This document shows, piece after piece, positions 1 to 64,000 of a stretch of DNA of 64,000 bases. Location of the stretch: contig JADGBX010000002.1 of the NCBI GenBank assembly GCA_015231265.1, forward strand, positions 4,174-68,173, given 5' to 3'. Made by a program: the position numbers and the translations under genes. The DNA comes from Magnetococcales bacterium (GTDB lineage: Bacteria; Pseudomonadota; Magnetococcia; Magnetococcales; JADGBX01). Under the pieces are notes generated by a model. The model did no database searches. It saw only the letters and a program-made list of their open reading frames with translations, and was not told where the DNA came from. Positions within the stretch are counted from its first letter, which is position 1, and every line of letters begins with the position of its first letter.

Positions 1-11
1 AGCAGGCAGCC

Positions 12-1103
12 ATGGGTTCTGATCAATACAAGATGGACGGACACAAGCTTCTCTGGCATCTGGAGAGGGTTCAACAGTGGCAGGAAAAACGCGTCATAGC
101 CCCCATCTACATTGAGGTCAGTCCCCTCGCCTACTGCAATAATCGCTGCATCTTCTGCGCTATCGACTTCAGCATGGAGAAATCCCTGGCGCTTGATGCG
201 AGCCGCTTCATTCCGAAACTGGCCCAGATGGGCAAAGCGGGTGTCCGCAGCATCATGTATGCCGGTGAAGGTGAACCGCTTCTGCACCGTGAACTGGTCC
301 CGATCATTCTCGAAACCAAAAAGGCCGGAATCGATGTTGCCCTGACCACCAACGGCAATCTTGGCAGCAGCGATGATTGGCAGGCGATTCTGCCCGCGCT
401 CTCCTGGGTGCGTTTCAGCGTCGACGCCGGAACCGACGAGGTGTATAGCGTCGTGCACGGTGTCTCTGGTGAGATGTTTCACCGTACGATACAGAACATC
501 CGTCAGGCGGTGCAGTTCAAACGGGATAATGAACTATCGGTCACGATCGGTGCGCAGTTTGTCGTGCTCGAAGAGAATGTCGATGATCTTGCCGAAGCCG
601 TGGCCCTGTTCAGTGAGATTGGTGTCGACTATTTGGCAATCAAGCCCTACTCACTGCATCCACAGATGTTGGCTACTAAAGAGGTCGATTATCGTAACGG
701 ATTGATGGATCGCGTCGCGTCAATTCTCAAGACATGCACACCCTCTGAGAAGAGCCCAACCCGGATCATCTTCCGGCAGGACGCCATGGAGAACTATGCT
801 GATGGCAAGATGGCCTTCGACCACTGTCTGGCCCTACCCTTTTGGGGTTACGTGGACTCCCGAGGTGACTTCTACACCTGTAGTGTCTTTCTCGGTGACC
901 CAAGATTCAAGGTCGGCAATGTTCTGGAGCAGGAGATGGAGGCGGTACTCTTTGGTGAAAAACGGGAGAACTCCATCCAGTTCGGTGAAAAGCGGCTTGC
1001 ACTGACGGAAGAGTGCCGACTCAACTGTCGAATGGCCCGTATTAATGAGTTTCTGACGATGATCGATCAAAAACCGGAAGGAGGGGTGTTTTTCATCGAT
1101 TGA
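12..1103 (+). CDS. radical SAM protein (no B12 domain; Cys-rich C-terminal region)
   Basis: 363-aa ORF from the ATG at 12. It has the CxxxCxxC motif AYCNNRCIFC near the N-terminus, a GEGEPLL SAM-binding-type motif, and C-terminal cysteines (CSVF...CRLNC). Confidence 0.8.
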   Translation: MGSDQYKMDGHKLLWHLERVQQWQEKRVIAPIYIEVSPLAYCNNRCIFCAIDFSMEKSLALDASRFIPKLAQMGKAGVRSIMYAGEGEPLLHRELVPIILETKKAGIDVALTTNGNLGSSDDWQAILPALSWVRFSVDAGTDEVYSVVHGVSGEMFHRTIQNIRQAVQFKRDNELSVTIGAQFVVLEENVDDLAEAVALFSEIGVDYLAIKPYSLHPQMLATKEVDYRNGLMDRVASILKTCTPSEKSPTRIIFRQDAMENYADGKMAFDHCLALPFWGYVDSRGDFYTCSVFLGDPRFKVGNVLEQEMEAVLFGEKRENSIQFGEKRLALTEECRLNCRMARINEFLTMIDQKPEGGVFFID

Positions 1104-1569
1104 TCGGAACTCCAGCACGACGGATCCAAATCGTCACTGCGCTAATTGTGAGGACGAGTTCCAGCAGAAACGTCCAGTGAAAGATGAAATTGGCCACCCA
1201 CCAAGAGTATCGAGCCGGTACAACCACCCATGTAGATGGCGTCATATCAAATGGCGCCAGCCAAGGAATCGCCCCTGCAATGGTATCCAATAACAGGTGA
1301 AGAAAAACGAAACCCAACGCGGCCACTACGACGAACGTGTACCGTTGAAATAGAATCATCAGGAGCATCGCTACCCCAACCCACGAAACAGGCCAATGGG
1401 TTACGAGTTGATGGTGATGGGTCGAAGAGTCCACCAAATAGAACCAGATCATATCCACATCCGGCACCACGCCAGCCACACAGCCGACCCAAACGGGAAA
1501 GCGTCCCTGAGTTCGAGAGTGCATGGCAACGGCAGCAAGGTAGCTGATAGGCAGGTGACCGATGATCAT
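1093..1569 (-). CDS. membrane-bound metal-dependent hydrolase-like protein (YdjM/DUF457-type)
   Basis: 158-aa polytopic hydrophobic ORF with several His/Asp clusters (PDVD, THHHQLVTH). It is convergent with the radical SAM gene and overlaps its end by 11 nt. Confidence 0.5.
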   Translation of the reverse strand: MIIGHLPISYLAAVAMHSRTQGRFPVWVGCVAGVVPDVDMIWFYLVDSSTHHHQLVTHWPVSWVGVAMLLMILFQRYTFVVVAALGFVFLHLLLDTIAGAIPWLAPFDMTPSTWVVVPARYSWWVANFIFHWTFLLELVLTISAVTIWIRRAGVPINR

Positions 1570-1667
1570 CGGATAGTCTCCAACTGGATGAGATCCATCT
1601 CCACCACGGTGTGTGTTGAGAGCATAAGAGTCAACCTGTAACCCGGAAATCTCACAGGTTGCTATTT

Positions 1668-1693
1668 GTAGATTGACTGATCACTCAATCTAC
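1668..1693. promoter_or_regulatory. 26-bp near-perfect palindrome, candidate TetR operator
   Basis: GTAGATTGAcTGATCAcTCAATCTAC: 9-bp perfect arms plus a palindromic TGATCA core. It ends 15 nt upstream of the TetR ATG, in the divergent intergenic region. Confidence 0.5.
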
Positions 1694-1707
1694 CCTACCA
1701 TTCCCCT

Positions 1708-2274
1708 ATGAACGAAAAGAAACAACGCATCCTGGATGCTGCCATCACACTCTTTGCCAAAGATGGATTTTGGAACACCTCTACCGCCAGCATCTCCAAA
1801 GAGGCCGGTGTCGCAACTGGAACGCTGTTCAACCATTTCAGCAGCAAAGATGCGCTGATCAACGCGGTCTATGTCTCACTGAAGAAAGAGATTCATACCA
1901 GTATCATGGCAATATGGCAGCCGGATGGAACCCTGAAAAAGAATCTTCTCGCCGCTTGGAGCTGTGTGATTCACTGGGGTCTTAAGAACCAAGATCGTTA
2001 TGATTTAATGGAACAGTTGCGCATGTCAGAGCGGGTATCACAAGAGACTCGCGAAGCAATGGCAGCAGAGTTCTCCGCTTTTCAGATGGACATACAGATG
2101 GGCGTTGCAGAGGCGGTATTAGAAGAACTTCCAGTCGCTTACCATATGCAGGCGTGTGCCGCACTCATGAGCGCCACTCTTATCTATCTGCGTTCTCCTG
2201 AAGGCGGGTCAGCCGACCCTGACGCCCTGATCAATAGCGCCTTTGCCGCCTATTGGCACGGCGTCGCTCAGTAG
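1708..2274 (+). CDS. TetR/AcrR family transcriptional regulator
   Basis: 188 aa. The N-terminal HTH signature is RILDAAITLFAKDGFWNTSTASISKEAGVATGTLFNHFSSKDALI. Confidence 0.85.
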   Translation: MNEKKQRILDAAITLFAKDGFWNTSTASISKEAGVATGTLFNHFSSKDALINAVYVSLKKEIHTSIMAIWQPDGTLKKNLLAAWSCVIHWGLKNQDRYDLMEQLRMSERVSQETREAMAAEFSAFQMDIQMGVAEAVLEELPVAYHMQACAALMSATLIYLRSPEGGSADPDALINSAFAAYWHGVAQ

Positions 2275-2341
2275 AATCCATGCAGACCATGACACCATCT
2301 CGGTGAACATGGAGTCGATCAATGACTGACTAATCAGTTTA

Positions 2342-3469
2342 ATGAGTGAGGTGTATATGATCCGACGCATTCTACTCTTCATCATTGCCGTAATGGTGGC
2401 AGGCTGTGCCGTACTGAACATGGACACCTTTGGAGACTCCAATACCATGAATAGCATTATCGAGAGAGAAGAGAGCGTGAGAATGGAAAATGGCAGATTT
2501 CTCAATACAGTCCCCACGCCCCAAGGTATTGAGACGGAGAATATCTGGTCAACGCTCCACAGTTGGTTCTTTGATGGCAAACTGCGTACCCCGCGTGTGG
2601 AAATACCTGTACAGAGGCTTGATTCTCCCGTTGTCGGGGATGGGGCGACTCATGTCACCTGGATGGGACACTCGACTCTTTTGATTGAATTGGATGGGAA
2701 AACGGTACTTCTGGATCCGGTATTCAGCAGCAACGCCTCCCCTTTCTCCTGGCTACCACCACGTAGTTTCTATCCTGAGATGCCGATTTCACCTGAAGCG
2801 ATTGATCATGTAGACGCTGTGGTGATCTCTCACGACCACTACGACCATCTGGATATGCACTCCATCAAAGCACTCGCCGATAAAACGGATCGTTTCATCG
2901 TACCGCTTGCTGTGGGGGGTCACCTGCGCCGTTGGGGCATTGCTGAGGAGAAGATCACCGAATTGGGCTGGTGGAAGAGCACCACTCTAGATTCCATCAC
3001 TCTAACGGCCACCCCGACACGCCACTTCTCCGGACGCAGCCTCATGGACAAAAACAGAACACTTTGGGCGGGTTGGGCGATACGCGGCAGGGACAACACA
3101 CTCTATTTCGGTGGGGATTCCGGCTTTTTTCCCGGATTTAAAGAGATCGGAGAACGTCTGGGACCATTTGATCTGACCATGCTGGAGTGTGGTGCCTACG
3201 ATCCGGCCTGGCCAAACATCCACATGTTCCCGGAGCAGACCGCCCAAGCCCACATCGACCTCCGCGGTAAAGCGCTAATGCCGATCCACTGGAGCCGTTT
3301 CGATCTGGCTCTTCACCCATGGAATGCATCGGTGGAACGTCTGGAGACAGCAGCCAGAAAACAGAACCTCACCATCGTCACCCCCAGGATCGGACAGCGC
3401 TTTGCCATGAATGGAGAGCTGCCGGCAACGGCCTGGTGGCGAGAGATCTCCGACACGCCCTCTCCATAG
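2342..3469 (+). CDS. MBL-fold metallo-hydrolase lipoprotein (NAPE-PLD-like beta-lactamase fold)
   Basis: 375 aa with a lipobox (VAGC) after a hydrophobic leader and the HxHxDH-type motif SHDHYDHLD. An alternative start (MIRRILLF) lies at 2357. Confidence 0.75.
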   Translation: MSEVYMIRRILLFIIAVMVAGCAVLNMDTFGDSNTMNSIIEREESVRMENGRFLNTVPTPQGIETENIWSTLHSWFFDGKLRTPRVEIPVQRLDSPVVGDGATHVTWMGHSTLLIELDGKTVLLDPVFSSNASPFSWLPPRSFYPEMPISPEAIDHVDAVVISHDHYDHLDMHSIKALADKTDRFIVPLAVGGHLRRWGIAEEKITELGWWKSTTLDSITLTATPTRHFSGRSLMDKNRTLWAGWAIRGRDNTLYFGGDSGFFPGFKEIGERLGPFDLTMLECGAYDPAWPNIHMFPEQTAQAHIDLRGKALMPIHWSRFDLALHPWNASVERLETAARKQNLTIVTPRIGQRFAMNGELPATAWWREISDTPSP

Positions 3470-3544
3470 CTGGCAAAGCGCCCAACAACGGCCAAGGAGA
3501 GAAATGATCAATGACCCGGAGACGCACCTTCACAACAGAACTGG

Positions 3545-3937
3545 CTATTCAGAACCTTCCGGGAGTGTAGCAAACAGATCGATCTGATTGCCATCCGGAT
3601 CATGAACCGTCGCATAGCGCTGCCCCCAGAATGCATCCCAGGGCCGGGTGATCTCCTTGAAACCCGCGTCGGTTATCCTGGCAAAGAGTGCGTCCACCTG
3701 CTCAGGACTCTCCTGTTTGAAACAGAGCGTCATGCCACACCCCGTCGGTTCGACCCACTCCGGATGCAGCTTCTTCATCAAAGCGACTGAATCCAGCATG
3801 ATGCGAACACCGCTGGGCGTCGTTGCCTCCCAGTGGTCGGTCCCACCAATGGCCTGAAACGTCAGGCCGAACAAGGCATAAAACGCTCTTGATTGCGAGA
3901 TATCCCTACTGATGATACCGACTGCGTCGAGATGCAT
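3545..3937 (-). CDS. VOC/glyoxalase-bleomycin-resistance family protein
   Basis: 130 aa. The start (MHLDAVGIISRDISQSRAFY) and end (RYATVHDPDGNQIDLF) are typical of the VOC fold. Confidence 0.7.
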   Translation of the reverse strand: MHLDAVGIISRDISQSRAFYALFGLTFQAIGGTDHWEATTPSGVRIMLDSVALMKKLHPEWVEPTGCGMTLCFKQESPEQVDALFARITDAGFKEITRPWDAFWGQRYATVHDPDGNQIDLFATLPEGSE

Positions 3938-3997
3938 GCTGCACTCCTCAATTCGTACAACGAAAAAGCCCCATTGATACGCACCTGCCGCACTCTC

Positions 3998-5254
3998 TCA
4001 TGGTTGGTAGAACTCGTCCACATACCATTCAGCCGTATCGAGCAACTCCTGGTGAAGGTCGGGAGGAGCATAAGCCGGGGGTTGAAATCCCGGTTGCGGG
4101 TCGCGTGCGAATTGTGACCAAAAATCTTTGGGAAAGATCCCCTCGGCGACCCAACGATCATAGATCTCCGAGTGCGGCAGTGGATAGAGGATGTTGAAAA
4201 AGGGGATATCAACACCCAACTCTCGGATCATCTCCGGCAAAGCCTTGCGATATGCCGTCGTTTCTCCGGGAAATCCGATGATGAAATAACCCAGAGTCTG
4301 AATACCAACCTGCCGACAGATCGAGAAAAAACGACGCATCTGGTCGAGCGTGATGGACTTATTGACGAAGTGGAGCAGGTCGGGATCCAGCGTCTCTACA
4401 CCCACATGCAGCCGTTCACAACCCGCCTCCCGCAAGGCGGTAGCTGTTTCCAGGTCGATGTGCGCTCTTCCCCGCGCACTCCAGGTGATCGACAGATTGC
4501 GCTTCCGGATCTCATCACAGATTGCGACAACCCGGGACCGTTTGACATTGAAACAGTCATCCATCAAGTGAACCGTTGCAGCACCGTGATCCAGCGCATG
4601 AACCATCTCATCCACCACACGAACGGGACTCTTGAAGCGAAACCCCCGCTCCTGAGTATCGCAGAAGACACAGTGGAACGGACACCCCTTTGAGCTGTAC
4701 ATGGGAAACCGCAAACCGCTGTTTTTCAATAGAACTTTACTTGGATCACTGATCGCATAATCGTCGAGATCAAGAAGCTCCAACCTCGGCATGGGTAGGG
4801 TATCGAGATCGTCCACATGGTCTCTGAAAAGGCCATCGGGTGCGCCGCTGCTCAACCAGGCGTTGAAGCTCCTGTCGGCATCATGCTGAAAGATTGCATC
4901 GGCCCCTAACTGTCGAATTGCATCGGAAAAGTGGGTGGCATGAGGCCCTCCGACCACCTTCTTCGCCCTTTTGATACCAGAAAGCAGTCGTTTCATGGCG
5001 TATGACGTACCGATGGTCGCGGTCATCCCGACGACATCCGGATCCCACTCATCAATGACTGCAAGAGTTTCGTCGATGGAGAGTCCCATGGAAGCGCTGT
5101 CCAGAATCCTGACCTCATGCTGCGGGTCAATACCACTGGCGACTGCCAACACCCCCAACGGAATATAGCGCAGTCGGCCAACGGAGAAGTGCTCTGGCGT
5201 GGTGTAGTCTCTGGGTTCGCCCTCATTAGGCAGTGTTATCAACAAAACACGCAT
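3998..5254 (-). CDS. B12-binding domain radical SAM protein (class B)
   Basis: 418 aa. The N-terminal Rossmann-like cobalamin-domain pattern (MRVLLITLP...VVGMTATIG...GGPHATHF) is followed by the CxxxCxxC motif GCPFHCVFC. Its ATG overlaps the upstream gene's TGA by 1 nt (TGATG). Confidence 0.85.
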   Translation of the reverse strand: MRVLLITLPNEGEPRDYTTPEHFSVGRLRYIPLGVLAVASGIDPQHEVRILDSASMGLSIDETLAVIDEWDPDVVGMTATIGTSYAMKRLLSGIKRAKKVVGGPHATHFSDAIRQLGADAIFQHDADRSFNAWLSSGAPDGLFRDHVDDLDTLPMPRLELLDLDDYAISDPSKVLLKNSGLRFPMYSSKGCPFHCVFCDTQERGFRFKSPVRVVDEMVHALDHGAATVHLMDDCFNVKRSRVVAICDEIRKRNLSITWSARGRAHIDLETATALREAGCERLHVGVETLDPDLLHFVNKSITLDQMRRFFSICRQVGIQTLGYFIIGFPGETTAYRKALPEMIRELGVDIPFFNILYPLPHSEIYDRWVAEGIFPKDFWSQFARDPQPGFQPPAYAPPDLHQELLDTAEWYVDEFYQP

Positions 5255-6789
5255 CAGGAGGAACTGCCCGACTCTTCAATGATACTCTGCTCTTCCCGGG
5301 TCTTGACTTCATCTCCCTCCTCCCGCTCGTCTGCAACTTGATCGGGGAAGTAGACACCGACATTGCGACGTGTCCGTCTGCGAAACTCCTCCAACTCCTC
5401 AAGAGTCATCATGTTCATTCTGGCAAAGCGCTCGCGTTTCTCCTGTGTGGAGAAGTTGATGCGATCCCACTCAAAACAGCGTAGCATCTCAAGCTCACGG
5501 ACGGTGAAATGCTCCGTTTCAATAAAACCTTTGGCAAACCCCAGCGTATCATCACGATAGAAGTCGAAATCCTGCGGAAGATACCCCCCCTCGACTGCCG
5601 TCTGAAACAGTTCGGTTCCGGGAAACGGTGTGGCGATCGCGAACTTGATCTGGTCCACGTCCAGCTCTTCTGCAAACGCGCACGTCTCACGGATTTCCTG
5701 CCAAGTCTCCCCCGGGAAGCCGATGACGAAATCGGCATCCACCTCGATTCCCAACTCCCGGCACCACTGGGCCACCTGTTTGATCTTCTGCTTATTGCCG
5801 GGTTTTCTGATGATCTCGCGCAACACCCGCTCACTGCCCGACTCAGGAGAGACGATCACCTGATAACAGCCGGTCTCTTTCATCAGTTTGAGCAGATCGT
5901 AGTCGAGACTCCAGGCGGACTGGTTGAGATTCTTCCAGATCAGATCGTAGTTGCGCGCCTTCAGCCCCTCCAGAATCGCCACCACCCTGTTGCGATCGGC
6001 ATACATTTCGTCATCGGTAAAGATCAGCTCCTTGATACCGTAGCTCTGGACAAGCATATCGATCTCTTGCAGGACACTGTCGGCACTCCGCAAACGCACA
6101 CCCCGACCGCTAATCACCGGTGACGCGCAGAAACAGCACCTGAAACGACATCCCCGAGAGGTGAGAATCAACCCCACCGGTTGTCGTTTCGAGCCCAGAC
6201 CCACCGCCGACTTCTGCTCCGAACACATCACCTTCTGCCAGTTGAAGAGGGTATAGTCCGGCAGCGGCAACGCATCCAGATCTTCGATATACCCTTCAGG
6301 AGGCCGGATCACTACGCTGCCACCCACCCGGTATCCAATCCCGTCCATCTGCGAAAAATCGCGCTCGGGAGTCTGCAGAATGTCCAGGAACTTCGGCAGT
6401 CTCGCCTCCCCTTCTGAGAGGATGACATGGTCGATATTGATATCTTCCATCACCTTCTCAGGGAGTGTCGTAGCGTGCACGCCGCCCATGATGGTGATAA
6501 TTGCGGGATCGACTTCCTTGGCCAGTTGCGCCGCATGGTGCCCCTGCCGCCAGTACTCCAGAGACATATTGGTGATACCGACGATATCGGGTTGAAACGC
6601 TCGGATACGCTCCTTCACCTGATCACGGGTCAGATTGTCGATGTTGGCTTCAAGAATCTCCACCTCCAGTCCGTACTGCTGGAGAACCGGCGTCAACATG
6701 GGAACCGCAGGGGTAAACCACAGCCACTGTCTTTTTCCAAACCAGCGGGTATTGGGAACAAGAAACTGAAATTTGCGAATCGGTTTCAT
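5254..6789 (-). CDS. B12-binding domain radical SAM protein (class B)
   Basis: The ORF track runs to 6942. I place the start at the ATG at 6789 (MKPIRKFQFLVPN...), which removes the overlap with the upstream gene. Cobalamin-domain pattern (IVGITNM...GGVHATTL) plus GCRFRCCFC. Confidence 0.8.
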   Translation of the reverse strand: MKPIRKFQFLVPNTRWFGKRQWLWFTPAVPMLTPVLQQYGLEVEILEANIDNLTRDQVKERIRAFQPDIVGITNMSLEYWRQGHHAAQLAKEVDPAIITIMGGVHATTLPEKVMEDINIDHVILSEGEARLPKFLDILQTPERDFSQMDGIGYRVGGSVVIRPPEGYIEDLDALPLPDYTLFNWQKVMCSEQKSAVGLGSKRQPVGLILTSRGCRFRCCFCASPVISGRGVRLRSADSVLQEIDMLVQSYGIKELIFTDDEMYADRNRVVAILEGLKARNYDLIWKNLNQSAWSLDYDLLKLMKETGCYQVIVSPESGSERVLREIIRKPGNKQKIKQVAQWCRELGIEVDADFVIGFPGETWQEIRETCAFAEELDVDQIKFAIATPFPGTELFQTAVEGGYLPQDFDFYRDDTLGFAKGFIETEHFTVRELEMLRCFEWDRINFSTQEKRERFARMNMMTLEELEEFRRRTRRNVGVYFPDQVADEREEGDEVKTREEQSIIEESGSSS

Positions 6790-6883
6790 GTAACAGGACT
6801 CATGCGATTGGAAAACCGGATGGAGAGAGTGTTGAGTGCATGGTAGGGAGAAGACCGGGTTTTCGCAACGTTGAACCGGCATT

Positions 6884-8197
6884 TCAAGGCTGCTCTCCGA
6901 CTCCCATGAAGTCAAGAATCTTCGGGGTATTCGCATCGACATGGAGGTCGGAACGAGCCTCGATAACCCGCGTACTCAACGCCGACCAATCGATGCGCTC
7001 CAACACAGGCACCAGATTCTCCAGCTCGGATCGGGAGACGACGACACCGATCTCACGCTCCTGAACGAATCGGGCCATGAATCGGTACTCCTCACTGACC
7101 AGAACGGGCAGCCCGGCAGCCAGGTAGACGAACAGCTTGCTGGACATACACTCCTCAGTATGCGACCACCCCACTGCAAAATCATCATCAAAGAAGTTGG
7201 CCACAAGACCCAAGTGGTAGCGGCCGACAAGATGATCCAGAAGGTCAGGTAGAGGAACGCCGGGAAGAAACTTGAAGTGGGGATTGCCGTCCGCTTCTCG
7301 ATGATAGTCGGCAAATACCCGCTGCGATTCCGATGGGCTGTAATAGATGGGATGATGGATGGAGAAATCGACACCCTGCCGCCCGAATGATTGAATCATC
7401 GGCAAAAAGTTCATCACGCCGAAGATGCGTCTCTGCTCCCCCGGAGGTTTGATCTGTCCTGGATAGACCAAACGAAAAGGGCCTTCCGGCGGGATTGGTG
7501 CCGGTGTCCGGCTCTCTCTAAACCACGACTTGGGAGGGCACGGCATGACACAAAGATCAGGCGCTTCGGCCTTCTTGACGTGCTCTTCGACCCAAGGGCC
7601 ATCGCTTTTATGAAACAGACCATCAGATGCGGCTCTCACCTGCTCTTCACCATCCAGCATCCAGTGCATCTCTTCTCGCGAAAACACCCCCTCTTGCTCA
7701 AAGAGATCGAGCTGATCACCGATGAAGGGTGCCATCCAGTCGAAGATTTCGTGCCGAATTCTCAATTTTGGATTCGCTTCGGTGAGAAATGCGTTGAGAA
7801 ATATCCACTTGGCATGACACTGCAGATAGACAGGGAGGGCCGACAGTCGTTGAGCAATCTGCCACAACAGTGCTAAAGAGCTATCCAGTGTGAGTGCATG
7901 ATCATAAACCTGCTGAGGGGGGTCGGAGTGCAGATAGAGAGCATGGGTAGCGATTCCGGATTGGGACAGCCCATGGGCGACATACTCAATGCTGGGAAAG
8001 TTACCGCGATGAACCGCAACGAAGAGGACCACCTCACCCTTCTTTGCCGATGAGGTCAAGGCGTTGACGAACACCTCGGCCTGATCTGACATGGCCTGAC
8101 ACACATCCGATTTCCAGTGATCGGCAATAAACCGTCTCAGAGCAGTTCGGGTGGCTGGCCGACGACAAAACCCGAGCTGAAGGGCATCTGCATTCAT
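6884..8197 (-). CDS. hypothetical protein, glycosyltransferase-like C-terminal half
   Basis: 437 aa in the same operon as the radical SAM pair. The C-terminal region (SKLFVYLAAGLPVLVSEEY) resembles the GT-B nucleotide-sugar-binding half. The function is not secure. Confidence 0.45.
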   Translation of the reverse strand: MNADALQLGFCRRPATRTALRRFIADHWKSDVCQAMSDQAEVFVNALTSSAKKGEVVLFVAVHRGNFPSIEYVAHGLSQSGIATHALYLHSDPPQQVYDHALTLDSSLALLWQIAQRLSALPVYLQCHAKWIFLNAFLTEANPKLRIRHEIFDWMAPFIGDQLDLFEQEGVFSREEMHWMLDGEEQVRAASDGLFHKSDGPWVEEHVKKAEAPDLCVMPCPPKSWFRESRTPAPIPPEGPFRLVYPGQIKPPGEQRRIFGVMNFLPMIQSFGRQGVDFSIHHPIYYSPSESQRVFADYHREADGNPHFKFLPGVPLPDLLDHLVGRYHLGLVANFFDDDFAVGWSHTEECMSSKLFVYLAAGLPVLVSEEYRFMARFVQEREIGVVVSRSELENLVPVLERIDWSALSTRVIEARSDLHVDANTPKILDFMGVGEQP

Positions 8198-8224
8198 AGT
8201 GTCGACTCCCTGCTCACCATGCTT

Positions 8225-10225
8225 CTATGTTGATGAATGACCGGTCAACTCCTCCGACACGACGTTGATCATCCTCTCAGCGACTTTGGGATAGGTAAAC
8301 TGGTCCAGTGATTTGCGATACGCCCTTTCAGCTATCCTCTCCCGCTGTTCGGGATTGTCCAGATAGTAGTGCACTTTTTCGACAAGATCCATACCGTCAC
8401 GGTAGAGAATTACCTCGGAATCCCGCTCAAAGAAATCGGTCAGGCTGGTCAGATCGAACGCATGCGGCAGATCCCGCGAGAGCATGAAGGTGCGACTGCC
8501 GATGATCTCCAATGAGCGCATGTGGAAGGTGGTCCCCGGCGCGTTGAGGGCGATCTTCGCTCGATTGGTGAGTCGATTGAGTTCATCACCAAACGCTATC
8601 TGACCTCTAATGGCACTATCGATACCTGAAATTTGTGACCAATTCTTACCGTAGACATGAAGATCCACACCGGCTTTGACCAGATGTTCCACTGGCCGTG
8701 CCTTGATACGCGTGATGATTTCCCAAATAACGCGCGAACAGTACCCATTAAACAGATCAAGATAGTCAGGGTCTGTCGGCAGATTCACCCTCTGAAGAAG
8801 ATCACGTCCCAGATCATCCAGGGCTCCCGTTTCGAATTGAATCCGAGTAAGATCGAAACTGCTGAACCCGTCCAAGGTCTCCATAAACACTTGATAGAGA
8901 CGGAGCAATTGACTCACAGTAACCCTATCGGCTTCGAGCAGGTGCTTCTCGGGAATATAGAGGCGCATCGTCTCTCCAGCACGTATGCAGTTGCAGTTCT
9001 CACCCGGATCACAAAGATGAGAGACCACTACCACATCCAGATCTTTTTCAACATCTGAACGCGGCTGGATTACGTGGTGGTTGAAACCGATTGGGAGAAA
9101 GTGGGCCTCTTTATTCGATTCCTGAAACATCGGTCCTGACAGGCTACCATCCTCCAACCAAGCCTTGGCAAAACTAAAAACGATATCCTCTTTCAGAAGA
9201 CGTTTATCATCTGCCTGGGTAAGATTCGGCAGAAGATCCTGAATCCAACTTACCACGGGCAATCCGGGGGGGAACACACCCTTCCACTCCCAGCGCATGT
9301 GATCAATGATGATAATGAGATCGGGCTTGAAGGACTTCAACTGTTTGAAAGCATTAAAGGCATTGAAACCGCGATCATTTTCAATCAACAATTCAGTCTC
9401 ATGTCCAAGATCACGAACACCCTGTAACAGATCCTGCATGCAGTATTTAATAAAGGAGGAGAAGACCGACACGATGCCAAGCACCCGCAAGGGCCTGTCG
9501 GCATTCATCAGGGATGATTGGGTTTGCCATACTTCATAGCTATTCTCAGCGTAGTAGTCGTGCAGTTCTGCTTGGAGCTGTCGGGCCTCTTGATCGATTT
9601 CAGAGCCGATCCGTTCAATGACACTGCGTGTATATGCGACTGCCGACTCACCCCCCTGTGTACTGAATATTTTTGTCGGTTTGCGTGTATTACCCCGTTT
9701 CAAATGCGCTCTCAACATCGCTTCCCACTCTGGTCCGACAGCGAAATTGACACGCTGGGAAAAGAGAATCTCCCTCAAATCGAACAGATGCATGAAGAGG
9801 ATAAAGTGGTCTACCCGTTCTTCAACAATATAGAGTGAAATAAAAGCTTCCGGAAACTCATAGAACGGTTCGTCAGTCTTCCTGGCAATCGCTAAGATAA
9901 CCTCACCATTCTCAACCCCGATAATCAGAGGAACGAGCTCCGTATTGATATTGACCGTTACCGATTGATCAGCAATTTCCAGCCAGGTTGATTGATCCCC
10001 TTCACGACTGATCGTATGACCGTCGTGAAAAGTGGCACTATAGCCCTTTGTTCCTTGTAACGATTCAATCGTCAGAGGAGTGGAATCATAGTGGTCATTC
10101 ACGCATTGGAACAGTTTGGCATCAGCAATTCTCAACAACTGCAGGTTCTTCTGGAACGTGACATGCATCTCCGGGGGAGCTGTCGTCGAGCCTGTCTGCT
10201 TGAGAGTTGCACCCTTAAGCTTCAT
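8225..10225 (-). CDS. CgeB-like glycosyltransferase-family protein (paralog of 19561-21555)
   Basis: 666 aa. The C-terminal block (FHMRSLEIIGSRTFMLS...ILYRDGMDLVEKVHYYLDNPEQRERIAERAYRKSLDQFTY) is typical of the CgeB/DUF3880-type family. It aligns full length with the 664-aa ORF at 19561. Confidence 0.6.
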   Translation of the reverse strand: MKLKGATLKQTGSTTAPPEMHVTFQKNLQLLRIADAKLFQCVNDHYDSTPLTIESLQGTKGYSATFHDGHTISREGDQSTWLEIADQSVTVNINTELVPLIIGVENGEVILAIARKTDEPFYEFPEAFISLYIVEERVDHFILFMHLFDLREILFSQRVNFAVGPEWEAMLRAHLKRGNTRKPTKIFSTQGGESAVAYTRSVIERIGSEIDQEARQLQAELHDYYAENSYEVWQTQSSLMNADRPLRVLGIVSVFSSFIKYCMQDLLQGVRDLGHETELLIENDRGFNAFNAFKQLKSFKPDLIIIIDHMRWEWKGVFPPGLPVVSWIQDLLPNLTQADDKRLLKEDIVFSFAKAWLEDGSLSGPMFQESNKEAHFLPIGFNHHVIQPRSDVEKDLDVVVVSHLCDPGENCNCIRAGETMRLYIPEKHLLEADRVTVSQLLRLYQVFMETLDGFSSFDLTRIQFETGALDDLGRDLLQRVNLPTDPDYLDLFNGYCSRVIWEIITRIKARPVEHLVKAGVDLHVYGKNWSQISGIDSAIRGQIAFGDELNRLTNRAKIALNAPGTTFHMRSLEIIGSRTFMLSRDLPHAFDLTSLTDFFERDSEVILYRDGMDLVEKVHYYLDNPEQRERIAERAYRKSLDQFTYPKVAERMINVVSEELTGHSST

Positions 10226-10393
10226 GATGGTATTCCAAAGTCCGAGGCAGTGTGTGCAGATATCGTTACGGCGGTTTAAACACGCGTTACACGGTATTGA
10301 TTAAGTCTTCCAACAAGCACATGCAATTGACATGCCTGCATCTATTCAAAGGTGGATATCAACAGTGTTATTCAATATCGGTCGGAATGCCAC

Positions 10394-12538
10394 ATGAATC
10401 GTGCTGAATTCAACCAATGCATCCAAGGAGCCTACCAGAACAGTGATGAACTCTATGAACTTGTTCAACGCCATCTACTCCCTCTGAAACCCAAAACCAT
10501 CATTGAGATTGGTGTCCGACTGGGCGGCTCGACCCGACTTTTTCTCGATCTGGTCGGCCCAGACGGCACGGTGATCGGTCTCGACCTGGAGTGGGAACCC
10601 ATTGCGACCGATGTTCTCAACGACAAACGGTTCAAACTGGTGCTCGGCGACTCGGGCAGTGAGGAGATCCGCGACCGTGTTGCCGAACTCTCCGGCCCGT
10701 GCGACCTGCTGTTGATCGATGGCGATCACTCTCAGGAGGGAGTGCTGCGCGATACGGAACTCTATCTCCCTCTTGTCAGACCGGGAGGATTGGTGCTGTG
10801 GCATGATATCCGCCTCGAGCATCCGGAAGGGGTGCGTGAAAGCTGGTATTCAACACTGCGCCCCAACCTGCTCGCGGCACAGTCGCTCTTTCTCGACCCG
10901 TTCAATACCGGGTTCGGCCTCTGGTACAAGACGGACCGACAAAGAAAAGATCTACTGACCGATGCCTGGAAAGCGATCGCAACACAGCGATTCGTCGACG
11001 CCAAACAACTTCTTCGAGAACTCCTGAGCCACGACCCGTGCGATGGTGATGCGCTTCTGGCCATGGCCGAGCTTCTATACAAGACCGGAAACGGTGAACC
11101 GGCAACGCTCTTCTGGCTCAAAGCGATTGCCTGTGATGAAGAGCCGGACTCCCTCAGCCCGGACCACCTTCCCCTGGGGCGTGTTTTGGAACCCGCCCTT
11201 TCCGACCAAATGCGACAGGTCTACACGCTACTCACGCAAGAGTCCCTCAGTGCAGAAGAGTGGTTGCATCAGGTTTTGTGGATGTTGGAACACGGTTTGG
11301 GCCGACAAGCTGCCAACGGTCTGGAGAAGGTTCCCGATACCCAGCGCTCGTCAGCTCTCTATCTTGAGGCGTGTTGGCGAAGCCTGACATCACGTGACGA
11401 GGTGCCACAACATGTCATCGTCGATACTGCTTTGGACTTATTGGAGGCGTTGATCTCCTCGGGCAAGAGTTCAGAGAAACTGATTGACCATCTTCTCACC
11501 GAAGAACTGCCGCAACGCCTCTTCGGTCTGATCCGTCTACACCGAGCAGGTGATGCTCTTGAACGGATAGAACGGACACTGGATCTTGCGCCCACCTTTT
11601 CAATGCACGCACAGGAGCTTCTGGCAGAAGGGTTTGCCGTTCAGGGGCGTTATTGTCAGTTTGAAGACGCCTTCATCAACTGGGTTCGCCCATTTACGGG
11701 GCTCTTTCTACGGGCATGGGAAGCGGGGCCAAACACACCGGACACCGCTCACCGCATCATTCGTTCCCTCGTCAATGCTCGGCTCACCGAAGAAGTCGAA
11801 CACTTTCTTGCAGAATTGAAACAGCCGACTCCCCCCTACCCACCCCTTGTGGTTGATGAACTTCTCAATCGATTCGTCCGGGGGGCACCACATATCTCGA
11901 ACAACGAGGTGGAGAGTCTGGAGTATCGCTATCTTCTCTCCAAGATTGTCCAGGAATCGGCACAATCCTCACCCCTCACCGAACACCTGGCCAGAGCGAC
12001 GGAGTCCTCCTCTCACCGTGATCCGTGTTCCGACCCGGCAGTCACCAGCGACGCATTAACACGTTTTGGATCTGTTGTTATTGCCACCACCGGCACTGGA
12101 GACAAGATTCTGGAGAACCCCGATGCCATCCCCTCCTATCTTGAAGAGAATTGGCAACAGATACATCTGAACCAGTGTGCCGAATTGATCCTGGGAGAAG
12201 CGATTCGCATCATACAGTGGCCGAATAGTGAAGAACTGCGTCACCGCTGGCACCAATCGGTCCGCGTGATCAATGATACTCGGAGATACGTGCGTGGCAT
12301 CGTCGCCATCAGAAAGACGACGATTCGAATCCTTGCCATCGGTTGCAGTACACTGTGGCCAACCAATACAAGCGAAGAGGGACTGCAACCGCAGCTCTCA
12401 CCTGATGCTGAAGCGGTGAGCATCACCCTGAAGCCGGGCGAAGTGCTCCTCTGTGATAAATTTACGCCCCTTCAGTTGAACGCACCTGAGGATTCATACT
12501 GCGATCTCAGATTTCAGAGCACGACACTCTGGGATTGA
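10394..12538 (+). CDS. multidomain protein: class I SAM-dependent methyltransferase (CmcI/Methyltransf_24-like) + TPR-like region + C-terminal domain related to the neighbouring dioxygenase tail
   Basis: The ORF opens at GTG 10352, and I prefer the ATG at 10394. It has IIEIGVRLGGST and LLIDGDHSQEGV...GGLVLWHDI motifs and ends ...YCDLRFQSTTLWD. Confidence 0.6.
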   Translation: MNRAEFNQCIQGAYQNSDELYELVQRHLLPLKPKTIIEIGVRLGGSTRLFLDLVGPDGTVIGLDLEWEPIATDVLNDKRFKLVLGDSGSEEIRDRVAELSGPCDLLLIDGDHSQEGVLRDTELYLPLVRPGGLVLWHDIRLEHPEGVRESWYSTLRPNLLAAQSLFLDPFNTGFGLWYKTDRQRKDLLTDAWKAIATQRFVDAKQLLRELLSHDPCDGDALLAMAELLYKTGNGEPATLFWLKAIACDEEPDSLSPDHLPLGRVLEPALSDQMRQVYTLLTQESLSAEEWLHQVLWMLEHGLGRQAANGLEKVPDTQRSSALYLEACWRSLTSRDEVPQHVIVDTALDLLEALISSGKSSEKLIDHLLTEELPQRLFGLIRLHRAGDALERIERTLDLAPTFSMHAQELLAEGFAVQGRYCQFEDAFINWVRPFTGLFLRAWEAGPNTPDTAHRIIRSLVNARLTEEVEHFLAELKQPTPPYPPLVVDELLNRFVRGAPHISNNEVESLEYRYLLSKIVQESAQSSPLTEHLARATESSSHRDPCSDPAVTSDALTRFGSVVIATTGTGDKILENPDAIPSYLEENWQQIHLNQCAELILGEAIRIIQWPNSEELRHRWHQSVRVINDTRRYVRGIVAIRKTTIRILAIGCSTLWPTNTSEEGLQPQLSPDAEAVSITLKPGEVLLCDKFTPLQLNAPEDSYCDLRFQSTTLWD

Positions 12539-13989
12539 TCTCCATATCCAAAGGCCGATGGACCGGATTGAAACCGCAGATCACAACTGATTCGAGGATA
12601 TTCAGTTCGGGAAAGCGTTTCCGTCTTATGAAACAGCATGGGGTCGAACACCAGCAGGTCACCCGGTTCAAAGTGTGGAACAAACCGGTGTGCGTGCAGA
12701 TGCTCCAGAATAAAACCATCGGGGAGACCATTGAGCGCTGCTGGGAACTCACTCTTCAGATGAACAGGGTGTTGGAAACGTTCCAGATAGAGCTCCACCC
12801 CGGGAGCTAATCCGTTGCCACACGGTGTCAATGGAATCCAACAGGTGAGAAACGTCGACTGCTTGCCGTGAACCGGATGGTCCTGGTGGATCGGTTCCGG
12901 GCGTTGATCCGTCTCATCACGCAGTTGAATGTGGTTGGCCTGATGGGGAATCACCGACCACCCTGGATGACGCTGTTCCGAGTAGAGAGTGATGAGACGT
13001 GGCAGCAGCGATCCGTCGATCAGGTGGGAGAGATCAACAGTAATCGATGAAGCGTCATCACGAGGCTCCACCTTTTCCAGACGCCACGCCTCACCCTCGT
13101 TATGGCGGCGATGGTGAAGAAGCGTATCACGGTGTTTCTGATGAAACCTGTCAACGGGCTGACGTGGAAAGAAACCTCGAATTAGAACGGCCCCGTATGT
13201 GTGAAGAGTCTGGATACACTCTTCAATCCCCTCTGGAGAAGAGAGCGCATGCACCAAACAGCTTGGCTCAATAGGGGTAGAACGGCTACGGATCACCACT
13301 TCACGCTCAGAAATTGCCAGCGCTCTCCAGATATCGGGCCAGCGCAACAGGCAGTGGGCAACCGCATGATCCGCGGTGTGGGCAAGAATCTCCATCAGTG
13401 AGTCTGCCGCACCTCGTGCATCACCGGAGGCCATCGACAGATGCGCCAACCCCAAAAGGGCCTCCTGACGATAACGCCTCTGATGCTCCTGTGGGAAATG
13501 ACCGACTCTTCCCCACCGATTCAACGTTTTGATGACGTTTCGAAACGCCCCTTCCGCCTCCGTTCTCCACTCTCCCGTCTCAATCGGTTGCAGGGCATTC
13601 AGCCAGTAGTGACCGATATTCATCCAGGCAGCCACATGCGCAGGGTTCCGTTTGGTCACCACTCGAAACAGCTCCAGTGAAGGACGCCAGTAGTGGTCAT
13701 TCCGTGCCAAGCCCCGAAACTGCATGGCACAGGCGGCTCTGTTGAAAAGATCTTCTGGTGATGAGTCCGGGTGTTCAGTCAAAACCCGATAGCAATGACC
13801 GGCCTGTGTTAGCGCGTGGCGCTGCAACAACGTCTCACAGATATCACGCAGCCTCTCCAAGGGGGATGCGTGACCAGCAGAGGCCCAAGCACTCAGATGT
13901 CCGCGACACCACGCCTCATCCTCAAGATCATGGATGTGGTCGTCGATCCAGTGTTCACACGCCTCACTATCGCTCACATTAATCACCAT
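12514..13989 (-). CDS. TPR-like N-terminal domain + PhyH-type Fe(II)/2-oxoglutarate dioxygenase
   Basis: 491 aa with an HxD motif (PIHQDHP), a distal His (PMLFHKT) and an Arg (CDLRFQ) in the order expected for the PhyH facial triad and 2OG-binding Arg. It overlaps the convergent gene by 25 nt. Confidence 0.55.
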   Translation of the reverse strand: MVINVSDSEACEHWIDDHIHDLEDEAWCRGHLSAWASAGHASPLERLRDICETLLQRHALTQAGHCYRVLTEHPDSSPEDLFNRAACAMQFRGLARNDHYWRPSLELFRVVTKRNPAHVAAWMNIGHYWLNALQPIETGEWRTEAEGAFRNVIKTLNRWGRVGHFPQEHQRRYRQEALLGLAHLSMASGDARGAADSLMEILAHTADHAVAHCLLRWPDIWRALAISEREVVIRSRSTPIEPSCLVHALSSPEGIEECIQTLHTYGAVLIRGFFPRQPVDRFHQKHRDTLLHHRRHNEGEAWRLEKVEPRDDASSITVDLSHLIDGSLLPRLITLYSEQRHPGWSVIPHQANHIQLRDETDQRPEPIHQDHPVHGKQSTFLTCWIPLTPCGNGLAPGVELYLERFQHPVHLKSEFPAALNGLPDGFILEHLHAHRFVPHFEPGDLLVFDPMLFHKTETLSRTEYPRISCDLRFQSGPSAFGYGDQSQSVVL

Positions 13990-14172
13990 CCTGCTTAAGC
14001 CTTCCCTTGCGACTCATTGATTCACCCTGTCTCGGGACCGGAGCGGTCACTATTCTCAGATGAGCACACCATGGTAGAGTGAAGGCTTTATGATGATGCC
14101 CCACTGTACCATGAACGATTCATTCACGTGTCGGACGTATCGATCGTTGGAACCAGGATAGGAAGAGGGACC

Positions 14173-15006
14173 ATGAACAGTCAATTCGGCACCGATCCCA
14201 TGGAGCGTGCCAGTCATGTCTTTTATGTAAGTTCACACGGCACTTCCGGTGATCACTGGTTCGATTGGTTTGCCAAAGGACTCAACGCCCATCCGGAAAT
14301 CATGATCTACATGGGAGATACCGTACGCTCGAAGTATCTCAAGGAGAGGACACGAAAAGAGCGTCCTGACCTGATGCAGTTCACGCAGTTTCTGATCGAT
14401 CTGGGCGAAGCCTATACGGCGATCGGCGAGTGTTATGCCTATCGCTCCTATCAACTGGAACAGTTACAGAGCAGCTTCGGAGAACGGATTCGGTTCGTCA
14501 ACATCATCCGCCACCCCTATTGCTGGCTGGAATCCTATGTCTATTGGCGAACGATCAATATGAATATGCCAATGGGCAACACCGACGGTATCGATCACGA
14601 GTGGAGCGTCACCTGCCACGATACATTCAAGACGCTGGGTCTCACACCCTACTCCCGTTCCGATATTGAGATCTGGGCCTCCTATCAGGGCATGGATATC
14701 CTGAATCGCATGATTACCGACGCCAACGAAGGGGTGGTGAACTACCGTATTGAAGATATTGTTCAGAACCGTGCTGTTTTCAATGAAATCGCCCACTATC
14801 TCAGCCATGGCCGTCTGCATTTTGACGACGCCCTTCTCGACCGTATCTACCGAGATGTCAACACACCATGGCGCAAGACGGGACGGGTGGTGGATCGTCC
14901 GGAAGTACTCTATGCAGCGTGGCCGGACTGGAAGAAAGAGGCCTTCAATGCCCTTCTCAGCGATGAGGTAATCTCCATGTTCGAAGGGTTCGGTTATCGG
15001 TTTTAA
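14173..15006 (+). CDS. hypothetical protein (possible sulfotransferase-fold enzyme)
   Basis: The ORF opens at GTG 14128. The ATG at 14173 is preceded by GGAAGAGGG. The only hint to function is a P-loop-like SSHGTSGDHW near the N-terminus, so the call is weak. Confidence 0.45.
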   Translation: MNSQFGTDPMERASHVFYVSSHGTSGDHWFDWFAKGLNAHPEIMIYMGDTVRSKYLKERTRKERPDLMQFTQFLIDLGEAYTAIGECYAYRSYQLEQLQSSFGERIRFVNIIRHPYCWLESYVYWRTINMNMPMGNTDGIDHEWSVTCHDTFKTLGLTPYSRSDIEIWASYQGMDILNRMITDANEGVVNYRIEDIVQNRAVFNEIAHYLSHGRLHFDDALLDRIYRDVNTPWRKTGRVVDRPEVLYAAWPDWKKEAFNALLSDEVISMFEGFGYRF

Positions 15007-15068
15007 TGCGCCGGATCTCCCATATTCTCAACTGAACGCTGCCAAGAGCCATTCGACGGAATAGACAG

Positions 15069-15848
15069 ATGCACTCCAACAACACTCCCATGATTCACAA
15101 TGGCATTCTGCTGACCGACGGCACGGAAGTACCGAAAGGGTGTGCCCGACATCTGGCGGAACATGGAGTGACCATTCATGCTCTGGTCGTAGGGCCCGAT
15201 GTCCCGATGAAAGATGCGACGGAGATTGCCTCGACCTTTCAGAATGTCCCGCCCATTGTGGTGACGAAAAGACCCGACCTTGAACCGCTGATTCTCGATC
15301 TTCTTCAGCAGAACAAGATCGAGATGCTCTTCTCCTGCTACTACGAATACCGCATCCGTCAAAGCCTGATAGATGGGGCAACATATGGGGGCATCAATAT
15401 TCACCCCAGTGTGCTTCCGTACAATCGAGGATTTCACTCCTCCTTTTGGGGCATTCTCGATGAGACTCCTCTTGGAGCCACTCTGCATTGGCTGGACGAG
15501 CAACTCGATACCGGAGATATCATTGATCAAGCGCTGTTGACCGATGATGGGGTCATCCCGGCCAGCGAAGTGCGGGCGTGGTCACGGAATCAGTGCGTCG
15601 AACTGTTTGGTCGCAATCTTCCCCGTGTCTTGATCGGCAAAGCCCCGCGTATCAAACAGCACGGTCCGGGCAGCTACCATTTCAAGAAAGATCTTCAGCC
15701 CGTCGTGCACTTTGATGCGTCCGACACCATTTCCTTGGAGAGGTTGATGAAACTTGGTCGAGCCACGAGCTTCCAGGAAAACGGCGTTTACGTTGTCAGC
15801 GGTGAGCGGAAATTCAAGGTGAGAATTCTCGTTTCGGAGGAAGAGTAG
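15069..15848 (+). CDS. formyltransferase (Fmt/PurN-like N-terminal fold)
   Basis: 259 aa with the INIHPSVLPYNRG motif followed by LDTGDIIDQ. Confidence 0.75.
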   Translation: MHSNNTPMIHNGILLTDGTEVPKGCARHLAEHGVTIHALVVGPDVPMKDATEIASTFQNVPPIVVTKRPDLEPLILDLLQQNKIEMLFSCYYEYRIRQSLIDGATYGGINIHPSVLPYNRGFHSSFWGILDETPLGATLHWLDEQLDTGDIIDQALLTDDGVIPASEVRAWSRNQCVELFGRNLPRVLIGKAPRIKQHGPGSYHFKKDLQPVVHFDASDTISLERLMKLGRATSFQENGVYVVSGERKFKVRILVSEEE

Positions 15849-15859
15849 TCCTTCACGAG

Positions 15860-17059
15860 ATGAAAGGTGTAACAATGAGCGTTTCTCAATACGAGTATTA
15901 CCAGAAACTCAATTTTCATCCCGACAGCATGGCCGATCATCACGGTGAGGAATTTTCAAACTACCTCCGGATCCGCAAACATCTCTATCAGGATCTGCTG
16001 AACATCCCACTGGGGCTGTTGGCAGAAAAAAAGGTCCTGGATATCGGCTGTGGTGCCGGTGAAAGCTCTCTGTTCCTGGCCATGCATGGGGCGCAGTTGT
16101 CTCTGGTGGATGCCGATGAGAGCACCAATGCCCCTCTGGAAGCCCTGTTCCGCTCCTTCAATTTGACGGACAGCATCACTAAAAAGAGCTTTGTTCCTAT
16201 GGAGATCTACGAAGATGATCTCCGTTACGCTTTTATCACCGCGGAGGGCTTTCTATTTACCCTGACCAACCGAGATGAGCTGCTGCGAAAAATCTGCACT
16301 CTGTTACAACCTGGCGGCATTGCCTGCATATCATTCCCCGAGCGCATCGGTTCGTTTCTGGAGTTTCTCAAGAAAGCGATATTGTGGCGTGCCTATCAGC
16401 TGGCCGGTGTGGATGATCTCACCTCACCTGAGGCTGAAAAGATCGCCTGGAGGCTGTTTGAGCCCGCCTATCGTCGCTTGAATAATCCGAGACCCTTCAC
16501 CATTTGGTGGAAGGATTGCCTGATCAGCCCCTTCTTGACGTGGCAGCACTGCTGGGACTATCAAACGATCCTCTCCGTGATCGAACAGGAAGGGTGTGCG
16601 TTCTACTCATCCATTCCACGCATTTACGAACCGGATCATTTAAGTTGGTACAAACGTCTGGATAGCGATGAGACCACACAAGAGGCACGGTTGGCTGGAT
16701 TGGCCCGCAGGCGGTTGGATTTTCTTTATGGTGAACCGATCGACGTCGATACGACCATTTCCAGGATTGAAACCATCAACCAGGGTTTGGAAACGGTACT
16801 ACACCATCTCTCCCGCTATTTCCGTTCTTTGCAGGAGGATGTCCCGACTATCGCGTTCAAACCGATTGCTGAAATGATTAAGGAGGCAGGCGTCAACAGT
16901 GACTTGACCGACGAGATGGTCTCTTTCTTCGACGCACTTAAGTACAACAATCTTGACCAATTGATGGATCACTATCGTGCATGCAAGGAACTGAACACTC
17001 GATGGGGCTGCTCCCTGCACCACATCTGCTTCACTAAAGAGACAAGCGTGATTTCATAG
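15860..17059 (+). CDS. class I SAM-dependent methyltransferase
   Basis: 399 aa with motif I VLDIGCGAGESSLFLAMHGAQLSLVDAD. Confidence 0.75.
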   Translation: MKGVTMSVSQYEYYQKLNFHPDSMADHHGEEFSNYLRIRKHLYQDLLNIPLGLLAEKKVLDIGCGAGESSLFLAMHGAQLSLVDADESTNAPLEALFRSFNLTDSITKKSFVPMEIYEDDLRYAFITAEGFLFTLTNRDELLRKICTLLQPGGIACISFPERIGSFLEFLKKAILWRAYQLAGVDDLTSPEAEKIAWRLFEPAYRRLNNPRPFTIWWKDCLISPFLTWQHCWDYQTILSVIEQEGCAFYSSIPRIYEPDHLSWYKRLDSDETTQEARLAGLARRRLDFLYGEPIDVDTTISRIETINQGLETVLHHLSRYFRSLQEDVPTIAFKPIAEMIKEAGVNSDLTDEMVSFFDALKYNNLDQLMDHYRACKELNTRWGCSLHHICFTKETSVIS

Positions 17060-18193
17060 TTTGTTTATATCATTCATGATTTGGATCGCCCGATGTCGCC
17101 ATGTGTGGTTGGCGCGTATCTCCTCCATCGCATTCCGGCGTATCTCTGCGCAGTGATCGGGTCGATTTACGTAGGAACGAAACACCTCCGGAAACTCTTC
17201 CAGATGAAAACGGATGTAGTGACGATCATGTTCAAAATGGTCCTCCAGACCGCCGAAGAGTTCATTCTCCGGAATATCCCGATACATGATCAAGCCGCCG
17301 GATGACATGCAATCCATGGTACGGAAATGCATGCCAACCCCTTCATGCACATTGAAGCGGGAGGATTGATACACCCTTCTAATCTCTTCCGGGTCGGTGA
17401 GAAATTTCTCGTAATAGGCGCGATACTCCGGCCATTTAGCCCAATTCTCCGGCCCGTAGAGACGGATGGAGTCCGTCTCCTTCACAATCGTGTCCATGGT
17501 CTTCTGACGATTGCGAAAACGCACCACTCGACACCCGATATCGTAAAGAAGTGCGTCATCGTCGATCTTCAAGGAGGTTCCGGTCAGTTCTCGATAGATT
17601 CTATCCGCTTTGGTGAAGTAGTCGTCGTGTTTGAAAGACTCTTTCGAATAGTTATCCAGCTCTTTTCGATAGTGAGGCAGGAACTCGCCGAAGGTGTACA
17701 AGGCGTGACCGGCTTGATTCATGGGACGGCTCAACTCCGCCTCACTCCACGGCGCCGATATGTGACCGACAAAAGAGAGGGTGGACTCAAAGCGTCGTGA
17801 TCCTGATCGATAGGTCTCCGTACAGGCTCCGGGGCTGAGGAGACCAGAGGCCGTATCGTAGGGGAAATCCGTTACCCACGTTCCACAGAAGAAGTAGGTG
17901 ATGTCACTCCCTTTGAAATGGTCCATACTGCGACCATTGAAGTCGACGATCCAGGCAACATGCAGAATCTCTTTCTTGAGAAAGGGGATCTCGGACCGAG
18001 GCCGATTCATCTCAATGATCAGGTCCGGCTCATAGTTCCTCACCCACTTAGTCAGAGCCTCTTCGTCCAAGAGGGCAACATCACCATTGGTCTGAATTCC
18101 GAGTTGCTCGAAGCCTCGAATCATCTGCTTGAGTAACGCTTTGTAGAATGGTGTCGGGCTGGGCAAGAATATCGAAACACGTTGAATAGTCAT
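17054..18193 (-). CDS. CgeB-like glycosyltransferase-family protein (short form)
   Basis: The ORF runs to 18253. The ATG at 18193 gives MTIQRVSIFLPS. It aligns with the C-terminal two-thirds of the 665-aa paralogs (YEPDLIIEMN..., HFRTMDCMSSGGLIMYRD...). Confidence 0.55.
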   Translation of the reverse strand: MTIQRVSIFLPSPTPFYKALLKQMIRGFEQLGIQTNGDVALLDEEALTKWVRNYEPDLIIEMNRPRSEIPFLKKEILHVAWIVDFNGRSMDHFKGSDITYFFCGTWVTDFPYDTASGLLSPGACTETYRSGSRRFESTLSFVGHISAPWSEAELSRPMNQAGHALYTFGEFLPHYRKELDNYSKESFKHDDYFTKADRIYRELTGTSLKIDDDALLYDIGCRVVRFRNRQKTMDTIVKETDSIRLYGPENWAKWPEYRAYYEKFLTDPEEIRRVYQSSRFNVHEGVGMHFRTMDCMSSGGLIMYRDIPENELFGGLEDHFEHDRHYIRFHLEEFPEVFRSYVNRPDHCAEIRRNAMEEIRANHTWRHRAIQIMNDINKL

Positions 18194-18390
18194 AGACTCA
18201 AGGAAAAGAATGAACGTGGAGTAGTGCTGAAACCTACTGAGGCTACCGCACAATGCGGAAGACTACAATCACCGATGGCAGCAGACAGAGGAGGTGTGCT
18301 TGCACACGCTTCTTCTCTTCTGATACGCTACTTTCTGAATCTGGAGAAAAGCAACACTCTTGACCAGGGTATCTCACCTGTCGTGTACCG

Positions 18391-19251
18391 ATGATTCACA
18401 CCCCATTGAAACAGAATGATATATATATACATCCCATGACACACTCTTCTCAATTGCCCAACGCTACAATTGTCCATTTGACGGTTTTCAAATCCGGAAC
18501 AGTTCTATTCCGACGCATCATTGAGGATCTCACCGGTCTTCCCTGCTTTGAACCGGCTATTACGCCCGGAAAGGTGGACTATCAAGATGCTGATCAACTG
18601 CACTGCAAGGAGGGCCACTTCTATTCCTGGCATCTCTATCCAACGCCGGCGGTGAGAAAGATCATCATGGAGAGCGCCGCAAAACCAGTCATGTTATTGC
18701 GAAACATCTATGACTTACCCGTCTCCATGTACTATCACTTCGCAAAGAATATTGATGCTGAAATCGGGCGTGGACGCAATGTCGAGCACCATTTTTCGGA
18801 GATCTCCCGTCAGGAAGGTTTGGACCTGATCATCGACGGTTTCACCAAACCCGATTTCATCTGGCCCGGAATCGGCACCCATCTCCAGCACATGGAGATG
18901 ATGTTCACCCTGGCTGATGAACACCCCTCTTTCATAACAAGCTATGAACGATTGGTTTCCGAAAAACAGGGAGAGGTTGAGAGACTTGCCGACATGCTCG
19001 ACATCACCGTTGACTCTCAGACGCTCTCTTCCATAGTCGAAAACAGCCGTTTTGATGTCATGAAAGCAAAAGCCGTCAAAAACAACACTGCCTCACATTT
19101 CCGCAAAGGCACCCCCAAGAGCCACCTGACCGAATTAACGACGGACCAGATCGACCGCGTCAAGGCAATCATGCAGCAGCAGGCTCCCCGTCTTGAAGAG
19201 CTGGCACGACGGTTTGCGTTCCATGAAATTCTAGAGTGCGCCTCCGACTGA
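18391..19251 (+). CDS. sulfotransferase family protein
   Basis: 286 aa with a PAPS 5'-phosphate loop-like FKSGTVLF and a C-terminal FRKGTPKSHLTELT motif, both typical of sulfotransferases. Confidence 0.65.
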   Translation: MIHTPLKQNDIYIHPMTHSSQLPNATIVHLTVFKSGTVLFRRIIEDLTGLPCFEPAITPGKVDYQDADQLHCKEGHFYSWHLYPTPAVRKIIMESAAKPVMLLRNIYDLPVSMYYHFAKNIDAEIGRGRNVEHHFSEISRQEGLDLIIDGFTKPDFIWPGIGTHLQHMEMMFTLADEHPSFITSYERLVSEKQGEVERLADMLDITVDSQTLSSIVENSRFDVMKAKAVKNNTASHFRKGTPKSHLTELTTDQIDRVKAIMQQQAPRLEELARRFAFHEILECASD

Positions 19252-19560
19252 GAGCTGTTAGAGCTGTTAGAGAACAGAAGCCATGACTGTTGACGATTCT
19301 ACACACACCTCTCATCAGTTGAGGCATGACCGGGTGCTTTCATAGCGCACACCAACTACGGTTTCCGTGTGTTTGCATGTTCTTTGCATACACACCTGTA
19401 GATCCCATTATTATTCATGGTAAGCGGCTGATATCTTGACACCCTTTGCACCCGATTCTTTGAGAAGAGACTCTGGTGAACGATCCTGGACCAGCATACA
19501 GTCCAGAGCCGGCTGCCCTATCTCTTGACACCACTTTTCTCAGATTTCGGATAGATATTC

Positions 19561-21555
19561 ATGACCACTCAAAACCCACAAATCAAACGGATTGGTCAGG
19601 ATCACAACATCGTCTATCAACGAAATCTCCAGATCCTTCGCCTTCTCGATCCGCAACTTCATGCGCGCGTCGCCGCTGTACAACTGCCTAACTCTGTTGC
19701 TATTGAACCCGTTTTCGGGACCAATAATGCTGTTCAGAGTGTTCGGGTAACCATGTCCGACGGGCACCATTTCTACCCGTGCCGACCAGGCAATCTGAGC
19801 AAAGAGGATCAGGCGTTTTTTTCAAAGACGACAAGCATGACGGTTTTCTGTCTCATCGGTACGGAAAACGTCGACCTCTTCTTCTATCTTTTTGAACGCA
19901 GTATCGACATCGGTGAGCTTAAGCACCTCAAACAGGTGCCGTTCTATGTGTTAGAACCGGACATCAATGCCTTTGTCATCCTGCTCTGTCTGTATGACAT
20001 GCGCAAAATCTTCACCTCTTCCCGTGTGAAGTTCTTCATCGGCGAGAAGTGCATCAACGATTATCTCGATTTCCTTTCGATCTCGGATCGGCAGAAACCG
20101 GCCTACATCATGTCGCCAAACAGCAGGATAGAACTGAAACAGGGCGTCATTGACGGCATCACGGAGTTGCAGGACAGGCAGACGAAATCTTTAGAGAACC
20201 TCATGGAGAGTTGTGCACAACGCTACGACTCCCCTGAGCGACAGCTGGAGATCAAACAGGCGTTCCAGAATCAAGGGCGCCCGCTTCGCGCCATGTTCTT
20301 CACCTCCCGTTACACCTCGTTTCTACAATACGGAACAGCCAATCTGGCCAACGGGTTCAGCCTTATGGGGTGTGAGGTACAAGTCGTCAAGGAGACGGAC
20401 ACCCTCTCTGAATACAACATGCTCTTTATGTTGGAGAAAATTGACCAGTTCGATCCGGACCTGATCATGATGATCGACCACTTCCGTTGGGAGTACCCTC
20501 ATCTCCCACAATCGATACCTTTCGGAACATGGGTGCAGGATCTTCTTCCCCAGATGTTCCGTGACGATCAAGGTCCCCTTGGTCCCCACGATCATGTCTT
20601 CAGCTTCTCAAAAAAGTGGATTCGGACCAAACGGTTGAGCGGGCCAATGTTCGGAGACCGGCCAATCCACTATCTCCCGGTGGGTGTTGACACTGAGGTG
20701 ATCCGCCCTCTTCCGGACGTGAAGAAGGATATCGACGTTCTCTACGTCTCCAACCTACCTCTGTCGGACCATACACTCGATCCCTTTCGCAACAAGGATA
20801 CCTTGTACGAATACACCCTTTTCAAGAATGAGCGCGAAGCGTTGGACAACAATGCCATCACTGTTGAACAGATGGTAATACTCTACACGCTTATTGTTGA
20901 GGAACTGGAAAAAATCTCCTACCTTGAAGCGTTTGAACTGGAACACAATCTGGTGAGAAAACGGTTGTTTGCCAAGCAACTTCTGGAGTTGCTCGAGATT
21001 AAGGACGTGGAATCGTGTATGGGCCTTTTCGTGGATAACAACCAGACCCGTATTGGCTGGGATATCTTCCGAAAACTCAAACTCACCCCTGCCCGTCATC
21101 TCGCCGAACAAGGAATCAATATCCATATCTACGGCTCCAACTGGGAAACATTCCCTGAGATAGCCGACCACTGCCACGGAATCGTTCAGAACGGCGACCC
21201 CCTGAATCGACTCACCGCCCGCAGTCGCATCTGCATCCATAATTCAGGAACCACTCTGCACATGCGTTCCATGGAAATTCTCGGTGCTGGAGGATTTCTA
21301 ATGTGTAAACAGACAGATCCAACAATTGACAATACAGCTATCACCGATTTCTTCGAAGATGGTAAGGATATGGTGCTCTGGAATAATGAGCAGGAGTTAC
21401 TGGAACACGTTCGTCACTATCTGGACAACCCGGACGCTCGTGAACGCATCGCCCGGCAGGGGTTTGAGAGCTGCATGAAACAGTTCACCTACGACCGTCT
21501 TGCCCAACAGGTGCGTGAGACCATCCGCAAGGATCTTTCACAGCTGGAAGCGTAG
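19561..21555 (+). CDS. CgeB-like glycosyltransferase-family protein (paralog of 8225-10225)
   Basis: 664 aa. Blocks shared with 8225-10225 include NLQ(L/I)LR, FDPDLIMMIDHFRWEY, WVQDLLPQM, LHMRSMEILGAGGFLM and HVRHYLDNPDARERIARQGF. Confidence 0.6.
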   Translation: MTTQNPQIKRIGQDHNIVYQRNLQILRLLDPQLHARVAAVQLPNSVAIEPVFGTNNAVQSVRVTMSDGHHFYPCRPGNLSKEDQAFFSKTTSMTVFCLIGTENVDLFFYLFERSIDIGELKHLKQVPFYVLEPDINAFVILLCLYDMRKIFTSSRVKFFIGEKCINDYLDFLSISDRQKPAYIMSPNSRIELKQGVIDGITELQDRQTKSLENLMESCAQRYDSPERQLEIKQAFQNQGRPLRAMFFTSRYTSFLQYGTANLANGFSLMGCEVQVVKETDTLSEYNMLFMLEKIDQFDPDLIMMIDHFRWEYPHLPQSIPFGTWVQDLLPQMFRDDQGPLGPHDHVFSFSKKWIRTKRLSGPMFGDRPIHYLPVGVDTEVIRPLPDVKKDIDVLYVSNLPLSDHTLDPFRNKDTLYEYTLFKNEREALDNNAITVEQMVILYTLIVEELEKISYLEAFELEHNLVRKRLFAKQLLELLEIKDVESCMGLFVDNNQTRIGWDIFRKLKLTPARHLAEQGINIHIYGSNWETFPEIADHCHGIVQNGDPLNRLTARSRICIHNSGTTLHMRSMEILGAGGFLMCKQTDPTIDNTAITDFFEDGKDMVLWNNEQELLEHVRHYLDNPDARERIARQGFESCMKQFTYDRLAQQVRETIRKDLSQLEA

Positions 21556-21617
21556 AGATATTGCAACCTCCATGCATGCCATACCCCCTTCCAAAGATGA
21601 ACATCTCCAGTACACCC

Positions 21618-23576
21618 TCAGCCATCCCCATGGCAAACGGTTTCCGGAGGCTGATAGCACTCTGACCAGATAAGAGAGCGATCAACAGGAATGCCCACCC
21701 GCTGCAACCGCTGCCACATACCGACTGGATCGTGGCTCGGAAGAAGAAGGAAGCGGTTGTCCCTATACCTCTCCACGGCAGCATCATCTAACAGACTGAC
21801 TGAAACGTCGAAAAATTGACCGTTTTGACGATGTGGCCTGTCGTCCAGAACGGCACGAATCGTTAAACCACCAAGATCGATCCGCTTTGAAAAAATGGTG
21901 AGATAACGATCCATAGCGGGCATGACCACAACCGGCTCATCATCCAGCTTCCATGCATCCAATCGCTGTTGGAATCTCTCATAGAGCGCCTTGATGTGTG
22001 GCACGAACAGCGGTGAGAAATGCATCTTTCGTTGGCAGTGTGGACAGAGGATATTGATGCCGCGCACACCAAAAAAAGGCTGCCACGGATTGAGTTCCGG
22101 TGTTCTTCCTTCAGCAGGATACTGAACACGATAACTGTGCTGCTTACCACACGATGGACAGGAGATGAGCGCCGTGGACAACTGGTGATCAACGGACTGG
22201 AAATCGTGAAGAGTAGCTGGTCTTTTAGTGTGGTTGAGATCCGTTATCTCACGGAGCTTCAGATAGGTATCCTGACACTGTTCATCCGTCATCGTCGTCA
22301 TGTTGACGGGTGGTTGGGGTGTGGTCCATAACCAAGTAGCCCCATTGGAGATCTGCTGAGTGAATGCGATCGGGTCGGTGATCAGACCTTGTTGGCGACA
22401 GCTCTCATAGAGTGGCGTCCCCGGATAGGGTATGACTGCACTCCAGTCGATAAAATGGAAGGCGTTCCGCTCCTGAAACGCCAGACTCTCCGCCACCGTT
22501 TCCTCGGTCTCGGCTGGATCTCCAAAAAGGAAATTGGCTTGAATAGCAATATCGGCCTTCCGAGTTGCATGTAGCGCTTTTTCTATCTGTTCAGGCCGTA
22601 TCCGCTTGCGCATGCTCTCCAATACGGTGCGACTACCACTCTCGACGCCGTAACTGATCCATACACAACCACTCCGACGCATCAACCGCAGCAGGTCGGC
22701 ATCATCCGCCCCGTTCACCCGTAGCTGACATGTCCAGCGGATATCAGCCTTCTTCTCGATCAACGCTCGACAGAACTGGTCGATACGTTCTTTTTCATAG
22801 TCAAACAGTTCATCATAAATCGCAAAAAAACGGGCTCCATAACGCGCTTTCAAGTCCAGAATCTCAGCAACAACTCGTTTAATGTCCCGCTTTCTGTAGA
22901 CCTGACTCGTGGGATGGAAGCAGAAGGTGCAACGATATGGACAGGAACGACTGGCAGAGACCGGAATGGTGCGACCAAGATCATTGATGGTCAGGTGCGC
23001 GTCGAACCGGTCCTCCCCTTGCATGGCAACGAACTGCTCAATGCCGAACGCCTCCAAATCCGGTGAAGGCAACGCATTAAGGTCTTCAATCGCCTCCCGT
23101 TGTGGTGTTAAGTGCGTCGTCTCCCCTTGCCAATAGATAATTCCGGAGATCGCTGCAAGATCCGGTTGCGCGGCTTCGAGAGCAGCGACCAGCTCCCGCA
23201 TCGTTGCCTCCCCTTCACCGATCACACCGATATGTGGCCGCAGGTGGTTGAAAACGGCCTCAGGTTCGGCTGTGAGCAGACCACCTCCCAAAACACGAAT
23301 GATGTCAGTATTATACGCCTCAACAAGAGAGAAGATCTCTTGGATGGCATTCATGGTCACGGAGAGTCCACCACTCGCCACGAGAGCGATCTCTTCGGTT
23401 TCGAGTATTCGGCGGAGCGCCGGCATCCGTTCTTTCGCGTCGATATTATTGAGATTCAAGCAGATTACGCGATGACCATCCTCTTTCAAGCACGCGGCAA
23501 TGGATGCCATTCCCAAAGGAAAATAGCGGCTGTTCGCTGTGGCTGCATAACTGGGATTAACAAGCAGAGTGTTCAT
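21618..23576 (-). CDS. B12-binding domain radical SAM protein with ~250-aa C-terminal extension containing a Cys4 zinc-ribbon-like motif
   Basis: The ORF runs to 23777. The ATG at 23576 gives MNTLLVNPSY. It has a cobalamin-domain pattern, SCPYRCTFC, and downstream CPSCGK...CPHCQRK. Confidence 0.8.
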   Translation of the reverse strand: MNTLLVNPSYAATANSRYFPLGMASIAACLKEDGHRVICLNLNNIDAKERMPALRRILETEEIALVASGGLSVTMNAIQEIFSLVEAYNTDIIRVLGGGLLTAEPEAVFNHLRPHIGVIGEGEATMRELVAALEAAQPDLAAISGIIYWQGETTHLTPQREAIEDLNALPSPDLEAFGIEQFVAMQGEDRFDAHLTINDLGRTIPVSASRSCPYRCTFCFHPTSQVYRKRDIKRVVAEILDLKARYGARFFAIYDELFDYEKERIDQFCRALIEKKADIRWTCQLRVNGADDADLLRLMRRSGCVWISYGVESGSRTVLESMRKRIRPEQIEKALHATRKADIAIQANFLFGDPAETEETVAESLAFQERNAFHFIDWSAVIPYPGTPLYESCRQQGLITDPIAFTQQISNGATWLWTTPQPPVNMTTMTDEQCQDTYLKLREITDLNHTKRPATLHDFQSVDHQLSTALISCPSCGKQHSYRVQYPAEGRTPELNPWQPFFGVRGINILCPHCQRKMHFSPLFVPHIKALYERFQQRLDAWKLDDEPVVVMPAMDRYLTIFSKRIDLGGLTIRAVLDDRPHRQNGQFFDVSVSLLDDAAVERYRDNRFLLLPSHDPVGMWQRLQRVGIPVDRSLIWSECYQPPETVCHGDG

Positions 23577-23799
23577 GCAGAAGTCCATCGCCACGATTCG
23601 GTGGTCTTGATCAACCAAGCCAAGACAATTCTCCAGTTGCAGACGCCTTTTCCATCCCTTTAATTCAGCAGAGATTATCCCGATTGGTAAGCAACTACCA
23701 TGGGCTGCACCCAATGGATTCACCCTGCCAGGCTTTCCGAACAGACCTCTGTAGCAGCCACTTTCCAGTGGCTTCAATGAAGAAGACGCCCAGATAAAC

Positions 23800-23985
23800 T
23801 AGGGCGTGTCCTCAATGAGAACGAATCAGCGTTTGTGACTGAATATGCAGCAGGCAAGGCGTGAGGAGCGCGGTTTGGCACGGCCAAATGAGCGACAAAC
23901 AACGCAGCATGGTGCATTTTCAGGCTAAACCCGAAGGGCTGGCGGTACGCTAGCGCTGTTTCGGGCTCATTGAGGACACGCCCTA
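23800..23985 (+). repeat. 186-bp MITE-like palindromic element, copy A
   Basis: 20-bp perfect terminal inverted repeats TAGGGCGTGTCCTCAATGAG / CTCATTGAGGACACGCCCTA. It is intergenic and matches copy B at 169/186 positions in my hand alignment. Confidence 0.85.
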
Positions 23986-24114
23986 ATTACACTTTTCGAA
24001 TAACAGGCGTGATCACATCCCCATCCAGATCAGCTAAGAATATCACGACGAACACTCTCCTGTCGAAAGCGAGGAGAGCGGATTCTTGGAGTAGAATCAC
24101 ACGGCACTTCACAT

Positions 24115-25011
24115 CTATCGATACTTCGAAAGTCGAGCACGCAAGACAGTAAAGTTAACGGGTTCACCCGAACTCTCCTGAGCTTGAAGAATACGGAGGG
24201 TTCCTCGGCCACAAATCACCAGGGGTATATTATCTCGAATAGACCAGAATTTGCCGGGAGTTCGTTGTTCGAAGGTCATTTCGGGACCGGGTTCGACTCT
24301 ATTAAGTATAATCGTCCGCCCGTAGCATGCCGTTTTTGCCCCGGAATAGGGCGGGCCAAGAGCATTGACGAAGCGTGTTATGTATTGAGCATCCTGTTCC
24401 CAATCAACCCACATATCCTCTTCATTGCGCCAAATGGAGTAGGTCGCTTGGGTTTCATCTTGTTCCTGACCAACAAGAGGGTTGCCATTTGCAACGCAAT
24501 CGAAAACCTCTTTAGCGCAGGCACTATAAGCAGAGCGTAATGCCGTCAGAGCTTCCTGTAAGGTGATCGGGTAGGAGATGTCAACCAACGATTGCGCCAA
24601 GATCGGCCCTTGATCAGGCTCTTCGCTGGGGAGCAGAGCTGTGACTCCCAAGCAGGGTTCTTCATTCAGAAGCTGGGAAACCGTTGGAGAAAAACCGCGA
24701 TAACGTGGGAGCGGAGAATCATGAAAGATCACCAGGTTCTCAGTGGTAGGCAGTAAAAATTGCCAACCGACGACGAAACAGAGATCGTACCCTTTCAACT
24801 CCTGAAAGCTTGGCCTGTTCTTCATTTCCAACTGGAAACCGTACCTCTGTGACAAGCTGTTGATTCTCTCCAGATAATCGCTCCCTTCTCCCTTCTGACG
24901 ATAGGTGTACACCATGGTCGGCTGAAGAAACTCGATTGTATCTTCTAGAAAGTTTGCCCCTTTAGTCCCGCAAACCAATGCGCAAACTGTAAGGGGAGTG
25001 TTGAGGTTCAT
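24115..25011 (-). CDS. formyltransferase-like protein (N- and C-terminal Fmt-type domains)
   Basis: 298 aa with VIFHDSPLPRYRGFSP (HxSxLPxxRG-type) and DQGPILAQ. It looks AT-richer than the flanking genes. Confidence 0.7.
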   Translation of the reverse strand: MNLNTPLTVCALVCGTKGANFLEDTIEFLQPTMVYTYRQKGEGSDYLERINSLSQRYGFQLEMKNRPSFQELKGYDLCFVVGWQFLLPTTENLVIFHDSPLPRYRGFSPTVSQLLNEEPCLGVTALLPSEEPDQGPILAQSLVDISYPITLQEALTALRSAYSACAKEVFDCVANGNPLVGQEQDETQATYSIWRNEEDMWVDWEQDAQYITRFVNALGPPYSGAKTACYGRTIILNRVEPGPEMTFEQRTPGKFWSIRDNIPLVICGRGTLRILQAQESSGEPVNFTVLRARLSKYR

Positions 25012-25875
25012 CGCAGCATCTCCCTCCTACTTAAGATCATCCTGGAGTCATTACCAACGTGCAGGAGAGTTTTAGTTGATTGTGGTCACTATAGTCCAGC
25101 CACCACGCTTCAAGTGCGTGAAGGCTATGCTTCCAGCAAGACCAACACCATCTTCAAAGTGATACCCGGTTACCATAATTACATTCTTCACTCACACCTC
25201 TCCGTCATTTGAATATTTCGAAGTACAATGACGACTTGATCATCGAAGAAGAACGCCACCTCAACAAAACGACACGCCCTAAATGAGGAGCCTTTTTACT
25301 GGAATCCTTGGAGTAAGCAATGGCTGTCGAATCCTGAGAGATCAAAAAGAGCACATATTCACACTCAAACCTTGGATACTATTCTCTGGCCATGATTTCT
25401 GCAATATATTCAAAGAAAGTGACAGATTCTGCTGAGCTATTCCCTCATGTTCGTGCCTGAACAGGAAACAAGAAAGAGGTGAAGAGCGCAGCTTCGGTCT
25501 GAATGAGAGAATGCGGTCTAGAATCAGGTTGCCTGACGAGACACGACGCCATTACCGACGCTGGAATGAAATCAATGGTTCAACACAACACGTCGCTTGG
25601 AAGGGATTATGGGAAGTGGTAAAGTTGGCCCCGGATTGACCGGATGGACGCACTTGATCCAAAGGATCGCATCAACTCCAGCAGGAAACACTTGGACACG
25701 AACACCTCGTTTCACCAATATTCTCATATAGGTAGTAAACATTTATGAGAGTCTCTTCCCAGTTATTCTAGAACCGATAAACGGGTTTGAGATTGGCCGA
25801 CAACAAGGATGCCTGAAATCTGGGCGTCAGAAGAAACTCTGCTGTCTTGAAGAAGGATAATAGGTAGTCGCAACA

Positions 25876-26586
25876 ATGAAAAAATTAAAAAATTTGGCCA
25901 TTATTCCCATGCGAGGGGGGTCGAAACGGATTCCCAAGAAGAATATCAAACCGTTCTTCGGCAAACCCATTTTCCTCTACACCCTTGAGGAAGCAAAGAA
26001 GTGCAAACTCTTTGATGAGATTATGATCTCCACAGACTCGGAAGAGATCGCACAGCTCTGTAGAGATCATGACGGGAACATCCCCTTTATGCGTCCTCCG
26101 GAACTGGCTACCGACGAAGCGAGGCTGGGAGATGTTTGTGCTAATGTCATACAAACCTATGAAAATAAAGAGGTATATTTTGAGAACTTCTGCATTCTTT
26201 GGGCGACTGCACCGATGAGAACCGCCGAAGATATCAAGAATGCCTATCAGCTCCTGGATGAAAAGACGGAAGCTGTTGTTGGTGTCAGCGAATTTGATTA
26301 CCCACTTTTTTGCGCTCAGTATCTTGCACAAAGTGGTGAACTGGTCCCAGTCTTCCCCGATTTGTGCATGGCCCCTGCAAAAGAGCATCCTCAGGCCGTC
26401 GTGGATAACAGCTCGATGTGCTGGGTGAAAACGGCTGCCTTTAAAGAACAAGGAACATGGCTGCCAAAACGCTTGAAAGGTTACTCAATGCCGCGCTCTC
26501 GCTCCGTTGATATCGACACCCAACAACAGTGGGACCAAGCAGAGTTCTTCTTCAATAAGTTTCTTAAGGAACGAGATCGTATCTAG
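25876..26586 (+). CDS. acylneuraminate (nonulosonic acid) cytidylyltransferase family protein (NeuA/PseF/LegF-like)
   Basis: 236 aa with the N-terminal signature AIIPMRGGSKRIPKKNIK, then ISTDSEEI and RPPELATDEA. Confidence 0.8.
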   Translation: MKKLKNLAIIPMRGGSKRIPKKNIKPFFGKPIFLYTLEEAKKCKLFDEIMISTDSEEIAQLCRDHDGNIPFMRPPELATDEARLGDVCANVIQTYENKEVYFENFCILWATAPMRTAEDIKNAYQLLDEKTEAVVGVSEFDYPLFCAQYLAQSGELVPVFPDLCMAPAKEHPQAVVDNSSMCWVKTAAFKEQGTWLPKRLKGYSMPRSRSVDIDTQQQWDQAEFFFNKFLKERDRI

Positions 26587-26669
26587 GGCGTCTACAATCA
26601 GTGCGACATGCGGGATCGGCTCTGTCTGGAATTCATAATAACGAGTACAACAACTCTTCGTACAGAGCC

Positions 26670-26855
26670 TAGGGCGTGTCTTCAATGAGAACGAAATCGC
26701 GTTTGTGCCTGAAAATGCAGCAGGCAAGACGTGAGGAACGCGGTTTGGCACGGCCAAATGAGCGACGAACAACGCAGCATGGTGCGTTTTCAGGCCAAAC
26801 CCGAAGGGCTAGCGGTACGCCAACGCGGTTTTGGGCTCATTGAAGACACGCCCTA
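26670..26855 (+). repeat. 186-bp MITE-like palindromic element, copy B
   Basis: Same element in the same orientation as copy A. Its TIR carries a paired C>T / G>A change that keeps the two ends complementary. Its last 3 nt are the TAG stop of the platform gene. Confidence 0.85.
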
Positions 26856-28091
26856 GATCCCCATGCTGACCTGAGATATCAACGAGTAGATCGGCAGCAG
26901 CAGCCCGGCCAGAAGAAACACGAACACACCGCCGACAAGAAAGATCGCCAACGGCTGAATCACTTCACTCAACGTATCCACAAGATTCTGTAACCGCTCA
27001 CGATACTCATCTGCGATGTACTGAAGCTGATCAGGAAGCGTACCACTCTGCTCTCCTACTTTGATCATCTCAAGTACGAATGCCGGAAACACCTGCGCCT
27101 GTTGAAACCCCTCCGTCAAGCTCTCGCCCTGGAGAACACTTTCACGCACCTCATGGATTTTTCTTGCGTAGACCTCATTGCTCAGCGATTCGGACAGGAT
27201 CTTCAAACAGGTGATCATATCGATACCTGCGGAGATCAGGAGGTTGAAATATTCGGACATGAACGAGAGTGAAGAGGTTCGAACCAAAACGCGCGACACC
27301 GGCAGATGCATGAGAATCTGATGATACCTGTAGCGGACATCCTTGTTGCTCTTGATCAGGGCAATAATTCCCGACACGACAAGGAACAGCGTAATCAGAA
27401 TGATGATGATGTAACTCTCCATAAATTTGGAGAGATCCAGCAGGAACACCGTGATGGGTGGCATCTCCACATCAAGTTGGTGAAAAATCCCCATCATTTT
27501 CGGAACCACATAGTAGATCCAGAATCCAGCAGTACCGATGGTACTCAACAGAACCATGACCGGATAGATCAACACCTTCTTGGTATTGGACGAGATGGTT
27601 CTCAGGCGTGCCAAATGGTCGGAAGCATCTTTGAGAGTTCTATCCAGCGTCCCTGTTTCATCCCCCACCCGAACAAGGAAACAGACCTCCTGGGGAAACA
27701 CATCCGGATGACTCTCTACTGCATCAGAGAACCGGGTACCCGACTCCAGCTGAAGCCTCAGCAGCTCGACGACTCTGGACATGCCGGGGCTCTCCATCTT
27801 GTCCATGCTGACTCTCAGAGCATCAACCAGAGAGATTCCCGCACGCAGCATCGCAGACATGTTGTTCAGAAACATGATCATGTCGTCGCGTTTGACCGGG
27901 CTCTGAAAGAGACGCATGAACCAGCCGACGATCAGCTCCTGATAGGAGGATAACCGGCGTAGAGCAATGACCGTATTGCCCGCCTCTTCCAGATAGGTCT
28001 GAACATCCAGAATCTCCCGCAAGGGAAGATCCTTGAAGCCCGATTGCCGTATACCGTCCGGCTGCACATATCGATAGTAGTAGATGGCCAT
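26853..28091 (-). CDS. mshG: type II secretion / type IV pilus platform protein (GspF/PilC/MshG family)
   Basis: The ORF opens at GTG 28103. The ATG at 28091 gives MAIYYYRYVQPDG, a typical GspF start. It has two T2SSF-like repeats and three hydrophobic TM segments. Confidence 0.85.
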   Translation of the reverse strand: MAIYYYRYVQPDGIRQSGFKDLPLREILDVQTYLEEAGNTVIALRRLSSYQELIVGWFMRLFQSPVKRDDMIMFLNNMSAMLRAGISLVDALRVSMDKMESPGMSRVVELLRLQLESGTRFSDAVESHPDVFPQEVCFLVRVGDETGTLDRTLKDASDHLARLRTISSNTKKVLIYPVMVLLSTIGTAGFWIYYVVPKMMGIFHQLDVEMPPITVFLLDLSKFMESYIIIILITLFLVVSGIIALIKSNKDVRYRYHQILMHLPVSRVLVRTSSLSFMSEYFNLLISAGIDMITCLKILSESLSNEVYARKIHEVRESVLQGESLTEGFQQAQVFPAFVLEMIKVGEQSGTLPDQLQYIADEYRERLQNLVDTLSEVIQPLAIFLVGGVFVFLLAGLLLPIYSLISQVSMGI

Positions 28092-28142
28092 GTTCTTACC
28101 CACTCATGGATACGATGTTATGCATCATGCGACGGAAGCGTT

Positions 28143-29840
28143 TCAGGTGATTTGATCATCGGCACTGTTCCGAGTCTGTGACCGGCTTGCACCTCTTCCC
28201 AAAATTCTGATCAACTCATCACTTGTGGTTTCACCGGTCAAAACCTTACCTACTGCAATTGAGCGGATATCATTGTAATCCCCCTGCTTGGCAAGAGAGA
28301 TGATTCGATCCATGGTTTCACCTCTGGCAAGACTGGCGGTCACCTCTTCGCTGATGCGCCAGATTTCATAGATGGGAACCCGACCGATATACCCCGTCTC
28401 ATTGCAGGAGTCGCACCCACGACCACGGTAGAGGGTGGTAAGCTCGTGATCTCCCAGAATAGCCCGCTCTTCGTTGGTGGGAGCGTAGCTCTCCTTGCAG
28501 TTGGAACAGATGCGTCGCACCAAACGTTGGCTGACGACTCCCAACAGTGAGTCGGCCAACATCACATGGGAAACACCTAGTGAAAGCAGACGGGGGATCG
28601 CGCCGAACACATCGTTGGTGTGCAGCGTCGAGAGCACGACATGTCCCGTTTCAGCAGCGATCAGGGCGGTTCGTGCTGTATCTTCATCCCGAATCTCACC
28701 CAGCATGATGATGTCAGGATCATGGCGGAGAAAATGGGGGATTGCATTGGCAAATCCATAGCCGGATTTGACATTGACCTCCGTCTGCCGAATGGATGGA
28801 ATCTGATACTCGATGGGGTTTTCCACCGTCAAAACATTCTTTCCGATCACATCCTGCGCCTGAATACCCGCATAGAGCGTCGTCGTCTTCCCCGATCCCG
28901 TTGGACCGGTCAGTAGAACGATGCCGTACGGTTCATTGAACAGTTGGCGCAAGCGCTCCACATCACTCGCCTCGAATCCCAGTTCGCCCAGCCCCTTCAC
29001 CCCGATATCACGCGGAAGGATACGCATGACAACATTTTCACCATGGGGACAGACAAGGGTCGAGACACGAACGTCATACCCCATATCCAAGACAGTGATG
29101 GAGAAGCGTCCATCCTGGGGTTTGCGCTGCTCGGCAAGATCCATCTTGGCGCGCATCTTAATCGTTGCCACCAACCGCATCAGGCTTCGGTTCAAGGAGA
29201 ACATCGGATGCATCATGCCATCGATGCGAAACGCAATCGCGATGCTCAAAGGACCGGGACGGATGTGAATATCCGAGGTGCGGTAGCGGATCGCCAGGGT
29301 AAACATATGGGAGAGCAGAGAGTCCAGATTCTGGGCGGAATCGGGCATCAATGTAGCTTGGGCGATCTCCTTTTCTATCAACTTCTCAATGGGGTTTTCC
29401 AAAAAGTAGTAGTAGTGCTGGATCGCTTGCTGGATCTTTCGGCGCTCCCCCTGATGCAAGATGGGAGGTTTGGAACTGGCACTGTGCCGCTGGATCGTCT
29501 GAATCAACATCTCCGGATTGGTCGCCGCCGAAACCACCTCGACATGATCCTCATGGAGCTTGATTGGCAAAAAGTCGTTCTTCACACAGAGATTCTTGTT
29601 GAAGACACGCAACGCCTCCTTATCCGGCACCACCCTATCCACATCCAGGTAGCGGATGCCCGCTTGATCCGCAACCAGTGAGGCCACATCAAACTGGGTA
29701 ACGAAGCCCATACGTTCCAGAACTTCACCCATCTTCTCACCGGTCACCTTCTGTTCCTGCAAGGCGTATTTCACGTGTTGATTGCGGATCAAACCCCGCT
29801 CTTCCAACAGGACACCCAGTGGTTTGCGTTCTGTATTCAT
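28143..29840 (-). CDS. mshE: type IV pilus / T2SS assembly ATPase with MshEN-type N-terminal domain
   Basis: 565 aa with Walker A GPTGSGKTT, Walker B DPDIIMLGEIRD, His box GHVVLSTLHTND and a tetracysteine CSNC...CDSC. The N-terminus carries two 24-residue LGxxLxxxG(L/F)(I/V)...Q motifs joined by a 5-residue spacer. Confidence 0.9.
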   Translation of the reverse strand: MNTERKPLGVLLEERGLIRNQHVKYALQEQKVTGEKMGEVLERMGFVTQFDVASLVADQAGIRYLDVDRVVPDKEALRVFNKNLCVKNDFLPIKLHEDHVEVVSAATNPEMLIQTIQRHSASSKPPILHQGERRKIQQAIQHYYYFLENPIEKLIEKEIAQATLMPDSAQNLDSLLSHMFTLAIRYRTSDIHIRPGPLSIAIAFRIDGMMHPMFSLNRSLMRLVATIKMRAKMDLAEQRKPQDGRFSITVLDMGYDVRVSTLVCPHGENVVMRILPRDIGVKGLGELGFEASDVERLRQLFNEPYGIVLLTGPTGSGKTTTLYAGIQAQDVIGKNVLTVENPIEYQIPSIRQTEVNVKSGYGFANAIPHFLRHDPDIIMLGEIRDEDTARTALIAAETGHVVLSTLHTNDVFGAIPRLLSLGVSHVMLADSLLGVVSQRLVRRICSNCKESYAPTNEERAILGDHELTTLYRGRGCDSCNETGYIGRVPIYEIWRISEEVTASLARGETMDRIISLAKQGDYNDIRSIAVGKVLTGETTSDELIRILGRGASRSQTRNSADDQIT

Positions 29841-29849
29841 TATTTTACC

Positions 29850-31463
29850 CTAACGTTCCGACCGATCTTGATCGTGGTGTAACGTGTAGTAGGTGTACTC
29901 ATCGATCACCCCACTGGGCGCACGTCCAAGCGAGGATTGATAACGGGCAATAGCGCGCAGAACCCCTGTATTTCCCCACCGCTGCTCCGGACCCGGGTCG
30001 AATCCTGCACGCTTTAAATCTTCGATCAGCGGAAGCAGCGCAGCTCTATCGGTGAGCAAATGAACCTCTTGTGGGGGATATCGTGGTTTCCAAAACAGGA
30101 AATGATGGCTTCCTTTTTTGGACTCAAGAAGCAGAACCGGACTCCTCCCCTTCATCCCCTCGACACTCTCACGGAAACGAAGCAGACGCCAGCCGCCATC
30201 TTCTTTCACCTTCTGCTGCAAAACAGTAAAATCATTATTGCCAAGAGCACGTTCGAAAGTATTCGAATGGTGCTCTAATCCATATGCTGCAAGAAACTGC
30301 CTGATCTCAGAGCGTCGGGAAGAGAGTCTCTGCTCACCTGCTGCGGGACGACCGTTTCTGCTTATCTCTATTTCCTGCTGGCTCTTATCCGTTGCCGACT
30401 CTTTCAACTCTCCATCCATAAGACTCTTCATCGTGGTCACCACCGATGCCAGATGGTCTGGCCTGGTCAGAGTGAGACCGATGAGAAGAATCAGACAAAC
30501 GAGGATCAGCCACTGAACACGAAACACGGACTGCCAACCGTTCCAACTGCGTCTCCCGCGTGTCGGCAGGAGTTCGGCATTCAACTCGCCTGCGGCACGC
30601 CGCATGATCCCCCGGTCGATTCTCTGCGTCCGGTATGCCACCAAAGCATAGAGACAACGATCCATCAACCGACCGATCTGTCTGGGATTTCCGTGAGTTT
30701 CCTTGAAGAGAACACGCAAAGCGCCCCGTGTGACAACGACTTGACCACTGTTACCCGCCTGATCCAACTTGTAGAGAACAAAGCGAACAAGTTCATCGTA
30801 GTTGAGGGGACTCAAACGTTTGTGCAATGCAAGGCGACTGTGCAACTGACGCATATTGGGGAGATACAGGGTCGTTTCGAACTCCGTCTGACCAATAAGA
30901 ATGATCTGAACCAGTTTATCCGTCTCGGTCTCCAGATTGGAGATCTGCCGGATCATCTCCAGACTCTCCAATGAGAGATTCTGGGTATCATCGATCATGA
31001 TGACGCAGTTATAACCCGCCTTGAACTCCTGGAGCAGATAGCCGTTCAGGGACTCCATCAGCGTGGACATGGAGTCGTGCTCGCCGCTTTCCAACCCAAA
31101 ATCCGTCGTGATCGCCCTTAATAGATCGATTCCCTGGAGGAAGCTGTTAAGCACAAGGGAGACACGAATCGACTGCTCCTTGAAAATCCTCATCAGCGCT
31201 CTGGAGAGGGTCGATTTTCCCAACCCCACATCACCGGTCACCGCAATAAAGCCTTTGCGCTGACAGACGGCATCAAGAATCTCACTGAGGGTGTGCGCCA
31301 TCCTTTCAGTCTGAAAAAAATGTGTCGCGTCCGGAACAACAGGAAAAGGTGTCTCGGCAAGTCCGAGCAGGTGCAAGAGCGGCGACGGACCAATGCCATG
31401 GCCAGAGCCAGCTTTAGGGTGCTCGGTTGCCGCTCTCTCCTCGGCATCGGCGTGAACATCCAT
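29850..31463 (-). CDS. mshM: ExeA/GspA/MshM-like AAA ATPase with TM segment and C-terminal peptidoglycan-binding-like domain
   Basis: 537 aa with LGLAETPF, Walker A GDVGLGKST and Walker B VIMIDDTQ. A single TM segment (WLILVCLILLIGLTL) is followed by a C-terminal GVLRAIARYQSSLGRAPSGVIDEYTYYTL (PG_binding_1-like). Confidence 0.8.
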   Translation of the reverse strand: MDVHADAEERAATEHPKAGSGHGIGPSPLLHLLGLAETPFPVVPDATHFFQTERMAHTLSEILDAVCQRKGFIAVTGDVGLGKSTLSRALMRIFKEQSIRVSLVLNSFLQGIDLLRAITTDFGLESGEHDSMSTLMESLNGYLLQEFKAGYNCVIMIDDTQNLSLESLEMIRQISNLETETDKLVQIILIGQTEFETTLYLPNMRQLHSRLALHKRLSPLNYDELVRFVLYKLDQAGNSGQVVVTRGALRVLFKETHGNPRQIGRLMDRCLYALVAYRTQRIDRGIMRRAAGELNAELLPTRGRRSWNGWQSVFRVQWLILVCLILLIGLTLTRPDHLASVVTTMKSLMDGELKESATDKSQQEIEISRNGRPAAGEQRLSSRRSEIRQFLAAYGLEHHSNTFERALGNNDFTVLQQKVKEDGGWRLLRFRESVEGMKGRSPVLLLESKKGSHHFLFWKPRYPPQEVHLLTDRAALLPLIEDLKRAGFDPGPEQRWGNTGVLRAIARYQSSLGRAPSGVIDEYTYYTLHHDQDRSER

Positions 31464-31464
31464 C

Positions 31465-32694
31465 CTATCGACCGGTTGCCGACGAGGAGGCTTGCACCAT
31501 ATCGATGAGAGAGAGAATTCTAGGATGGTCAGGATAGTCCCTCATCAACCGCTCCAACCGCCTGACTGCATCACGATGGCGCTTCATACCCATCTCTGCA
31601 ACGACCATGTTTACATTCGCCTCCAAGTCATCAGGCAACTGCTTCAAAACAGTGCTCAACAGTCCAAAGGCGCTGCTGTATTCCTCTCTGGTCAGATGCC
31701 AATAGGCACGCATTTTCGCCACAAATGGGCTTGAGGATCCCAGAAGCTGTTCCAGTTCCGACAACTGCTTGCTGACCATCTCCACGTTATTGCTGTCGAT
31801 GGCTGCAAACAGACGTTCAGTCACAACGCCGACACCCCGTGTGTCCGGATCAAGGATGCCGTTAGTGACAGTGATGGTCTCGATAGGTGGTTGACGCTGG
31901 TCAGCGGTCTGCTCTGATGAACCTGCAATCTGCGGCACCTCCGGTACAGTGTTCAAAACCGTCTCATTCTTGGGCGCGTTTGAGGGTGGAACACGACTCT
32001 CAGGTGCTGTCAGCTCAGACGACACCTTGTGCTGATCCCTCTTCACGTTTTCAACGTCTACACCCCGTTTGGATGGTTCAGATTCAGCGAACACGGGGCC
32101 GCTCTCCGATCTCTCCGGATCTCCTGTCTCAACTACCTTAACTCTCTGCAAGGGAGAGATCCTTGGTGGCAAAGGATAATCAGGGACTACTCGGACCGAC
32201 GAAGGGTGTTCCACGCTTTCAACCACAGTCACCGGCAATGAGCGATTGGGAGTAGGGGCATCAACAACCGAACTCTCTTCGGCCTGTTGGTCGGAATGGT
32301 GGTCCAGAGTATCGGGTCGGGTCTGTTGGTTGGAAAGAGAAGTGAAGACGGGTTGGAACGAGAGCGTGACCGGCCCCTTATCAATGAAGGGTTGAGGAGG
32401 CTGTCCAGGCTGGGCAACAGGATTCGCAGGGAGAGAAACACGATCGTCTCGTGCAACAAGAAAGAGTGCTCCCCCGACAAGAGCAAGCAGACCGATCACC
32501 AGCAATGCTCTCATGGTGCTCTGTTCAGCAATAAGGGTGGGCGACACCCCGTCTCTATCCGTTTCTACCCGAGTGGGTTGGGAGACTTTGATCAGCTGCT
32601 CGACCGAAATCGACCGTTTGCTCCCTTTGTGGAGCATCTCCTGGGGAGCATCGTGAGACTGAAGCTCCCGCAACGCTTCAAAGATAACACTCAA
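31465..32694 (-). CDS. bitopic TPR-repeat pilus biogenesis protein (MshN-like)
   Basis: 409 aa from a TTG start that overlaps the secretin stop (TTGA). It has one TM segment (ALLVIGLLALVGGALFLV), a Pro-rich linker and a C-terminal TPR-like region. Confidence 0.55.
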   Translation of the reverse strand: MSVIFEALRELQSHDAPQEMLHKGSKRSISVEQLIKVSQPTRVETDRDGVSPTLIAEQSTMRALLVIGLLALVGGALFLVARDDRVSLPANPVAQPGQPPQPFIDKGPVTLSFQPVFTSLSNQQTRPDTLDHHSDQQAEESSVVDAPTPNRSLPVTVVESVEHPSSVRVVPDYPLPPRISPLQRVKVVETGDPERSESGPVFAESEPSKRGVDVENVKRDQHKVSSELTAPESRVPPSNAPKNETVLNTVPEVPQIAGSSEQTADQRQPPIETITVTNGILDPDTRGVGVVTERLFAAIDSNNVEMVSKQLSELEQLLGSSSPFVAKMRAYWHLTREEYSSAFGLLSTVLKQLPDDLEANVNMVVAEMGMKRHRDAVRRLERLMRDYPDHPRILSLIDMVQASSSATGR

Positions 32695-34406
32695 ATCACA
32701 TTCACCCGTAGAATGATCACCAGCTCCCTACCCGTTTCTGCCTCGGAATCCTTGCGAAATGCTTTTCCAAGAATCGGGATATCACCGAGAATCGGCACCC
32801 GCTCCGAAGCGGTGGTCTGGGTGCGACTGATCAACCCGCCCAACATGACGGTATCTCCATCATGCACTTTCAAGGTTGTGGTCATCTCCTTAAGATCCAC
32901 TTTCGGCAGGGTCAGTTTGAAATTGTTACCCACATCAACCAGAGTCAAACTGGTGGAGTCCACCGTGCTCTGAATGGGGTGGATGGTCATGGAGACCATT
33001 TTGTCTTCATCAATGAACGGCACAACCCCGACGACAAGCCCGTCGAACACTGTAGAAACCTGAGGCTGCTCATCCGACCCCACCGAAGTTCCCGTGGTGC
33101 TACTGAGTATCTGAGAGGGGGATTTTGAGACGTAGGAGTTGGTGGTGCCGACACTGATGAAGGCCGGTCGTCCATGCTGTGTACGAATGAACGGGTTGGA
33201 GAGGACTCGGACTTCACCAAAATATTTCAGTAGGTTCAAGGCGGCATTGAATGTCCCATCCCCAAAACCGAAACTGAACATGTTCTTGCCATCTGAGAAG
33301 GAGACTGCAGGAACCGAGATACTGCGCGATGCCGCCGAGGCCGCTCGCAAGGTCGTGGAGATGGAGCCCATTGAGAGACCGTTGGCTGCCATGCCGGCGA
33401 CAAGTCTGTCATTGAGGATCGACCAGTTCACACCGTGCTGATGACCATCCGAAAGCTGCACTTCAATGATCTGCGCCTCCATCACCACCTGCTGGCTCAG
33501 CGTCTTTTTAAAGGTATGAATCAGCGCACTCACATTTGAGATCACCGACCGTTTTGCCCGAACGAACAGCGTTCCGGTGAGACGATTCAGGTGGTACGTG
33601 GGTGTATCCTGACGAATCGCATTGTTGATCTGTGAAACAGCACCCACCTCCGAGACCGATTGTGACGCTTTGGTTTCCCCACCCAAAGCGTTTGGATCCT
33701 GCACCGTTCCGACCAAAGTCTTGAGCATCTCTTCCAACTGGTCGTATGGATTGTTTTTTGGTTGGATCTCTCCGGAAATCTCAAAGCTACCCGTCAATCC
33801 GCTGCTACCACCATCAACCTGTGAACTGCCCAGCACATCACCACCGGCGGCCATACTGGTTTTGAAACTGGTCTCCAAAAAGTCGAGATGAAAAATCTTC
33901 TCCTGGAGCGGCATGATGCTCAGGAGCCTGCCCTCGGTTTCACCATGCAGATCGGCAATACGCAGAATATGGTTCAAGACGCGACTGGCCGGCGCGCTGT
34001 TGAAGTGGACGGAGATCCTGTTCGACACACCCGCAACACTGGGGTGCATCACCAGATCAAGACCTGCCTGAGTGGCCAACGCTCGGAGAACATGCTGCAC
34101 TTCGCCATTGGTAACATCCAGAGTCACCATGGTCAGATCCATGGGATCCGGTTGCGGGCGAAGAGGAGCAACCCTAACCGGTTGCGGTTGCTTTCTCTCA
34201 AAGCGCTCCCGCATCTGATCGATCTCTTCGAACATGTTATCGGAGTTGCGCGCCATATCCGCATCGGCATGAGGAAGACGGAACTTGGTTTTCGCCGTCC
34301 ACTCATCATACTTGCTGGCATCCTCCTCCTTCTGTGGGTTTCCTGCACAACCACTCAAGAGGAAAACCGCACTTACGGTGAGTGCAATGGTTTTGATCAT
34401 GTTCAT
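32691..34406 (-). CDS. mshL: secretin lipoprotein (MshL/PilQ/GspD family)
   Basis: The ORF runs to 34460. The ATG at 34406 gives MNMIKTIALTVSAVFLLSGC (lipobox). The C-terminal secretin signature is ...TVMLGGLI...ERVPILGDIPILGKAFR. Confidence 0.9.
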   Translation of the reverse strand: MNMIKTIALTVSAVFLLSGCAGNPQKEEDASKYDEWTAKTKFRLPHADADMARNSDNMFEEIDQMRERFERKQPQPVRVAPLRPQPDPMDLTMVTLDVTNGEVQHVLRALATQAGLDLVMHPSVAGVSNRISVHFNSAPASRVLNHILRIADLHGETEGRLLSIMPLQEKIFHLDFLETSFKTSMAAGGDVLGSSQVDGGSSGLTGSFEISGEIQPKNNPYDQLEEMLKTLVGTVQDPNALGGETKASQSVSEVGAVSQINNAIRQDTPTYHLNRLTGTLFVRAKRSVISNVSALIHTFKKTLSQQVVMEAQIIEVQLSDGHQHGVNWSILNDRLVAGMAANGLSMGSISTTLRAASAASRSISVPAVSFSDGKNMFSFGFGDGTFNAALNLLKYFGEVRVLSNPFIRTQHGRPAFISVGTTNSYVSKSPSQILSSTTGTSVGSDEQPQVSTVFDGLVVGVVPFIDEDKMVSMTIHPIQSTVDSTSLTLVDVGNNFKLTLPKVDLKEMTTTLKVHDGDTVMLGGLISRTQTTASERVPILGDIPILGKAFRKDSEAETGRELVIILRVNVI

Positions 34407-34551
34407 TGAACCGATCCCTTTATCTCTGTTGTACTCGCTCTCAATGACATGGACGCACACTACCGTTCACCCGGGCAGGCATTCTACCCGTGTTTTTATA
34501 GAGCTCGATGCACTTCTCATCTGATCCCCATTGCTTATTGGTATCAGACAT

Positions 34552-36165
34552 CTAGCGACCGCTCCACTCTTGTCCCTGTTGCAGACGTGGGATAATGCGT
34601 GATTGCAGGAGATCAAGATTGGCCGAGGCTCGCTCGGATCTCTCCTTGGGACAGTTTTCTCTGACGGCATGCCAGGAACTGACCGCCATGGGAGCACGTT
34701 CGGATGCCTTGTCCCACTCTAGTTTCCTGACACTCTCTCTGACCGTACTACTGAGATTCATCGCTGCCGACCAGCTCGCTTGGCAGGCGATCTGATTAGA
34801 AGTGATCGGTGTCCATCTGGACATCATCCCTTTTTGGCAGGTTTTATCAACCGCCTTCAGATCGGACGCTGCGATCAGAAAAGTGCGTTCCGCAGCAGCC
34901 CACTGCTCCGCATCACTCAAAGAGAGGCCCTCGGCATAGTCGATCTGCACCTGGGCAACGGCCATGCGACAGCGGTTGTTAGCAAGAATTTCACGCAGCC
35001 GTTGATAGGTTACCCTCGACGCAACTCCTGACTGAGCACGACAGAAGGGTTCCGCCTCCATGAGCGTTGTCTGCTGGTCCTTGAATCGAACCATAGCCTC
35101 TTCATACTTTCCGGCACCGGCACGATCCTCCCCATCCTGACGAACTTCGAACCCCCGCGCTGTCAATGCCTTACATCCCCATTCATTGTAGCGGACCGTA
35201 ACCGACTGCAAGACCGAGCGAATCCGGTCTCTGCTCGGTTGTGCATCGCAGTGTCGGGATGCCTCGGTATAGAGCGCGATCTGTTTTCCTAAAACTGGCT
35301 TGGCCCGCTCCCACCAGATCGTGTCGTAGAGATGCCGTTCCACCTGATCAGCTCCCGGCACGGAGATCGCTTTTGCCGTTGCAGCCATGCACCGCTGCCG
35401 ATCACGCTCCTGGGTAGCGTGCTGAAGCTTCAATGTACTTGAACGCACATTGAACCAGGCTGTCTGGGTCTGACGCTCATCCTGACAGTGGTCCAACACC
35501 CACTGGTTGTGGTCAAGCGCCGTTTGATAATCAACGACCGCCTGCTCCCAATTACCATTCTGGGCACCTCTTTCTCCCGACCGAAAAGCGACATCACCCT
35601 CACCATCAGGCCCGATGCGGGCCATGCAGGAGGCCTGATCACGATTATCACGGGCAATCGCCGCGAAAGTGATGGATTTACCGGCGATAGGCTCCTTACA
35701 GCTCTCGGCAACCGCATCGAAGAGTTTCGCAAGATCCTCGTAGGCCTCTCTGGCTCCGACCCAATCTTTGTCGTTGAATCGTGCTAAGGCAACCGCCTCT
35801 TTCTGGTGGGAAACCTTATAGAACTGATCGATGCAGGATGTCTTCGGAATCGACGCACGAATACGTTTCATGCTGCTGAGAATCGATTCCTGTTTTCTGG
35901 AGGAGAGTCGACAGGTCGCGTAGGCCTCCTGATAGTAGAAAAGGGCCTCTTCCAGCATCTCCTTTCCTTCAGCGATGCGCTGTCTCTTCAGAAAATCAAG
36001 CCCTTCACGCTCCACTTTCTGCGCATGGTACATCTCATCAACACAGTCGGCCAATGCGAGGGACGGAATAAAAGGAAGAATCATGAAGAGCACGAACAAA
36101 ACCGGTGCGATCGTATCGGCCCGTTTCCGTTTCACTTCACCTACATGCAAAGATCGAGACGGCAT
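34552..36165 (-). CDS. exported Cys-periodic helical-repeat protein (unknown function)
   Basis: The ORF runs to 36192 (GTG). The ATG at 36165 gives MPSRSLHV... It has a hydrophobic leader (IAPVLFVLFMILPFIPSLALADC) and 14 Cys in alternating spacings of roughly 43 and 22 aa across about 7 repeats. Confidence 0.6.
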   Translation of the reverse strand: MPSRSLHVGEVKRKRADTIAPVLFVLFMILPFIPSLALADCVDEMYHAQKVEREGLDFLKRQRIAEGKEMLEEALFYYQEAYATCRLSSRKQESILSSMKRIRASIPKTSCIDQFYKVSHQKEAVALARFNDKDWVGAREAYEDLAKLFDAVAESCKEPIAGKSITFAAIARDNRDQASCMARIGPDGEGDVAFRSGERGAQNGNWEQAVVDYQTALDHNQWVLDHCQDERQTQTAWFNVRSSTLKLQHATQERDRQRCMAATAKAISVPGADQVERHLYDTIWWERAKPVLGKQIALYTEASRHCDAQPSRDRIRSVLQSVTVRYNEWGCKALTARGFEVRQDGEDRAGAGKYEEAMVRFKDQQTTLMEAEPFCRAQSGVASRVTYQRLREILANNRCRMAVAQVQIDYAEGLSLSDAEQWAAAERTFLIAASDLKAVDKTCQKGMMSRWTPITSNQIACQASWSAAMNLSSTVRESVRKLEWDKASERAPMAVSSWHAVRENCPKERSERASANLDLLQSRIIPRLQQGQEWSGR

Positions 36166-36197
36166 CGCTTCTTTCCCACTGATTGGTAACACGGTCC

Positions 36198-36605
36198 TTA
36201 CTCCCCATCCATAGTTGGTGGATGCGGATCGTGGTCGTCAAGGGCATCTTCACGCCAAGCATCGAACCGTTCCAAATCGAGGTTATCCGGCCCTCTCCAA
36301 CCATCGCGATGGAGATAGGTCCAGACGTACTCACGCATAAACCCCTTGTCTGAAACAGCAAGCAGTTGATCAAGAGACTCTTCGGAAAGAGAGGGCTCTT
36401 CAGCCTTCATCTGCCGCCATCTCTCGACAACGCGTATTCGCTGTTCCAATGCTTTGTCGAAGTTCTCGGCGGTACCGTGCTTTGCCGTCCAGTCTAGAGC
36501 AGCGAACTCATGCTCCATCCAGACCGCAGCACGTCGCTGTCGGTCAAGAGTACACCCAACGGAGACCAGCCCGGCCAACACGACCATCAACACCATTTTC
36601 TGCAT
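36198..36605 (-). CDS. small lipoprotein (unknown function)
   Basis: The ORF runs to 36611 (GTG). The ATG at 36605 gives MQKMVLMVVLAGLVSVGC (lipobox). It lies 5 nt upstream of the next gene. Confidence 0.55.
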   Translation of the reverse strand: MQKMVLMVVLAGLVSVGCTLDRQRRAAVWMEHEFAALDWTAKHGTAENFDKALEQRIRVVERWRQMKAEEPSLSEESLDQLLAVSDKGFMREYVWTYLHRDGWRGPDNLDLERFDAWREDALDDHDPHPPTMDGE

Positions 36606-36641
36606 GAGCACTCTCTCCGTCTGAATCGACTCGGATACCTA

Positions 36642-37739
36642 TCAGGAAGTCCCATCCTGCACGCCTTTGGCAATGCAGAGCGGGGAAGGTTTCATCAGTA
36701 CCGTCCACTTGTGATCCTGTTGTTCCTCGATCGTGAAAGAGGTGCAGTAGAGTTCATTGACGGCTTTGAACTGGAGACTCCTGCGATTGATCTTGCGCAA
36801 TCTGAGGTAAAACGTATGGAACATATCATAGTCACGCCCAAGAAGCGCCTTCTTGATATAGATGAAATATCTCTGCTCAATCAGATCCATTCCCTCTTGG
36901 GCAATGGGATTATCAGGATCGATCCGCAACACTGAACGATAGCAGTGGAAAGCGGTCTTCTTGGGGTCAGACGCAACAAGTAGACGATCAGCGTCAAGGT
37001 ACTCCCGGCACATCTTGAGCTTTTCAGATACACCATCGACATCCGGCCCATTTTCAGAACCTGACACCTCTCGAGAGGGCTGATCCGTGGAGACCACCCG
37101 GACACGCATGGGCGCGACATCAGGGGGTGAGGAGTAGTGAATAGGTTCACCCTCCGTCTCCTCTTTCTGGGCAGTAGGACTCTCTTGCGTGATGTTTCGA
37201 ATCTCAGAGAGAAGACGATGCCCCCCATCTGTCATCACTAAAGTACGTACCGCCCGAGAAAACTCGGCGAGAAGAGGAATGGAAACCTCACCATCGACCG
37301 ACAGAACCTCCACCACCTTCTGCTGTTCATCGCCCGCCCATCGAACAACAAGTGAGAGGGATGAGTTGCGCCGTTCATCCGCCCGCTCCTGACAGAGAAG
37401 AGCGACAACGCGCCCGTCCAGCCAGGTTTCTACCTCGTGCCACTGAATGCCCGAGTCCCGTGTACGGTGATGAAACGTGCGCAAGGATTCAACAGCGGGA
37501 CTTAACGGTGATTTCCGGCCACTCCGCAGAAAATGCTTTTGAAGCCAATCACTTGTCTCAACATCCTCGCCCTGTAGACAGATCGCATCCAACGACTGCA
37601 CAAGGGCAATGCTCTGCTCGGACGCATGCCGACCCATCGCCATTAGCTGCGGCGAAAGAACTACAAACAGTACACACATACCGACGGTTAGAACCGCCCT
37701 GATACCGAGTCTGTCTGGCTGTTTGGTCTTGAGGCACAT
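36642..37739 (-). CDS. exported/membrane-anchored hypothetical protein with C-terminal TPR-like segment
   Basis: The ORF runs to 37796. The ATG at 37739 gives MCLKTKQPDRLGIRAVLTVGMCVLFVVLSPQLMA. It is the first gene of the minus-strand pilus operon. Confidence 0.5.
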   Translation of the reverse strand: MCLKTKQPDRLGIRAVLTVGMCVLFVVLSPQLMAMGRHASEQSIALVQSLDAICLQGEDVETSDWLQKHFLRSGRKSPLSPAVESLRTFHHRTRDSGIQWHEVETWLDGRVVALLCQERADERRNSSLSLVVRWAGDEQQKVVEVLSVDGEVSIPLLAEFSRAVRTLVMTDGGHRLLSEIRNITQESPTAQKEETEGEPIHYSSPPDVAPMRVRVVSTDQPSREVSGSENGPDVDGVSEKLKMCREYLDADRLLVASDPKKTAFHCYRSVLRIDPDNPIAQEGMDLIEQRYFIYIKKALLGRDYDMFHTFYLRLRKINRRSLQFKAVNELYCTSFTIEEQQDHKWTVLMKPSPLCIAKGVQDGTS

Positions 37740-38078
37740 TCGGATTCCGAAAGGCTCCTCACTAATCAGGCACCGGTCCGACAAACCACTCTGCAACCCA
37801 AACAGTTGTGATTGTAGTGCCGATATAGAGGTTTAGGCACGAAGAGCAGACGCGCACTTGATGTAAATAAATACTGACAGCGCATCACTACGAACGGTTG
37901 ACAAGTATAACGACATCAATACCATTGTAAACCTTATTAATAAACCTGTCGCACTACCGAACTGTTGCGCTATATTATTGAGCGGCATATTGCTGTATCA
38001 ATTACTGTTAAGTGACACACTCTCTTGGGGTAATCCCCCTCACCCTCTCGACTTTCCGTCACACGACCGGGGTAAGGA
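37740..38078. promoter_or_regulatory. divergent control region between the two pilus operons
   Basis: 339-bp AT-rich ORF-free spacer between divergent starts. It contains TTGACA (37898-37903) with a weak -10 and a TTATTAATAA palindrome. No promoter could be pinned down. Confidence 0.4.
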
Positions 38079-38786
38079 ATGCCTACGACCACACTCAGGA
38101 ATAGTGATGGATTTACGCTGATTGAATTAGCAGTTACTCTTGTCGTCATCGGTCTCATCATGGCGATCGCTTCCACTGCTCAGGATGTTGTACGCAGTGC
38201 CGAATTCAAGAAGATCTATTCTCGGCACATTCAGGCGTGGTCCGACGCCTATCAGGATCACATAGATCGGCAAGGTGTTGTTGTCGGTGATGATGCAACG
38301 TCACCGACACTCCGCGTGAATGCCCTCGGCAATCCGGCCTATACCGAGCTGTGTGACTCGAACAGCAATCAGGCCGGTGAGCTGCACGCCTATATGGATG
38401 CTGCCGGCATCGAAATGCCCTCGGGTCGTTCAACAGGGAGAGAGGACCGCTACGTCTATCAGGACACCAACGGTAATCCGCAGGAGGTCAGGATCTGTTT
38501 TCTCAATACGGCTTGGACCGATCAAGCGGGTATAGCGATTCAACGCAACGTCATGGTCATCTATGGGTTGGATCCAGCATTGGCGCGATCACTGGACTCG
38601 ACCATTGATGGTCGGCCCGATGCCAGATTCGGCCTCTTCAGACAAAACACCCTCTCCGGGTCGGCCACCACGGTAAGTTCTGAGTGGTCTGCAGATAGCC
38701 GGGACAGCTTTGGTACCAACAATCAGGCCAATCTGGATGAAGATCAGATTGCAACCGTGACCGCTCACTATCGCATGAGTCAGTAG
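38079..38786 (+). CDS. type IV pilin-like protein (candidate major pilin, paralog 1)
   Basis: 235 aa with the prepilin signature MPTTTLRNSDG|FTLIELAVTLVVIGLIMAIA (Glu5 present) and two Cys. Confidence 0.85.
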   Translation: MPTTTLRNSDGFTLIELAVTLVVIGLIMAIASTAQDVVRSAEFKKIYSRHIQAWSDAYQDHIDRQGVVVGDDATSPTLRVNALGNPAYTELCDSNSNQAGELHAYMDAAGIEMPSGRSTGREDRYVYQDTNGNPQEVRICFLNTAWTDQAGIAIQRNVMVIYGLDPALARSLDSTIDGRPDARFGLFRQNTLSGSATTVSSEWSADSRDSFGTNNQANLDEDQIATVTAHYRMSQ

Positions 38787-38896
38787 GATTACGAATCACT
38801 CGATCCGTTCAGCATTGTCACCCGTCACTATAATGGACACATTGGGTAGACGAGCGCGTGCAACGGACTGAAACATACACACCATGAGGAACGATC

Positions 38897-39814
38897 ATGT
38901 TCACATTGTCCACTCTTCGAAATAGCGTATTTAAGAGCCGAGCGGCCAGAGCGTCTCGATCGGATCATCCGAGGCAGGGCAGCGAAGGAGGATTCACCCT
39001 CTTGGAGCTGGCGATGGTGCTGGCGGTCATCGGTTTGATTCTGGGTGGCATCTCCTATGGCAAGGACCTCATGCGCAACGCAGAATACAAAAAGATCAAA
39101 CACAACTTTCTCGATCAGTGGGCACAAGCCTACAATCAATACTATGAGCGCTATGGTGTCGTGCTCGGCGACAGCCAGACTGCACCGACCATGGTGGTAA
39201 ACGCCGCATTCTCTCAGACGATTCTCGATAGTTTTCTCGATGCTGGAGTCGCTGATTACGGTAGTGGCGTCACCCTGCCCGGCATGATCTGCCAAGGGGA
39301 GTTCGAAGGGTCGGGCGAGGCGAATCGAACCACGAGCATCAACGAATCACTGCACAACTTTTTTGATGCTGCCGGCATTGAGATGCCAGCGGGTCGTTCC
39401 GAAAGCCGTGAAGATCGTTACATCTACCAGGACACTAACGGCAACCCCCAGGAGGTTCAGGTCTGCTTTCAGTGGAATCCTCCCGGCACCCGCAGCGGCT
39501 CCGGAAACGTCATGATCATCACCGGTTTGACACCCGACCTTGCGCGCATGATCGACACCATGATTGATGGTAAGCCCGATGCCCGTGAAGGTCTGTTCCG
39601 CCAGGACATCAGCACCAACAACACTGTCGGTTCCGAAGGCACCACATGGAACGCCATCAACTCCCAAACATTCGTTACCGGCTCCACTGCCGGTGTTACC
39701 GCAGATGGTGATCGCAACGACGATGTGGCGGCCGGTGTCATCAATAGCGACCAAACACGATTCGATGAGGATCAAGTGGTCGTGGTTACCGCCCACTATA
39801 AAATGAACCAGTAG
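38897..39814 (+). CDS. type IV pilin-like protein (candidate major pilin, paralog 2, long leader)
   Basis: 305 aa with a GAGGA RBS. Leader ...TLRNS-[21-aa basic insert]-GG|FTLLELAMVLAVIGLILGG. It shares AAGIEMP(S/A)GRS..REDRY(V/I)YQDTNGNPQEV and DEDQ..VTAHY(R/K)M blocks with paralog 1. Confidence 0.85.
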   Translation: MFTLSTLRNSVFKSRAARASRSDHPRQGSEGGFTLLELAMVLAVIGLILGGISYGKDLMRNAEYKKIKHNFLDQWAQAYNQYYERYGVVLGDSQTAPTMVVNAAFSQTILDSFLDAGVADYGSGVTLPGMICQGEFEGSGEANRTTSINESLHNFFDAAGIEMPAGRSESREDRYIYQDTNGNPQEVQVCFQWNPPGTRSGSGNVMIITGLTPDLARMIDTMIDGKPDAREGLFRQDISTNNTVGSEGTTWNAINSQTFVTGSTAGVTADGDRNDDVAAGVINSDQTRFDEDQVVVVTAHYKMNQ

Positions 39815-39832
39815 AACCGGTTCATTTTATAG
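39796..39832 (+). terminator. 14-bp perfect stem-loop spanning the pilin stop codon (attenuator/terminator-like)
   Basis: CTATAAAATGAACC-(9 nt, contains the TAG stop)-GGTTCATTTTATAG. There is no clean downstream T-run, so it may be a partial terminator or an mRNA-stabilising hairpin. Confidence 0.4.
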
Positions 39833-39869
39833 GCAATCGGTCCCGATCTGTCGGTTCGAGGAACAGTCC

Positions 39870-40400
39870 ATGAGGAAGCTGTTTGGAGACGTGCTCTCCA
39901 TGATATTGATTGTGGCGGCCCTGCTTGTGCCCTATCTGGCCTATCGGGCTCAATCCGCCCATGCACGCCTCTCCCTATTGGAGGCACAGCATCGCCAACT
40001 GCAACGGGATTACGCCCAGATCAATCCCCGTCAACAGCAGATGAAGATCGCCCGGCACTATCTGAACCGTACCGACAGCTTCACCCGACGCGCCCAGGCA
40101 GCCGGCATCTCACCCAAAGCATGGGATCGCCATCTGGTCACCTTCAAGGACCGTCAAGTCCCCTTTCGCGAACTGGGCTGGCTCAGTGCCAACACCAGAC
40201 CGGGGAAGAACTACTACTTCATTCCCAAGGTGCTGGATATCCGTGCTCCCAACTCAGAAGATTGGAAAGTGAAGGAGGTGACGGACCGTGGGATCAAGAA
40301 TCTTCAACACGTGCTGGTCTCACTGGAAGGGGAGTACTGGGTGCGTAATCCTGTTGCAGACATGGGTGCCCAGGTTTCGTTGCGGGGAGATTCACCATGA
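39870..40400 (+). CDS. bitopic pilus assembly protein (PilO/MshJ-like topology)
   Basis: 176 aa with an N-terminal TM segment (VLSMILIVAALLVPYLAY), then a coiled-coil-like segment. Its stop overlaps the next ATG (ATGA). Confidence 0.4.
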   Translation: MRKLFGDVLSMILIVAALLVPYLAYRAQSAHARLSLLEAQHRQLQRDYAQINPRQQQMKIARHYLNRTDSFTRRAQAAGISPKAWDRHLVTFKDRQVPFRELGWLSANTRPGKNYYFIPKVLDIRAPNSEDWKVKEVTDRGIKNLQHVLVSLEGEYWVRNPVADMGAQVSLRGDSP

Positions 40401-41710
40401 AACGGGGCAACGCCACACTCATTCTTGAGCTTGATGAACAGCTTTTCCAGCTTCGGGGACGACGGCTCACCGCCCTTGACAACACCTCTGCCGTACATCG
40501 ACACAAGTGGCTGGTGACCGATCTCAAAGGTGCAATTCCCCGGGTGATGCGGGTCAGCGCCAAACCGGAGGATGCTGCACCGGTCCTGGAGAAACAGCTT
40601 CGTGAGATCGGCGAGTTGAGCGGTCCCGGCGAAGTACTTGTCCACGACTACGTACGGCGCGACAAGCGGAGTTTGGACTGCCTGCTCACCGGTGTGACGC
40701 GCACGGTCTTCGGAGATTATCAATTCGCTGCAAACGGGGATTCGGATCACCACCTGATTTTCTCGTTCCCCTGCCTCCTTGCCAAAGCGCTGAAGAAGAT
40801 CAAACCAAAGCGTCCGGCCGTGATTATGATTCAACACGGTCGTCATGTGGATCTTCTGGTAGCAGACCACAAACACCTCTATGATGCGACACGCGTTTCC
40901 GTCAGTCAGGAAACGGATCATGAACGCTTTCCAGATCTCATCAGAACCGTACTGCAGACAGCAGAGCAGCGCAGCGAGATCGAAATACGCGAATTCCATT
41001 TTCACTACTGGTTGAGCAAAGATCCCAACGCGTTTACCTGGGTCACATCCCTGGCGGAATCGATGCAGGTGACCTGCCACATGGCCCCTTCAGGTCTGCT
41101 CAAACTGGCCAAGGATCAGTACCACTCGACACTGCCTGCGCTTCTTGAATCCCTTGATGTGGCCGATTCGGCATCGTCCAAAAAGGATCGCTTCCTTTTT
41201 CAACTCCACAGGTTGGAGCCGTGGCTGACCGTTCCCATGTTGGCGGGAGCACTCTTTCTGGGATTCAACGCCTTGGAGTGGGAACGCAAGGGAGATGATC
41301 TCGCCAGGGCCAATCAGACACTTCAAAGCCGCATCACTCGGTCGCTCTCCCAAGAGACCAAGCTGGAGCCCAATCCCGACTTCGAACCGACACTTGCTCT
41401 GACCTCTACTCTAACGCATGCCAGCAAACAGCCGATTCCGGATCTTATACTCCGGGAAGTGTATCAATCCGCTGCACCGCGGGTAGCGTTTGACCAAGTC
41501 AAAATGGAGTATGGAGAGAACGGTGTCTCGGTTCACCTGCATGGCCGCGTGGACAAACGCTCGGGACAGGATGTGGAGACCTTCAACGCCTTCATCGCCA
41601 ACATGCGCCGAAAGAACTATATCGTCTCGGATAGTACTCTGAAAGCCGACGTACATTTTCTTCTTTTCAACCTGAAACTGGATCGTCCGCTCAATGAAAG
41701 CCAAATCTAA
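40397..41710 (+). CDS. pilus assembly inner-membrane protein (MshI / PilM-PilN-fusion-like topology)
   Basis: 437 aa with a ~270-aa soluble N-domain, a single hydrophobic segment (LTVPMLAGALFLGFNAL), a coiled-coil stretch and a C-terminal domain. The call rests on position and topology, not on motifs. Confidence 0.4.
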   Translation: MKRGNATLILELDEQLFQLRGRRLTALDNTSAVHRHKWLVTDLKGAIPRVMRVSAKPEDAAPVLEKQLREIGELSGPGEVLVHDYVRRDKRSLDCLLTGVTRTVFGDYQFAANGDSDHHLIFSFPCLLAKALKKIKPKRPAVIMIQHGRHVDLLVADHKHLYDATRVSVSQETDHERFPDLIRTVLQTAEQRSEIEIREFHFHYWLSKDPNAFTWVTSLAESMQVTCHMAPSGLLKLAKDQYHSTLPALLESLDVADSASSKKDRFLFQLHRLEPWLTVPMLAGALFLGFNALEWERKGDDLARANQTLQSRITRSLSQETKLEPNPDFEPTLALTSTLTHASKQPIPDLILREVYQSAAPRVAFDQVKMEYGENGVSVHLHGRVDKRSGQDVETFNAFIANMRRKNYIVSDSTLKADVHFLLFNLKLDRPLNESQI

Positions 41711-42722
41711 AGGTGCCTTTTCACTGGGTGTGGCCCTCATCTCTCTCAGTGTATCCGGTATACTCTATTATCAATCCAGCACCATGCGACTCAGCCGAAG
41801 CGCCGTCAGACCGACGCCGATGCCGACCTTCAAGGTGGATAGAAAAGCGTTGCGCTCCATTTCTGAACTCTCCCCCGGTCTTGAGTCGCTGCGCAGTCCC
41901 GGCCAGGCACTGCGACCGGTTCCCTTCGTTCATCTGGCGACACTGTTCGGTGCCACTTCCGAGGATTTGGAAGCTGAAAAACCGTCACCGGAGAGTGTAC
42001 AAAGCGCCAAAACAACCCCGCAGCTTCTTCCCGCTTTGGCTGTTCCGGAGGTGGTCCCAAAAGTTGAACAGAAACCTCTTGATGGTGGAGCCGCCCATCC
42101 TCGCTGGAACTACCCGGTGTGGAATCAACCGCTGCCTGATGCCAAGCAGGTCGATGCAGAGTTGACCGCTGCAGTTGCGCCAAAAAGGGATGAGAACTGG
42201 AGAGAGATCGAACTCCCCGAAACAGTCGGCGACGGTCTGATGCCTGAGAACAAGAGCAAAGAGGAGATGGAAGCACCACCGTTTCCAAAACACGCTCTCT
42301 CCATGACTTTCATGAGTCCTGAGCAGCAACTGGCCGTAATCGACGGTTATCTCTATCGAGAGGGGGATACCCTGTCGAGCGGTGTGGTACTCGCTTCCAT
42401 TACCCGCAACAGCGTCACGCTTGTCCGTGGAGAGGAGCGCCGCGACGTTACCATGGAGAGTGGCACAATAGGCAAAGTGCCCGAGCACGCTTTGCGCGGC
42501 TCCATTCCAAACCAAGCACCCGGGAAAACAACACCATCAGCAATCACGAAAATTCCTACTCCATCCGTGAAGGCTGCACCATCTGGTTTACCCGCTTCTG
42601 CAAAAGTTCAAGTACCGACGGCAACCAGCTCGGGCGCGACAAACAACGCCGGCACCCCTCTTGGAGCGTTGGGCTTGAAAATCGTCCGCGACGCACTGGA
42701 AAGGTCCAACTATCCACAATAG
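41694..42722 (+). CDS. GspB/MshK-like pilus/secretin assembly protein
   Basis: 342 aa with an N-terminal TM segment and a Pro-rich linker. The C-terminal block LAVIDGYLYREGDTLSSGVVLASITRNSVTLVRGEE resembles the T2SS protein B / MshK C-domain. Confidence 0.5.
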   Translation: MKAKSKGAFSLGVALISLSVSGILYYQSSTMRLSRSAVRPTPMPTFKVDRKALRSISELSPGLESLRSPGQALRPVPFVHLATLFGATSEDLEAEKPSPESVQSAKTTPQLLPALAVPEVVPKVEQKPLDGGAAHPRWNYPVWNQPLPDAKQVDAELTAAVAPKRDENWREIELPETVGDGLMPENKSKEEMEAPPFPKHALSMTFMSPEQQLAVIDGYLYREGDTLSSGVVLASITRNSVTLVRGEERRDVTMESGTIGKVPEHALRGSIPNQAPGKTTPSAITKIPTPSVKAAPSGLPASAKVQVPTATSSGATNNAGTPLGALGLKIVRDALERSNYPQ

Positions 42723-42729
42723 TCGAGAT

Positions 42730-43581
42730 ATGGAGATGATAAGACGACATCACTCGGAAAGAGGTGTGACAGCTTCGTCTTTCGATTCAGGAACTGCCGA
42801 CCGAACCGTCCATAACAGCCATGGCGAATCGGGGGTTTCTCTCATTGAGTTGACGGTGATTCTGGCGATCATCGGCCTTGTCTCCAGCGCTGGCATCAAT
42901 GTCATGGTGGGAATCAAGGATACGGCCAATAAAGCCAGGAATGCCCAACTCATTGCTGATGCCCAGTCGGCATTGATCACTTTCTCCTCGACCAACTACC
43001 GTCTCCCCTGCCCTGCCAATCCCGATCTGATCCCAGGTAATGCAGGGTACGGACTTGAGGACTGCACACGTGATGCGGGGATGATTCCCCATGTTACACT
43101 CGTCTTGGATCAGGCCGCTCTCGACACATCCATGCAGCCCATACGCTATGTCGTCTATCGCGTTGCCGACACCACCCTGGATGGTGATGGCAACCAGAGC
43201 CTTGATGGAGATCTGGCAACTGCCGTCAACCGCGTGGACAACCTGGGAGAAGATGGACTCATCAATATCTGGGACTTCTGCCTCGCCCTTGAAAATGGCA
43301 ACACTGCTTTCGGTACCGGCGAGGCCTCCATCTCAACGCTCCCTCTCTCCGGCTCGGGAAACGGATGTCGGGAGGCGGGCAGTTTTGCCAATCAAGCCTT
43401 CGTTCTGGCCTCTTCAGGCAACAGGGATAGCAGTCGACCGGCTGACGGCAATCTGTTTGATGGCATCAACGCAGCAGGCAACACCTGTTTCTCCAGTCCG
43501 GATCAGCCGTGGGATACCTCGTACGACGATGTGATCGCAGCCAGCAGTTTCACCACTCTTCTGGGGATGCTTTGCCAATGA
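42730..43581 (+). CDS. pilin-like protein, RLPCP-family paralog 1 (core module only)
   Basis: 283 aa with a long leader ending ...HGESG|VSLIELTVILAIIGLV. Motifs: YRLPCPA, EDC, PIRYVVYRV, DFC, LASSG...LFDGINAAG, YDDVIAA. Confidence 0.8.
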   Translation: MEMIRRHHSERGVTASSFDSGTADRTVHNSHGESGVSLIELTVILAIIGLVSSAGINVMVGIKDTANKARNAQLIADAQSALITFSSTNYRLPCPANPDLIPGNAGYGLEDCTRDAGMIPHVTLVLDQAALDTSMQPIRYVVYRVADTTLDGDGNQSLDGDLATAVNRVDNLGEDGLINIWDFCLALENGNTAFGTGEASISTLPLSGSGNGCREAGSFANQAFVLASSGNRDSSRPADGNLFDGINAAGNTCFSSPDQPWDTSYDDVIAASSFTTLLGMLCQ

Positions 43582-44852
43582 AAAAGCGACTGTCGAACCG
43601 CCCTCCAAAGAGATCTCTCCACTCCAGCATGGCAGGGTTCAACTTTCTTGAACTCTCCATCGCCATTGCCATCGTCGGCATGATCACCGGTGTTGCCCTC
43701 TCCACCAGTACCAGCCGCAACGCTGTGGAGCAGATGGCCCATCGCAGTGTTGCCAAGCAGTCGATGCAGGTGATGGGGCAGGCAGAGAACATCATCCTCG
43801 GCTATGCGATGCGAACGGAACGCCTCCCCTGCCCCGATGTCAACGATGATGGACGCGAGGATTGTGCAGCCTCCAACAGTGTCGGCACCGTCCCCTATCT
43901 GGATATCGGATTGTCGCAACCCTTTCTGGACGGAAATGGCAATCCCGTTCGCTATGGTGTCTATCGTAATCCCAACGACAAGGCCGATTTGACCACAATC
44001 AGCGACCGGCTCAAACCCTGGCTCCTACCGATCACTCGCGATCCTGCGGGCCCCAACGACGCTGGAAGCATCGCCGCCCATACTGGGTACCAGAACCGGC
44101 TCGATCTCTGCCGAAGCCTCTACAATGCTATCCGGTCAACCCCCTCCAGCAGCCATGTTCATGTCAAGGACGGCTCCTTCATCCGCAACATGTCCTATAT
44201 TCTTGCCAGTGGTGGCATGATGGATGCCGATGGCGACGGTTCACATTTCGATGGCATCAACGCCAAATCCCCACTCAAGCAGTTCGAAACCCCGGACCGG
44301 CGGAAGAGTGACAACTCCGCTGGTGAAGAAGACAGTGTTATCGGTGGCTATGACGATATCGTCAAAGTGATGCCGTTTGGTGTACTGGCATACAAGCAGG
44401 GCTGCTTTGAAGCCAATATGGCCATGAAGGCTCTGGCCATGTCCACGATTGCAGCGGATGATGACTACAGAGCCTCCGTCAACTCCTACGATGCTGCCGT
44501 ACACGGTGTGGAAGTGGCCAAATATGAGCGAGATACCGCCATATTCAATACGGTAATGACCGCTCTGGATGCCGCTACGGTTATCTTCGATGGCATCCTC
44601 ACAACAGGCCAAATCATGAAGGGGGCCGCATCTGCCGCTGCCGAAGTACCCGGTCTGGTCATGGACGGAGTGAATACTGCCATCTCCATCTACGCTGCTG
44701 CCGACAGTATGCAGGGGGCGGTTGATGGTCTTGATGGAGCCCAGGAGTACCTCGACACGACTATCGCCATGGAGGAAGACTCCTGGCAGTATCTCACCGA
44801 TATCTGGGGTAAAGCGGCGCACATGGACAAGGATCAGGGGATCAAACGATGA
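43578..44852 (+). CDS. pilin-like protein, RLPCP-family paralog 2 (core + C-terminal helical module)
   Basis: The ORF track opens at 43509. The ATG at 43578 overlaps the upstream TGA (ATGA) and gives MKKRLSNRPPKRSLHSSMAG|FNFLELSIAIAIVG. Motifs: ERLPCPD, PVRYGVYRN, DADGDGSHFDGIN, YDDIVKV. Confidence 0.8.
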   Translation: MKKRLSNRPPKRSLHSSMAGFNFLELSIAIAIVGMITGVALSTSTSRNAVEQMAHRSVAKQSMQVMGQAENIILGYAMRTERLPCPDVNDDGREDCAASNSVGTVPYLDIGLSQPFLDGNGNPVRYGVYRNPNDKADLTTISDRLKPWLLPITRDPAGPNDAGSIAAHTGYQNRLDLCRSLYNAIRSTPSSSHVHVKDGSFIRNMSYILASGGMMDADGDGSHFDGINAKSPLKQFETPDRRKSDNSAGEEDSVIGGYDDIVKVMPFGVLAYKQGCFEANMAMKALAMSTIAADDDYRASVNSYDAAVHGVEVAKYERDTAIFNTVMTALDAATVIFDGILTTGQIMKGAASAAAEVPGLVMDGVNTAISIYAAADSMQGAVDGLDGAQEYLDTTIAMEEDSWQYLTDIWGKAAHMDKDQGIKR

Positions 44853-46039
44853 GAGGAGCTTCACCTCGCGGCTCCGCAGGTTTTAACCTTCTGGAGATGA
44901 GCGTCGCCCTGGTGGTGTTGGGCATCATGGTGGGAACGACACTCTCCGTCGCCCCCAAACTCCTCAAGGAGGGAGAGCAGGCGGGACACGCCACATCGAT
45001 CCCCAGCCCAGAACTCCTCGACATGGCAGAAGGGGGACTCCTGGCCTTCATCGCCGCCCATAATCGTCTCCCCTGCCCAGACAGTGTCAACCGTGATGGT
45101 GTTGAGGACTGTTCCGGTGGAGCTGTTGGGGACTACCCCTGGCGCAGTCTCGGTTTCTCTGCCGCCTTGGCCGATGCCAGCGAAACCCCTCTTCGATACG
45201 GCGTCTACCGTTACAGCCAATCCGACGCGGTTGCCGATGCTGACCTTGCCGATCCGACCGGTAAGAACAGGTATATTCCGACCATTCCCAACCATCAATC
45301 CAATCAGTTCAACCTGCTCGATTTCTGCACTGCTCTGCGCAACGCGGCCCACCGATCCGAAGATGCTTCCCTGATCCATACCCTCAACAACGGCATCATC
45401 ATCAATCCAGCCTTCATACTGGTCAGCGGCCACAGTTTCGATGCCGATGGTGATGCGGTAAACGGCTCCTTCGATGGCCGTAACGAGTCTGGTGTCAGCT
45501 TCGACCATCCCGGTCTTGAGAAGAGTGCAACTTACGACGACGTGGTCCGTACCGTCGGCCTGTTCGAACTCTCCAGCCGTCTCTCCTGCGCCTTGATGAT
45601 GACCTCGGCCAATACACTCGGCATCCTCTCCACTTCCGACGAATATCGCGTGGAAAAAGCAAAATATGACGTCAGCAACGCTGAATGGAACGTGGAGATG
45701 AACAAATGGGACATTGCTGATTCAGCGCTTTCAGCTCTGGGCAATGCCGCCGACATCTGTCTTGCAGGCGCGCAGTTGGCGTGCGATGCCCCTGCCGCTC
45801 CCTGTGGTGCCGGTGCTTCCATCACCATGGATGTCATCGGACTTGGGGGAGCAGTCTTTCAGCAGATTCTCGGATTCGCTTCCATGGCGGAGAGGATCGC
45901 TGCGCTGGTCATCATCGAGGGACATCTGGATGTCTATAAATCCCTTCAAACCCAGATGGAGGATACGGCAGCGATCAGCAAGGCGAGAGCCATCAAAGCG
46001 GATGAAAACGCCCACTTCGGGACGGAGACAACACCATGA
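44849..46039 (+). CDS. pilin-like protein, RLPCP-family paralog 3 (core + C-terminal helical module)
   Basis: 396 aa with an ATGA overlap. Leader MRGASPRGSAG|FNLLEMSVALVVLG. Motifs: NRLPCPD, PLRYGVYRY, DADGDAVNGSFDGRN, YDDVVRT. Confidence 0.8.
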   Translation: MRGASPRGSAGFNLLEMSVALVVLGIMVGTTLSVAPKLLKEGEQAGHATSIPSPELLDMAEGGLLAFIAAHNRLPCPDSVNRDGVEDCSGGAVGDYPWRSLGFSAALADASETPLRYGVYRYSQSDAVADADLADPTGKNRYIPTIPNHQSNQFNLLDFCTALRNAAHRSEDASLIHTLNNGIIINPAFILVSGHSFDADGDAVNGSFDGRNESGVSFDHPGLEKSATYDDVVRTVGLFELSSRLSCALMMTSANTLGILSTSDEYRVEKAKYDVSNAEWNVEMNKWDIADSALSALGNAADICLAGAQLACDAPAAPCGAGASITMDVIGLGGAVFQQILGFASMAERIAALVIIEGHLDVYKSLQTQMEDTAAISKARAIKADENAHFGTETTP

Positions 46040-48618
46040 ACCAGCACGCATCCATGAAGGGCTTCGGCATGCTGGGGGCGATGGGTGCCCTGTTGGCCCT
46101 GGGCGGAGCCGTTGCGATCGCCATCAACATGATGCCCGGTGAGCAGGAGCGGGAGTCGGTGGATGAGACACAGAAGATCATCCCCAGAATCAGCGATATG
46201 CTGACCGACTTCGCGGCCTCCCACAACCGTCTCCCCTGCCCTGACTTCAATGGCAATGGTGTCGAAGGAGATGCAAACGGCGACTGCACCACCTCTAAAC
46301 AGGTGGGCACGATACCGTGGCGAGCACTCCGCCTCTCGGGCCAAGTGGTGGATGGCATGGGCGTACCGATCCGCTATGCCGTCTTTCGAGACACTACCGG
46401 CGTCGATCTGACCGTCGCGAGCAACAGCTACACCCCACCTTTTCCCACCCTGAAGGATGCTGCCAGTATCTTCACCTTCAATCCACTGGCTTCAGTCGTT
46501 CACAACGATCTGGTGGGCAACTCAACACTGTCGGTTTTTGGCCAAGCTGTCGATTCACTAAAATCGGCCATTCCGGGGGGCGATCTCGTTCTACCCGGCA
46601 ACTTTGCCCAATCCTTTTCCCTGGCGGGACTTCTAAGCAAACCGGACTGTGACCCAGATATTCGCTCTCCACTCAAATGCCTGGAAGAAAACCCGGATAG
46701 TCTGGTCTCGAAGATGAACAGCGGCTCCTCCGCTGTCAATCTCTACGACTTCTGCTACAACCTGGAGCAGGCACAGGAGGTGAATTCCGGTAGTGTGCTC
46801 TCCATTACCAATTCCAAAGAAGCGGCCTTGGCCTACAAAGCCGCTTACGATGCCGAATATGACAGGATCAAGCAGCAGAACCCCACCCTCTCAACAGCCC
46901 TCATCACCAAAGCGGCCAAAGAGGCGGGTGAAGCCGCTGCACGTGCCGTGGGCAGCAGACATCCAGCTTATCTGCTCGTCAGCGGCAACAGGATAGATGC
47001 TGATCAGGATGATGTTGACGGTGCTTTTGACGGTCTGAATGAAGGGACGGATCCCCGATTCGATGATCCGTTCAGGGGCCGCAGTGCAAGCTATGATGAT
47101 GTTCTCATGGCGATGCCTTTGGATAAATTGGAGGTTAATCTCGGCTGCCGTGCGTTCAGAACTGCTGTCGATGGATTGGTTCGGCTCACCCAAGACATGA
47201 CCGGAGCCGTTGCCGGTGCTCAGAAGTCCGACATGGATGCCACCTTTGCCTTGGTTCAAGGGTACTACGGCGTTTTGACGGCAGGATTCGACCTTTTAAG
47301 CCTTGGCACCTGTTCAGGTTCCCAGGCTCAGACCGCTGGGATGTGCGCGCCCAATTTCCCTGCCGGAACTGCCGGTGCCATTGCCTGTTCAATCGCATCC
47401 GGTGTCTGCATTGCGTGTGGCGTTGTGGTAATTCCCAATTTCGTCGCAGCCACTCTCTCTGCTGTTACTTCCTATCGCAACAAAGTCGCCTCCAGTGAGA
47501 CCGTAGACAGCGCCGTTCTGCTTCTGGATGAGATGATGGATGCCTCTTGGGGTATCGAGAATTACGGTGCGCTCTACCCCTTCCCCGTCAAACCGATCAC
47601 CAACTACGGTGGATTGGTGATGGGTGAAATCGACCAGGCCACTGTGGATGCCGCTCAAGTCCAGGCGGACCAACAGATGGAGGAGATGGAAGAGCAGAGG
47701 CAAGCGCAGATGGCAGCTTCAAACGCTGAGATCCTGGCAAGTCTGGCAGAGGTCCGAGCGCAGGCAGAAACCGACAAGCAGTATCTGAACGACATGGAAA
47801 CAACCATTACGGCTGCACTCACCGCACGCGGCATGACGAAGGATACGCTGACAACGGAGCGGTTTCCTCTCCCCGATATGTTTGTCACCGATGGCGATGG
47901 CAATATGATCTTGGTTGCACCCGCCTTTTCCCTCTCTTCCGATGATCTCTCTGGTCTGAGCAGAGCGCTCGATCTTGATGAAGAGATGAGAGATGCCGCT
48001 CTCTCACCGGGACTCCGTGCCAGAATTAGTATTGAACTGGGCGATTTCAGCTCCGATCCGGAGATCACCGGCAATCCAGATCCCTCCCTTCTTGCCAGTT
48101 ACCGCTACATTCCCCAGGCTCCTCGAGGACCGTATGAAGGGGATTACTATGATGCTCTGATTCCTCCGGTGATCACCGAGGAGGTTGCAGAGAAGGCCAG
48201 GAAGAATCTGCACTATATCCGTGATGAGATCATGGATGGACAAGAGCCCCCGATGACTGACAAACAGAAAGAAGAAAAGGAAGCCACAGAGAGTGCCATG
48301 AATGATCAAGAGGCTGCGGCGGCCGATGTTGATCTCGACGATCCCAACCTCCCCGACGACGCCAAGGCGATGATGGCCGAAAACAGTGCCTCCCTTCAGG
48401 ATGCACGAACCATGGAAGCCGAAGAAAAAGAGCTGAAACGCAGTGAAACCAGACAACTACAGCAACTTGTTGCCTTTGATGACATTGTCGAGGCAAAAAC
48501 TATCAAAGAGCTTCTGACCGAGATCGAAGAGGGGGTGATTGCACAGGATGCTCTGATTGTCGAACTCGACTGCGCAAAAGGAGAGATTGAAGGCTCCCCT
48601 GACCCCTCTTGTCCATGA
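46036..48618 (+). CDS. large pilin-like protein, RLPCP-family paralog 4 (core + helical/hydrophobic module + ~370-aa acidic coiled-coil tail)
   Basis: 860 aa with an ATGA overlap. Leader MNQHASMKG|FGMLGAMGALLALGG (no Glu5). Motifs: NRLPCPD, PIRYAVFRD, DADQDDVDGAFDGLN, YDDVLMA. It has a strongly hydrophobic Cys/Gly/Ala segment at aa ~444-478. Confidence 0.8.
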   Translation: MNQHASMKGFGMLGAMGALLALGGAVAIAINMMPGEQERESVDETQKIIPRISDMLTDFAASHNRLPCPDFNGNGVEGDANGDCTTSKQVGTIPWRALRLSGQVVDGMGVPIRYAVFRDTTGVDLTVASNSYTPPFPTLKDAASIFTFNPLASVVHNDLVGNSTLSVFGQAVDSLKSAIPGGDLVLPGNFAQSFSLAGLLSKPDCDPDIRSPLKCLEENPDSLVSKMNSGSSAVNLYDFCYNLEQAQEVNSGSVLSITNSKEAALAYKAAYDAEYDRIKQQNPTLSTALITKAAKEAGEAAARAVGSRHPAYLLVSGNRIDADQDDVDGAFDGLNEGTDPRFDDPFRGRSASYDDVLMAMPLDKLEVNLGCRAFRTAVDGLVRLTQDMTGAVAGAQKSDMDATFALVQGYYGVLTAGFDLLSLGTCSGSQAQTAGMCAPNFPAGTAGAIACSIASGVCIACGVVVIPNFVAATLSAVTSYRNKVASSETVDSAVLLLDEMMDASWGIENYGALYPFPVKPITNYGGLVMGEIDQATVDAAQVQADQQMEEMEEQRQAQMAASNAEILASLAEVRAQAETDKQYLNDMETTITAALTARGMTKDTLTTERFPLPDMFVTDGDGNMILVAPAFSLSSDDLSGLSRALDLDEEMRDAALSPGLRARISIELGDFSSDPEITGNPDPSLLASYRYIPQAPRGPYEGDYYDALIPPVITEEVAEKARKNLHYIRDEIMDGQEPPMTDKQKEEKEATESAMNDQEAAAADVDLDDPNLPDDAKAMMAENSASLQDARTMEAEEKELKRSETRQLQQLVAFDDIVEAKTIKELLTEIEEGVIAQDALIVELDCAKGEIEGSPDPSCP

Positions 48619-48619
48619 A

Positions 48620-48649
48620 GCAGTTCCGTATTTGAGAACCGCTTTTTTT
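48620..48649 (+). terminator. candidate intrinsic terminator of the pilin operon
   Basis: GCAGTTC-(9 nt)-GAACCGC (6 of 7 pairs) followed by TTTTTTT. It starts 2 nt after the stop codon. Confidence 0.5.
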
Positions 48650-48746
48650 CTCATGATTTACCTTGGATACGCGACATGCTTGGCTGGCCTTTCGGCCCAG
48701 TCAGCGATCTTTCGTCGAGCAACCGAGACAGAAGAAAGACAGTAAT

Positions 48747-49556
48747 TCACTCATCACGTCTGATAAGTCGCTCTTGGATCCGACCGATAAACTCAAAGCG
48801 AACATCATCCATTGCTTTGCCAAATGGATCCTCAATCATCTCCTGTATGGTAACCAGAACCACCACCATAAAGGTGAGCAAGAATGCTGTAATGACTCCA
48901 AACCACTCCATATCAGCGAACTCAGGCGACATGATGATCACCGTGACTAACAGCGCATAGTAAACAAAGCGTCGAAGTGTTACAGGAGTTGTGTGCTCCT
49001 TAATCGATATAAGACGCTCCATGGACATTCGCATCCGTTGGTGCCACTGCATGACGCATGCTAACTCCGGATCTTTGAGACCATGCTGTTTCAATGTGAA
49101 GATAGTTTGAAGCTGGTTCTGAAAGAAGCGATCGGTTATGAGAAGAGTCTCCAGCTTAATGGTCGATTTCTGTTCACTCAGAACACTCTGAAGCATCGGA
49201 AAGAAAGTGCGCAGATCGTCCATAACCACCGGCAGAATCCGGTCAGGGAGAATGCGCTGGTAGACATCAGCCAAACTCATAACATTTGATTTGAGTTCGG
49301 AAATCTCATCAAAAGCTTCGAATCGACGCCGGTTGGCTGTTCCAATGGTAATGGCGAAGGTAAAGAAGATCCCTCCGAATGCGACATTACCGGCAATACC
49401 CATCTCAAAAACAAAATCGTAGGCAAGGCAGCACCATGTCGTAAAGGCTGAAATAGTCGGAATATAGAGAAATTTTGAATTCAAAAGGAATTTCATGAAG
49501 ATGCCACAGAGCCGCTTAATTCCAAGTGACTCCTCATGAGTCCCCTGTCGTGTCAA
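48747..49556 (-). CDS. bestrophin-like (UPF0187/YneE family) membrane channel protein
   Basis: 269 aa from a TTG preceded by GAAGG. It has hydrophobic helices plus a C-proximal IEDPFGKAMDDVRFEFI motif resembling the bestrophin-family EEPFG...D signature. Confidence 0.55.
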   Translation of the reverse strand: MTRQGTHEESLGIKRLCGIFMKFLLNSKFLYIPTISAFTTWCCLAYDFVFEMGIAGNVAFGGIFFTFAITIGTANRRRFEAFDEISELKSNVMSLADVYQRILPDRILPVVMDDLRTFFPMLQSVLSEQKSTIKLETLLITDRFFQNQLQTIFTLKQHGLKDPELACVMQWHQRMRMSMERLISIKEHTTPVTLRRFVYYALLVTVIIMSPEFADMEWFGVITAFLLTFMVVVLVTIQEMIEDPFGKAMDDVRFEFIGRIQERLIRRDE

Positions 49557-49720
49557 AACAGCCTTCGATAATCACACTACACTGCTCTCGAAGACACTCA
49601 AAATTCAGAATAGTGCTGTCATTTCATCGAGTTATCCCATTTTCACAACACTTACTCATACGTATATAACCTCCAGCAACACCGTAGCATGTCATGCCCG
49701 ATGGGTTCCTATGCTGGCAC

Positions 49721-49749
49721 AAAAAAAAGACCGCCATTTCTGGCGGTCT
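49721..49749 (-). terminator. intrinsic terminator downstream of tRNA-Leu
   Basis: On the minus strand: AGACCGCCA-GAAA-TGGCGGTCT followed by an 8-U run (the A-run at 49721-49728 on the plus strand). Confidence 0.75.
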
Positions 49750-49778
49750 ATCTTCAATCGATTTTCGTAATATGTAAA

Positions 49779-49865
49779 TGGTGCCCAGGAGAAGACTCGA
49801 ACTTCCACGACCTAGTGGTCACTAGAACCTGAATCTAGCGCGTCTACCAATTCCGCCACCTGGGC
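49779..49865 (-). tRNA. tRNA-Leu (anticodon CAG), encoded CCA end
   Basis: 87 nt: GCCCAGGTGGCGGAATTGGTAGACGCGCTAGATTCAGGTTCTAG...GGAAGTTCGAGTCTTCTCCTGGGCACCA. It has acceptor and T arms, a long variable arm and a CUAGA/UUCAGGU/UCUAG anticodon arm. It closely resembles E. coli tRNA-Leu(CAG). Confidence 0.95.
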
Positions 49866-49939
49866 TCAAAGTAGGGACGAGTATAGTCTGCGGGCTGTCG
49901 ATGTCAAGGTAGTCGTGACAAGAAAAACGATTCAGAGTC

Positions 49940-50509
49940 TCAGTTCACGCTTCCAGGTAGAACATCAACCAATTGGGCGGGATCGATCCCCATGGATCGA
50001 ATAGCTGCATCCCACCGTTTTTCCAACGGAACATCGAACAGAATCGTCCGTTGAAACTCGGTGACAAGCCAAACGTTCTCCCTGAGCTCTCCCTCCAATT
50101 GCAGAGGAGACCAACCGGCATATCCCAGGATAAATAGAAAACGCCCTCTGCCCACACCGGTGGTCAATTTCTGGAGAAGCTCGGGACTGGTTCCCATAAA
50201 GAGATCGTGCGTGACTGGAAGGATGCCATCCATATCGATATCGTCGGGAAGATGCTCGAACAGAACGAATCCCCGTTCCGGCGAGATGGGCCCGCCCTGT
50301 AGTATCGCCTCTCTCTCCCTGGGGTGCCACTCGACGCCCAACTGATCGGAGATCTCCTGCATGGTAACCGTATGTTTCTGATTGATCACCAGAGCCAGTG
50401 CACCTTCCTCGGAGTGGGCACACATGAGAAGCACGGTGCGCTCGAAATTCGGATCCTCCAGATTCGGCATCGAGATAAGGAGTTTACCGACAAGGCTCTG
50501 TTGCGACAT
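49940..50509 (-). CDS. YqgE/AlgH family protein (UPF0301)
   Basis: The ORF runs to 50548 (TTG). The ATG at 50509 gives MSQQSLVGKLLISMPNLEDPNFERTVLLMCAHSEEGALALVIN, which aligns with the YqgE N-terminus. Confidence 0.8.
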   Translation of the reverse strand: MSQQSLVGKLLISMPNLEDPNFERTVLLMCAHSEEGALALVINQKHTVTMQEISDQLGVEWHPREREAILQGGPISPERGFVLFEHLPDDIDMDGILPVTHDLFMGTSPELLQKLTTGVGRGRFLFILGYAGWSPLQLEGELRENVWLVTEFQRTILFDVPLEKRWDAAIRSMGIDPAQLVDVLPGSVN

Positions 50510-50658
50510 GGATGAATACCCCGTAGTCGATGTCGGAAAGCGTGGCAAAGCGTGGCAGAGATATCCTTCCAGACGTTACCACTGCGTAAGATCATACCAT
50601 ACAGCACTAAGCGGGCATACGATCCGTTAACCATCTCACCATGATGGCCCTCGGAGAA

Positions 50659-52050
50659 TCACCCTTTCAGAACCTCCTGCAAACGTTTGTGGATACTGTC
50701 AAACCCGCCATTACTCATCACAACCACATGATCACCGGATCGGGACTCTTCATTGAGGATGGCAATCGCCTGAGTTGCATCATCAACGACGCGCGCCATA
50801 CCCGGCTTTTTCGCATTGAGCGTTGAGACCACCTGCTCCACATCCAGCAACTCCTCAGCAGAGAGACCACGGGCCGCCGGTCGGGCCAGAAGAACACGAT
50901 CAGCATCTCTGAGAGCCGTAGGAAGACGATCCTGGTGAATCCGGCGACGCATGGTATTGGAACGGGGTTCAACCACTGCCCAGACCGCCCCCTCTTCGCC
51001 AAGAGCCGCTTGCATTCCGGTCAGTGTGGTGGTGATGGCCGTGGGATGGTGGGCAAAATCGTCGTAGACCGTAACCCCACGCTCCTCGAACCGCCACTGC
51101 AACCGCCGTTGCACCCCGGCGAAGGACTCCAGACCCGCTTTTACCGTCTCAGGTGGCATACCGTGGATCAGTGCCGCTGCTGCCGCTGCCAATCCATTGA
51201 GCACATTGTGTTCACCAAGCAGCTTCCACGAGACTTGAAACTGCGCCTCTCCATCCATGAAGAGCGTCCAGTTCCGTCCATCCCGTCCGGCCATCTCGGC
51301 CCGGAATCGCACGTCGGATCCAAAACCGTAGGTGGAGAGCGTTCCGAAACTGTTTTCCGCCAACGTCATGATCTCAGGATCGTCACCGTTGGCCAGAACA
51401 TGGCCGCTCCCCGGGACCAGCTTCATTAATACTCGAAACTGCACCCGAATCGCCTCCAGATCAGGGTAGATATCGGCATGGTCATACTCAAGATTGTGCA
51501 GAATCAGAGTTTTTGGGTAGTAGTGCAGAAACTTGGAACGTTTATCAAAAAAGGCAGTATCGTACTCATCCCCTTCCAGAACCACCCATTCACGGGCGGG
51601 AAAACGCACGCCTTGATTGAAGTTGGCGGGAATGCCTCCGATCAGAAAACCCGGTTGCCAGCCTCCATGTTCCCAGAGCCAGGCGGTCATGCTGCTCGTG
51701 GTAGTCTTGCCATGGGTCCCAGCAACGACGACGGGATGACGCCCCTCCAGCATGTGACGGTGAATCCACTCAGCCCCTGAACGAAACGGCAATCCTCGAT
51801 CCAGAAGCGCTTCCAGTTCCGGATTCCCCCGAGAGATGGTATTGCCCACCACCACGAGATCCGGTATCGGCTCCAGATTATCAGGGGAGTAACCATCGCA
51901 AACATCGATCCCACGTTCCGCAAGGAAAAGACTCATGGGTGGGTAAACACCGCTATCGGAACCGGTCACGCGCCAGCCGGCATCTTGAGCCAGAGCAGCG
52001 ATACCAGCCATAGCGGTTCCGCAGATTCCAATGATGTGGAGATGTTGCAT
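50659..52050 (-). CDS. mpl: UDP-N-acetylmuramate:L-alanyl-gamma-D-glutamyl-meso-diaminopimelate ligase
   Basis: The ATG at 52050 gives MQHLHIIGICGTAMAGIAALAQDAGWRVTGSDSGVYPPMS, a close match to the Mpl N-terminus. Mur-ligase P-loop VAGTHGKTTT. Confidence 0.9.
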   Translation of the reverse strand: MQHLHIIGICGTAMAGIAALAQDAGWRVTGSDSGVYPPMSLFLAERGIDVCDGYSPDNLEPIPDLVVVGNTISRGNPELEALLDRGLPFRSGAEWIHRHMLEGRHPVVVAGTHGKTTTSSMTAWLWEHGGWQPGFLIGGIPANFNQGVRFPAREWVVLEGDEYDTAFFDKRSKFLHYYPKTLILHNLEYDHADIYPDLEAIRVQFRVLMKLVPGSGHVLANGDDPEIMTLAENSFGTLSTYGFGSDVRFRAEMAGRDGRNWTLFMDGEAQFQVSWKLLGEHNVLNGLAAAAAALIHGMPPETVKAGLESFAGVQRRLQWRFEERGVTVYDDFAHHPTAITTTLTGMQAALGEEGAVWAVVEPRSNTMRRRIHQDRLPTALRDADRVLLARPAARGLSAEELLDVEQVVSTLNAKKPGMARVVDDATQAIAILNEESRSGDHVVVMSNGGFDSIHKRLQEVLKG

Positions 52051-52111
52051 GACTGTTTCCTGCTGAATGTCCGGAAGAACCGAGTGAAAGGGGTGTAAAG
52101 ACACGCCCTAC

Positions 52112-52696
52112 TTAAGGCAGGGCGATCAGAGGTCGATTCCAGACGATAGGCGGCCCCATCTCCTGGTACACGGTCTCAGCGAGCACACTGTGAAAATGGT
52201 CCCAGTCGAACCCTGGTCCGGGATCCCACTTGCGCTCCGGTGCAATGTGCTGATGACCCGTGATCTGCGCCGCACTGCGAAGAGAGGGCAGACGCTGCTG
52301 CATCTGCCGGAATAAGAGCGCTAAACGCTGATACTGGATGGGCTCGAACGGCGTCTTTTCATCTCCCTCCAGCTCAATGCCCACGGAAAAATCGTTACAA
52401 CGCTCCCTGCCCTGCCACTGGCTGACACCCGCATGCCAGGCACGGTACATCACCGGCACGTATTGGGTAATCTCCCCATGACGATCGATCAGAAAGTGGG
52501 CTGAGACCCGCAACCCCTCGATCTCGGCAAAAAAGGGATCGGCCGCTGCATCCAGTTTGCCGAGAAAGAGATCGTCAATGTACGAACCACCGAACCGATG
52601 GGGCGGCAAGCTGATGGCGTGGACCACCAGCAGTGAAATCTCCATCCCAACAGGTCGGGCGTCACAGTGAGGAGAGGGAAGGTAGCGAAACAGCAT
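52112..52696 (-). CDS. ampD: 1,6-anhydro-N-acetylmuramyl-L-alanine amidase
   Basis: The ORF runs to 52708 (GTG), with an ATG at 52696. ...PSPHCDARP...LLVVHAISLPP...HFLIDRHGEITQYV...RAWHAGVSQW matches AmpD/amidase_2. Confidence 0.85.
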   Translation of the reverse strand: MLFRYLPSPHCDARPVGMEISLLVVHAISLPPHRFGGSYIDDLFLGKLDAAADPFFAEIEGLRVSAHFLIDRHGEITQYVPVMYRAWHAGVSQWQGRERCNDFSVGIELEGDEKTPFEPIQYQRLALLFRQMQQRLPSLRSAAQITGHQHIAPERKWDPGPGFDWDHFHSVLAETVYQEMGPPIVWNRPLIALP

Positions 52697-52718
52697 CGTT
52701 CCGTTCACGAATAGAACG

Positions 52719-52943
52719 TCAGGGTGCCTGCTCGACCGATTTGATTTCGGGAATGCGCTCTTTCATTACCCGCTCGATACCGCCCTTCAAAGTCATGATT
52801 GCGCTGGGACAGGTACCACAGGCGCCACGAAGACGCACATAGACGATGTTGTCATCGGTCACATCAACCAGTTCCACATCACCACCATCCCGTTGCAGGT
52901 AGGGACGCACTTCATTCAGAACTTCCTGTACTTTCTCTTTCAT
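52719..52943 (-). CDS. NifU-like (Nfu C-terminal domain) Fe-S cluster protein
   Basis: The ATG at 52943 gives [26 protein letters not shown]...[10 protein letters not shown] (CxxC). The longer ORF-track start would run into a repeat fragment. Confidence 0.8.
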
Positions 52944-52984
52944 GAGAACAACTCCATGAACAATCGATAGTGAATGGTTTAGAG

Positions 52985-53018
52985 AGCGCGGTTTCGGGCT
53001 CATTGAGGACACGCCCTA
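52985..53018 (+). repeat. solo right-end fragment (34 bp) of the 186-bp element
   Basis: AGCGCGGTTTCGGGCTCATTGAGGACACGCCCTA matches the right end of copies A and C. It is intergenic between nfu-like and tolC. Confidence 0.75.
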
Positions 53019-53036
53019 GATTCCCTTGAAAAGGCT

Positions 53037-54452
53037 TCAAGGACGCGGCAACCCCAACGCCTCCGGTGACAACGCCCCCAGGGCACTGAGAAGAGAGAAA
53101 CGGGCCAACTGTACGGAATAGCGACTTCGGGCCAGATCGGTCTGACTACGAAACAGCTCATTCTGAGCATCCAGCACATCGAGAGCGGTTCTGGTACCGA
53201 CCTGAAACTCCTGCTCGACACCATCCATCGCATCAGCATTCGCCTCAACAGCCGTTTCAAAGGCATCTGCGGAAGCAACGGCACTGCGATGGTTGAGAAC
53301 CGCCTCTTTGATCTCACGAGCTGCCTGACGATAGAGCGCATCCAGTGCTGCCTGCTGGGCATCCCGATCGGCTCTGGCCTGACGGGTCAGTGAAACGGTC
53401 TCTCCCCCAGCAAAAACCGGAACAGAGAGAGTCACACCAACAGAGTAGTCATCAACGGGATCATGGCGCCCTGCCACACGTTGATTCCAACTACGACCGG
53501 CACTGCCACTCAATGAGAGTGTTGGCAGGTGCCCGGCCCACTGCACGTCAATCGAGGTTTCCGCCATGCGCAGAGCGTGAATTGCTGACTGGACATCCGG
53601 TCTCTGCTCAACCCTGCGCATCAGATCTTCCAAAGAGTCGTCCACCAGATCACTACCAATATCCGGCACGGTTAAGCTCTCTGGCGGCGTGACACCTGCA
53701 GTCTCAAGAAATGTGGCACGGCTCAGATCCACATCGTTGCGTGCCTGAATGCCCTCAGCATGGGCCGCTGCCAGTCGAGCCTTGGCCTGACTCACATCGG
53801 TTCTGGTAATCTCACCCACACCATAGCGCGCTTCGGTTGCTTCCAGGTGGCGTTGGGTCACGCGGATATTGTTCTCCGCCAGATCTGCCACCTCTTTCGC
53901 CTGAAGATAGCCAATCGCTGCCGAGGCGATGGAGAGAATGATACTCTGCTCCGACGCACGAACCGCTTCCCGAGCCGAAGCAATGGTGGGCTCGACAAGG
54001 CGATACGCTTCGATGGCGGCCTGACTGAACAACGTCTGGCTCAGAGAGAGCGACACCACTCCGGGATCGCTCTCCGTGTGGCCGTCGTCGTAGTAGGTTC
54101 GAGCATGTGTCTTGGACGCCGACATCGTGAGATCAGGCAGAAAAGCTGCGATGGCCTGGGGCTTCTCCTCCATGGCAGAAGTGAGTTCCGCCCGCGACTT
54201 CCTAACACCGGGATTATCGGTGAGTGCCTCTTGCACGACAGTACGGAAAGCCTGCACACCCACTGCGTGTTCCGAGCGTGATTCGGCTGTTGCTGAAAGA
54301 GTAGAACCTTCGGCAACAACCGCCTCTATTTCACCACTTCCTGACTCCTCCGCCCGGAGCGAGACAGGAAGGGACACACCTATAAGGAGACCCAGTATCG
54401 TTGCTCTGATCCACGTATCTGCCATCGGACGTTGACTCTCTCTATTAAACAT
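53037..54452 (-). CDS. tolC: TolC family outer membrane efflux protein
   Basis: The ORF runs to 54461 (GTG). The ATG at 54452 is preceded by GAGGTGG. It has a signal peptide, two OEP-type repeats, and coiled-coil-rich sequence typical of TolC. Confidence 0.8.
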   Translation of the reverse strand: MFNRESQRPMADTWIRATILGLLIGVSLPVSLRAEESGSGEIEAVVAEGSTLSATAESRSEHAVGVQAFRTVVQEALTDNPGVRKSRAELTSAMEEKPQAIAAFLPDLTMSASKTHARTYYDDGHTESDPGVVSLSLSQTLFSQAAIEAYRLVEPTIASAREAVRASEQSIILSIASAAIGYLQAKEVADLAENNIRVTQRHLEATEARYGVGEITRTDVSQAKARLAAAHAEGIQARNDVDLSRATFLETAGVTPPESLTVPDIGSDLVDDSLEDLMRRVEQRPDVQSAIHALRMAETSIDVQWAGHLPTLSLSGSAGRSWNQRVAGRHDPVDDYSVGVTLSVPVFAGGETVSLTRQARADRDAQQAALDALYRQAAREIKEAVLNHRSAVASADAFETAVEANADAMDGVEQEFQVGTRTALDVLDAQNELFRSQTDLARSRYSVQLARFSLLSALGALSPEALGLPRP

Positions 54453-54464
54453 CGGAACCACCTC

Positions 54465-56381
54465 TCATATGTCCAACGACTCTTCTGCAAACTGCGCATT
54501 CTCCTGAATGAACCGGAAACGTTCTGCCGCTTTTTTCCCCATGAGGCGCTGCACGGTGTCACTGGTCATGGCCGCATCGTCAACAGAGACACGCATCAGA
54601 CGTCGTGTGCGCAGATCCATCGTCGTCTCACGCAACTGGGGAGGATCCATCTCACCCAGCCCTTTGAACCGGGAGATGGTCACTTTGCCATCCTTCCGCT
54701 TCTTTCTGAAACGCTTGACCACTGCCTCCTTCTCCTCTTCATCAAGCGCATAGACGCTGTTGGATCCCATGGAGACCCGAAACAGCGGCGGCTGAGCAAG
54801 ATAGAGACGACCCGCACGCACCATGGGTCCCATGAAACGGTAGAAGAAGGTGAGCAGAAGACTGGCGATGTGCGCGCCGTCCACATCGGCGTCGGTCATG
54901 ATGATGATGCGCCCGTAACGCAGATTATCCAGAGAAAAATGGTTGCCGAATCCGGCACCCAATGCAGTGACGAGACTCTGAATCTCAACGTTTCGATCAA
55001 ACTTCTCAGCGTTGGCCTGTTCCACATTGAGAATCTTGCCCCGCAGTGGAAGAACCGCCTGAGTGTTGCGATCCCGTGCCTGCTTTGCAGACCCCCCTGC
55101 CGAATCACCCTCAACGATGAACAGCTCCGTCACATCACGATCGGTATTGACACAATCCGTCAACTTCCCCGGCAGTGTCAAGCGGGCCGTAGCCGACTTG
55201 CGCCGCACCCGAGCTGCTCTCTTTTTACTGGCGATTCGGTTGCGTGCCCGTTCAAGAACCGACTCCACCAGATTGGCTGTCTGCTCCGGACGCCTGTGGA
55301 GCCATGGATCCAGATGATCCTTCATGGCGTTCTCCACCATGCGGGCAACAGAGACGTTGGTCAGCTTCTCTTTGGTCTGCCCGGAGAACTGGGGTTCGGG
55401 TAGAAATATGGAGATGACGGCAACCAGACCATCCAGGACATCATCCTGCGTAATGGTCAGCTCCTTGGGCAGAAGATTTCGTGTCTGGGCAAATTCACGG
55501 ATCCCCTTGACCATCGCCATGCGCAGACCGCTCTCATGCACACCGCCCTGGGGAGTGGGAACCGTATTACAGAAAGATTGGATCTTACCGTCACCGGAGT
55601 CGGTCCAGGTGAGCGCCCACTCCAGTGAGTAGTGCTGTAGATCACCCAGCTTTTCAACCCGGCCTTCGAACAGTTCCGAGATAATGCGATCCTTCTCGGC
55701 CACCGTATCTCGAATGTAGTCGCGCACACCGCCGGGAAAGAGGAATTCGTGCTTCGCATCATTGATGGCATCGGTGACCCGAATCACAACGCCCGCATTA
55801 AGATAGGCACGGGAGCGGCACATCTCGACGATGCGCTCGGGACGAAACCGAACATCACGAAAGATCTCCGGATCGGGTTGGAAGCGAATGGTAGTCCCTT
55901 TGCGGCGGGAAGCGCCCAGATCCTCCAACGGCGTCTCTGGAAGTCCACGACCGAAACGCTGCCGAAAGCGTCGTCCCTGCCGTTCCACGATCACCTCGGT
56001 CGTCACCGAAAGTGCCGTAACCACAGAGACCCCGACGCCATGCAAGCCACCGGAGGTGGCATAGGCACTGTTGTTGAACTTGCCGCCAGCGTGGAGCATG
56101 GTCATTACCACCTCCAGCGCTGATTTATCGGGATATCTGGGGTGGGGATCAACCGGGATGCCGCGGCCATTATCCCGAATCTCCATGGTTCCATCATCAC
56201 CAACCGTCACGGAGATCCGATCAGCATGACCGGCTACCACTTCATCCATGGCGTTATCGAGAATCTCTGCAACCAAGTGGTGCAGAGCACGCACGTCCGT
56301 TCCTCCCACGTACATGCCGGGACGGCGACGGACCCCTTCAAGCCCTTCAAGTACCTCGATATCCTGTGCGTCGTATCCCAT
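54465..56381 (-). CDS. parE: DNA topoisomerase IV subunit B (type IIA topoisomerase B subunit, short ParE-length form)
   Basis: 638 aa with IEVLEGLEGVRRRPGMYVGGTD, an HATPase region, the TOPRIM motif ELFIVEGDSAGGSAKQARDR and PLRGKILNV. The length lacks the ~170-aa GyrB insertion. Confidence 0.8.
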   Translation of the reverse strand: MGYDAQDIEVLEGLEGVRRRPGMYVGGTDVRALHHLVAEILDNAMDEVVAGHADRISVTVGDDGTMEIRDNGRGIPVDPHPRYPDKSALEVVMTMLHAGGKFNNSAYATSGGLHGVGVSVVTALSVTTEVIVERQGRRFRQRFGRGLPETPLEDLGASRRKGTTIRFQPDPEIFRDVRFRPERIVEMCRSRAYLNAGVVIRVTDAINDAKHEFLFPGGVRDYIRDTVAEKDRIISELFEGRVEKLGDLQHYSLEWALTWTDSGDGKIQSFCNTVPTPQGGVHESGLRMAMVKGIREFAQTRNLLPKELTITQDDVLDGLVAVISIFLPEPQFSGQTKEKLTNVSVARMVENAMKDHLDPWLHRRPEQTANLVESVLERARNRIASKKRAARVRRKSATARLTLPGKLTDCVNTDRDVTELFIVEGDSAGGSAKQARDRNTQAVLPLRGKILNVEQANAEKFDRNVEIQSLVTALGAGFGNHFSLDNLRYGRIIIMTDADVDGAHIASLLLTFFYRFMGPMVRAGRLYLAQPPLFRVSMGSNSVYALDEEEKEAVVKRFRKKRKDGKVTISRFKGLGEMDPPQLRETTMDLRTRRLMRVSVDDAAMTSDTVQRLMGKKAAERFRFIQENAQFAEESLDI

Positions 56382-56395
56382 GGAGAGCCACGGAC

Positions 56396-56614
56396 CTATT
56401 TATGACGATAGGAGATTCTACCTTTGGTCAGATCATACGGCGTCAACTGCACCGTTACTTTATCACCGGGTAGGATACGGATGTAGTTCTTACGCATCCG
56501 ACCGGAGATGTGACACAGCAGTTCGTGATCATTTTCCAGTTTCACTTTGAACATGGCATTGGGCAGGTTCTCCAAAACCGTACCCTCCATCTCAATAACA
56601 TCTTCCTTGCTCAA
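56396..56614 (-). CDS. infA: translation initiation factor IF-1
   Basis: 72 aa from TTG 56614, with AAGGAG 6 nt upstream. (M)[71 protein letters not shown]. Confidence 0.95.
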
Positions 56615-56813
56615 CGCCTTCTCCTTAACATAAACATACGTCGTAGTAGTGGCCCATTTTCCAGCACCTGCCTGGAAACGACACAAAAAAGAAACGATTA
56701 TGCGATGATTTGGTCGGCACGACAATGCTTGGCAACCGATTCTTAACGACACCGGCAATCAAAGCATCTCCGCCCTTTCCAAGGACCCGATCTCAATACA
56801 CAGCCTCACCCTC

Positions 56814-57692
56814 TCACCGCCCGACGATATCCTCAATCCGGCCAGGCAGCAGTAGCCGCCCCACCCTGGGAAGGAACCCTGGTGTAAACACCTCATCAGG
56901 GAATACCCGCTCCTCAATCGAACCGATGCGCTGAAACGACTGGTAACGGGGATTGTCGCGATTGGTTGCATGGAGCTGCATGGGACGCTGCCGTAGAGTG
57001 CTCAAACGTCGCACATTTTTAAACGCTATCACCTTGAGCGGCTCGGGTCCGGCACCAAAATAGGTCACGGTGACAGGTGCCATCAGTTTTGTATGTACCT
57101 GCATAGTGATCTCTCTATAGGGGAGAGTCGTCCGTTTCGGCGTCAGTTTCAGGGTGTATAAATCGCTCTCTTCCGATTCAACCACAGCGTGATAATCAAC
57201 ATGGAAGGCCGAGGGCAGAAGATCCGCATTGCTGAGCATCCCCTGAATCATGGAGCCCGCAAGAGAGAGCCGACTTGCATTGTAGGCTCCCGGTTTACGC
57301 ACCCAAAGCGCATCACCGATTTTCAGATAGCTTTCACCCCGCCTCTCTTCCGGTTCCGTGATCAAAGCCACCCAGCGGTCACTCCCTTTTCTGGCGGCAT
57401 AGAACGTGAAGTGTTTCGGGTCTCCTCTTGGACGACGGTTCTCTACACTGAAATAGGTCTCGAATGAGCGAGGAAACAGCACTTCGTCCATCCGTTCCAG
57501 GATCGCCTGACCTCGCAATCTCTCCTGCACAATACTATTGGAAGAGTGCCCGCTCTCAGCCTGAACAACAGTAACGCTCCCAACGGAAACAGCAATAAAT
57601 GCACATATCAAAACCAAAAATGAGCGACGAACAGCCACACCTCCGAAAGCGCCTGTACGATCACCACTCTGTTTCACTCTTTCCATTTGCAT
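56814..57692 (-). CDS. outer-membrane lipoprotein-sorting (LolA-like fold) protein
   Basis: The ORF runs to 57728 (GTG). The ATG at 57692 is preceded by AGGTGA. It has a signal peptide and resembles the LolA_like family (…YLKIGDALWVRKPG…). The function is moderately secure. Confidence 0.5.
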   Translation of the reverse strand: MQMERVKQSGDRTGAFGGVAVRRSFLVLICAFIAVSVGSVTVVQAESGHSSNSIVQERLRGQAILERMDEVLFPRSFETYFSVENRRPRGDPKHFTFYAARKGSDRWVALITEPEERRGESYLKIGDALWVRKPGAYNASRLSLAGSMIQGMLSNADLLPSAFHVDYHAVVESEESDLYTLKLTPKRTTLPYREITMQVHTKLMAPVTVTYFGAGPEPLKVIAFKNVRRLSTLRQRPMQLHATNRDNPRYQSFQRIGSIEERVFPDEVFTPGFLPRVGRLLLPGRIEDIVGR

Positions 57693-57995
57693 CTGTTCAC
57701 CTGCCAGTTCCGAAGACTGAATCACCACTATTTGTTAATACCCACGTGTGGATAATCGACAACCAAAAACAATTGCACTGCTCTATTTGTTTGTTTACGG
57801 TGTAATTTTGTTTCACACTTTGCAAGGCCATTTGATTCGAATCGCTCACGATCACATGCTGATTCGGCCATTATGGAACATTTCCTGCGTGTGAAACTGT
57901 AAGATTGGGTGTAACAAGACCGAGACCTCGATGCGGCAACACACCAACTTAACAGATAGCAGGGCAGACAAACGCACATCCAGGAATAGGACAGA

Positions 57996-58658
57996 ATGAT
58001 CCAGTTTATTATCCTAACGATTATTATGGTTGCAGTCTGGGCGATGATTCGCTTCGTCTATGCTCCGTTTCACCGCCGTTTCAGAGTGCGTCGCAGCATG
58101 GGCCGCTGTGCGTCGGTCTACGCACTACCTCCATTATCAAACCGTCTAGACAAAAGCCGTATCGTCAGCAGCCGAGTGAAGGCGCACCGACGTTATCGGG
58201 TTAATCTCTATCGTCAAGTGTGCACCTGCACCAGTTATCGAAAGCGCCGGCAATACTATCCCGTGAACGACGTTCGTCGCCTCTGCCGTCACATGCGCCG
58301 GGAACTATTGGAGAATCAGGAACTCCACTCCTTCGACGATCTGACCATGTGTATTCTGCTTAAGCGGGCCAAGGACCGCTGCTATGAGAAAATTCGTTTG
58401 ATGGAGACAGATATCGCGATTGGATACTCACCAAAAACCGATTTCGTGCGCATCTACACACGTAGACGGGGTGAGGATGATCCTGATCAGGGACCATTTA
58501 CAGGGCCGTATGACAAGTTTGTCTTCAATGCCAATCAGGAAAACTGGGTTTACGGAGAACCCCCACCTGGAGCCAGCATGATTATTCCGGCTGTTTTGCT
58601 CCTTCTCTCTCAGACTCGGGAGAAGTGCGGAATCACGGAGACGAATGAGCGCTGCTGA
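57996..58658 (+). CDS. membrane-anchored SWIM zinc-finger protein
   Basis: 220 aa with an N-terminal TM segment (IQFIILTIIMVAVWAMI) and a CxC-x17-CxH SWIM pattern (VCTCTSYRKRRQYYPVNDVRRLCRH). Confidence 0.55.
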   Translation: MIQFIILTIIMVAVWAMIRFVYAPFHRRFRVRRSMGRCASVYALPPLSNRLDKSRIVSSRVKAHRRYRVNLYRQVCTCTSYRKRRQYYPVNDVRRLCRHMRRELLENQELHSFDDLTMCILLKRAKDRCYEKIRLMETDIAIGYSPKTDFVRIYTRRRGEDDPDQGPFTGPYDKFVFNANQENWVYGEPPPGASMIIPAVLLLLSQTREKCGITETNERC

Positions 58659-58725
58659 TGCCCTCATTCTTTTCTACTCACAGCGTGCCCTTCTTTTTCT
58701 ACCCCCTGTATGGTTTTCGGTCAGG

Positions 58726-60294
58726 TTACTGCGCAACCTCTGTGGCTCGCATCTCTCGAATAACCGTCACTTTGATCTGACCGGGATAGGTCATCTCATC
58801 CTCTACACGACGCGCGATATCGCGAGCCAGTATCATCGCACCCTCATCCTGGAGACGATCGTAATCGACGATTACGCGCAACTCCCTTCCTGCCTGAATC
58901 GCATACGCCTTCTGCACCCCTTTAAAATCCTGAGCAATCCCTTCAAGCGCTTCCAACCGTTTGATATAGGTTTGAACGTTTTCTCGACGAGCGCCAGGGC
59001 GAGCAGCAGAGAGAGCGTCTGCAGCATTGGTCAGCGGGCCGTATACGGATGTTGGTTCGATATCGAAATGGTGTGACCAGACCGAATTGACAACCGTTGG
59101 ATGCTCCTTGTACTTCTTAACCAACTGGCCACCAATGACAGCGTGAGATCCATTCTGGTCATGATCAAGCGCTTTGCCGATGTCATGCATCAGACCACAT
59201 CGCCGGGCAAGGTCACCATCAAGCCCCAACTCCTCGGCCATGATTCCTGCAAAGAAACCGACTTCTATAGAGTGGTGAAGGACATTCTGGGTATAGGAGG
59301 TGCGGAACTTGAGCATGCCCAGATATTCGATCAGATCGGAGTGCACACCGTGCAATCCCAGATCGAAAATCGCCTGTTCACCAGCCTCCATGACCTCCTG
59401 TCCCACTGATTTACGAATCTTTCGAACAACCTCTTCAATACGGGCCGGATGGATACGTCCATCACCCACCAACTCCTCCAGAGAGCGTTTGGCGATTTGA
59501 CGACGTACGGGGTTGAAGCCGGAAACCACAACGGCTTCCGGTGTGTCATCAATGATCAGGTCACACCCGGTTGCAGCCTCAAGCGCACGAATATTCCGCC
59601 CCTCTCTGCCGATGATTCTCCCCTTCATATCCTCAGTAGGCAGCGTGACCACCGATACGGTATGCTCGGCGACGAACTCACCGGCAAAGCGCTGGATCGC
59701 CGTGGCAACGATGTCTTGAGCCCGCTTCATGGACATGGCTCGGGTATCGTCTTCCAACCGTTTGACCAGACGCCCCGCCTCCCGCTTTGCCTCTTCTTCA
59801 ATCTCTGAGATCAACTCGGAACGCGCCTCATCCAACGTCATATTGGCAATGGTCTCCAGATTTTTTCTCGCTTTGGCCAAACGCTCATCAAGCTGTTGAG
59901 CCAATCCATCAACTTCCGATTTCCGCTCTTCAAGAGCCTGACGTTGATTATCCAACTGTTTCTCACGACCATCCAGCTGGTCGAAACGCTTATCAAGCTT
60001 CTCTTCCGCCGTTGCAAGCCGTTTTTTCTGATCCTGAAGTTCCTTGAGTGTCTTCTTATTGTCGTTCTCCAGCTTTTCCTGGAAACGAACCATTTCAGCT
60101 TTATGCTCCAACTTGGCATCTTTGATAGCCGATTTGGCCTCCTCACGCGCTGCCTGAACCTGGAGTCCAGCCTTCTCGTCATGACTGGCGAAAAGACGTT
60201 TTTGGTGACGTTTTTGTTGTATATAAGCCGTTGCCGGTCCCAGCGCTCCCAAAAGAGCACCGACCAGGAACAGAGTGATCGATCCACTATCCAT
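58726..60294 (-). CDS. rny: ribonuclease Y
   Basis: The ATG at 60294 gives [19 protein letters not shown] (N-terminal TM). It has a long coiled coil, a KH domain ([19 protein letters not shown]) and an HD domain (HSIEV...LMHDIGKA). Confidence 0.9.
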
Positions 60295-60425
60295 AACGGG
60301 TATCCATTCCACGCACCGATGGAGGCAGAAACGCATCCAAGGTGGTATTCAGTCGTATCGTCCGCTGCGAACAGTGCTGGCATCCCTGTTTGGAAACCAA
60401 GCCGTACGAACGAAAATAGTATTAT

Positions 60426-60611
60426 TAGGGCGTGTCCTCAATGAGCCCAAAACCGCGCTGGCGTACCGCCAGCCCTTCGGGTTTGGCCTAAAAACACATC
60501 ATGCTGCGTTGTTTGTCGCTCATTTGGCCGTGCCAAACCGCGCTCCTCACGCCTTGCCTGCTGCATTTTCAGGCACAAACGCGATTTTGTTCTCATTGAG
60601 GACACGCCCTA
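60426..60611 (-). repeat. 186-bp MITE-like palindromic element, copy C (inverted relative to A/B)
   Basis: Full-length copy with perfect 20-bp TIRs, intergenic between rny and the 5-formyl-THF cyclo-ligase gene. Confidence 0.85.
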
Positions 60612-60637
60612 ATCAAAAGAAAAACCACACATAAGCA

Positions 60638-61318
60638 TCAAAGATGGCGGTTACCCATCAGCAAGACGCCGGCCTCGGTAACCACACCATCTAAAGGTAC
60701 ATCGTGCTCTGATACAGGCAACGTCTCGACCGATTCCTGACATTCGTAGGCAACACCGATCAGTAGGGGAGGTTTCACAGTGGCAGTGGAACGTGATGAC
60801 CGCTGAATCGAGAAGAAACGATCATAATATCCTCCACCATACCCCAACCGGCCACCAGCACGATCAAAAGCCAACAGTGGCAGCAGAACAAGGGAGAGCT
60901 GCCCGGCACTTTTCTGTTTGGTCACAACGGCCTCTCGCCGACACGGTTCACGTAATCCAAACCGCGCTGTTCTAAGAGCATCACCGAGCGCGTAAGTGAC
61001 AAAGGACATCACGCCCGTTTCCGACTCAACAACAGGGAGAAACCACTTTTTTGAGGCAGGATAGACACCGATGACAGAGCGTTCGGAGACCGCATGCCGC
61101 GGTATCCGTTCTCCACGCGCCTCCCAAGAGAGGAGTGGTGTCAGATCAACTTCATTATGGACAGGAAGATAGAAGGCCACCGTTTCGGCCTGACGAAAGA
61201 CCGACCAGCTGGCAAGACGTTCACAAATCAGCCGACTCCGGCTCTTGACGTCGGAGTCCGTCAAAGAGAAACGCACCTGTCTGAAGGTGGCTCTCAGTGA
61301 CTTTTTGCTTTCGGGCAC
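60638..61318 (-). CDS. 5-formyltetrahydrofolate cyclo-ligase
   Basis: 226 aa from a GTG start with ...VAFYLPVHNEVDL... and LVLLPLLAFDRAGGRLGYGGGYYDRFF signatures. It sits directly downstream of the 6S RNA, as in E. coli ssrS-ygfA. Confidence 0.85.
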   Translation of the reverse strand: MPESKKSLRATFRQVRFSLTDSDVKSRSRLICERLASWSVFRQAETVAFYLPVHNEVDLTPLLSWEARGERIPRHAVSERSVIGVYPASKKWFLPVVESETGVMSFVTYALGDALRTARFGLREPCRREAVVTKQKSAGQLSLVLLPLLAFDRAGGRLGYGGGYYDRFFSIQRSSRSTATVKPPLLIGVAYECQESVETLPVSEHDVPLDGVVTEAGVLLMGNRHL

Positions 61319-61321
61319 GAT

Positions 61322-61507
61322 ATGACAACCCCCGCCTGTGCCGTGGGATGACGCCCTCTTGAACCCTTTCCAAAAGGTGGACCCCGGATAATCGCTTCAG
61401 GTAAGCCCTAACGGGCTCGCACTCCACGATCAGCGCCAGGTTCCCAGGTTCAAAAATTATCGGCTCAGGAGGATGGAAATCCTCACAAACACCGCAGGGG
61501 ATCTCAT
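61322..61507 (-). ncRNA. ssrS: 6S RNA
   Basis: It fills the zapA / cyclo-ligase intergenic gap. The minus strand contains CCUGAGCCGAUAAUUU and GGGUUCAAGAGGG, which match E. coli 6S blocks. The ends pair as AUGAGAUCCCCUGC / GCGGGGGUUGUCAU. End coordinates are approximate. Confidence 0.8.
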
Positions 61508-61792
61508 CTATTCTTCCAGCACCTGATCCGAGTCGGCGATCAGGGTCCGGAGCCGTTGCATCAGTTGCCGTTGTCGCCGCTCAGACTGCTGTCTGTAACG
61601 GAAGAAGCTGTCGGCAATCTGAAAAGCTGCCATGATTGCAATACGGTCATTGGTGAGGCTGTTGGAGGATGCGCCCATTTCGGCCATCATCTCTTCCACA
61701 TAAGCCGCCAGCGACGTAACGTACTCTTCGTCCTCATCTGTCCGAAGTTTGAAGCGTTGACCATGAATACTGATCTCTATGGCATCTTTCAT
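61508..61792 (-). CDS. zapA: cell division protein ZapA
   Basis: The ATG at 61792 gives MKDAIEISIHGQRFKLRTDEDEEYVTSLAAYVEEMM...NDRIAIMAAFQIADSF. The synteny with ssrS is conserved. Confidence 0.8.
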   Translation of the reverse strand: MKDAIEISIHGQRFKLRTDEDEEYVTSLAAYVEEMMAEMGASSNSLTNDRIAIMAAFQIADSFFRYRQQSERRQRQLMQRLRTLIADSDQVLEE

Positions 61793-61841
61793 GGTCGGCC
61801 CCAAACTGTCGCCGTATTCTCCCGCCGTCACACAGAGAGGA

Positions 61842-62135
61842 TCATCGGGTGTCGATTCGAGAAAGGATCTCTTCAACACGCTCAATGGTTTGAAGTTTCT
61901 CCTCCTCAAGCCGTCGAACCTGTTGACGCAGTTGCGACACCTCCTGCTCAAGAGAAGCAATCACTTCTTGAGCGCTCTTCATGCGCTGTGAAAGATCCGC
62001 GGCATCACCCAAGGTCTGCCTGAGCGTACCATTATCCATCCGCAGCGTCTGAACGGTATCGACGAGAGAGTGCCACCGAGTCTCAAGACGAGTGAGCAGC
62101 ACCTCTTCTCCGTTGATCACGTCATCACGATTCAT
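61842..62135 (-). CDS. coiled-coil protein (ZapB-like, commonly upstream of zapA)
   Basis: 97 aa, almost entirely heptad-like (LEQEVSQLRQQVRRLEEEKLQTIERVEE). Confidence 0.5.
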   Translation of the reverse strand: MNRDDVINGEEVLLTRLETRWHSLVDTVQTLRMDNGTLRQTLGDAADLSQRMKSAQEVIASLEQEVSQLRQQVRRLEEEKLQTIERVEEILSRIDTR

Positions 62136-62302
62136 CGGCGTTACAACGGACTGAGTGAAACATCCCGGTTATCCTCAGGAGTGACAGATGGAATGTGATA
62201 AGAGGGCATTGATTAAACCAACCCTCTCATCATCCACCTTTATCCCGATGATAGAACTGCTGGCCGATGATGTCAAGCAGCACCCGGGATGGAGTGAGCG
62301 CT

Positions 62303-63742
62303 TCAGGAGAGAACGGAACGTCCGCCACGCAACCAACCATCCACATTAGCGGCTACTTCACGACCACCTTTGATCGCTTTGAGAACAAGCGACTGCCCGG
62401 TCTGCATATCACCTGCAGCGAAGACCCCTTCTTCACTAGTCATATGCATCGTATTGGTCTTGACGTTGCCACGGGCATCCAGATCGACACCGAGGGCTTC
62501 GATCATGCCGCTCTTAACAGGACCGAGGAATCCCATGGCCAAAAGAACAAGGTCGGCTTCGATCGTGAAGTTACTGCCCTGAATTTCCGACATTTCAGGA
62601 CGTCCAGCCTCCATCTCCTGCCAACGAACGCGCACGCAGTGCAAGCGTTTTAGCTGACTACCTTCGCCTTCAAACGACTTGGTAAGAACACTCCAGAGCC
62701 GTTCACACCCCTCCTGATGCGACGTAGAGGTGCGCAGCATGTTAGGCCACATGGGCCAGGGGGTCTCACCGGAGCGACCTTTGGGCGGCTTGGGCAGAAG
62801 CTCAATCTGCGTAATGCTCTCGGCGCCTTGACGACGGGAGGTGCCCACACAGTCGGAACCGGTATCACCACCACCAATAACCACAACCTTCTTACCGGCA
62901 GCACTGATCTCCTCGGCACCGGAGAGATCAAGACTGGAGACCCGGCGATTCTGCTGCGTCAGAAAGTCCATGGCAAAGTGGACGCCATTCAACTCCCGTC
63001 CGGGAACGGGCAGATTACGAGGATCTTCGGCACCACCGGTCAGAACGATAGCATCGTTCTCCTCACGGAGCTGGCCAATCGGCAGATCCACCCCTACATA
63101 CACGCCGGTCTTGAGCGTGAGTCCTTCTGCAACCATCTGTTCCAAACGGCGCTCAACCACCCACTTCTCCAACTTGAAGTCGGGAATACCGAAGCGGAGA
63201 AGACCACCGGCTTTTTCATTCTTCTCGTAGAGCGTGACATCGTGTCCTGCACGCACCAATTGCTGGGCTGCCGCCATACCGGCAGGTCCGGCTCCGATGA
63301 CTGCCACCTTTTTACCACTCTTTTCCCGAGCAGGCTGCGGTGTGATCAATCCGCGTTTGAATCCCTCCTCGGCGATGGTCTGCTCAATCTGACGAATCGC
63401 CACCGGCTCTCGGTTGATCCCTACCACACACGACGCTTCACACAGCGCCGGGCAGATGCGGCCCGTAAACTCGGGGAAGTTATTGGTCTGGTGCAACATA
63501 CGCACCGCCTCTTCCCAACGTCCGCGATACACCCAGTCATTCCAGACCGGAATCAGATTGCCCAACGTGCAACCGTCGTGGCAGAAGGGGACACCGCAAT
63601 CCATGCAGCGGGCCGCCTGCTGTTGCAGACGCTCGGTCGGAAAGGCGTGATAGAGCTCCTTCCAGTCGAGAACACGCTCCGAAACGGGACGCGCCTGGGG
63701 CAGCTCCCGCTCAATCTCCATAAATCCTGTCACCTTACCCAT
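62303..63742 (-). CDS. gltD: glutamate synthase (NADPH) small subunit
   Basis: 479 aa with N-terminal Fe-S Cys motifs (CMDCGVPFC...CPALCEASC), the dinucleotide folds VAVIGAGPAGMAAA and VVVIGGGDTGSDC, and a GltD-type N-terminus. Confidence 0.9.
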   Translation of the reverse strand: MGKVTGFMEIERELPQARPVSERVLDWKELYHAFPTERLQQQAARCMDCGVPFCHDGCTLGNLIPVWNDWVYRGRWEEAVRMLHQTNNFPEFTGRICPALCEASCVVGINREPVAIRQIEQTIAEEGFKRGLITPQPAREKSGKKVAVIGAGPAGMAAAQQLVRAGHDVTLYEKNEKAGGLLRFGIPDFKLEKWVVERRLEQMVAEGLTLKTGVYVGVDLPIGQLREENDAIVLTGGAEDPRNLPVPGRELNGVHFAMDFLTQQNRRVSSLDLSGAEEISAAGKKVVVIGGGDTGSDCVGTSRRQGAESITQIELLPKPPKGRSGETPWPMWPNMLRTSTSHQEGCERLWSVLTKSFEGEGSQLKRLHCVRVRWQEMEAGRPEMSEIQGSNFTIEADLVLLAMGFLGPVKSGMIEALGVDLDARGNVKTNTMHMTSEEGVFAAGDMQTGQSLVLKAIKGGREVAANVDGWLRGGRSVLS

Positions 63743-64000
63743 TGGCCACTTTCTCCTGCTGCGACTGCTGTTCGGCCAGAACGCGTTTATATTCGTGAGG
63801 CATCACTTTGACAAACCGGCTGAGATAGCTCTCCCAGTTACCGAGAATCCGTGCAGCGACTTCACTGCCGGTATAGGTGTGATGGCTTTTGATCACGTTA
63901 CGAAGCGTCGTGATATCTTCAGCTTCCGTCACAGCCTCATGGTCTACCATGGCCATGTTGCAGAGTGAACTGAAGCGCTTATGCTCATCGAGCACAAAGG
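63735..64000 (-). CDS. gltB: glutamate synthase large subunit, C-terminal end (partial; continues beyond the window)
   Basis: The ORF is open to the window edge. ...HTYTGSEVAARILGNWESYLSRFVKVMPHEYKRVL is the typical GltB C-terminus. It overlaps the gltD start by 8 nt. Confidence 0.8.
   Translation of the reverse strand, partial: FVLDEHKRFSSLCNMAMVDHEAVTEAEDITTLRNVIKSHHTYTGSEVAARILGNWESYLSRFVKVMPHEYKRVLAEQQSQQEKVANG

Follow-up and report, generated by a model that had tools for sequence, protein, structure and literature searches.

A 22-kb island (3998–26586) from an uncultured, magnetotactic member of the Magnetococcales consists only of sugar-transferring and sugar-tailoring enzymes, all of them soluble (Table 1). 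On balance, and with somewhat better than even confidence, we regard it as a cytoplasmic, carrier-lipid-independent system for protein O-glycosylation and glycan tailoring, whose substrate is most likely flagellin. A preliminary description of the window (the whole stretch of 64 kb that was analysed) had proposed the decoration of protein glycans, with the pilins of a neighbouring locus as substrate; the former agrees with our results, whereas the latter is not borne out. Each enzyme class that it had listed for the island was recovered with Pfam or NCBIfam.

Table 1. Predicted genes and repeats of the island and its surroundings.
Position	Strand	Length	Feature	Domains and remarks
12..1103	+	363 aa	Radical SAM/SPASM enzyme	PF04055 + PF13186; outside the island
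3998..5254	-	418 aa	Class B (B12-binding) radical SAM	PF02310 + PF04055
5254..6942	-	562 aa (listed)	Class B radical SAM	PF02310 4.7e-19, PF04055 6e-24
6884..8197	-	437 aa	Gtf3-like (C-terminal half) transferase	Probable fourth glycosyltransferase
8225..10225	-	666 aa	Core transferase paralog 1	PF13524 2e-22
10352..12538	+	728 aa	CmcI/rhamnosyl-O-methyltransferase-like SAM methyltransferase	TPR, long C-terminal region
12514..13989	-	491 aa	PhyH-like Fe(II)/2-oxoglutarate oxygenase	Helical N-terminal half
14128..15006	+	292 aa	Conserved sulfotransferase partner
15069..15848	+	259 aa	Sugar N-formyltransferase (PseJ/WbtJ-like)	PF00551 (Formyl_trans_N)
15860..17059	+	399 aa	Class I SAM methyltransferase	PF13489 1.5e-11, PF13649 (Methyltransf_23/25)
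17054..18253	-	399 aa	Short CgeB-like GT-B transferase	PF13524 1.5e-16; no Maf-N-like domain
18391..19251	+	286 aa	PAPS-type sulfotransferase	PF00685 (Sulfotransfer_1) 1e-22
19561..21555	+	664 aa	Core transferase paralog 2	PF13524 7e-22; architecture as paralog 1
21618..23777	-	719 aa (listed)	Class B radical SAM	PF02310 + PF04055; Cys-rich C-terminal extension
23800..23990		~190 bp	MITE-like repeat, copy 1	Terminal inverted repeats TAGGGCGTGTCCTCAATGAG...
24115..25011	-	298 aa	Fmt/ArnA-like two-domain formyltransferase-fold protein	PF02911 (Formyl_trans_C) 8e-12, PF00551 9.5e-7
25876..26586	+	236 aa	CMP-nonulosonate synthetase (PseF/NeuA/LegF-like cytidylyltransferase)	PF02348 1.9e-24
26640..26830			MITE-like repeat, copy 2	At junction with pilus locus

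The island centres on two ~665-aa paralogs. They share 30% identity over their full length (3e-106), and paralog 1 combines a Maf-N-like, Rossmann-like N-domain (residues ~20–230) with a CgeB-like GT-B domain (~245–666). Its AF2 model (pLDDT 88.2, pTM 0.84) retrieved GT-B/GT4-like structures with Foldseek, down to 2e-9. The C-terminal domain scores 61–80 bits against the PF13524 model, whose cut-off is 25. The modelled N-domain is four-stranded and Rossmann-like, which fits the Maf N-domain as published (PMC11339370). Maf_flag10_N (PF20157) is the sole recurrent Pfam match of this domain in the family, found in 3 of 35 full-length members and 7 of 20 N-domains (best 8.5e-7), with one member (28.8 bits) exceeding the gathering cut-off of 23.5 bits. 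The N-terminus of paralog 2 gives a weak match to the model (E 0.045, 13.7 bits, profile positions 2–81), far under that cut-off, and a direct search of paralog 1 against Pfam Maf_N gave no match. The family comprises 6,972 cluster representatives, labelled only ‘glycosyltransferase’ in databases, and we found no description of this type of glycosyltransferase in the literature searched.

Only two classes of flagellin nonulosonate transferases have been described, Maf and FlmG, both soluble. As in the Maf islands of Campylobacter, Helicobacter, Aeromonas, Shewanella and Magnetospirillum magneticum AMB-1, soluble cytoplasmic enzymes are encoded here together with a CMP-nonulosonate gene, the N-terminal Rossmann-like domain is related (PF20157 in family members), and some relatives of the core transferases are located beside flagellin genes. 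In contrast to Maf, the catalytic part has a CgeB-type GT-B fold, none of the long transferases scanned matches the Pfam MAF_flag10 model, and the island lies away from flagellar genes. FlmG of Caulobacter crescentus and Brevundimonas subvibrioides is described as a soluble protein in which a non-catalytic docking domain at the N-terminus precedes a C-terminal GT-B domain selective for Pse or Leg (PMC7591256; bioRxiv 10.1101/2022.03.25.485807), an arrangement similar to that of the core paralogs. FlmG pathway genes can also sit apart from flagellin genes; however, the N-terminal part of FlmG is a TPR region and that of the core paralogs is Maf-N-like. The C-terminal domain, compared through the Pfam model, falls in PF13524 like CgeB/YkvP of Bacillus subtilis, which belong to another organism and would act on another substrate. 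The B. subtilis system is exporter-free, cytoplasmic and linked to legionaminic acid synthesis; to our knowledge, it includes neither a Maf-N-like domain nor the tailoring enzymes.

None of the 15 island proteins has a membrane or hydrophobic segment, and none of the four predicted transferases a membrane anchor. Pfam scans of almost all longer ORFs of the window returned no exporter (Wzx, Wzy or ABC), initiating transferase, Wza, ABC-2, Bac_transf or other membrane component, and tblastn detected no NeuB, DegT or dehydratase homologue in the 64 kb, in line with the earlier statement that exporters, an initiating transferase and a nonulosonate synthase are missing from the window. The lack of the synthase and of the remaining pathway genes, which would have to be encoded elsewhere, tells against the favoured reading. 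In nine related loci annotated with Pfam (~150 kb), carrier-lipid, flippase, polymerase, export and initiation genes were likewise not found, consistent with the decoration of protein glycans rather than a capsule or LPS. The product could instead be a non-protein glycoconjugate (a capsule-like polymer, a glycolipid or a secreted glycoside) whose export and initiation would be encoded in another part of the genome. B. subtilis CgeB, the namesake of the family, has a link to polysaccharide of the spore surface, large cassettes for sugar synthesis account for many of the related loci (encoding, for example, SIS, HldE-like, E1 alpha/beta and carbamoyltransferase proteins), and other parts could be encoded elsewhere because the sugar backbone genes clearly are. 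Nevertheless, the lack of Wzx, Wzy, ABC-2, Wza and Bac_transf matches in the scanned ORFs and the nine related loci, and the unanchored transferases, argue against such a product, which we consider quite unlikely.

The neighbourhoods of about 60 loci carrying the core transferase family, including 23 metagenome loci, bear on the likely substrate. PseF-like genes occur in 19 of them, PtmE-like in 17, DegT in 14 and NeuB in eight, and a PseG-like and an N-formyltransferase gene are also present; in locus L047, a homologue of the 259-aa N-formyltransferase lies between PseG-like and NeuB genes. Flagellin or flgJKL genes adjoin family members in four independent loci, two of them in Magnetococcales. 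A member from Ectothiorhodospiraceae is encoded 1.8 kb upstream of flagellin-flaG-fliD-fliS-fliT-fleQ, while another, from Chromatiales, belongs to a gene block beginning directly after flgL and lies ~7 kb downstream of flgJ-flgK-flgL. In Magnetococcus sp. DMHC-6, two flagellin genes are ~8 kb from the family member, and in a Magnetococcales MAG (L026) the transferase gene is followed ~1.2 kb downstream by two such genes. Against a flagellar role, the 23 metagenome loci show no flagellar adjacency, and on several large contigs the neighbours are unrelated. T2SSE, T2SSF, MshM and secretin (pilus) genes were found in none of the ~60 loci. Since related loci carry nonulosonate genes, four adjoin flagellar genes and none adjoins pilus genes, we favour a flagellin-type system. 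Against this reading, the window itself holds no flagellin or flagellar gene (flagellin searched by tblastn), and no enrichment of sigma-54 or sigma-28 promoter motifs was seen.

Magnetococcales are reported to produce as many as ~15 flagellins with heavy glycosylation. In Magnetococcus massalia MO-1, a high degree of glycosylation has been reported for each of the 14 flagellins (PMC7175107). The sheath of MO-1 is also made of a glycoprotein, of >350 kDa (PMC7175107), and the giant glycoprotein of the flagellar sheath in Magnetococcales is one of several other exported surface proteins that the island may instead glycosylate in the cytoplasm; further candidates are an S-layer protein and a giant adhesin or autotransporter. 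Taken together, we judge these candidates unlikely. Soluble enzymes without an exporter would suit them equally well, the majority of related loci are not beside flagellar genes, and the Gtf3-like protein resembles glycosylators of serine-rich adhesins. However, the window contains no candidate substrate gene and none recurs among related loci, the recurrent structural-protein neighbours found are flagellar only, and the N-domain is related to Maf, known from flagellin glycosylation only.

The other transferases are shared with related loci. All three proteins previously called CgeB-like contain a Glyco_trans_1_2 domain, and, beside a long transferase, 12 + 12 related loci encode homologues of the short one (32–40% identity). 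The further GT-like protein of the preliminary description corresponds to the Gtf3-like protein, which lacks a Pfam match; its family profile matches Gtf3 glucosyltransferases (9hu9/9htx 4e-4; 3qkw/3rhz 0.06), NCBIfam PRK09814 is matched weakly, and homologues are syntenic in L016 and L018. A six-gene module (long transferase, 292-aa protein, sulfotransferase, short CgeB-like, Gtf3-like and B12-radical-SAM proteins) is syntenic in two gammaproteobacterial MAGs.

The sulfotransferase regarded as clear from the start is confirmed by PF00685, by its motifs (K34-S-G-T, R104-N) and by PDB matches to cytosolic SULT. The ‘possible’ second one, the 292-aa protein, has neither a Pfam nor an NCBIfam match, shows only weak PDB profile matches (E 0.15–0.46) to CurM and OLS sulfotransferase domains, and was negative against the 286-aa sulfotransferase family by hhalign. 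It is a conserved neighbour of the sulfotransferase in 5–6 other genomes, with homologues of 41–56% identity adjoining or near that gene in L002, L004, L016, L018 and L019, and possibly represents a second sulfotransferase-fold protein. We found no report of sulfated flagellin glycans in bacteria in the literature searched.

Two formyltransferases had been claimed. The 259-aa protein has an intact NIHPSVLPYNRG motif and an intact catalytic N110/H112/D147 set, shared with PseJ, and matches PseJ- and WbtJ-type structures (4nv1 4e-18; PseJ 6ci2 3.5e-17); this predicted PseJ-like enzyme scores under all NCBIfam equivalog cut-offs, including that for dTDP-4-amino-4,6-dideoxyglucose formyltransferase (1.3e-21). 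The 298-aa protein retains the fold and D133, but formyl transfer is uncertain because Phe replaces the catalytic Asn (FHDSPLPRYRG). The NeuA/PseF/LegF-type cytidylyltransferase was identified as described, with NeuA 9ftb as best PDB match (2.9e-37) and 186.1 bits against PseF TIGR03584, under the curated cut-off of 205.7. This enzyme, together with the nonulosonate genes recurring beside the core family elsewhere, supports the proposed link to a CMP-activated nonulosonate-type sugar.

The three class B radical SAM enzymes, two SAM methyltransferases and PhyH-type dioxygenase of the preliminary description were all retrieved. CX3CX2C is intact in all three radical SAM proteins. The one closing the minus-strand operon (10225 to 3998) carries it at residue 191 and falls under every NCBIfam equivalog cut-off. 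The second probably starts downstream of its 59-nt overlap with the preceding gene, and a homologue (40% identity) immediately follows the core transferase in L005/L046; homologues of the third (39–47%) share a module with the sulfotransferase pair in L002, L016 and L018. The large methyltransferase contains PF13578 (Methyltransf_24, 6.5e-17), PF04989 (5e-12) and TPR_19 (9e-7). The oxygenase scores weakly against PF05721 (3e-5, 24.8 bits, cut-off 22), with H368-x-D370, H454 and R472 present.

From this gene content, and from folds and motifs, we infer each enzymatic step of the following scheme. A nonulosonate-type sugar would be synthesized by genes outside the window, N-formylated at the amino-sugar stage by the PseJ-like enzyme and activated to a CMP-sugar by the PseF/NeuA-like enzyme. 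The two paralogs, joining a Maf-N-like domain to a CgeB-type GT-B catalytic domain, would transfer it to Ser/Thr of unfolded flagellin ahead of flagellar type III export, and the short CgeB-like and Gtf3-like transferases would extend the glycan. The sulfotransferase with its partner, the two methyltransferases, the PhyH-like oxygenase and the three B12-radical-SAM enzymes (C-methylation type) may tailor the donor or the protein-bound glycan; we thus infer a formylated, methylated and sulfated sugar. Through its TPR region, the large methyltransferase could dock onto flagellin in the manner of FlmG and Maf-1.

The island indeed abuts a locus for an MSHA-like type IV pilus, which it meets at 26586/26853, and the pilins (38079–38786 and 38897–39814) are moderately Ser/Thr-rich, as had been noted, with C-terminal stretches of 11–12 Ser/Thr per 30 residues and 15–17% overall, compared with 11.8% in 21 other window proteins. 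The only resemblance of the island to pilin systems such as PilO/TfpO and PglL is that it lies close to a type IV pilus locus. In known pilin O-glycosylation, lipid-linked glycans are transferred on the periplasmic side by membrane oligosaccharyltransferases. In contrast, the island enzymes are all cytoplasmic, lipid-carrier genes were not found, and no periplasm-facing oligosaccharyltransferase (Wzy_C type) was matched in the ORFs scanned with Pfam. Together with the absence of pilus genes beside the family in the ~60 related loci, its occurrence near flagellar genes and its Maf-type N-domain, this makes the pilins a very improbable substrate. Their adjacency to the island also looks incidental, because the junction is marked by a MITE-like repeat. 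With another copy 2.8 kb into the island, this repeat brackets a low-GC segment, an arrangement that suggests a boundary of rearrangement and not a link within an operon. Three copies of the repeat could be aligned, with about 90–95% identity.

At the other end of the window, the radical SAM/SPASM enzyme may be a detached component of this system: 9 + 11 related loci encode homologues (28–40% identity) within 10 kb of a core transferase, and in L042, L047 and L048 they lie directly beside it.

ORF listing together with Pfam and NCBIfam scans bore out the gene list that the preliminary description had given for the island at positions 3998-26586 (see the table). Three proteins combine a B12-binding domain, a radical SAM domain and the CX3CX2C motif, and are thus class B (cobalamin-dependent) radical SAM enzymes; none reached an equivalog cut-off in NCBIfam. 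The PDB matches of the 259-aa formyltransferase are sugar N-formyltransferases, among them one of the WbtJ type (4nv1, 4e-18) and PseJ (6ci2, 3.5e-17), and the 5'-PSB and 3'-PB motifs of the 286-aa protein, combined with its Sulfotransfer_1 match, identify it as a PAPS-dependent sulfotransferase. On PF13524 (CgeB/YkvP family), the three CgeB-like proteins score 80.1, 78.4 and 61.1 bits for a gathering cut-off of 25. The cytidylyltransferase belongs to the wider CMP-nonulosonate synthetase family PF02348 (87 bits vs 22.6), and its score on the PseF equivalog TIGR03584 (186.1 bits) is below the curated cut-off of 205.7. The 292-aa protein, previously listed as a possible sulfotransferase, matches no family; its only PDB matches are weak ones to the sulfotransferase domains of CurM and OLS, and comparison of its family with the sulfotransferase family by hhalign was negative (probability 0.2%). 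Its gene is a conserved neighbour of the sulfotransferase gene in other genomes.

Positions of features in the window and in related loci
Feature	Position (strand)	Length	Remarks
Long transferase, first paralog	8225-10225 (-)	666 aa	Glyco_trans_1_2 (CgeB-like)
Long transferase, second paralog	19561-21555 (+)	664 aa	Glyco_trans_1_2 (CgeB-like)
Short CgeB-like transferase	17054-18253 (-)	399 aa	Glyco_trans_1_2
Gtf3-like protein	6884-8197 (-)	437 aa	family profile matches Gtf3 glucosyltransferases at 4e-4
B12-binding + Radical_SAM proteins (three)		418, 562, 719 aa	CX3CX2C intact in 3/3
B12-radical SAM gene with C-terminal extension	21618-23777 (-)		
Formyl_trans_N protein		259 aa	catalytic Asn-His-Asp set kept
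Fmt/ArnA-like protein	24115-25011 (-)	298 aa	catalytic Asn replaced by Phe
Methyltransferase 1		728 aa	CmcI/Methyltransf_24 with TPR
Methyltransferase 2		399 aa	class I
Sulfotransferase	18391-19251 (+)	286 aa	Sulfotransfer_1, 1e-22, 81.3 bits (cut-off 22); KSGT and RN
Sulfotransferase neighbour	14128-15006 (+)	292 aa	
PhyH-like oxygenase		491 aa	weak score, motifs complete
Cytidylyltransferase	25876-26586 (+)	236 aa	best PDB match NeuA, 2.9e-37
Convergent gene pair	10352-12538 (+), 12514-13989 (-)		3' ends overlap by 25 nt
Operon	10225 to 3998 (-)		long transferase, Gtf3-like, two radical SAM genes
Operon	14128 to 17059 (+)		292-aa protein, formyltransferase, methyltransferase
Operon	18391 to 21555 (+)		sulfotransferase, long transferase
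Intergenic gap	25011-25876	865 bp	flanked by the divergently oriented genes for the Fmt-like protein and the cytidylyltransferase; G+C lower than elsewhere in the island
MITE-like repeat, three copies	23800-23990, 26640-26830, 60300-60490	~190 bp	about 90-95% identical
Radical SAM/SPASM gene	12-1103 (+)		four unrelated genes between it and the left end of the island
MSHA-like pilus locus	from 26853		
tRNA gene	49782-49865 (-)		
6S RNA gene	61325-61503 (-)		92 bits
Unannotated protein, locus L042 (Ectothiorhodospiraceae)	12107-13531 (-)	~474 aa	encoded between transferase and flagellin
The same protein fused to the long-transferase N-terminus	L012 7811-11707; L026 8108-11236; L009 9566-11083		
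Recurrent gammaproteobacterial cassette around the long transferase	L048 (Methylomonas) 2288-24998		also in L047, L042 and L012

The largest B12-radical SAM enzyme (719 aa) has a C-terminal extension that carries two CxxC pairs at residues ~560-600 (CPSCGKQH ... CPHCQRKMH), which look like a zinc ribbon, and beyond them another domain of ~120 aa of no assigned type. The 728-aa methyltransferase and the 491-aa oxygenase both terminate in a CDLRFQS motif; an origin of this motif from an inverted DNA repeat was ruled out, and the BLASTP match between the two proteins is not significant (E 0.16). Because of this common ending, the C-terminus of the methyltransferase may be a degenerate PhyH-like domain; an HxD motif is present there at residues 555-557 and the distal His was not seen.

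The two long transferases are paralogs that share 30% identity over their full length. A HMMER profile of the pair, run against 1.84 billion cluster representatives, retrieved 6,972 proteins at E <= 1e-3, of which 393 remained at E <= 1e-30; in word-index searches, the 666-aa protein and a 12-member profile yielded no more than one match, a distant one. For ten family members that we checked, the source records give no more specific name than 'glycosyltransferase', 'CgeB domain-containing' or 'hypothetical', and for several no name at all. An AlphaFold model computed from an alignment of 32 sequences taken from related loci (pLDDT 88.2, pTM 0.84) shows a GT-B fold for residues ~245-666, with GT4-like enzymes as best Foldseek matches (E to 2e-9). 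In the N-terminal ~230 residues, a conserved NLxxL...P motif accompanies a GxGxG segment placed by the model in a four-strand Rossmann-like unit. The only recurrent Pfam match of this region is Maf_flag10_N (PF20157), found in 3 of 35 full-length members and in 7 of 20 isolated N-domains; the best score, from a single relative, is 28.8 bits, above the gathering cut-off of 23.5. In the window itself, the 664-aa paralog gives a weak match (13.7 bits, E 0.045) whose alignment begins at profile position 2, and the 666-aa paralog no direct match; the putative Maf-N relation of the two long transferases rests mainly on homology at the family level. According to its published description (PMC11339370), the N-domain of Maf, to which no function has been assigned, has a degenerate Rossmann-like fold in which four strands run parallel; the model of the long transferase fits this description. 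Searches of PDB sequences with the family profile and the N-domain profile recovered no relative and no Maf structure.

In the literature that we searched, two classes of flagellin nonulosonate transferases are recognized: Maf, with a Maf-N domain and a GT-A-like core, and FlmG, with a TPR domain and a GT-B domain. For the long transferases, a relation to Maf through the N-domain is putative; their catalytic part is GT-B, and the MAF_flag10 catalytic domain (PF01973) was detected neither on the two paralogs nor on 35 family members. With FlmG they share the C-terminal GT-B domain (model pLDDT 88), whereas the N-terminal flagellin-binding TPR domain is lacking in both proteins of the window; TPR was found in one of 35 relatives. 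The long transferases of the window join a GT-B domain to a Maf-N-like one. No relevant paper connecting CgeB or Glyco_trans_1_2 with flagellin came up in the literature searched.

We compared the island with about 60 related loci, 40 from species genomes and 23 from metagenomes (about 20 non-redundant), in which companion genes were identified by tblastn, clustering and Pfam. The hosts include Magnetococcales (11 MAGs), Ectothiorhodospiraceae, Chromatiales, methanotrophs, Desulfobacterales, Phycisphaerae and Tepidisphaerales. The closest relatives are in keeping with the origin of the window from an uncultured Magnetococcales bacterium. Counted as genome plus metagenome loci, the long transferase is accompanied by epimerase/dehydratase (15 + 10), short CgeB-like transferase (12 + 12), rSAM/SPASM (10 + 11), B12-rSAM (13 + 7), PseF-like cytidylyltransferase (12 + 7), PtmE-like CBS-nucleotidyltransferase (6 + 11), DegT aminotransferase (9 + 5) and NeuB-family synthase (5 + 3) genes. 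A six-gene module (long transferase, 292-aa protein, sulfotransferase, short CgeB-like and Gtf3-like transferases, and a relative of the 719-aa radical SAM enzyme) is syntenic between the window and two gammaproteobacterial MAGs. Homologues (28-40% identity) of the radical SAM/SPASM gene near the start of the window travel with the long transferase in about 20 related loci, and this gene may therefore be part of the same system. The cassette that recurs in Gammaproteobacteria comprises rSAM/SPASM, epimerase, GmhA-like SIS, HldE-like kinase/nucleotidyltransferase, thiamine-dependent E1 alpha/beta and radical SAM genes, with B12-rSAM, DegT, carbamoyltransferase and methyltransferase as further members; its product may be an unusual sugar, branched or of the higher-carbon type. 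We also noticed an unannotated protein of ~474 aa that is a gene neighbour of the long transferase in the Ectothiorhodospiraceae locus and is fused to it in other genomes (fusions of 1,042-1,298 aa), which points to a functional partner of the transferase; the window encodes no homologue.

Flagellar genes adjoin the family in four of the about 60 related loci, at independent places. On the Ectothiorhodospiraceae contig, the long transferase lies 1.8 kb upstream of flagellin-flaG-fliD-fliS-fliT-fleQ. On a Chromatiales contig, the cassette begins directly after flgJ-flgK-flgL and further on includes PseF-like, DegT, PseG-like, N-formyltransferase and NeuB genes, the N-formyltransferase being 33% identical to that of the window. 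Two flagellin genes are located about 8 kb away in Magnetococcus sp. DMHC-6, and in a second Magnetococcales MAG (L026) the transferase gene is followed, about 1.2 kb downstream, by two others. Many other related loci have unrelated neighbours, and none of the 23 metagenome loci has flagellar ones. On our assumption that 1-2% of random genes have a flagellar gene within 10 kb, the chance of at least four such neighbours among about 60 loci is roughly 0.003-0.03. The adjacency is therefore suggestive, not conclusive.

Magnetococcales are very fast swimmers; as many as about 15 flagellins, all glycosylated, make up the filaments of their sheathed bundles. Magnetococcus massalia MO-1 expresses each of its 14 flagellins in a highly glycosylated form, and a glycoprotein of >350 kDa forms the sheath around its bundle (PMC7175107). 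On balance, we favour a reading in which the island serves protein O-glycosylation in the cytoplasm, with flagellin as the most likely substrate, because MO-1 flagellins are glycosylated, two classes of flagellin transferases are already known, and the long transferases unite GT-B and Maf-N-like domains. Another exported surface protein, such as the sheath glycoprotein or an adhesin, is a rather unlikely substrate. From gene content, folds, motifs and neighbourhoods, we infer a pathway in which a nonulosonate-type sugar would be made by genes located elsewhere in the genome, N-formylated by the PseJ-like enzyme and CMP-activated by the PseF/NeuA-like enzyme. The long transferases would then move it onto flagellin, and the glycan would be extended by the short CgeB-like and Gtf3-like enzymes and tailored by sulfation, O- and C-methylation and hydroxylation.

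We regard the island as a probable variant of the flagellin glycosylation island, with a transferase architecture that we did not find in the literature searched and an unusual predicted tailoring. Maf and FlmG now explain sialic-acid-like flagellin glycosylation, and this large family may be a third class. More tentatively, it is conceivable that the ~665-aa proteins, with a Maf-type N-domain and a CgeB-type GT-B domain, form a so far undescribed third class of flagellin glycosyltransferases, spread over Magnetococcales, Gammaproteobacteria, Desulfobacterota and Planctomycetota. Here they would place on flagellin a glycan based on a nonulosonate, which would subsequently undergo sulfation, C-methylation by cobalamin radical SAM enzymes, N-formylation and hydroxylation. 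This would be the first sulfated flagellin glycan in Bacteria, and it might bear on the sliding of the many filaments of the Magnetococcales bundle inside their sheath; in the literature searched, sulfated glycans on motility filaments are restricted to archaea. The mechanics of this bundle may plausibly depend in part on such a glycan, strongly anionic and heavily tailored. With the tailoring set, which includes an oxygenase, three cobalamin radical SAM enzymes and the conserved sulfotransferase pair, the chemistry known from protein glycans of bacteria would be broadened. Since the family has cultured carriers, such as a Methylomonas encoding a 1,665-aa homologue, the idea of a third class is directly testable.

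The absence of an exporter, an initiating transferase and a nonulosonate synthase, pointed out in the preliminary description, was borne out by Pfam and tblastn within the 64-kb window. Pfam scans of nearly all its longer ORFs revealed no exporter, flippase, polymerase or initiating transferase, nor the capsule and O-antigen markers Wzx/Wzy, ABC exporter and initiating phosphoglycosyltransferase, and tblastn detected no NeuB, DegT, dehydratase or flagellin homologue in the window. Neither these markers nor polysaccharide export genes were found in the nine related loci annotated with Pfam. A non-protein glycoconjugate whose export genes lie elsewhere appears an improbable product.

None of the 15 island proteins has hydrophobic segments in a scan that clearly scores the membrane proteins of the pilus locus. 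The earlier proposal of protein glycan decoration thus agrees with the soluble nature of the enzymes and the lack of export genes, but its suggestion of the adjacent pilins as substrate was not upheld, as relatives show no pilus linkage: T2SSE, T2SSF, MshM-like and secretin genes occur in none of the about 60 related loci. Pilin modification is recommended only by proximity to the island and by the moderately Ser/Thr-rich tails of the pilins, and we consider it very improbable. Every island enzyme is cytoplasmic, and no Pfam match to the periplasm-facing Wzy_C-type O-oligosaccharyltransferases was obtained in the island or the pilus locus, where several ORFs match no Pfam family. In addition, a MITE-like repeat coincides with the border between the island and the pilus locus.

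This repeat, with terminal inverted repeats TAGGGCGTGTCCTCAATGAG ... CTCATTGAGGACACGCCCTA, is one of two copies that bracket the right-hand 2.6 kb of the island, a segment of lower G+C (0.47) consisting of the Fmt-like gene, the 865-bp gap and the cytidylyltransferase gene. The gap contains no ORF longer than 56 aa, and neither blastx against related loci nor Rfam gave a match. The island genes are organized in several short operons on both strands; matches to the sigma-54 and sigma-28 consensus were no commoner than in shuffled sequence. Outside the island, the window consists of the MSHA-like pilus locus and housekeeping genes. It also carries a tRNA gene and a 6S RNA gene, the latter adjoining the gene for 5-formyltetrahydrofolate cyclo-ligase.

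Follow-up and report, generated by a model that had tools for sequence, protein, structure and literature searches.

The described system nearest to the locus reported here is the MSHA (mannose-sensitive haemagglutinin) type IV pilus, encoded by mshI-Q in Vibrio cholerae and known also from Aeromonas (Bfp) and from a Legionella locus. Its genes, which lie in a single chromosomal locus with the order L-M-N-E-G, encode an MshL-type lipoprotein secretin, an AAA_22 ATPase (MshM), a bitopic TPR protein (MshN), an MshEN ATPase (MshE), a platform protein (MshG) and a small-domain protein (MshK); as a rule, MSH loci carry neither pilD nor pilT (PMC6668835). MshM consists of the AAA domain only (295 aa in Aeromonas, 303 aa in Legionella), Aeromonas MSHA has separate MshI1 and PilN-type MshI2 proteins, and MshQ is a large tip adhesin (PMC13533445). 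[quoted passage not shown] The core minor-pilin tip complexes (GspH-I-J-K, PilV-W-X, MshD-O-P plus MshQ) are made of four distinct families.

Here we describe, in a 64,000-nucleotide stretch of DNA (the window) from a magnetotactic member of the Magnetococcales, the full gene set of a type IV pilus related to MSHA. The initial annotation had read 17 genes as a type IV filament locus, and this reading was borne out, with the MSHA pilus as the nearest described relative: all 17 open reading frames (ORFs) were verified at the coordinates given there, eight on the minus and nine on the plus strand (Table 1).

Table 1. Features of the type IV filament locus, in window coordinates.
Feature	Length (aa)	Coordinates	Strand	Basis
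Inner-membrane platform (MshG/GspF/PilC family)	416	26853..28103	-	two T2SSF domains, E 1.2e-49
Pilus extension ATPase, N-terminal MshEN (c-di-GMP-binding type)	565	28143..29840	-	T2SSE + MshEN
GspA/ExeA/MshM-like AAA+ protein	537	29850..31463	-	AAA_22 E 4e-22
MshN-type bitopic TPR protein	409	31465..32694	-	C-terminal TPR_19 E 8.8e-8; membrane segment 63-81
MshL-type secretin lipoprotein	589	32691..34460	-	TIGR02519, lipobox LSGC
Exported protein, seven cysteine-bracketed helical repeats	546	34552..36192	-	no Pfam/NCBIfam family
Small exported lipoprotein-like protein	137	36198..36611	-	N-terminal hydrophobic segment ending VSVGC
Membrane-anchored protein	384 (TTG) or 365 (ATG at 37739)	36642..37796	-	membrane segment 30-48
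AT-rich intergenic region, promoter-like sites on both strands		37797..38078		consensus matches only
Prepilin 1, candidate major pilin, 11-residue leader	235	38079..38786	+	N_methyl E 6e-7, G/FTLIE
Prepilin 2, paralogue of prepilin 1, ~32-residue leader	305	38897..39814	+	TIGR02532, G/FTLLE at residue 32
Small bitopic assembly protein	176	39870..40400	+	N-terminal membrane segment
PilM-plus-PilN-like assembly protein (MshI/GspL type), probable	437	40397..41710	+	AlphaFold + Foldseek
MshK/GspB-type bitopic protein	342	41694..42722	+	T2SSB 24.3 bits, Y4YQ_C
RLPCP pilin-like protein, globular domain only	283	42730..43581	+	prepilin motif G/VSLIE, family alignment
RLPCP pilin-like protein, Ala-rich helical tail	424	43578..44852	+	G/FNFLE, alignments
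RLPCP pilin-like protein	396	44849..46039	+	AlphaFold model
Largest RLPCP pilin-like protein, without Glu5	860	46036..48618	+	N-terminus G/FGMLG

Secretin, motor and assembly proteins

We place the locus with MSH systems on the strength of the secretin, which clears the threshold of the MshL model, and of the platform, which is closer by score to MshG than to GspF. The secretin reached 277.5 bits with TIGR02519 (pilus_MshL; cut-off 250.2), fell far under the cut-offs of the GspD, PilQ and HofQ models in NCBIfam, and gave BLASTP scores of 125 bits with Aeromonas MshL, 73 with HofQ and 69 with GspD. For the platform, every NCBIfam equivalog score stayed under its cut-off, and BLASTP gave 139 bits with Aeromonas MshG vs 118 bits with E. 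coli GspF. The extension ATPase matched the Pfam families T2SSE (E 9.5e-107) and MshEN (E 7.9e-10) as well as NF053729, which describes an MshE-related c-di-GMP motif (45 bits, cut-off 38); since its first MshEN motif reads KPLG in place of the RLG of the Aeromonas reference, c-di-GMP binding is not assured. Its best matches are 85% and 81% identical. Placement of the ATPase against MshE, GspE and PilB references, proposed in the initial annotation, was carried out by neighbour-joining with few references and yielded a separate clade in 60 of 60 bootstraps (31-36% identity to MshE, GspE, HofB and PilF references). The clade stood apart from the MSHA MshE proteins, grouping with gammaproteobacterial MshE in 0 of 60 bootstraps, and was about equally near the GspE (35%) and MshE (33%) references.

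The initial annotation had seen a mixture of MSHA and T2SS hallmarks, and had ascribed to the M-like ATPase a tail in the style of GspA/ExeA. The tail was confirmed: the 537-aa protein has a cytoplasmic ATPase, a membrane segment (residues 313-331) and a periplasmic part with a peptidoglycan-binding domain at its end; this domain is subthreshold here (PG_binding_1, 19.9 bits, cut-off 23) and listed by Pfam for orthologues. It scored 151 bits with Aeromonas ExeA (33% identity over 286 residues) and 139 bits with Aeromonas MshM in BLASTP; the GspA_C39-like domain of ExeA was not detected in it. Compared with the AAA-only MshM of Aeromonas and Legionella, the ExeA-like ATPase represents a longer version of MshM. 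The TPR protein begins with MSVIFEALREL, a motif common to Aeromonas MshN, Legionella MshN and ExeB, and is an MshN equivalent. In the 342-aa protein the T2SSB match is weak (24.3 bits vs the Pfam cut-off of 28.4) and the C-terminal domain matched Aeromonas ExeB (E 1e-4) and MshK (E 1e-3) in BLASTP, a roughly equal resemblance. Aeromonas MshK itself matches T2SSB, T2SSC and Y4YQ_C, among them the two Pfam families matched by the 342-aa protein (T2SSB and Y4YQ_C). The features of ExeB are divided here between two proteins: the TPR protein has its N-terminal motif, the 342-aa protein its C-terminal domain. The ExeA/ExeB-like pair lies within a pilus locus and not next to a T2SS. As the T2SS-looking parts are the equivalents of MshM, MshN and MshK, GspA/GspB-type accessory proteins native to MSH systems, the impression of a mixture was dropped.

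A T2SS, in which a short periplasmic pseudopilus would push folded proteins through the secretin and a GspA/GspB pair would assemble that secretin, is an improbable reading of the locus. GspE is the top-scoring model for the ATPase (413.7 bits; 40% identity with E. coli GspE across 427 residues), the GspA-like protein of the locus is full-length and accompanied by a GspB-type domain, and relatives of the RLPCP proteins carry the database label 'type II secretion system protein'; however, all T2SS equivalogs score far under their cut-offs (GspD 147 vs 351, GspE 414 vs 630, GspF 240 vs 424), the GspG and GspH models match the N-terminal helix only, and the secretin passes the MshL model. Moreover, the plus-strand proteins matched no GspC, GspL, GspM, GspI, GspJ or GspK family in Pfam or NCBIfam, and the two candidate major pilins greatly exceed E. 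coli GspG (145 aa) in size. No retraction ATPase was found among the window ORFs scanned, which would suit a T2SS, but PilT is likewise absent from MSH loci.

Both prepilins of the MSH-like locus, much larger than MSHA pilins, have relatives in locus L003 (54% identity for prepilin 1 and 56% for prepilin 2, the latter scoring 20.2 bits with TIGR02532, cut-off 16.3). Where Aeromonas MSHA has two MshI proteins, a single 437-aa protein is found here with a small bitopic one before it. The 176-aa protein has no Pfam or NCBIfam family, and we infer a PilO/GspM/MshJ role from its size, topology and position; in MC-1, L003 and L004 its gene likewise adjoins that of the 437-aa protein, and genes of equal size occupy this position in L005, L060 and L061. 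The 437-aa protein gave no sequence match to PDB chains, GspL or HofM. Upon modelling with AlphaFold (low confidence, mean pLDDT 54; residues 50-230 at 55-86) and searching the PDB with Foldseek, PilM chains made up 10 of the top 11 matches (E 1.3e-5 to 3.4e-4; TM-scores 0.18-0.33), followed by FtsA. The modelled C-terminus forms an alpha-beta-beta-alpha-beta unit after a helical region that includes a weakly hydrophobic stretch. Given that Foldseek ranks PilM first, the protein probably carries a PilM-type fold, and the lack of a PilM ATPase-fold signature claimed in the initial annotation is probably an artefact of sequence divergence.

Three genes lie 5' of the secretin gene. The 14 cysteines of the 546-aa protein form seven pairs spaced 44-47 residues, and its orthologues are confined to the closest Magnetococcales loci. 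No Pfam or NCBIfam family was found for the 137-aa protein (37% identical to its L002 orthologue) or the 384-aa protein (33%), the sole match of the latter being to the Amuc_1098 pilus outer-membrane family at 15.8 bits.

Gene order and integrity of the locus

The core order secretin, TPR protein, GspA-like ATPase, MshEN ATPase, platform (L-N-M-E-G) was found in nine of nine related loci, including those of the cultured Magnetococcus marinus MC-1, Magnetofaba australis, and Desulfobacterium-like and gammaproteobacterial metagenome-assembled genomes (MAGs). With respect to MSHA of gammaproteobacteria, the TPR and ExeA-like genes are indeed swapped (Aeromonas caviae and Legionella adelaidensis, as MSHA-type references, have L-M-N-E), but the swap is invariant in the clade and not a local oddity. 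The consensus layout, found in L003 and L060, runs from pilins through three assembly genes, the core and two small genes to four RLPCP genes. In PEAM01000010.1, a close relative (ATPase 81% identical), all 17 genes are collinear on one strand, so the divergent operons, taken earlier for a distinguishing trait, are a local rearrangement. Other relatives have the RLPCP genes 3' of the platform gene.

Recombination between an MSHA and a T2SS locus into a recent chimera would explain both the divergent operons and the mixed hallmarks, and parts of the locus do resemble both systems. The order of modules differs between relatives, and the occurrence of the nearest relatives in Magnetococcales, Desulfobacterium-like and gammaproteobacterial MAGs suggests horizontal transfer. 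Against this, the gene set occurs as one unit, with its fixed core order, in distant genomes, both halves are together and collinear in L003, L005 and L060, GC content is even and flank-like along the locus (0.50-0.57), and each of the 'T2SS' parts is directly matched by a component of the MSHA-type reference loci. We give a chimeric origin next to no weight; the locus is not a chimera.

As in MSHA, the single locus lacks prepilin peptidase and PilT: neither was found among the window ORFs scanned against Pfam, a set that leaves aside three short ones (130-188 aa) close to where the window begins. The absence of pilD and pilT put forward in the initial annotation thus holds for the scanned ORFs, and as a surprise it gives way to the published rule for MSH loci (PMC6668835). 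That the two genes are not nearby could also mean that the locus is a silent or decaying remnant and has ceased to make a filament, for which the annotated 'cryptic' gsp locus of E. coli K-12 is a precedent. This is very unlikely: none of the 17 reading frames is broken or shortened relative to its orthologues (33-81% identity), coupling of start and stop codons is retained, and the divergent intergenic region holds five sigma-70-like sites vs 1.4 expected from shuffles (consensus matches only). The plus-strand genes form a tight operon, with start and stop codons overlapping at five junctions once the start of a 447-aa ORF is revised to 43578, most likely the true start (an ATG overlapping the upstream stop), giving 424 aa.

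The RLPCP pilin-like proteins

What is oddest about the locus is its four unnamed pilin-like proteins. The pilin complement is unlike that of MSHA, as the initial annotation had remarked. This cassette replaces the MSHA minor pilins, and profile and BLASTP comparison with the Aeromonas locus returned nothing beyond the shared N-terminal pilin helix. The RLPCP motif is invariant in the alignment of the four, which are members of a large unnamed family; Pfam and NCBIfam coverage stops at the N-terminal helix. Relatives in other loci include a 247-aa protein of L003 (40% identical to the 283-aa protein) and an 845-aa protein of L002 (54% identical to the 860-aa protein). The 860-aa protein has a hydrophobic segment at 443-467, and Glu is absent at position 5 in it and its two closest orthologues. 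In the AlphaFold model of the 396-aa protein (mean pLDDT 75), a pilin helix and a small alpha/beta domain are followed by a long antiparallel helical hairpin (helices 247-313 and 322-386), and no PDB fold matched below E 1e-3.

Like the minor-pilin tip complexes, the cassette consists of four consecutive pilin-like genes, one of whose products lacks Glu5. In one relative, a LamG-domain protein of 1564 aa has the RLPCP domain as its N-terminus, an arrangement reminiscent of MshQ and other large tip adhesins. Unlike those complexes, the four RLPCP proteins are mutual paralogues with the invariant motif and conserved cysteines, and one is predicted to carry the Ala-rich antiparallel hairpin (about 65 residues per arm), with at least one more suggested by alignment. 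To our knowledge, no hairpin of this kind is known in described minor pilins.

A proposed assembly pathway

With gene content, domain matches, conservation and gene order as observed above, a function may be assigned to each step from protein families. A prepilin peptidase encoded elsewhere would process the two paralogous prepilins and the four RLPCP proteins, and the MshEN ATPase, probably regulated by c-di-GMP, would power the MshG-like platform and so pilin polymerisation. The 437-aa PilM/PilN-like, 176-aa bitopic and 342-aa MshK/GspB-like proteins would couple this inner-membrane motor to the MshL-type lipoprotein secretin, through which the filament would exit. By analogy with Aeromonas ExeA and ExeB, the GspA-like AAA+ protein, reaching the peptidoglycan, and its MshN-like TPR partner may aid secretin assembly through the cell wall. 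The four RLPCP proteins may prime assembly and occupy the pilus tip, with the Glu5-less 860-aa protein outermost.

The layout is found again in many genomes, yet it has never been studied. Most likely, the locus is a complete MSH-like type IV pilus machine that represents a conserved but unstudied clade and is carried here by a Magnetococcales bacterium.

Gene content and class of the pilus locus

The pilus region comprised two back-to-back groups of genes, 17 reading frames in all and each of them intact, in agreement with the gene content that the initial annotation had read from the sequence. In transcription order, the minus-strand group encodes proteins of 384, 137 and 546 aa, none of which matched a Pfam or NCBIfam family, followed by the secretin with its LSGC lipobox, a bitopic TPR protein (TPR_19 at the C-terminus), the AAA protein, the ATPase and the platform protein (two T2SSF domains). 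The 546-aa protein, whose orthologues were confined to the closest Magnetococcales loci, appears from its sequence pattern to be a periplasmic helical repeat protein stapled by disulfides. The plus-strand group encodes two paralogous prepilins, three single-pass proteins (176, 437 and 342 aa) and four pilin-like proteins with an invariant RLPCP motif. Start and stop codons overlap at five plus-strand junctions, one of which relies on a revised start, and these overlaps fit one tightly coupled operon. Between the two groups lies an AT-rich spacer of 282 bp in which both strands show promoter-like sites. The second prepilin has a long leader (~32 residues ahead of G|FTLLE, compared with 11 residues in its paralogue) that is retained in a 303-aa orthologue in the related locus L005; such long leaders occur more typically in type IVb pilins. 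Coordinates are collected in the table.

Coordinates of features in the window and in related (L005, L060, L061) or reference (L009, L010, L011) records
Record	Positions (strand)	Feature	Remarks
Window	1-26600	Sugar-modification island	~26 kb, directly upstream of the pilus locus
Window	26853-48618	Pilus locus	
Window	28143-29840 (-)	ATPase	MshEN motif 1 at residues 5-30: (K/R)KP(L/I)G clade-wide, RLG in Aeromonas MshE
Window	31465-32694 (-)	TPR protein	N-terminal cytoplasmic motif MS[VIL][IL][FYNL]xAL
Window	34552-36192 (-)	546-aa protein	Seven units, each flanked by a Cys pair 44-47 residues apart; inter-unit gaps of 18-32 residues
Window	38079-48618	Block inverted relative to ER1bin7	
Window	38897-39814 (+)	Second prepilin	
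Window	43578 (+)	Revised start of the 447-aa ORF	
Window	48747-49556 (-)	269-aa ORF	No Pfam match; low-GC stretch (0.48 vs ~0.56 on both sides), just past the end of the plus-strand operon
L005	1-2873	Hybrid histidine kinase and AraC-type response regulator	Upstream of the locus
L060	19947-20237	PilZ protein	Downstream of the locus
L061	1-2087	Kinase and sigma-54 activator	Upstream of the locus
L009	10763-11899	MS[VIL][IL][FYNL]xAL motif protein	
L010	5635-6318	MS[VIL][IL][FYNL]xAL motif protein	
L011	7939-8994	MS[VIL][IL][FYNL]xAL motif protein	

Classification of type IV filaments is built on few studied systems, and that of MSH essentially on Vibrio. We compared the locus with an MSHA-type locus and the ExeA/ExeB pair of Aeromonas caviae, and with a second MSHA-type locus from Legionella adelaidensis, the secretin of which is annotated as mshL by PGAP. 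The Aeromonas record that carries both its MSHA-type locus and exeAB (NZ_AP026896.1; 4.94 Mb) is labelled 'plasmid pKAM479_3' and has only 18 annotated features; it is evidently a chromosome. Aeromonas ExeA and ExeB took the place of their E. coli K-12 counterparts GspA and GspB, which served poorly for comparison (E 0.001 and E 12).

MSH systems are defined by mshA, E, G, L and M (Denise et al., 2019). The window secretin scored 277.5 bits with the MshL equivalog TIGR02519 (cut-off 250.2), the only secretin model that it passed, and was closest to Aeromonas MshL by BLASTP (125 bits; HofQ: 73; GspD: 69). Similarly, the platform protein matched MshG best (139 bits; GspF: 118), the AAA protein, counterpart of MshM, contains an AAA_22 domain (E 4e-22), and the two prepilins provide the pilin, of a subtype that could not be assigned. 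Counterparts of mshA, G, L and M were therefore all found; for mshE, the MshEN domain and its motif were present, and the ATPase did not group with MshE in a small tree. Neither a prepilin peptidase nor a PilT-type ATPase was found among the scanned ORFs of the window, an absence that the initial annotation had also recorded and that fits the MSH rule of a single locus without either gene (PMC6668835).

The gammaproteobacterial MSHA architecture (mshL-M-N-E-G, with a short soluble MshM) was found neither in the window nor in eight related loci. The GspD, GspE and GspF equivalog scores were all well under cut-off, T2SSC, T2SSL and T2SSM had no matches in the locus, and GspG and GspH matches were limited to the N-terminal helix. 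Scores for type IVa pilus proteins also fell short (PilQ: 129.5 vs 284; PilB: 389.9 vs 676), with no PilT in the window and no separate PilM, a PilM-like fold being seen only in a model and there fused to a membrane protein. We found no paper on this locus type, nothing relevant in the literature on pili of Magnetococcus, and no entry for Magnetococcus, including MC-1, in those supplementary tables of Denise et al. (2019) that were searched. The locus departs from the gammaproteobacterial order and stays under the T2SS and type IVa cut-offs. By its sequence, we classify it as an uncharacterised MSH-type variant that lies outside the described MSHA subtype. In principle it is an ordinary system, unsurprising in kind, with one unexplored component family, the RLPCP proteins.

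Gene order and the ATPase lineage

The gene content, conservation and gene order of the locus are firm. The core order secretin, TPR protein, AAA protein, ATPase and platform (L-N-M-E-G), with an AAA protein combining AAA_22 and putative peptidoglycan binding, was present in the window and in 8 of 8 related loci, two of which have one small additional gene ahead of the AAA protein. Both the Aeromonas and the Legionella reference loci run L-M-N-E. The swap of the TPR and ExeA-like genes pointed out in the initial annotation is thus real, yet it is a trait of the clade and not a local oddity.

The divergent arrangement, also pointed out in the initial annotation, proved not to be a defining trait. 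In the Magnetococcales MAG ER1bin7 (PEAM01000010.1; ATPase 81% identical) all 17 window genes lie on one strand, the RLPCP genes leading straight into the three genes of the 384-, 137- and 546-aa proteins and then the secretin; the divergent layout of the window is an inversion of one block relative to ER1bin7. The entire set is also on a single strand in L003 (a 4.4-Mb genome) and L060 (a gammaproteobacterial MAG), with three pilin genes leading, followed by the three assembly genes, the five core genes, a pair of small genes and finally the four RLPCP genes, and in a relative with an 85% identical ATPase the RLPCP genes sit behind the platform gene. Module order is therefore fluid across relatives and core order is fixed. 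Synteny and composition both spoke against a chimera or horizontal patchwork, and this reading was rejected. Some related loci adjoin regulators (see table); no such kinase, AraC-type or sigma-54 regulator, or PilZ protein adjoins the window locus.

The closest relatives of the ATPase (85% and 81% identity) belong to Magnetococcales MAGs, followed by Desulfobacterium-like, deltaproteobacterial and gammaproteobacterial MAGs (51–59%) and by Magnetococcus marinus MC-1 and Magnetofaba australis (54–55%). A single contig scan with this ATPase returned mostly unrelated GspE/PilB-type loci, PEAM01000010.1 being the sole close relative. The phylogeny called for at the outset was run as a rough, thinly sampled neighbour-joining tree (464 columns; nine clade members and nine references), in which the window clade was monophyletic in 60 of 60 bootstraps, joined Aeromonas and Legionella MshE in 0 of 60 and joined GspE in 2 of 60. 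Identity to each reference was 31–36%, and the PDB ranking (Thermus PilF, then GspE, then PilB) was equally uninformative. The ATPase thus appears as a distinct lineage, the branching point of which this rough tree leaves undefined. It carries T2SSE and MshEN domains and scored 45 bits with NF053729, an MshE-related c-di-GMP motif (cut-off 38). MshEN motif 1 of the clade differs from that of Aeromonas, and c-di-GMP binding is no more than likely; motif 2 is conventional.

Accessory proteins and a probable PilM-like fold

By BLASTP, the AAA protein matched ExeA (151 bits) and MshM (139 bits) almost equally, with 34% identity to Aeromonas MshM across 261 residues. MshM of Aeromonas (295 aa) and Legionella (303 aa) is short and AAA-only, whereas M of the window clade is long and membrane-spanning; it adds an ExeA-like tail, and its plan of a membrane segment and cell-wall binding is that of ExeA. 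The AAA_22 domain and the membrane segment of GspA/ExeA are present. PG_binding_1 scored 19.9 bits, under the cut-off of 23, and Pfam lists it for orthologues; a GspA_C39-like domain, which Aeromonas ExeA shows at E 1.9e-14, was not detected in the AAA protein. The C-terminal domain of the 342-aa protein matched ExeB (E 1e-4) and MshK (E 1e-3), and its T2SSB match was sub-threshold; Aeromonas MshK itself matches T2SSB, T2SSC and Y4YQ_C. The TPR protein has the plan of MshN, and its N-terminal MSVIFEALREL corresponds to a motif of Aeromonas and Legionella MshN and of ExeB that is absent from E. coli K-12 GspB. Since this motif is common to MshN-type TPR proteins and ExeB, it suggests that MshN and GspB dock alike on their respective AAA partners, MshM or GspA. 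From these comparisons, the 'T2SS hallmarks' are GspA/GspB-type accessory parts already present in MSH systems, in fuller form here. The idea of a hybrid MSHA/T2SS mixture is not borne out, as the T2SS-like parts have MSH counterparts and core gene order is conserved in eight relatives.

A profile search of the PDB gave no match for the 437-aa protein, and neither did hhalign comparisons with GspL and HofM of E. coli; the fold search was the one informative approach. A word-indexed protein search recovered just three relatives of this protein and 11 of the 396-aa RLPCP protein, which made for shallow alignments in both AlphaFold models. The model of the 437-aa protein (three sequences; mean pLDDT 54; residues 50-230 at 55-86 per 10-residue block) has two beta-beta-beta-alpha-beta-alpha units in residues 50-230, then a stretch of helices and, at the C-terminus, an alpha-beta-beta-alpha-beta unit. 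In a Foldseek search of the PDB, 10 of the 11 top hits were PilM chains (Myxococcus, Pseudomonas, Thermus; E 1.3e-5 to 3.4e-4), the remaining hit being an uncharacterised actin-like protein; FtsA ranked next. Because of these matches and the modelled domain layout, we propose with moderate confidence that the 437-aa protein joins a cytoplasmic domain resembling PilM to a membrane part resembling PilN, in the manner of MshI or GspL. On this low-confidence model, the PilM fold of which the initial annotation saw no clear signature is probably present. If so, the neighbouring 176-aa protein would take the PilO/GspM/MshJ role, as judged by its size, topology and conserved position.

RLPCP proteins and significance of the locus

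The four RLPCP paralogues and their relatives have in common a prepilin signal, the motifs RLPCP(D), RYGVYR, N-LDFC, FDG-N and YDD, and four conserved Cys. At E <= 1e-3, a profile of the four window domains matched 6,903 representative proteins, a number that drops to 1,547 at E <= 1e-10. Their lengths group around 250, 400 and 650-880 aa, and a few exceed 1,000 aa; the few named members bear generic labels only. Four copies of the domain were found in L003 and in L005, three in L006 (where the contig edge was reached) and one in L004, at the N-terminus of a 1564-aa LamG protein; none was found in the MC-1 or Aeromonas loci. The AlphaFold model of the 396-aa protein (pLDDT 75) combines a pilin helix with a small alpha/beta domain and with two helices of ~65 residues each that form an antiparallel hairpin. 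Foldseek found no PDB fold for it below E 1e-3, and matches to colicin E3, axonemal proteins, AhlB, SmhB and MakA were set aside as generic long coiled coils from which no homology was drawn.

We infer every functional step of the pilus machine. The 860-aa protein lacks Glu5, as do both of its closest orthologues, and in L003 a different member is without it. A single subunit without Glu5 caps the filament in the tip complexes of T2SS and T4P, and the four RLPCP proteins may for this reason form a priming and tip complex. A bolder and rather improbable reading is that they constitute a new kind of pilus tip, in which three of them would each supply a hairpin with Ala/Gly-rich ~65-residue arms. 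The hairpins would pack together as a rigid spike, with the Glu5-less 860-aa protein as its cap. Such a putative spike would project from the filament end and might touch a surface or the membrane of another cell, or insert into it. If true, it would define a widespread tip module of MSH-like pili that has not yet been described, since this unnamed family numbers 1,547 clusters at E <= 1e-10 and is thus a large one.

Housekeeping genes lie downstream of the pilus locus. The island upstream encodes four B12-binding (B12-dependent) radical SAM proteins, three large Glyco_trans_1_2 proteins, several methyltransferases, one sulfotransferase, two formyltransferase-like proteins and one CMP-sugar-type cytidylyltransferase; flagellin, or the pilins with their unusual size, could be glycosylated by its products.

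The locus points to a second MSH architecture, with a GspA-like M that would reach the cell wall, a probable PilM/PilN-type fusion and a separate ATPase lineage, carried by Magnetococcales, Desulfobacterium-like MAGs and gammaproteobacterial MAGs. It ties MshM/N/K to GspA/B more plainly than the Vibrio system does, which bears on secretin passage through peptidoglycan, and the RLPCP family is a sizeable, concrete gap in pilin annotation. A c-di-GMP-type pilus beside a large glycosylation island would be a candidate for surface attachment in magnetotactic cocci.
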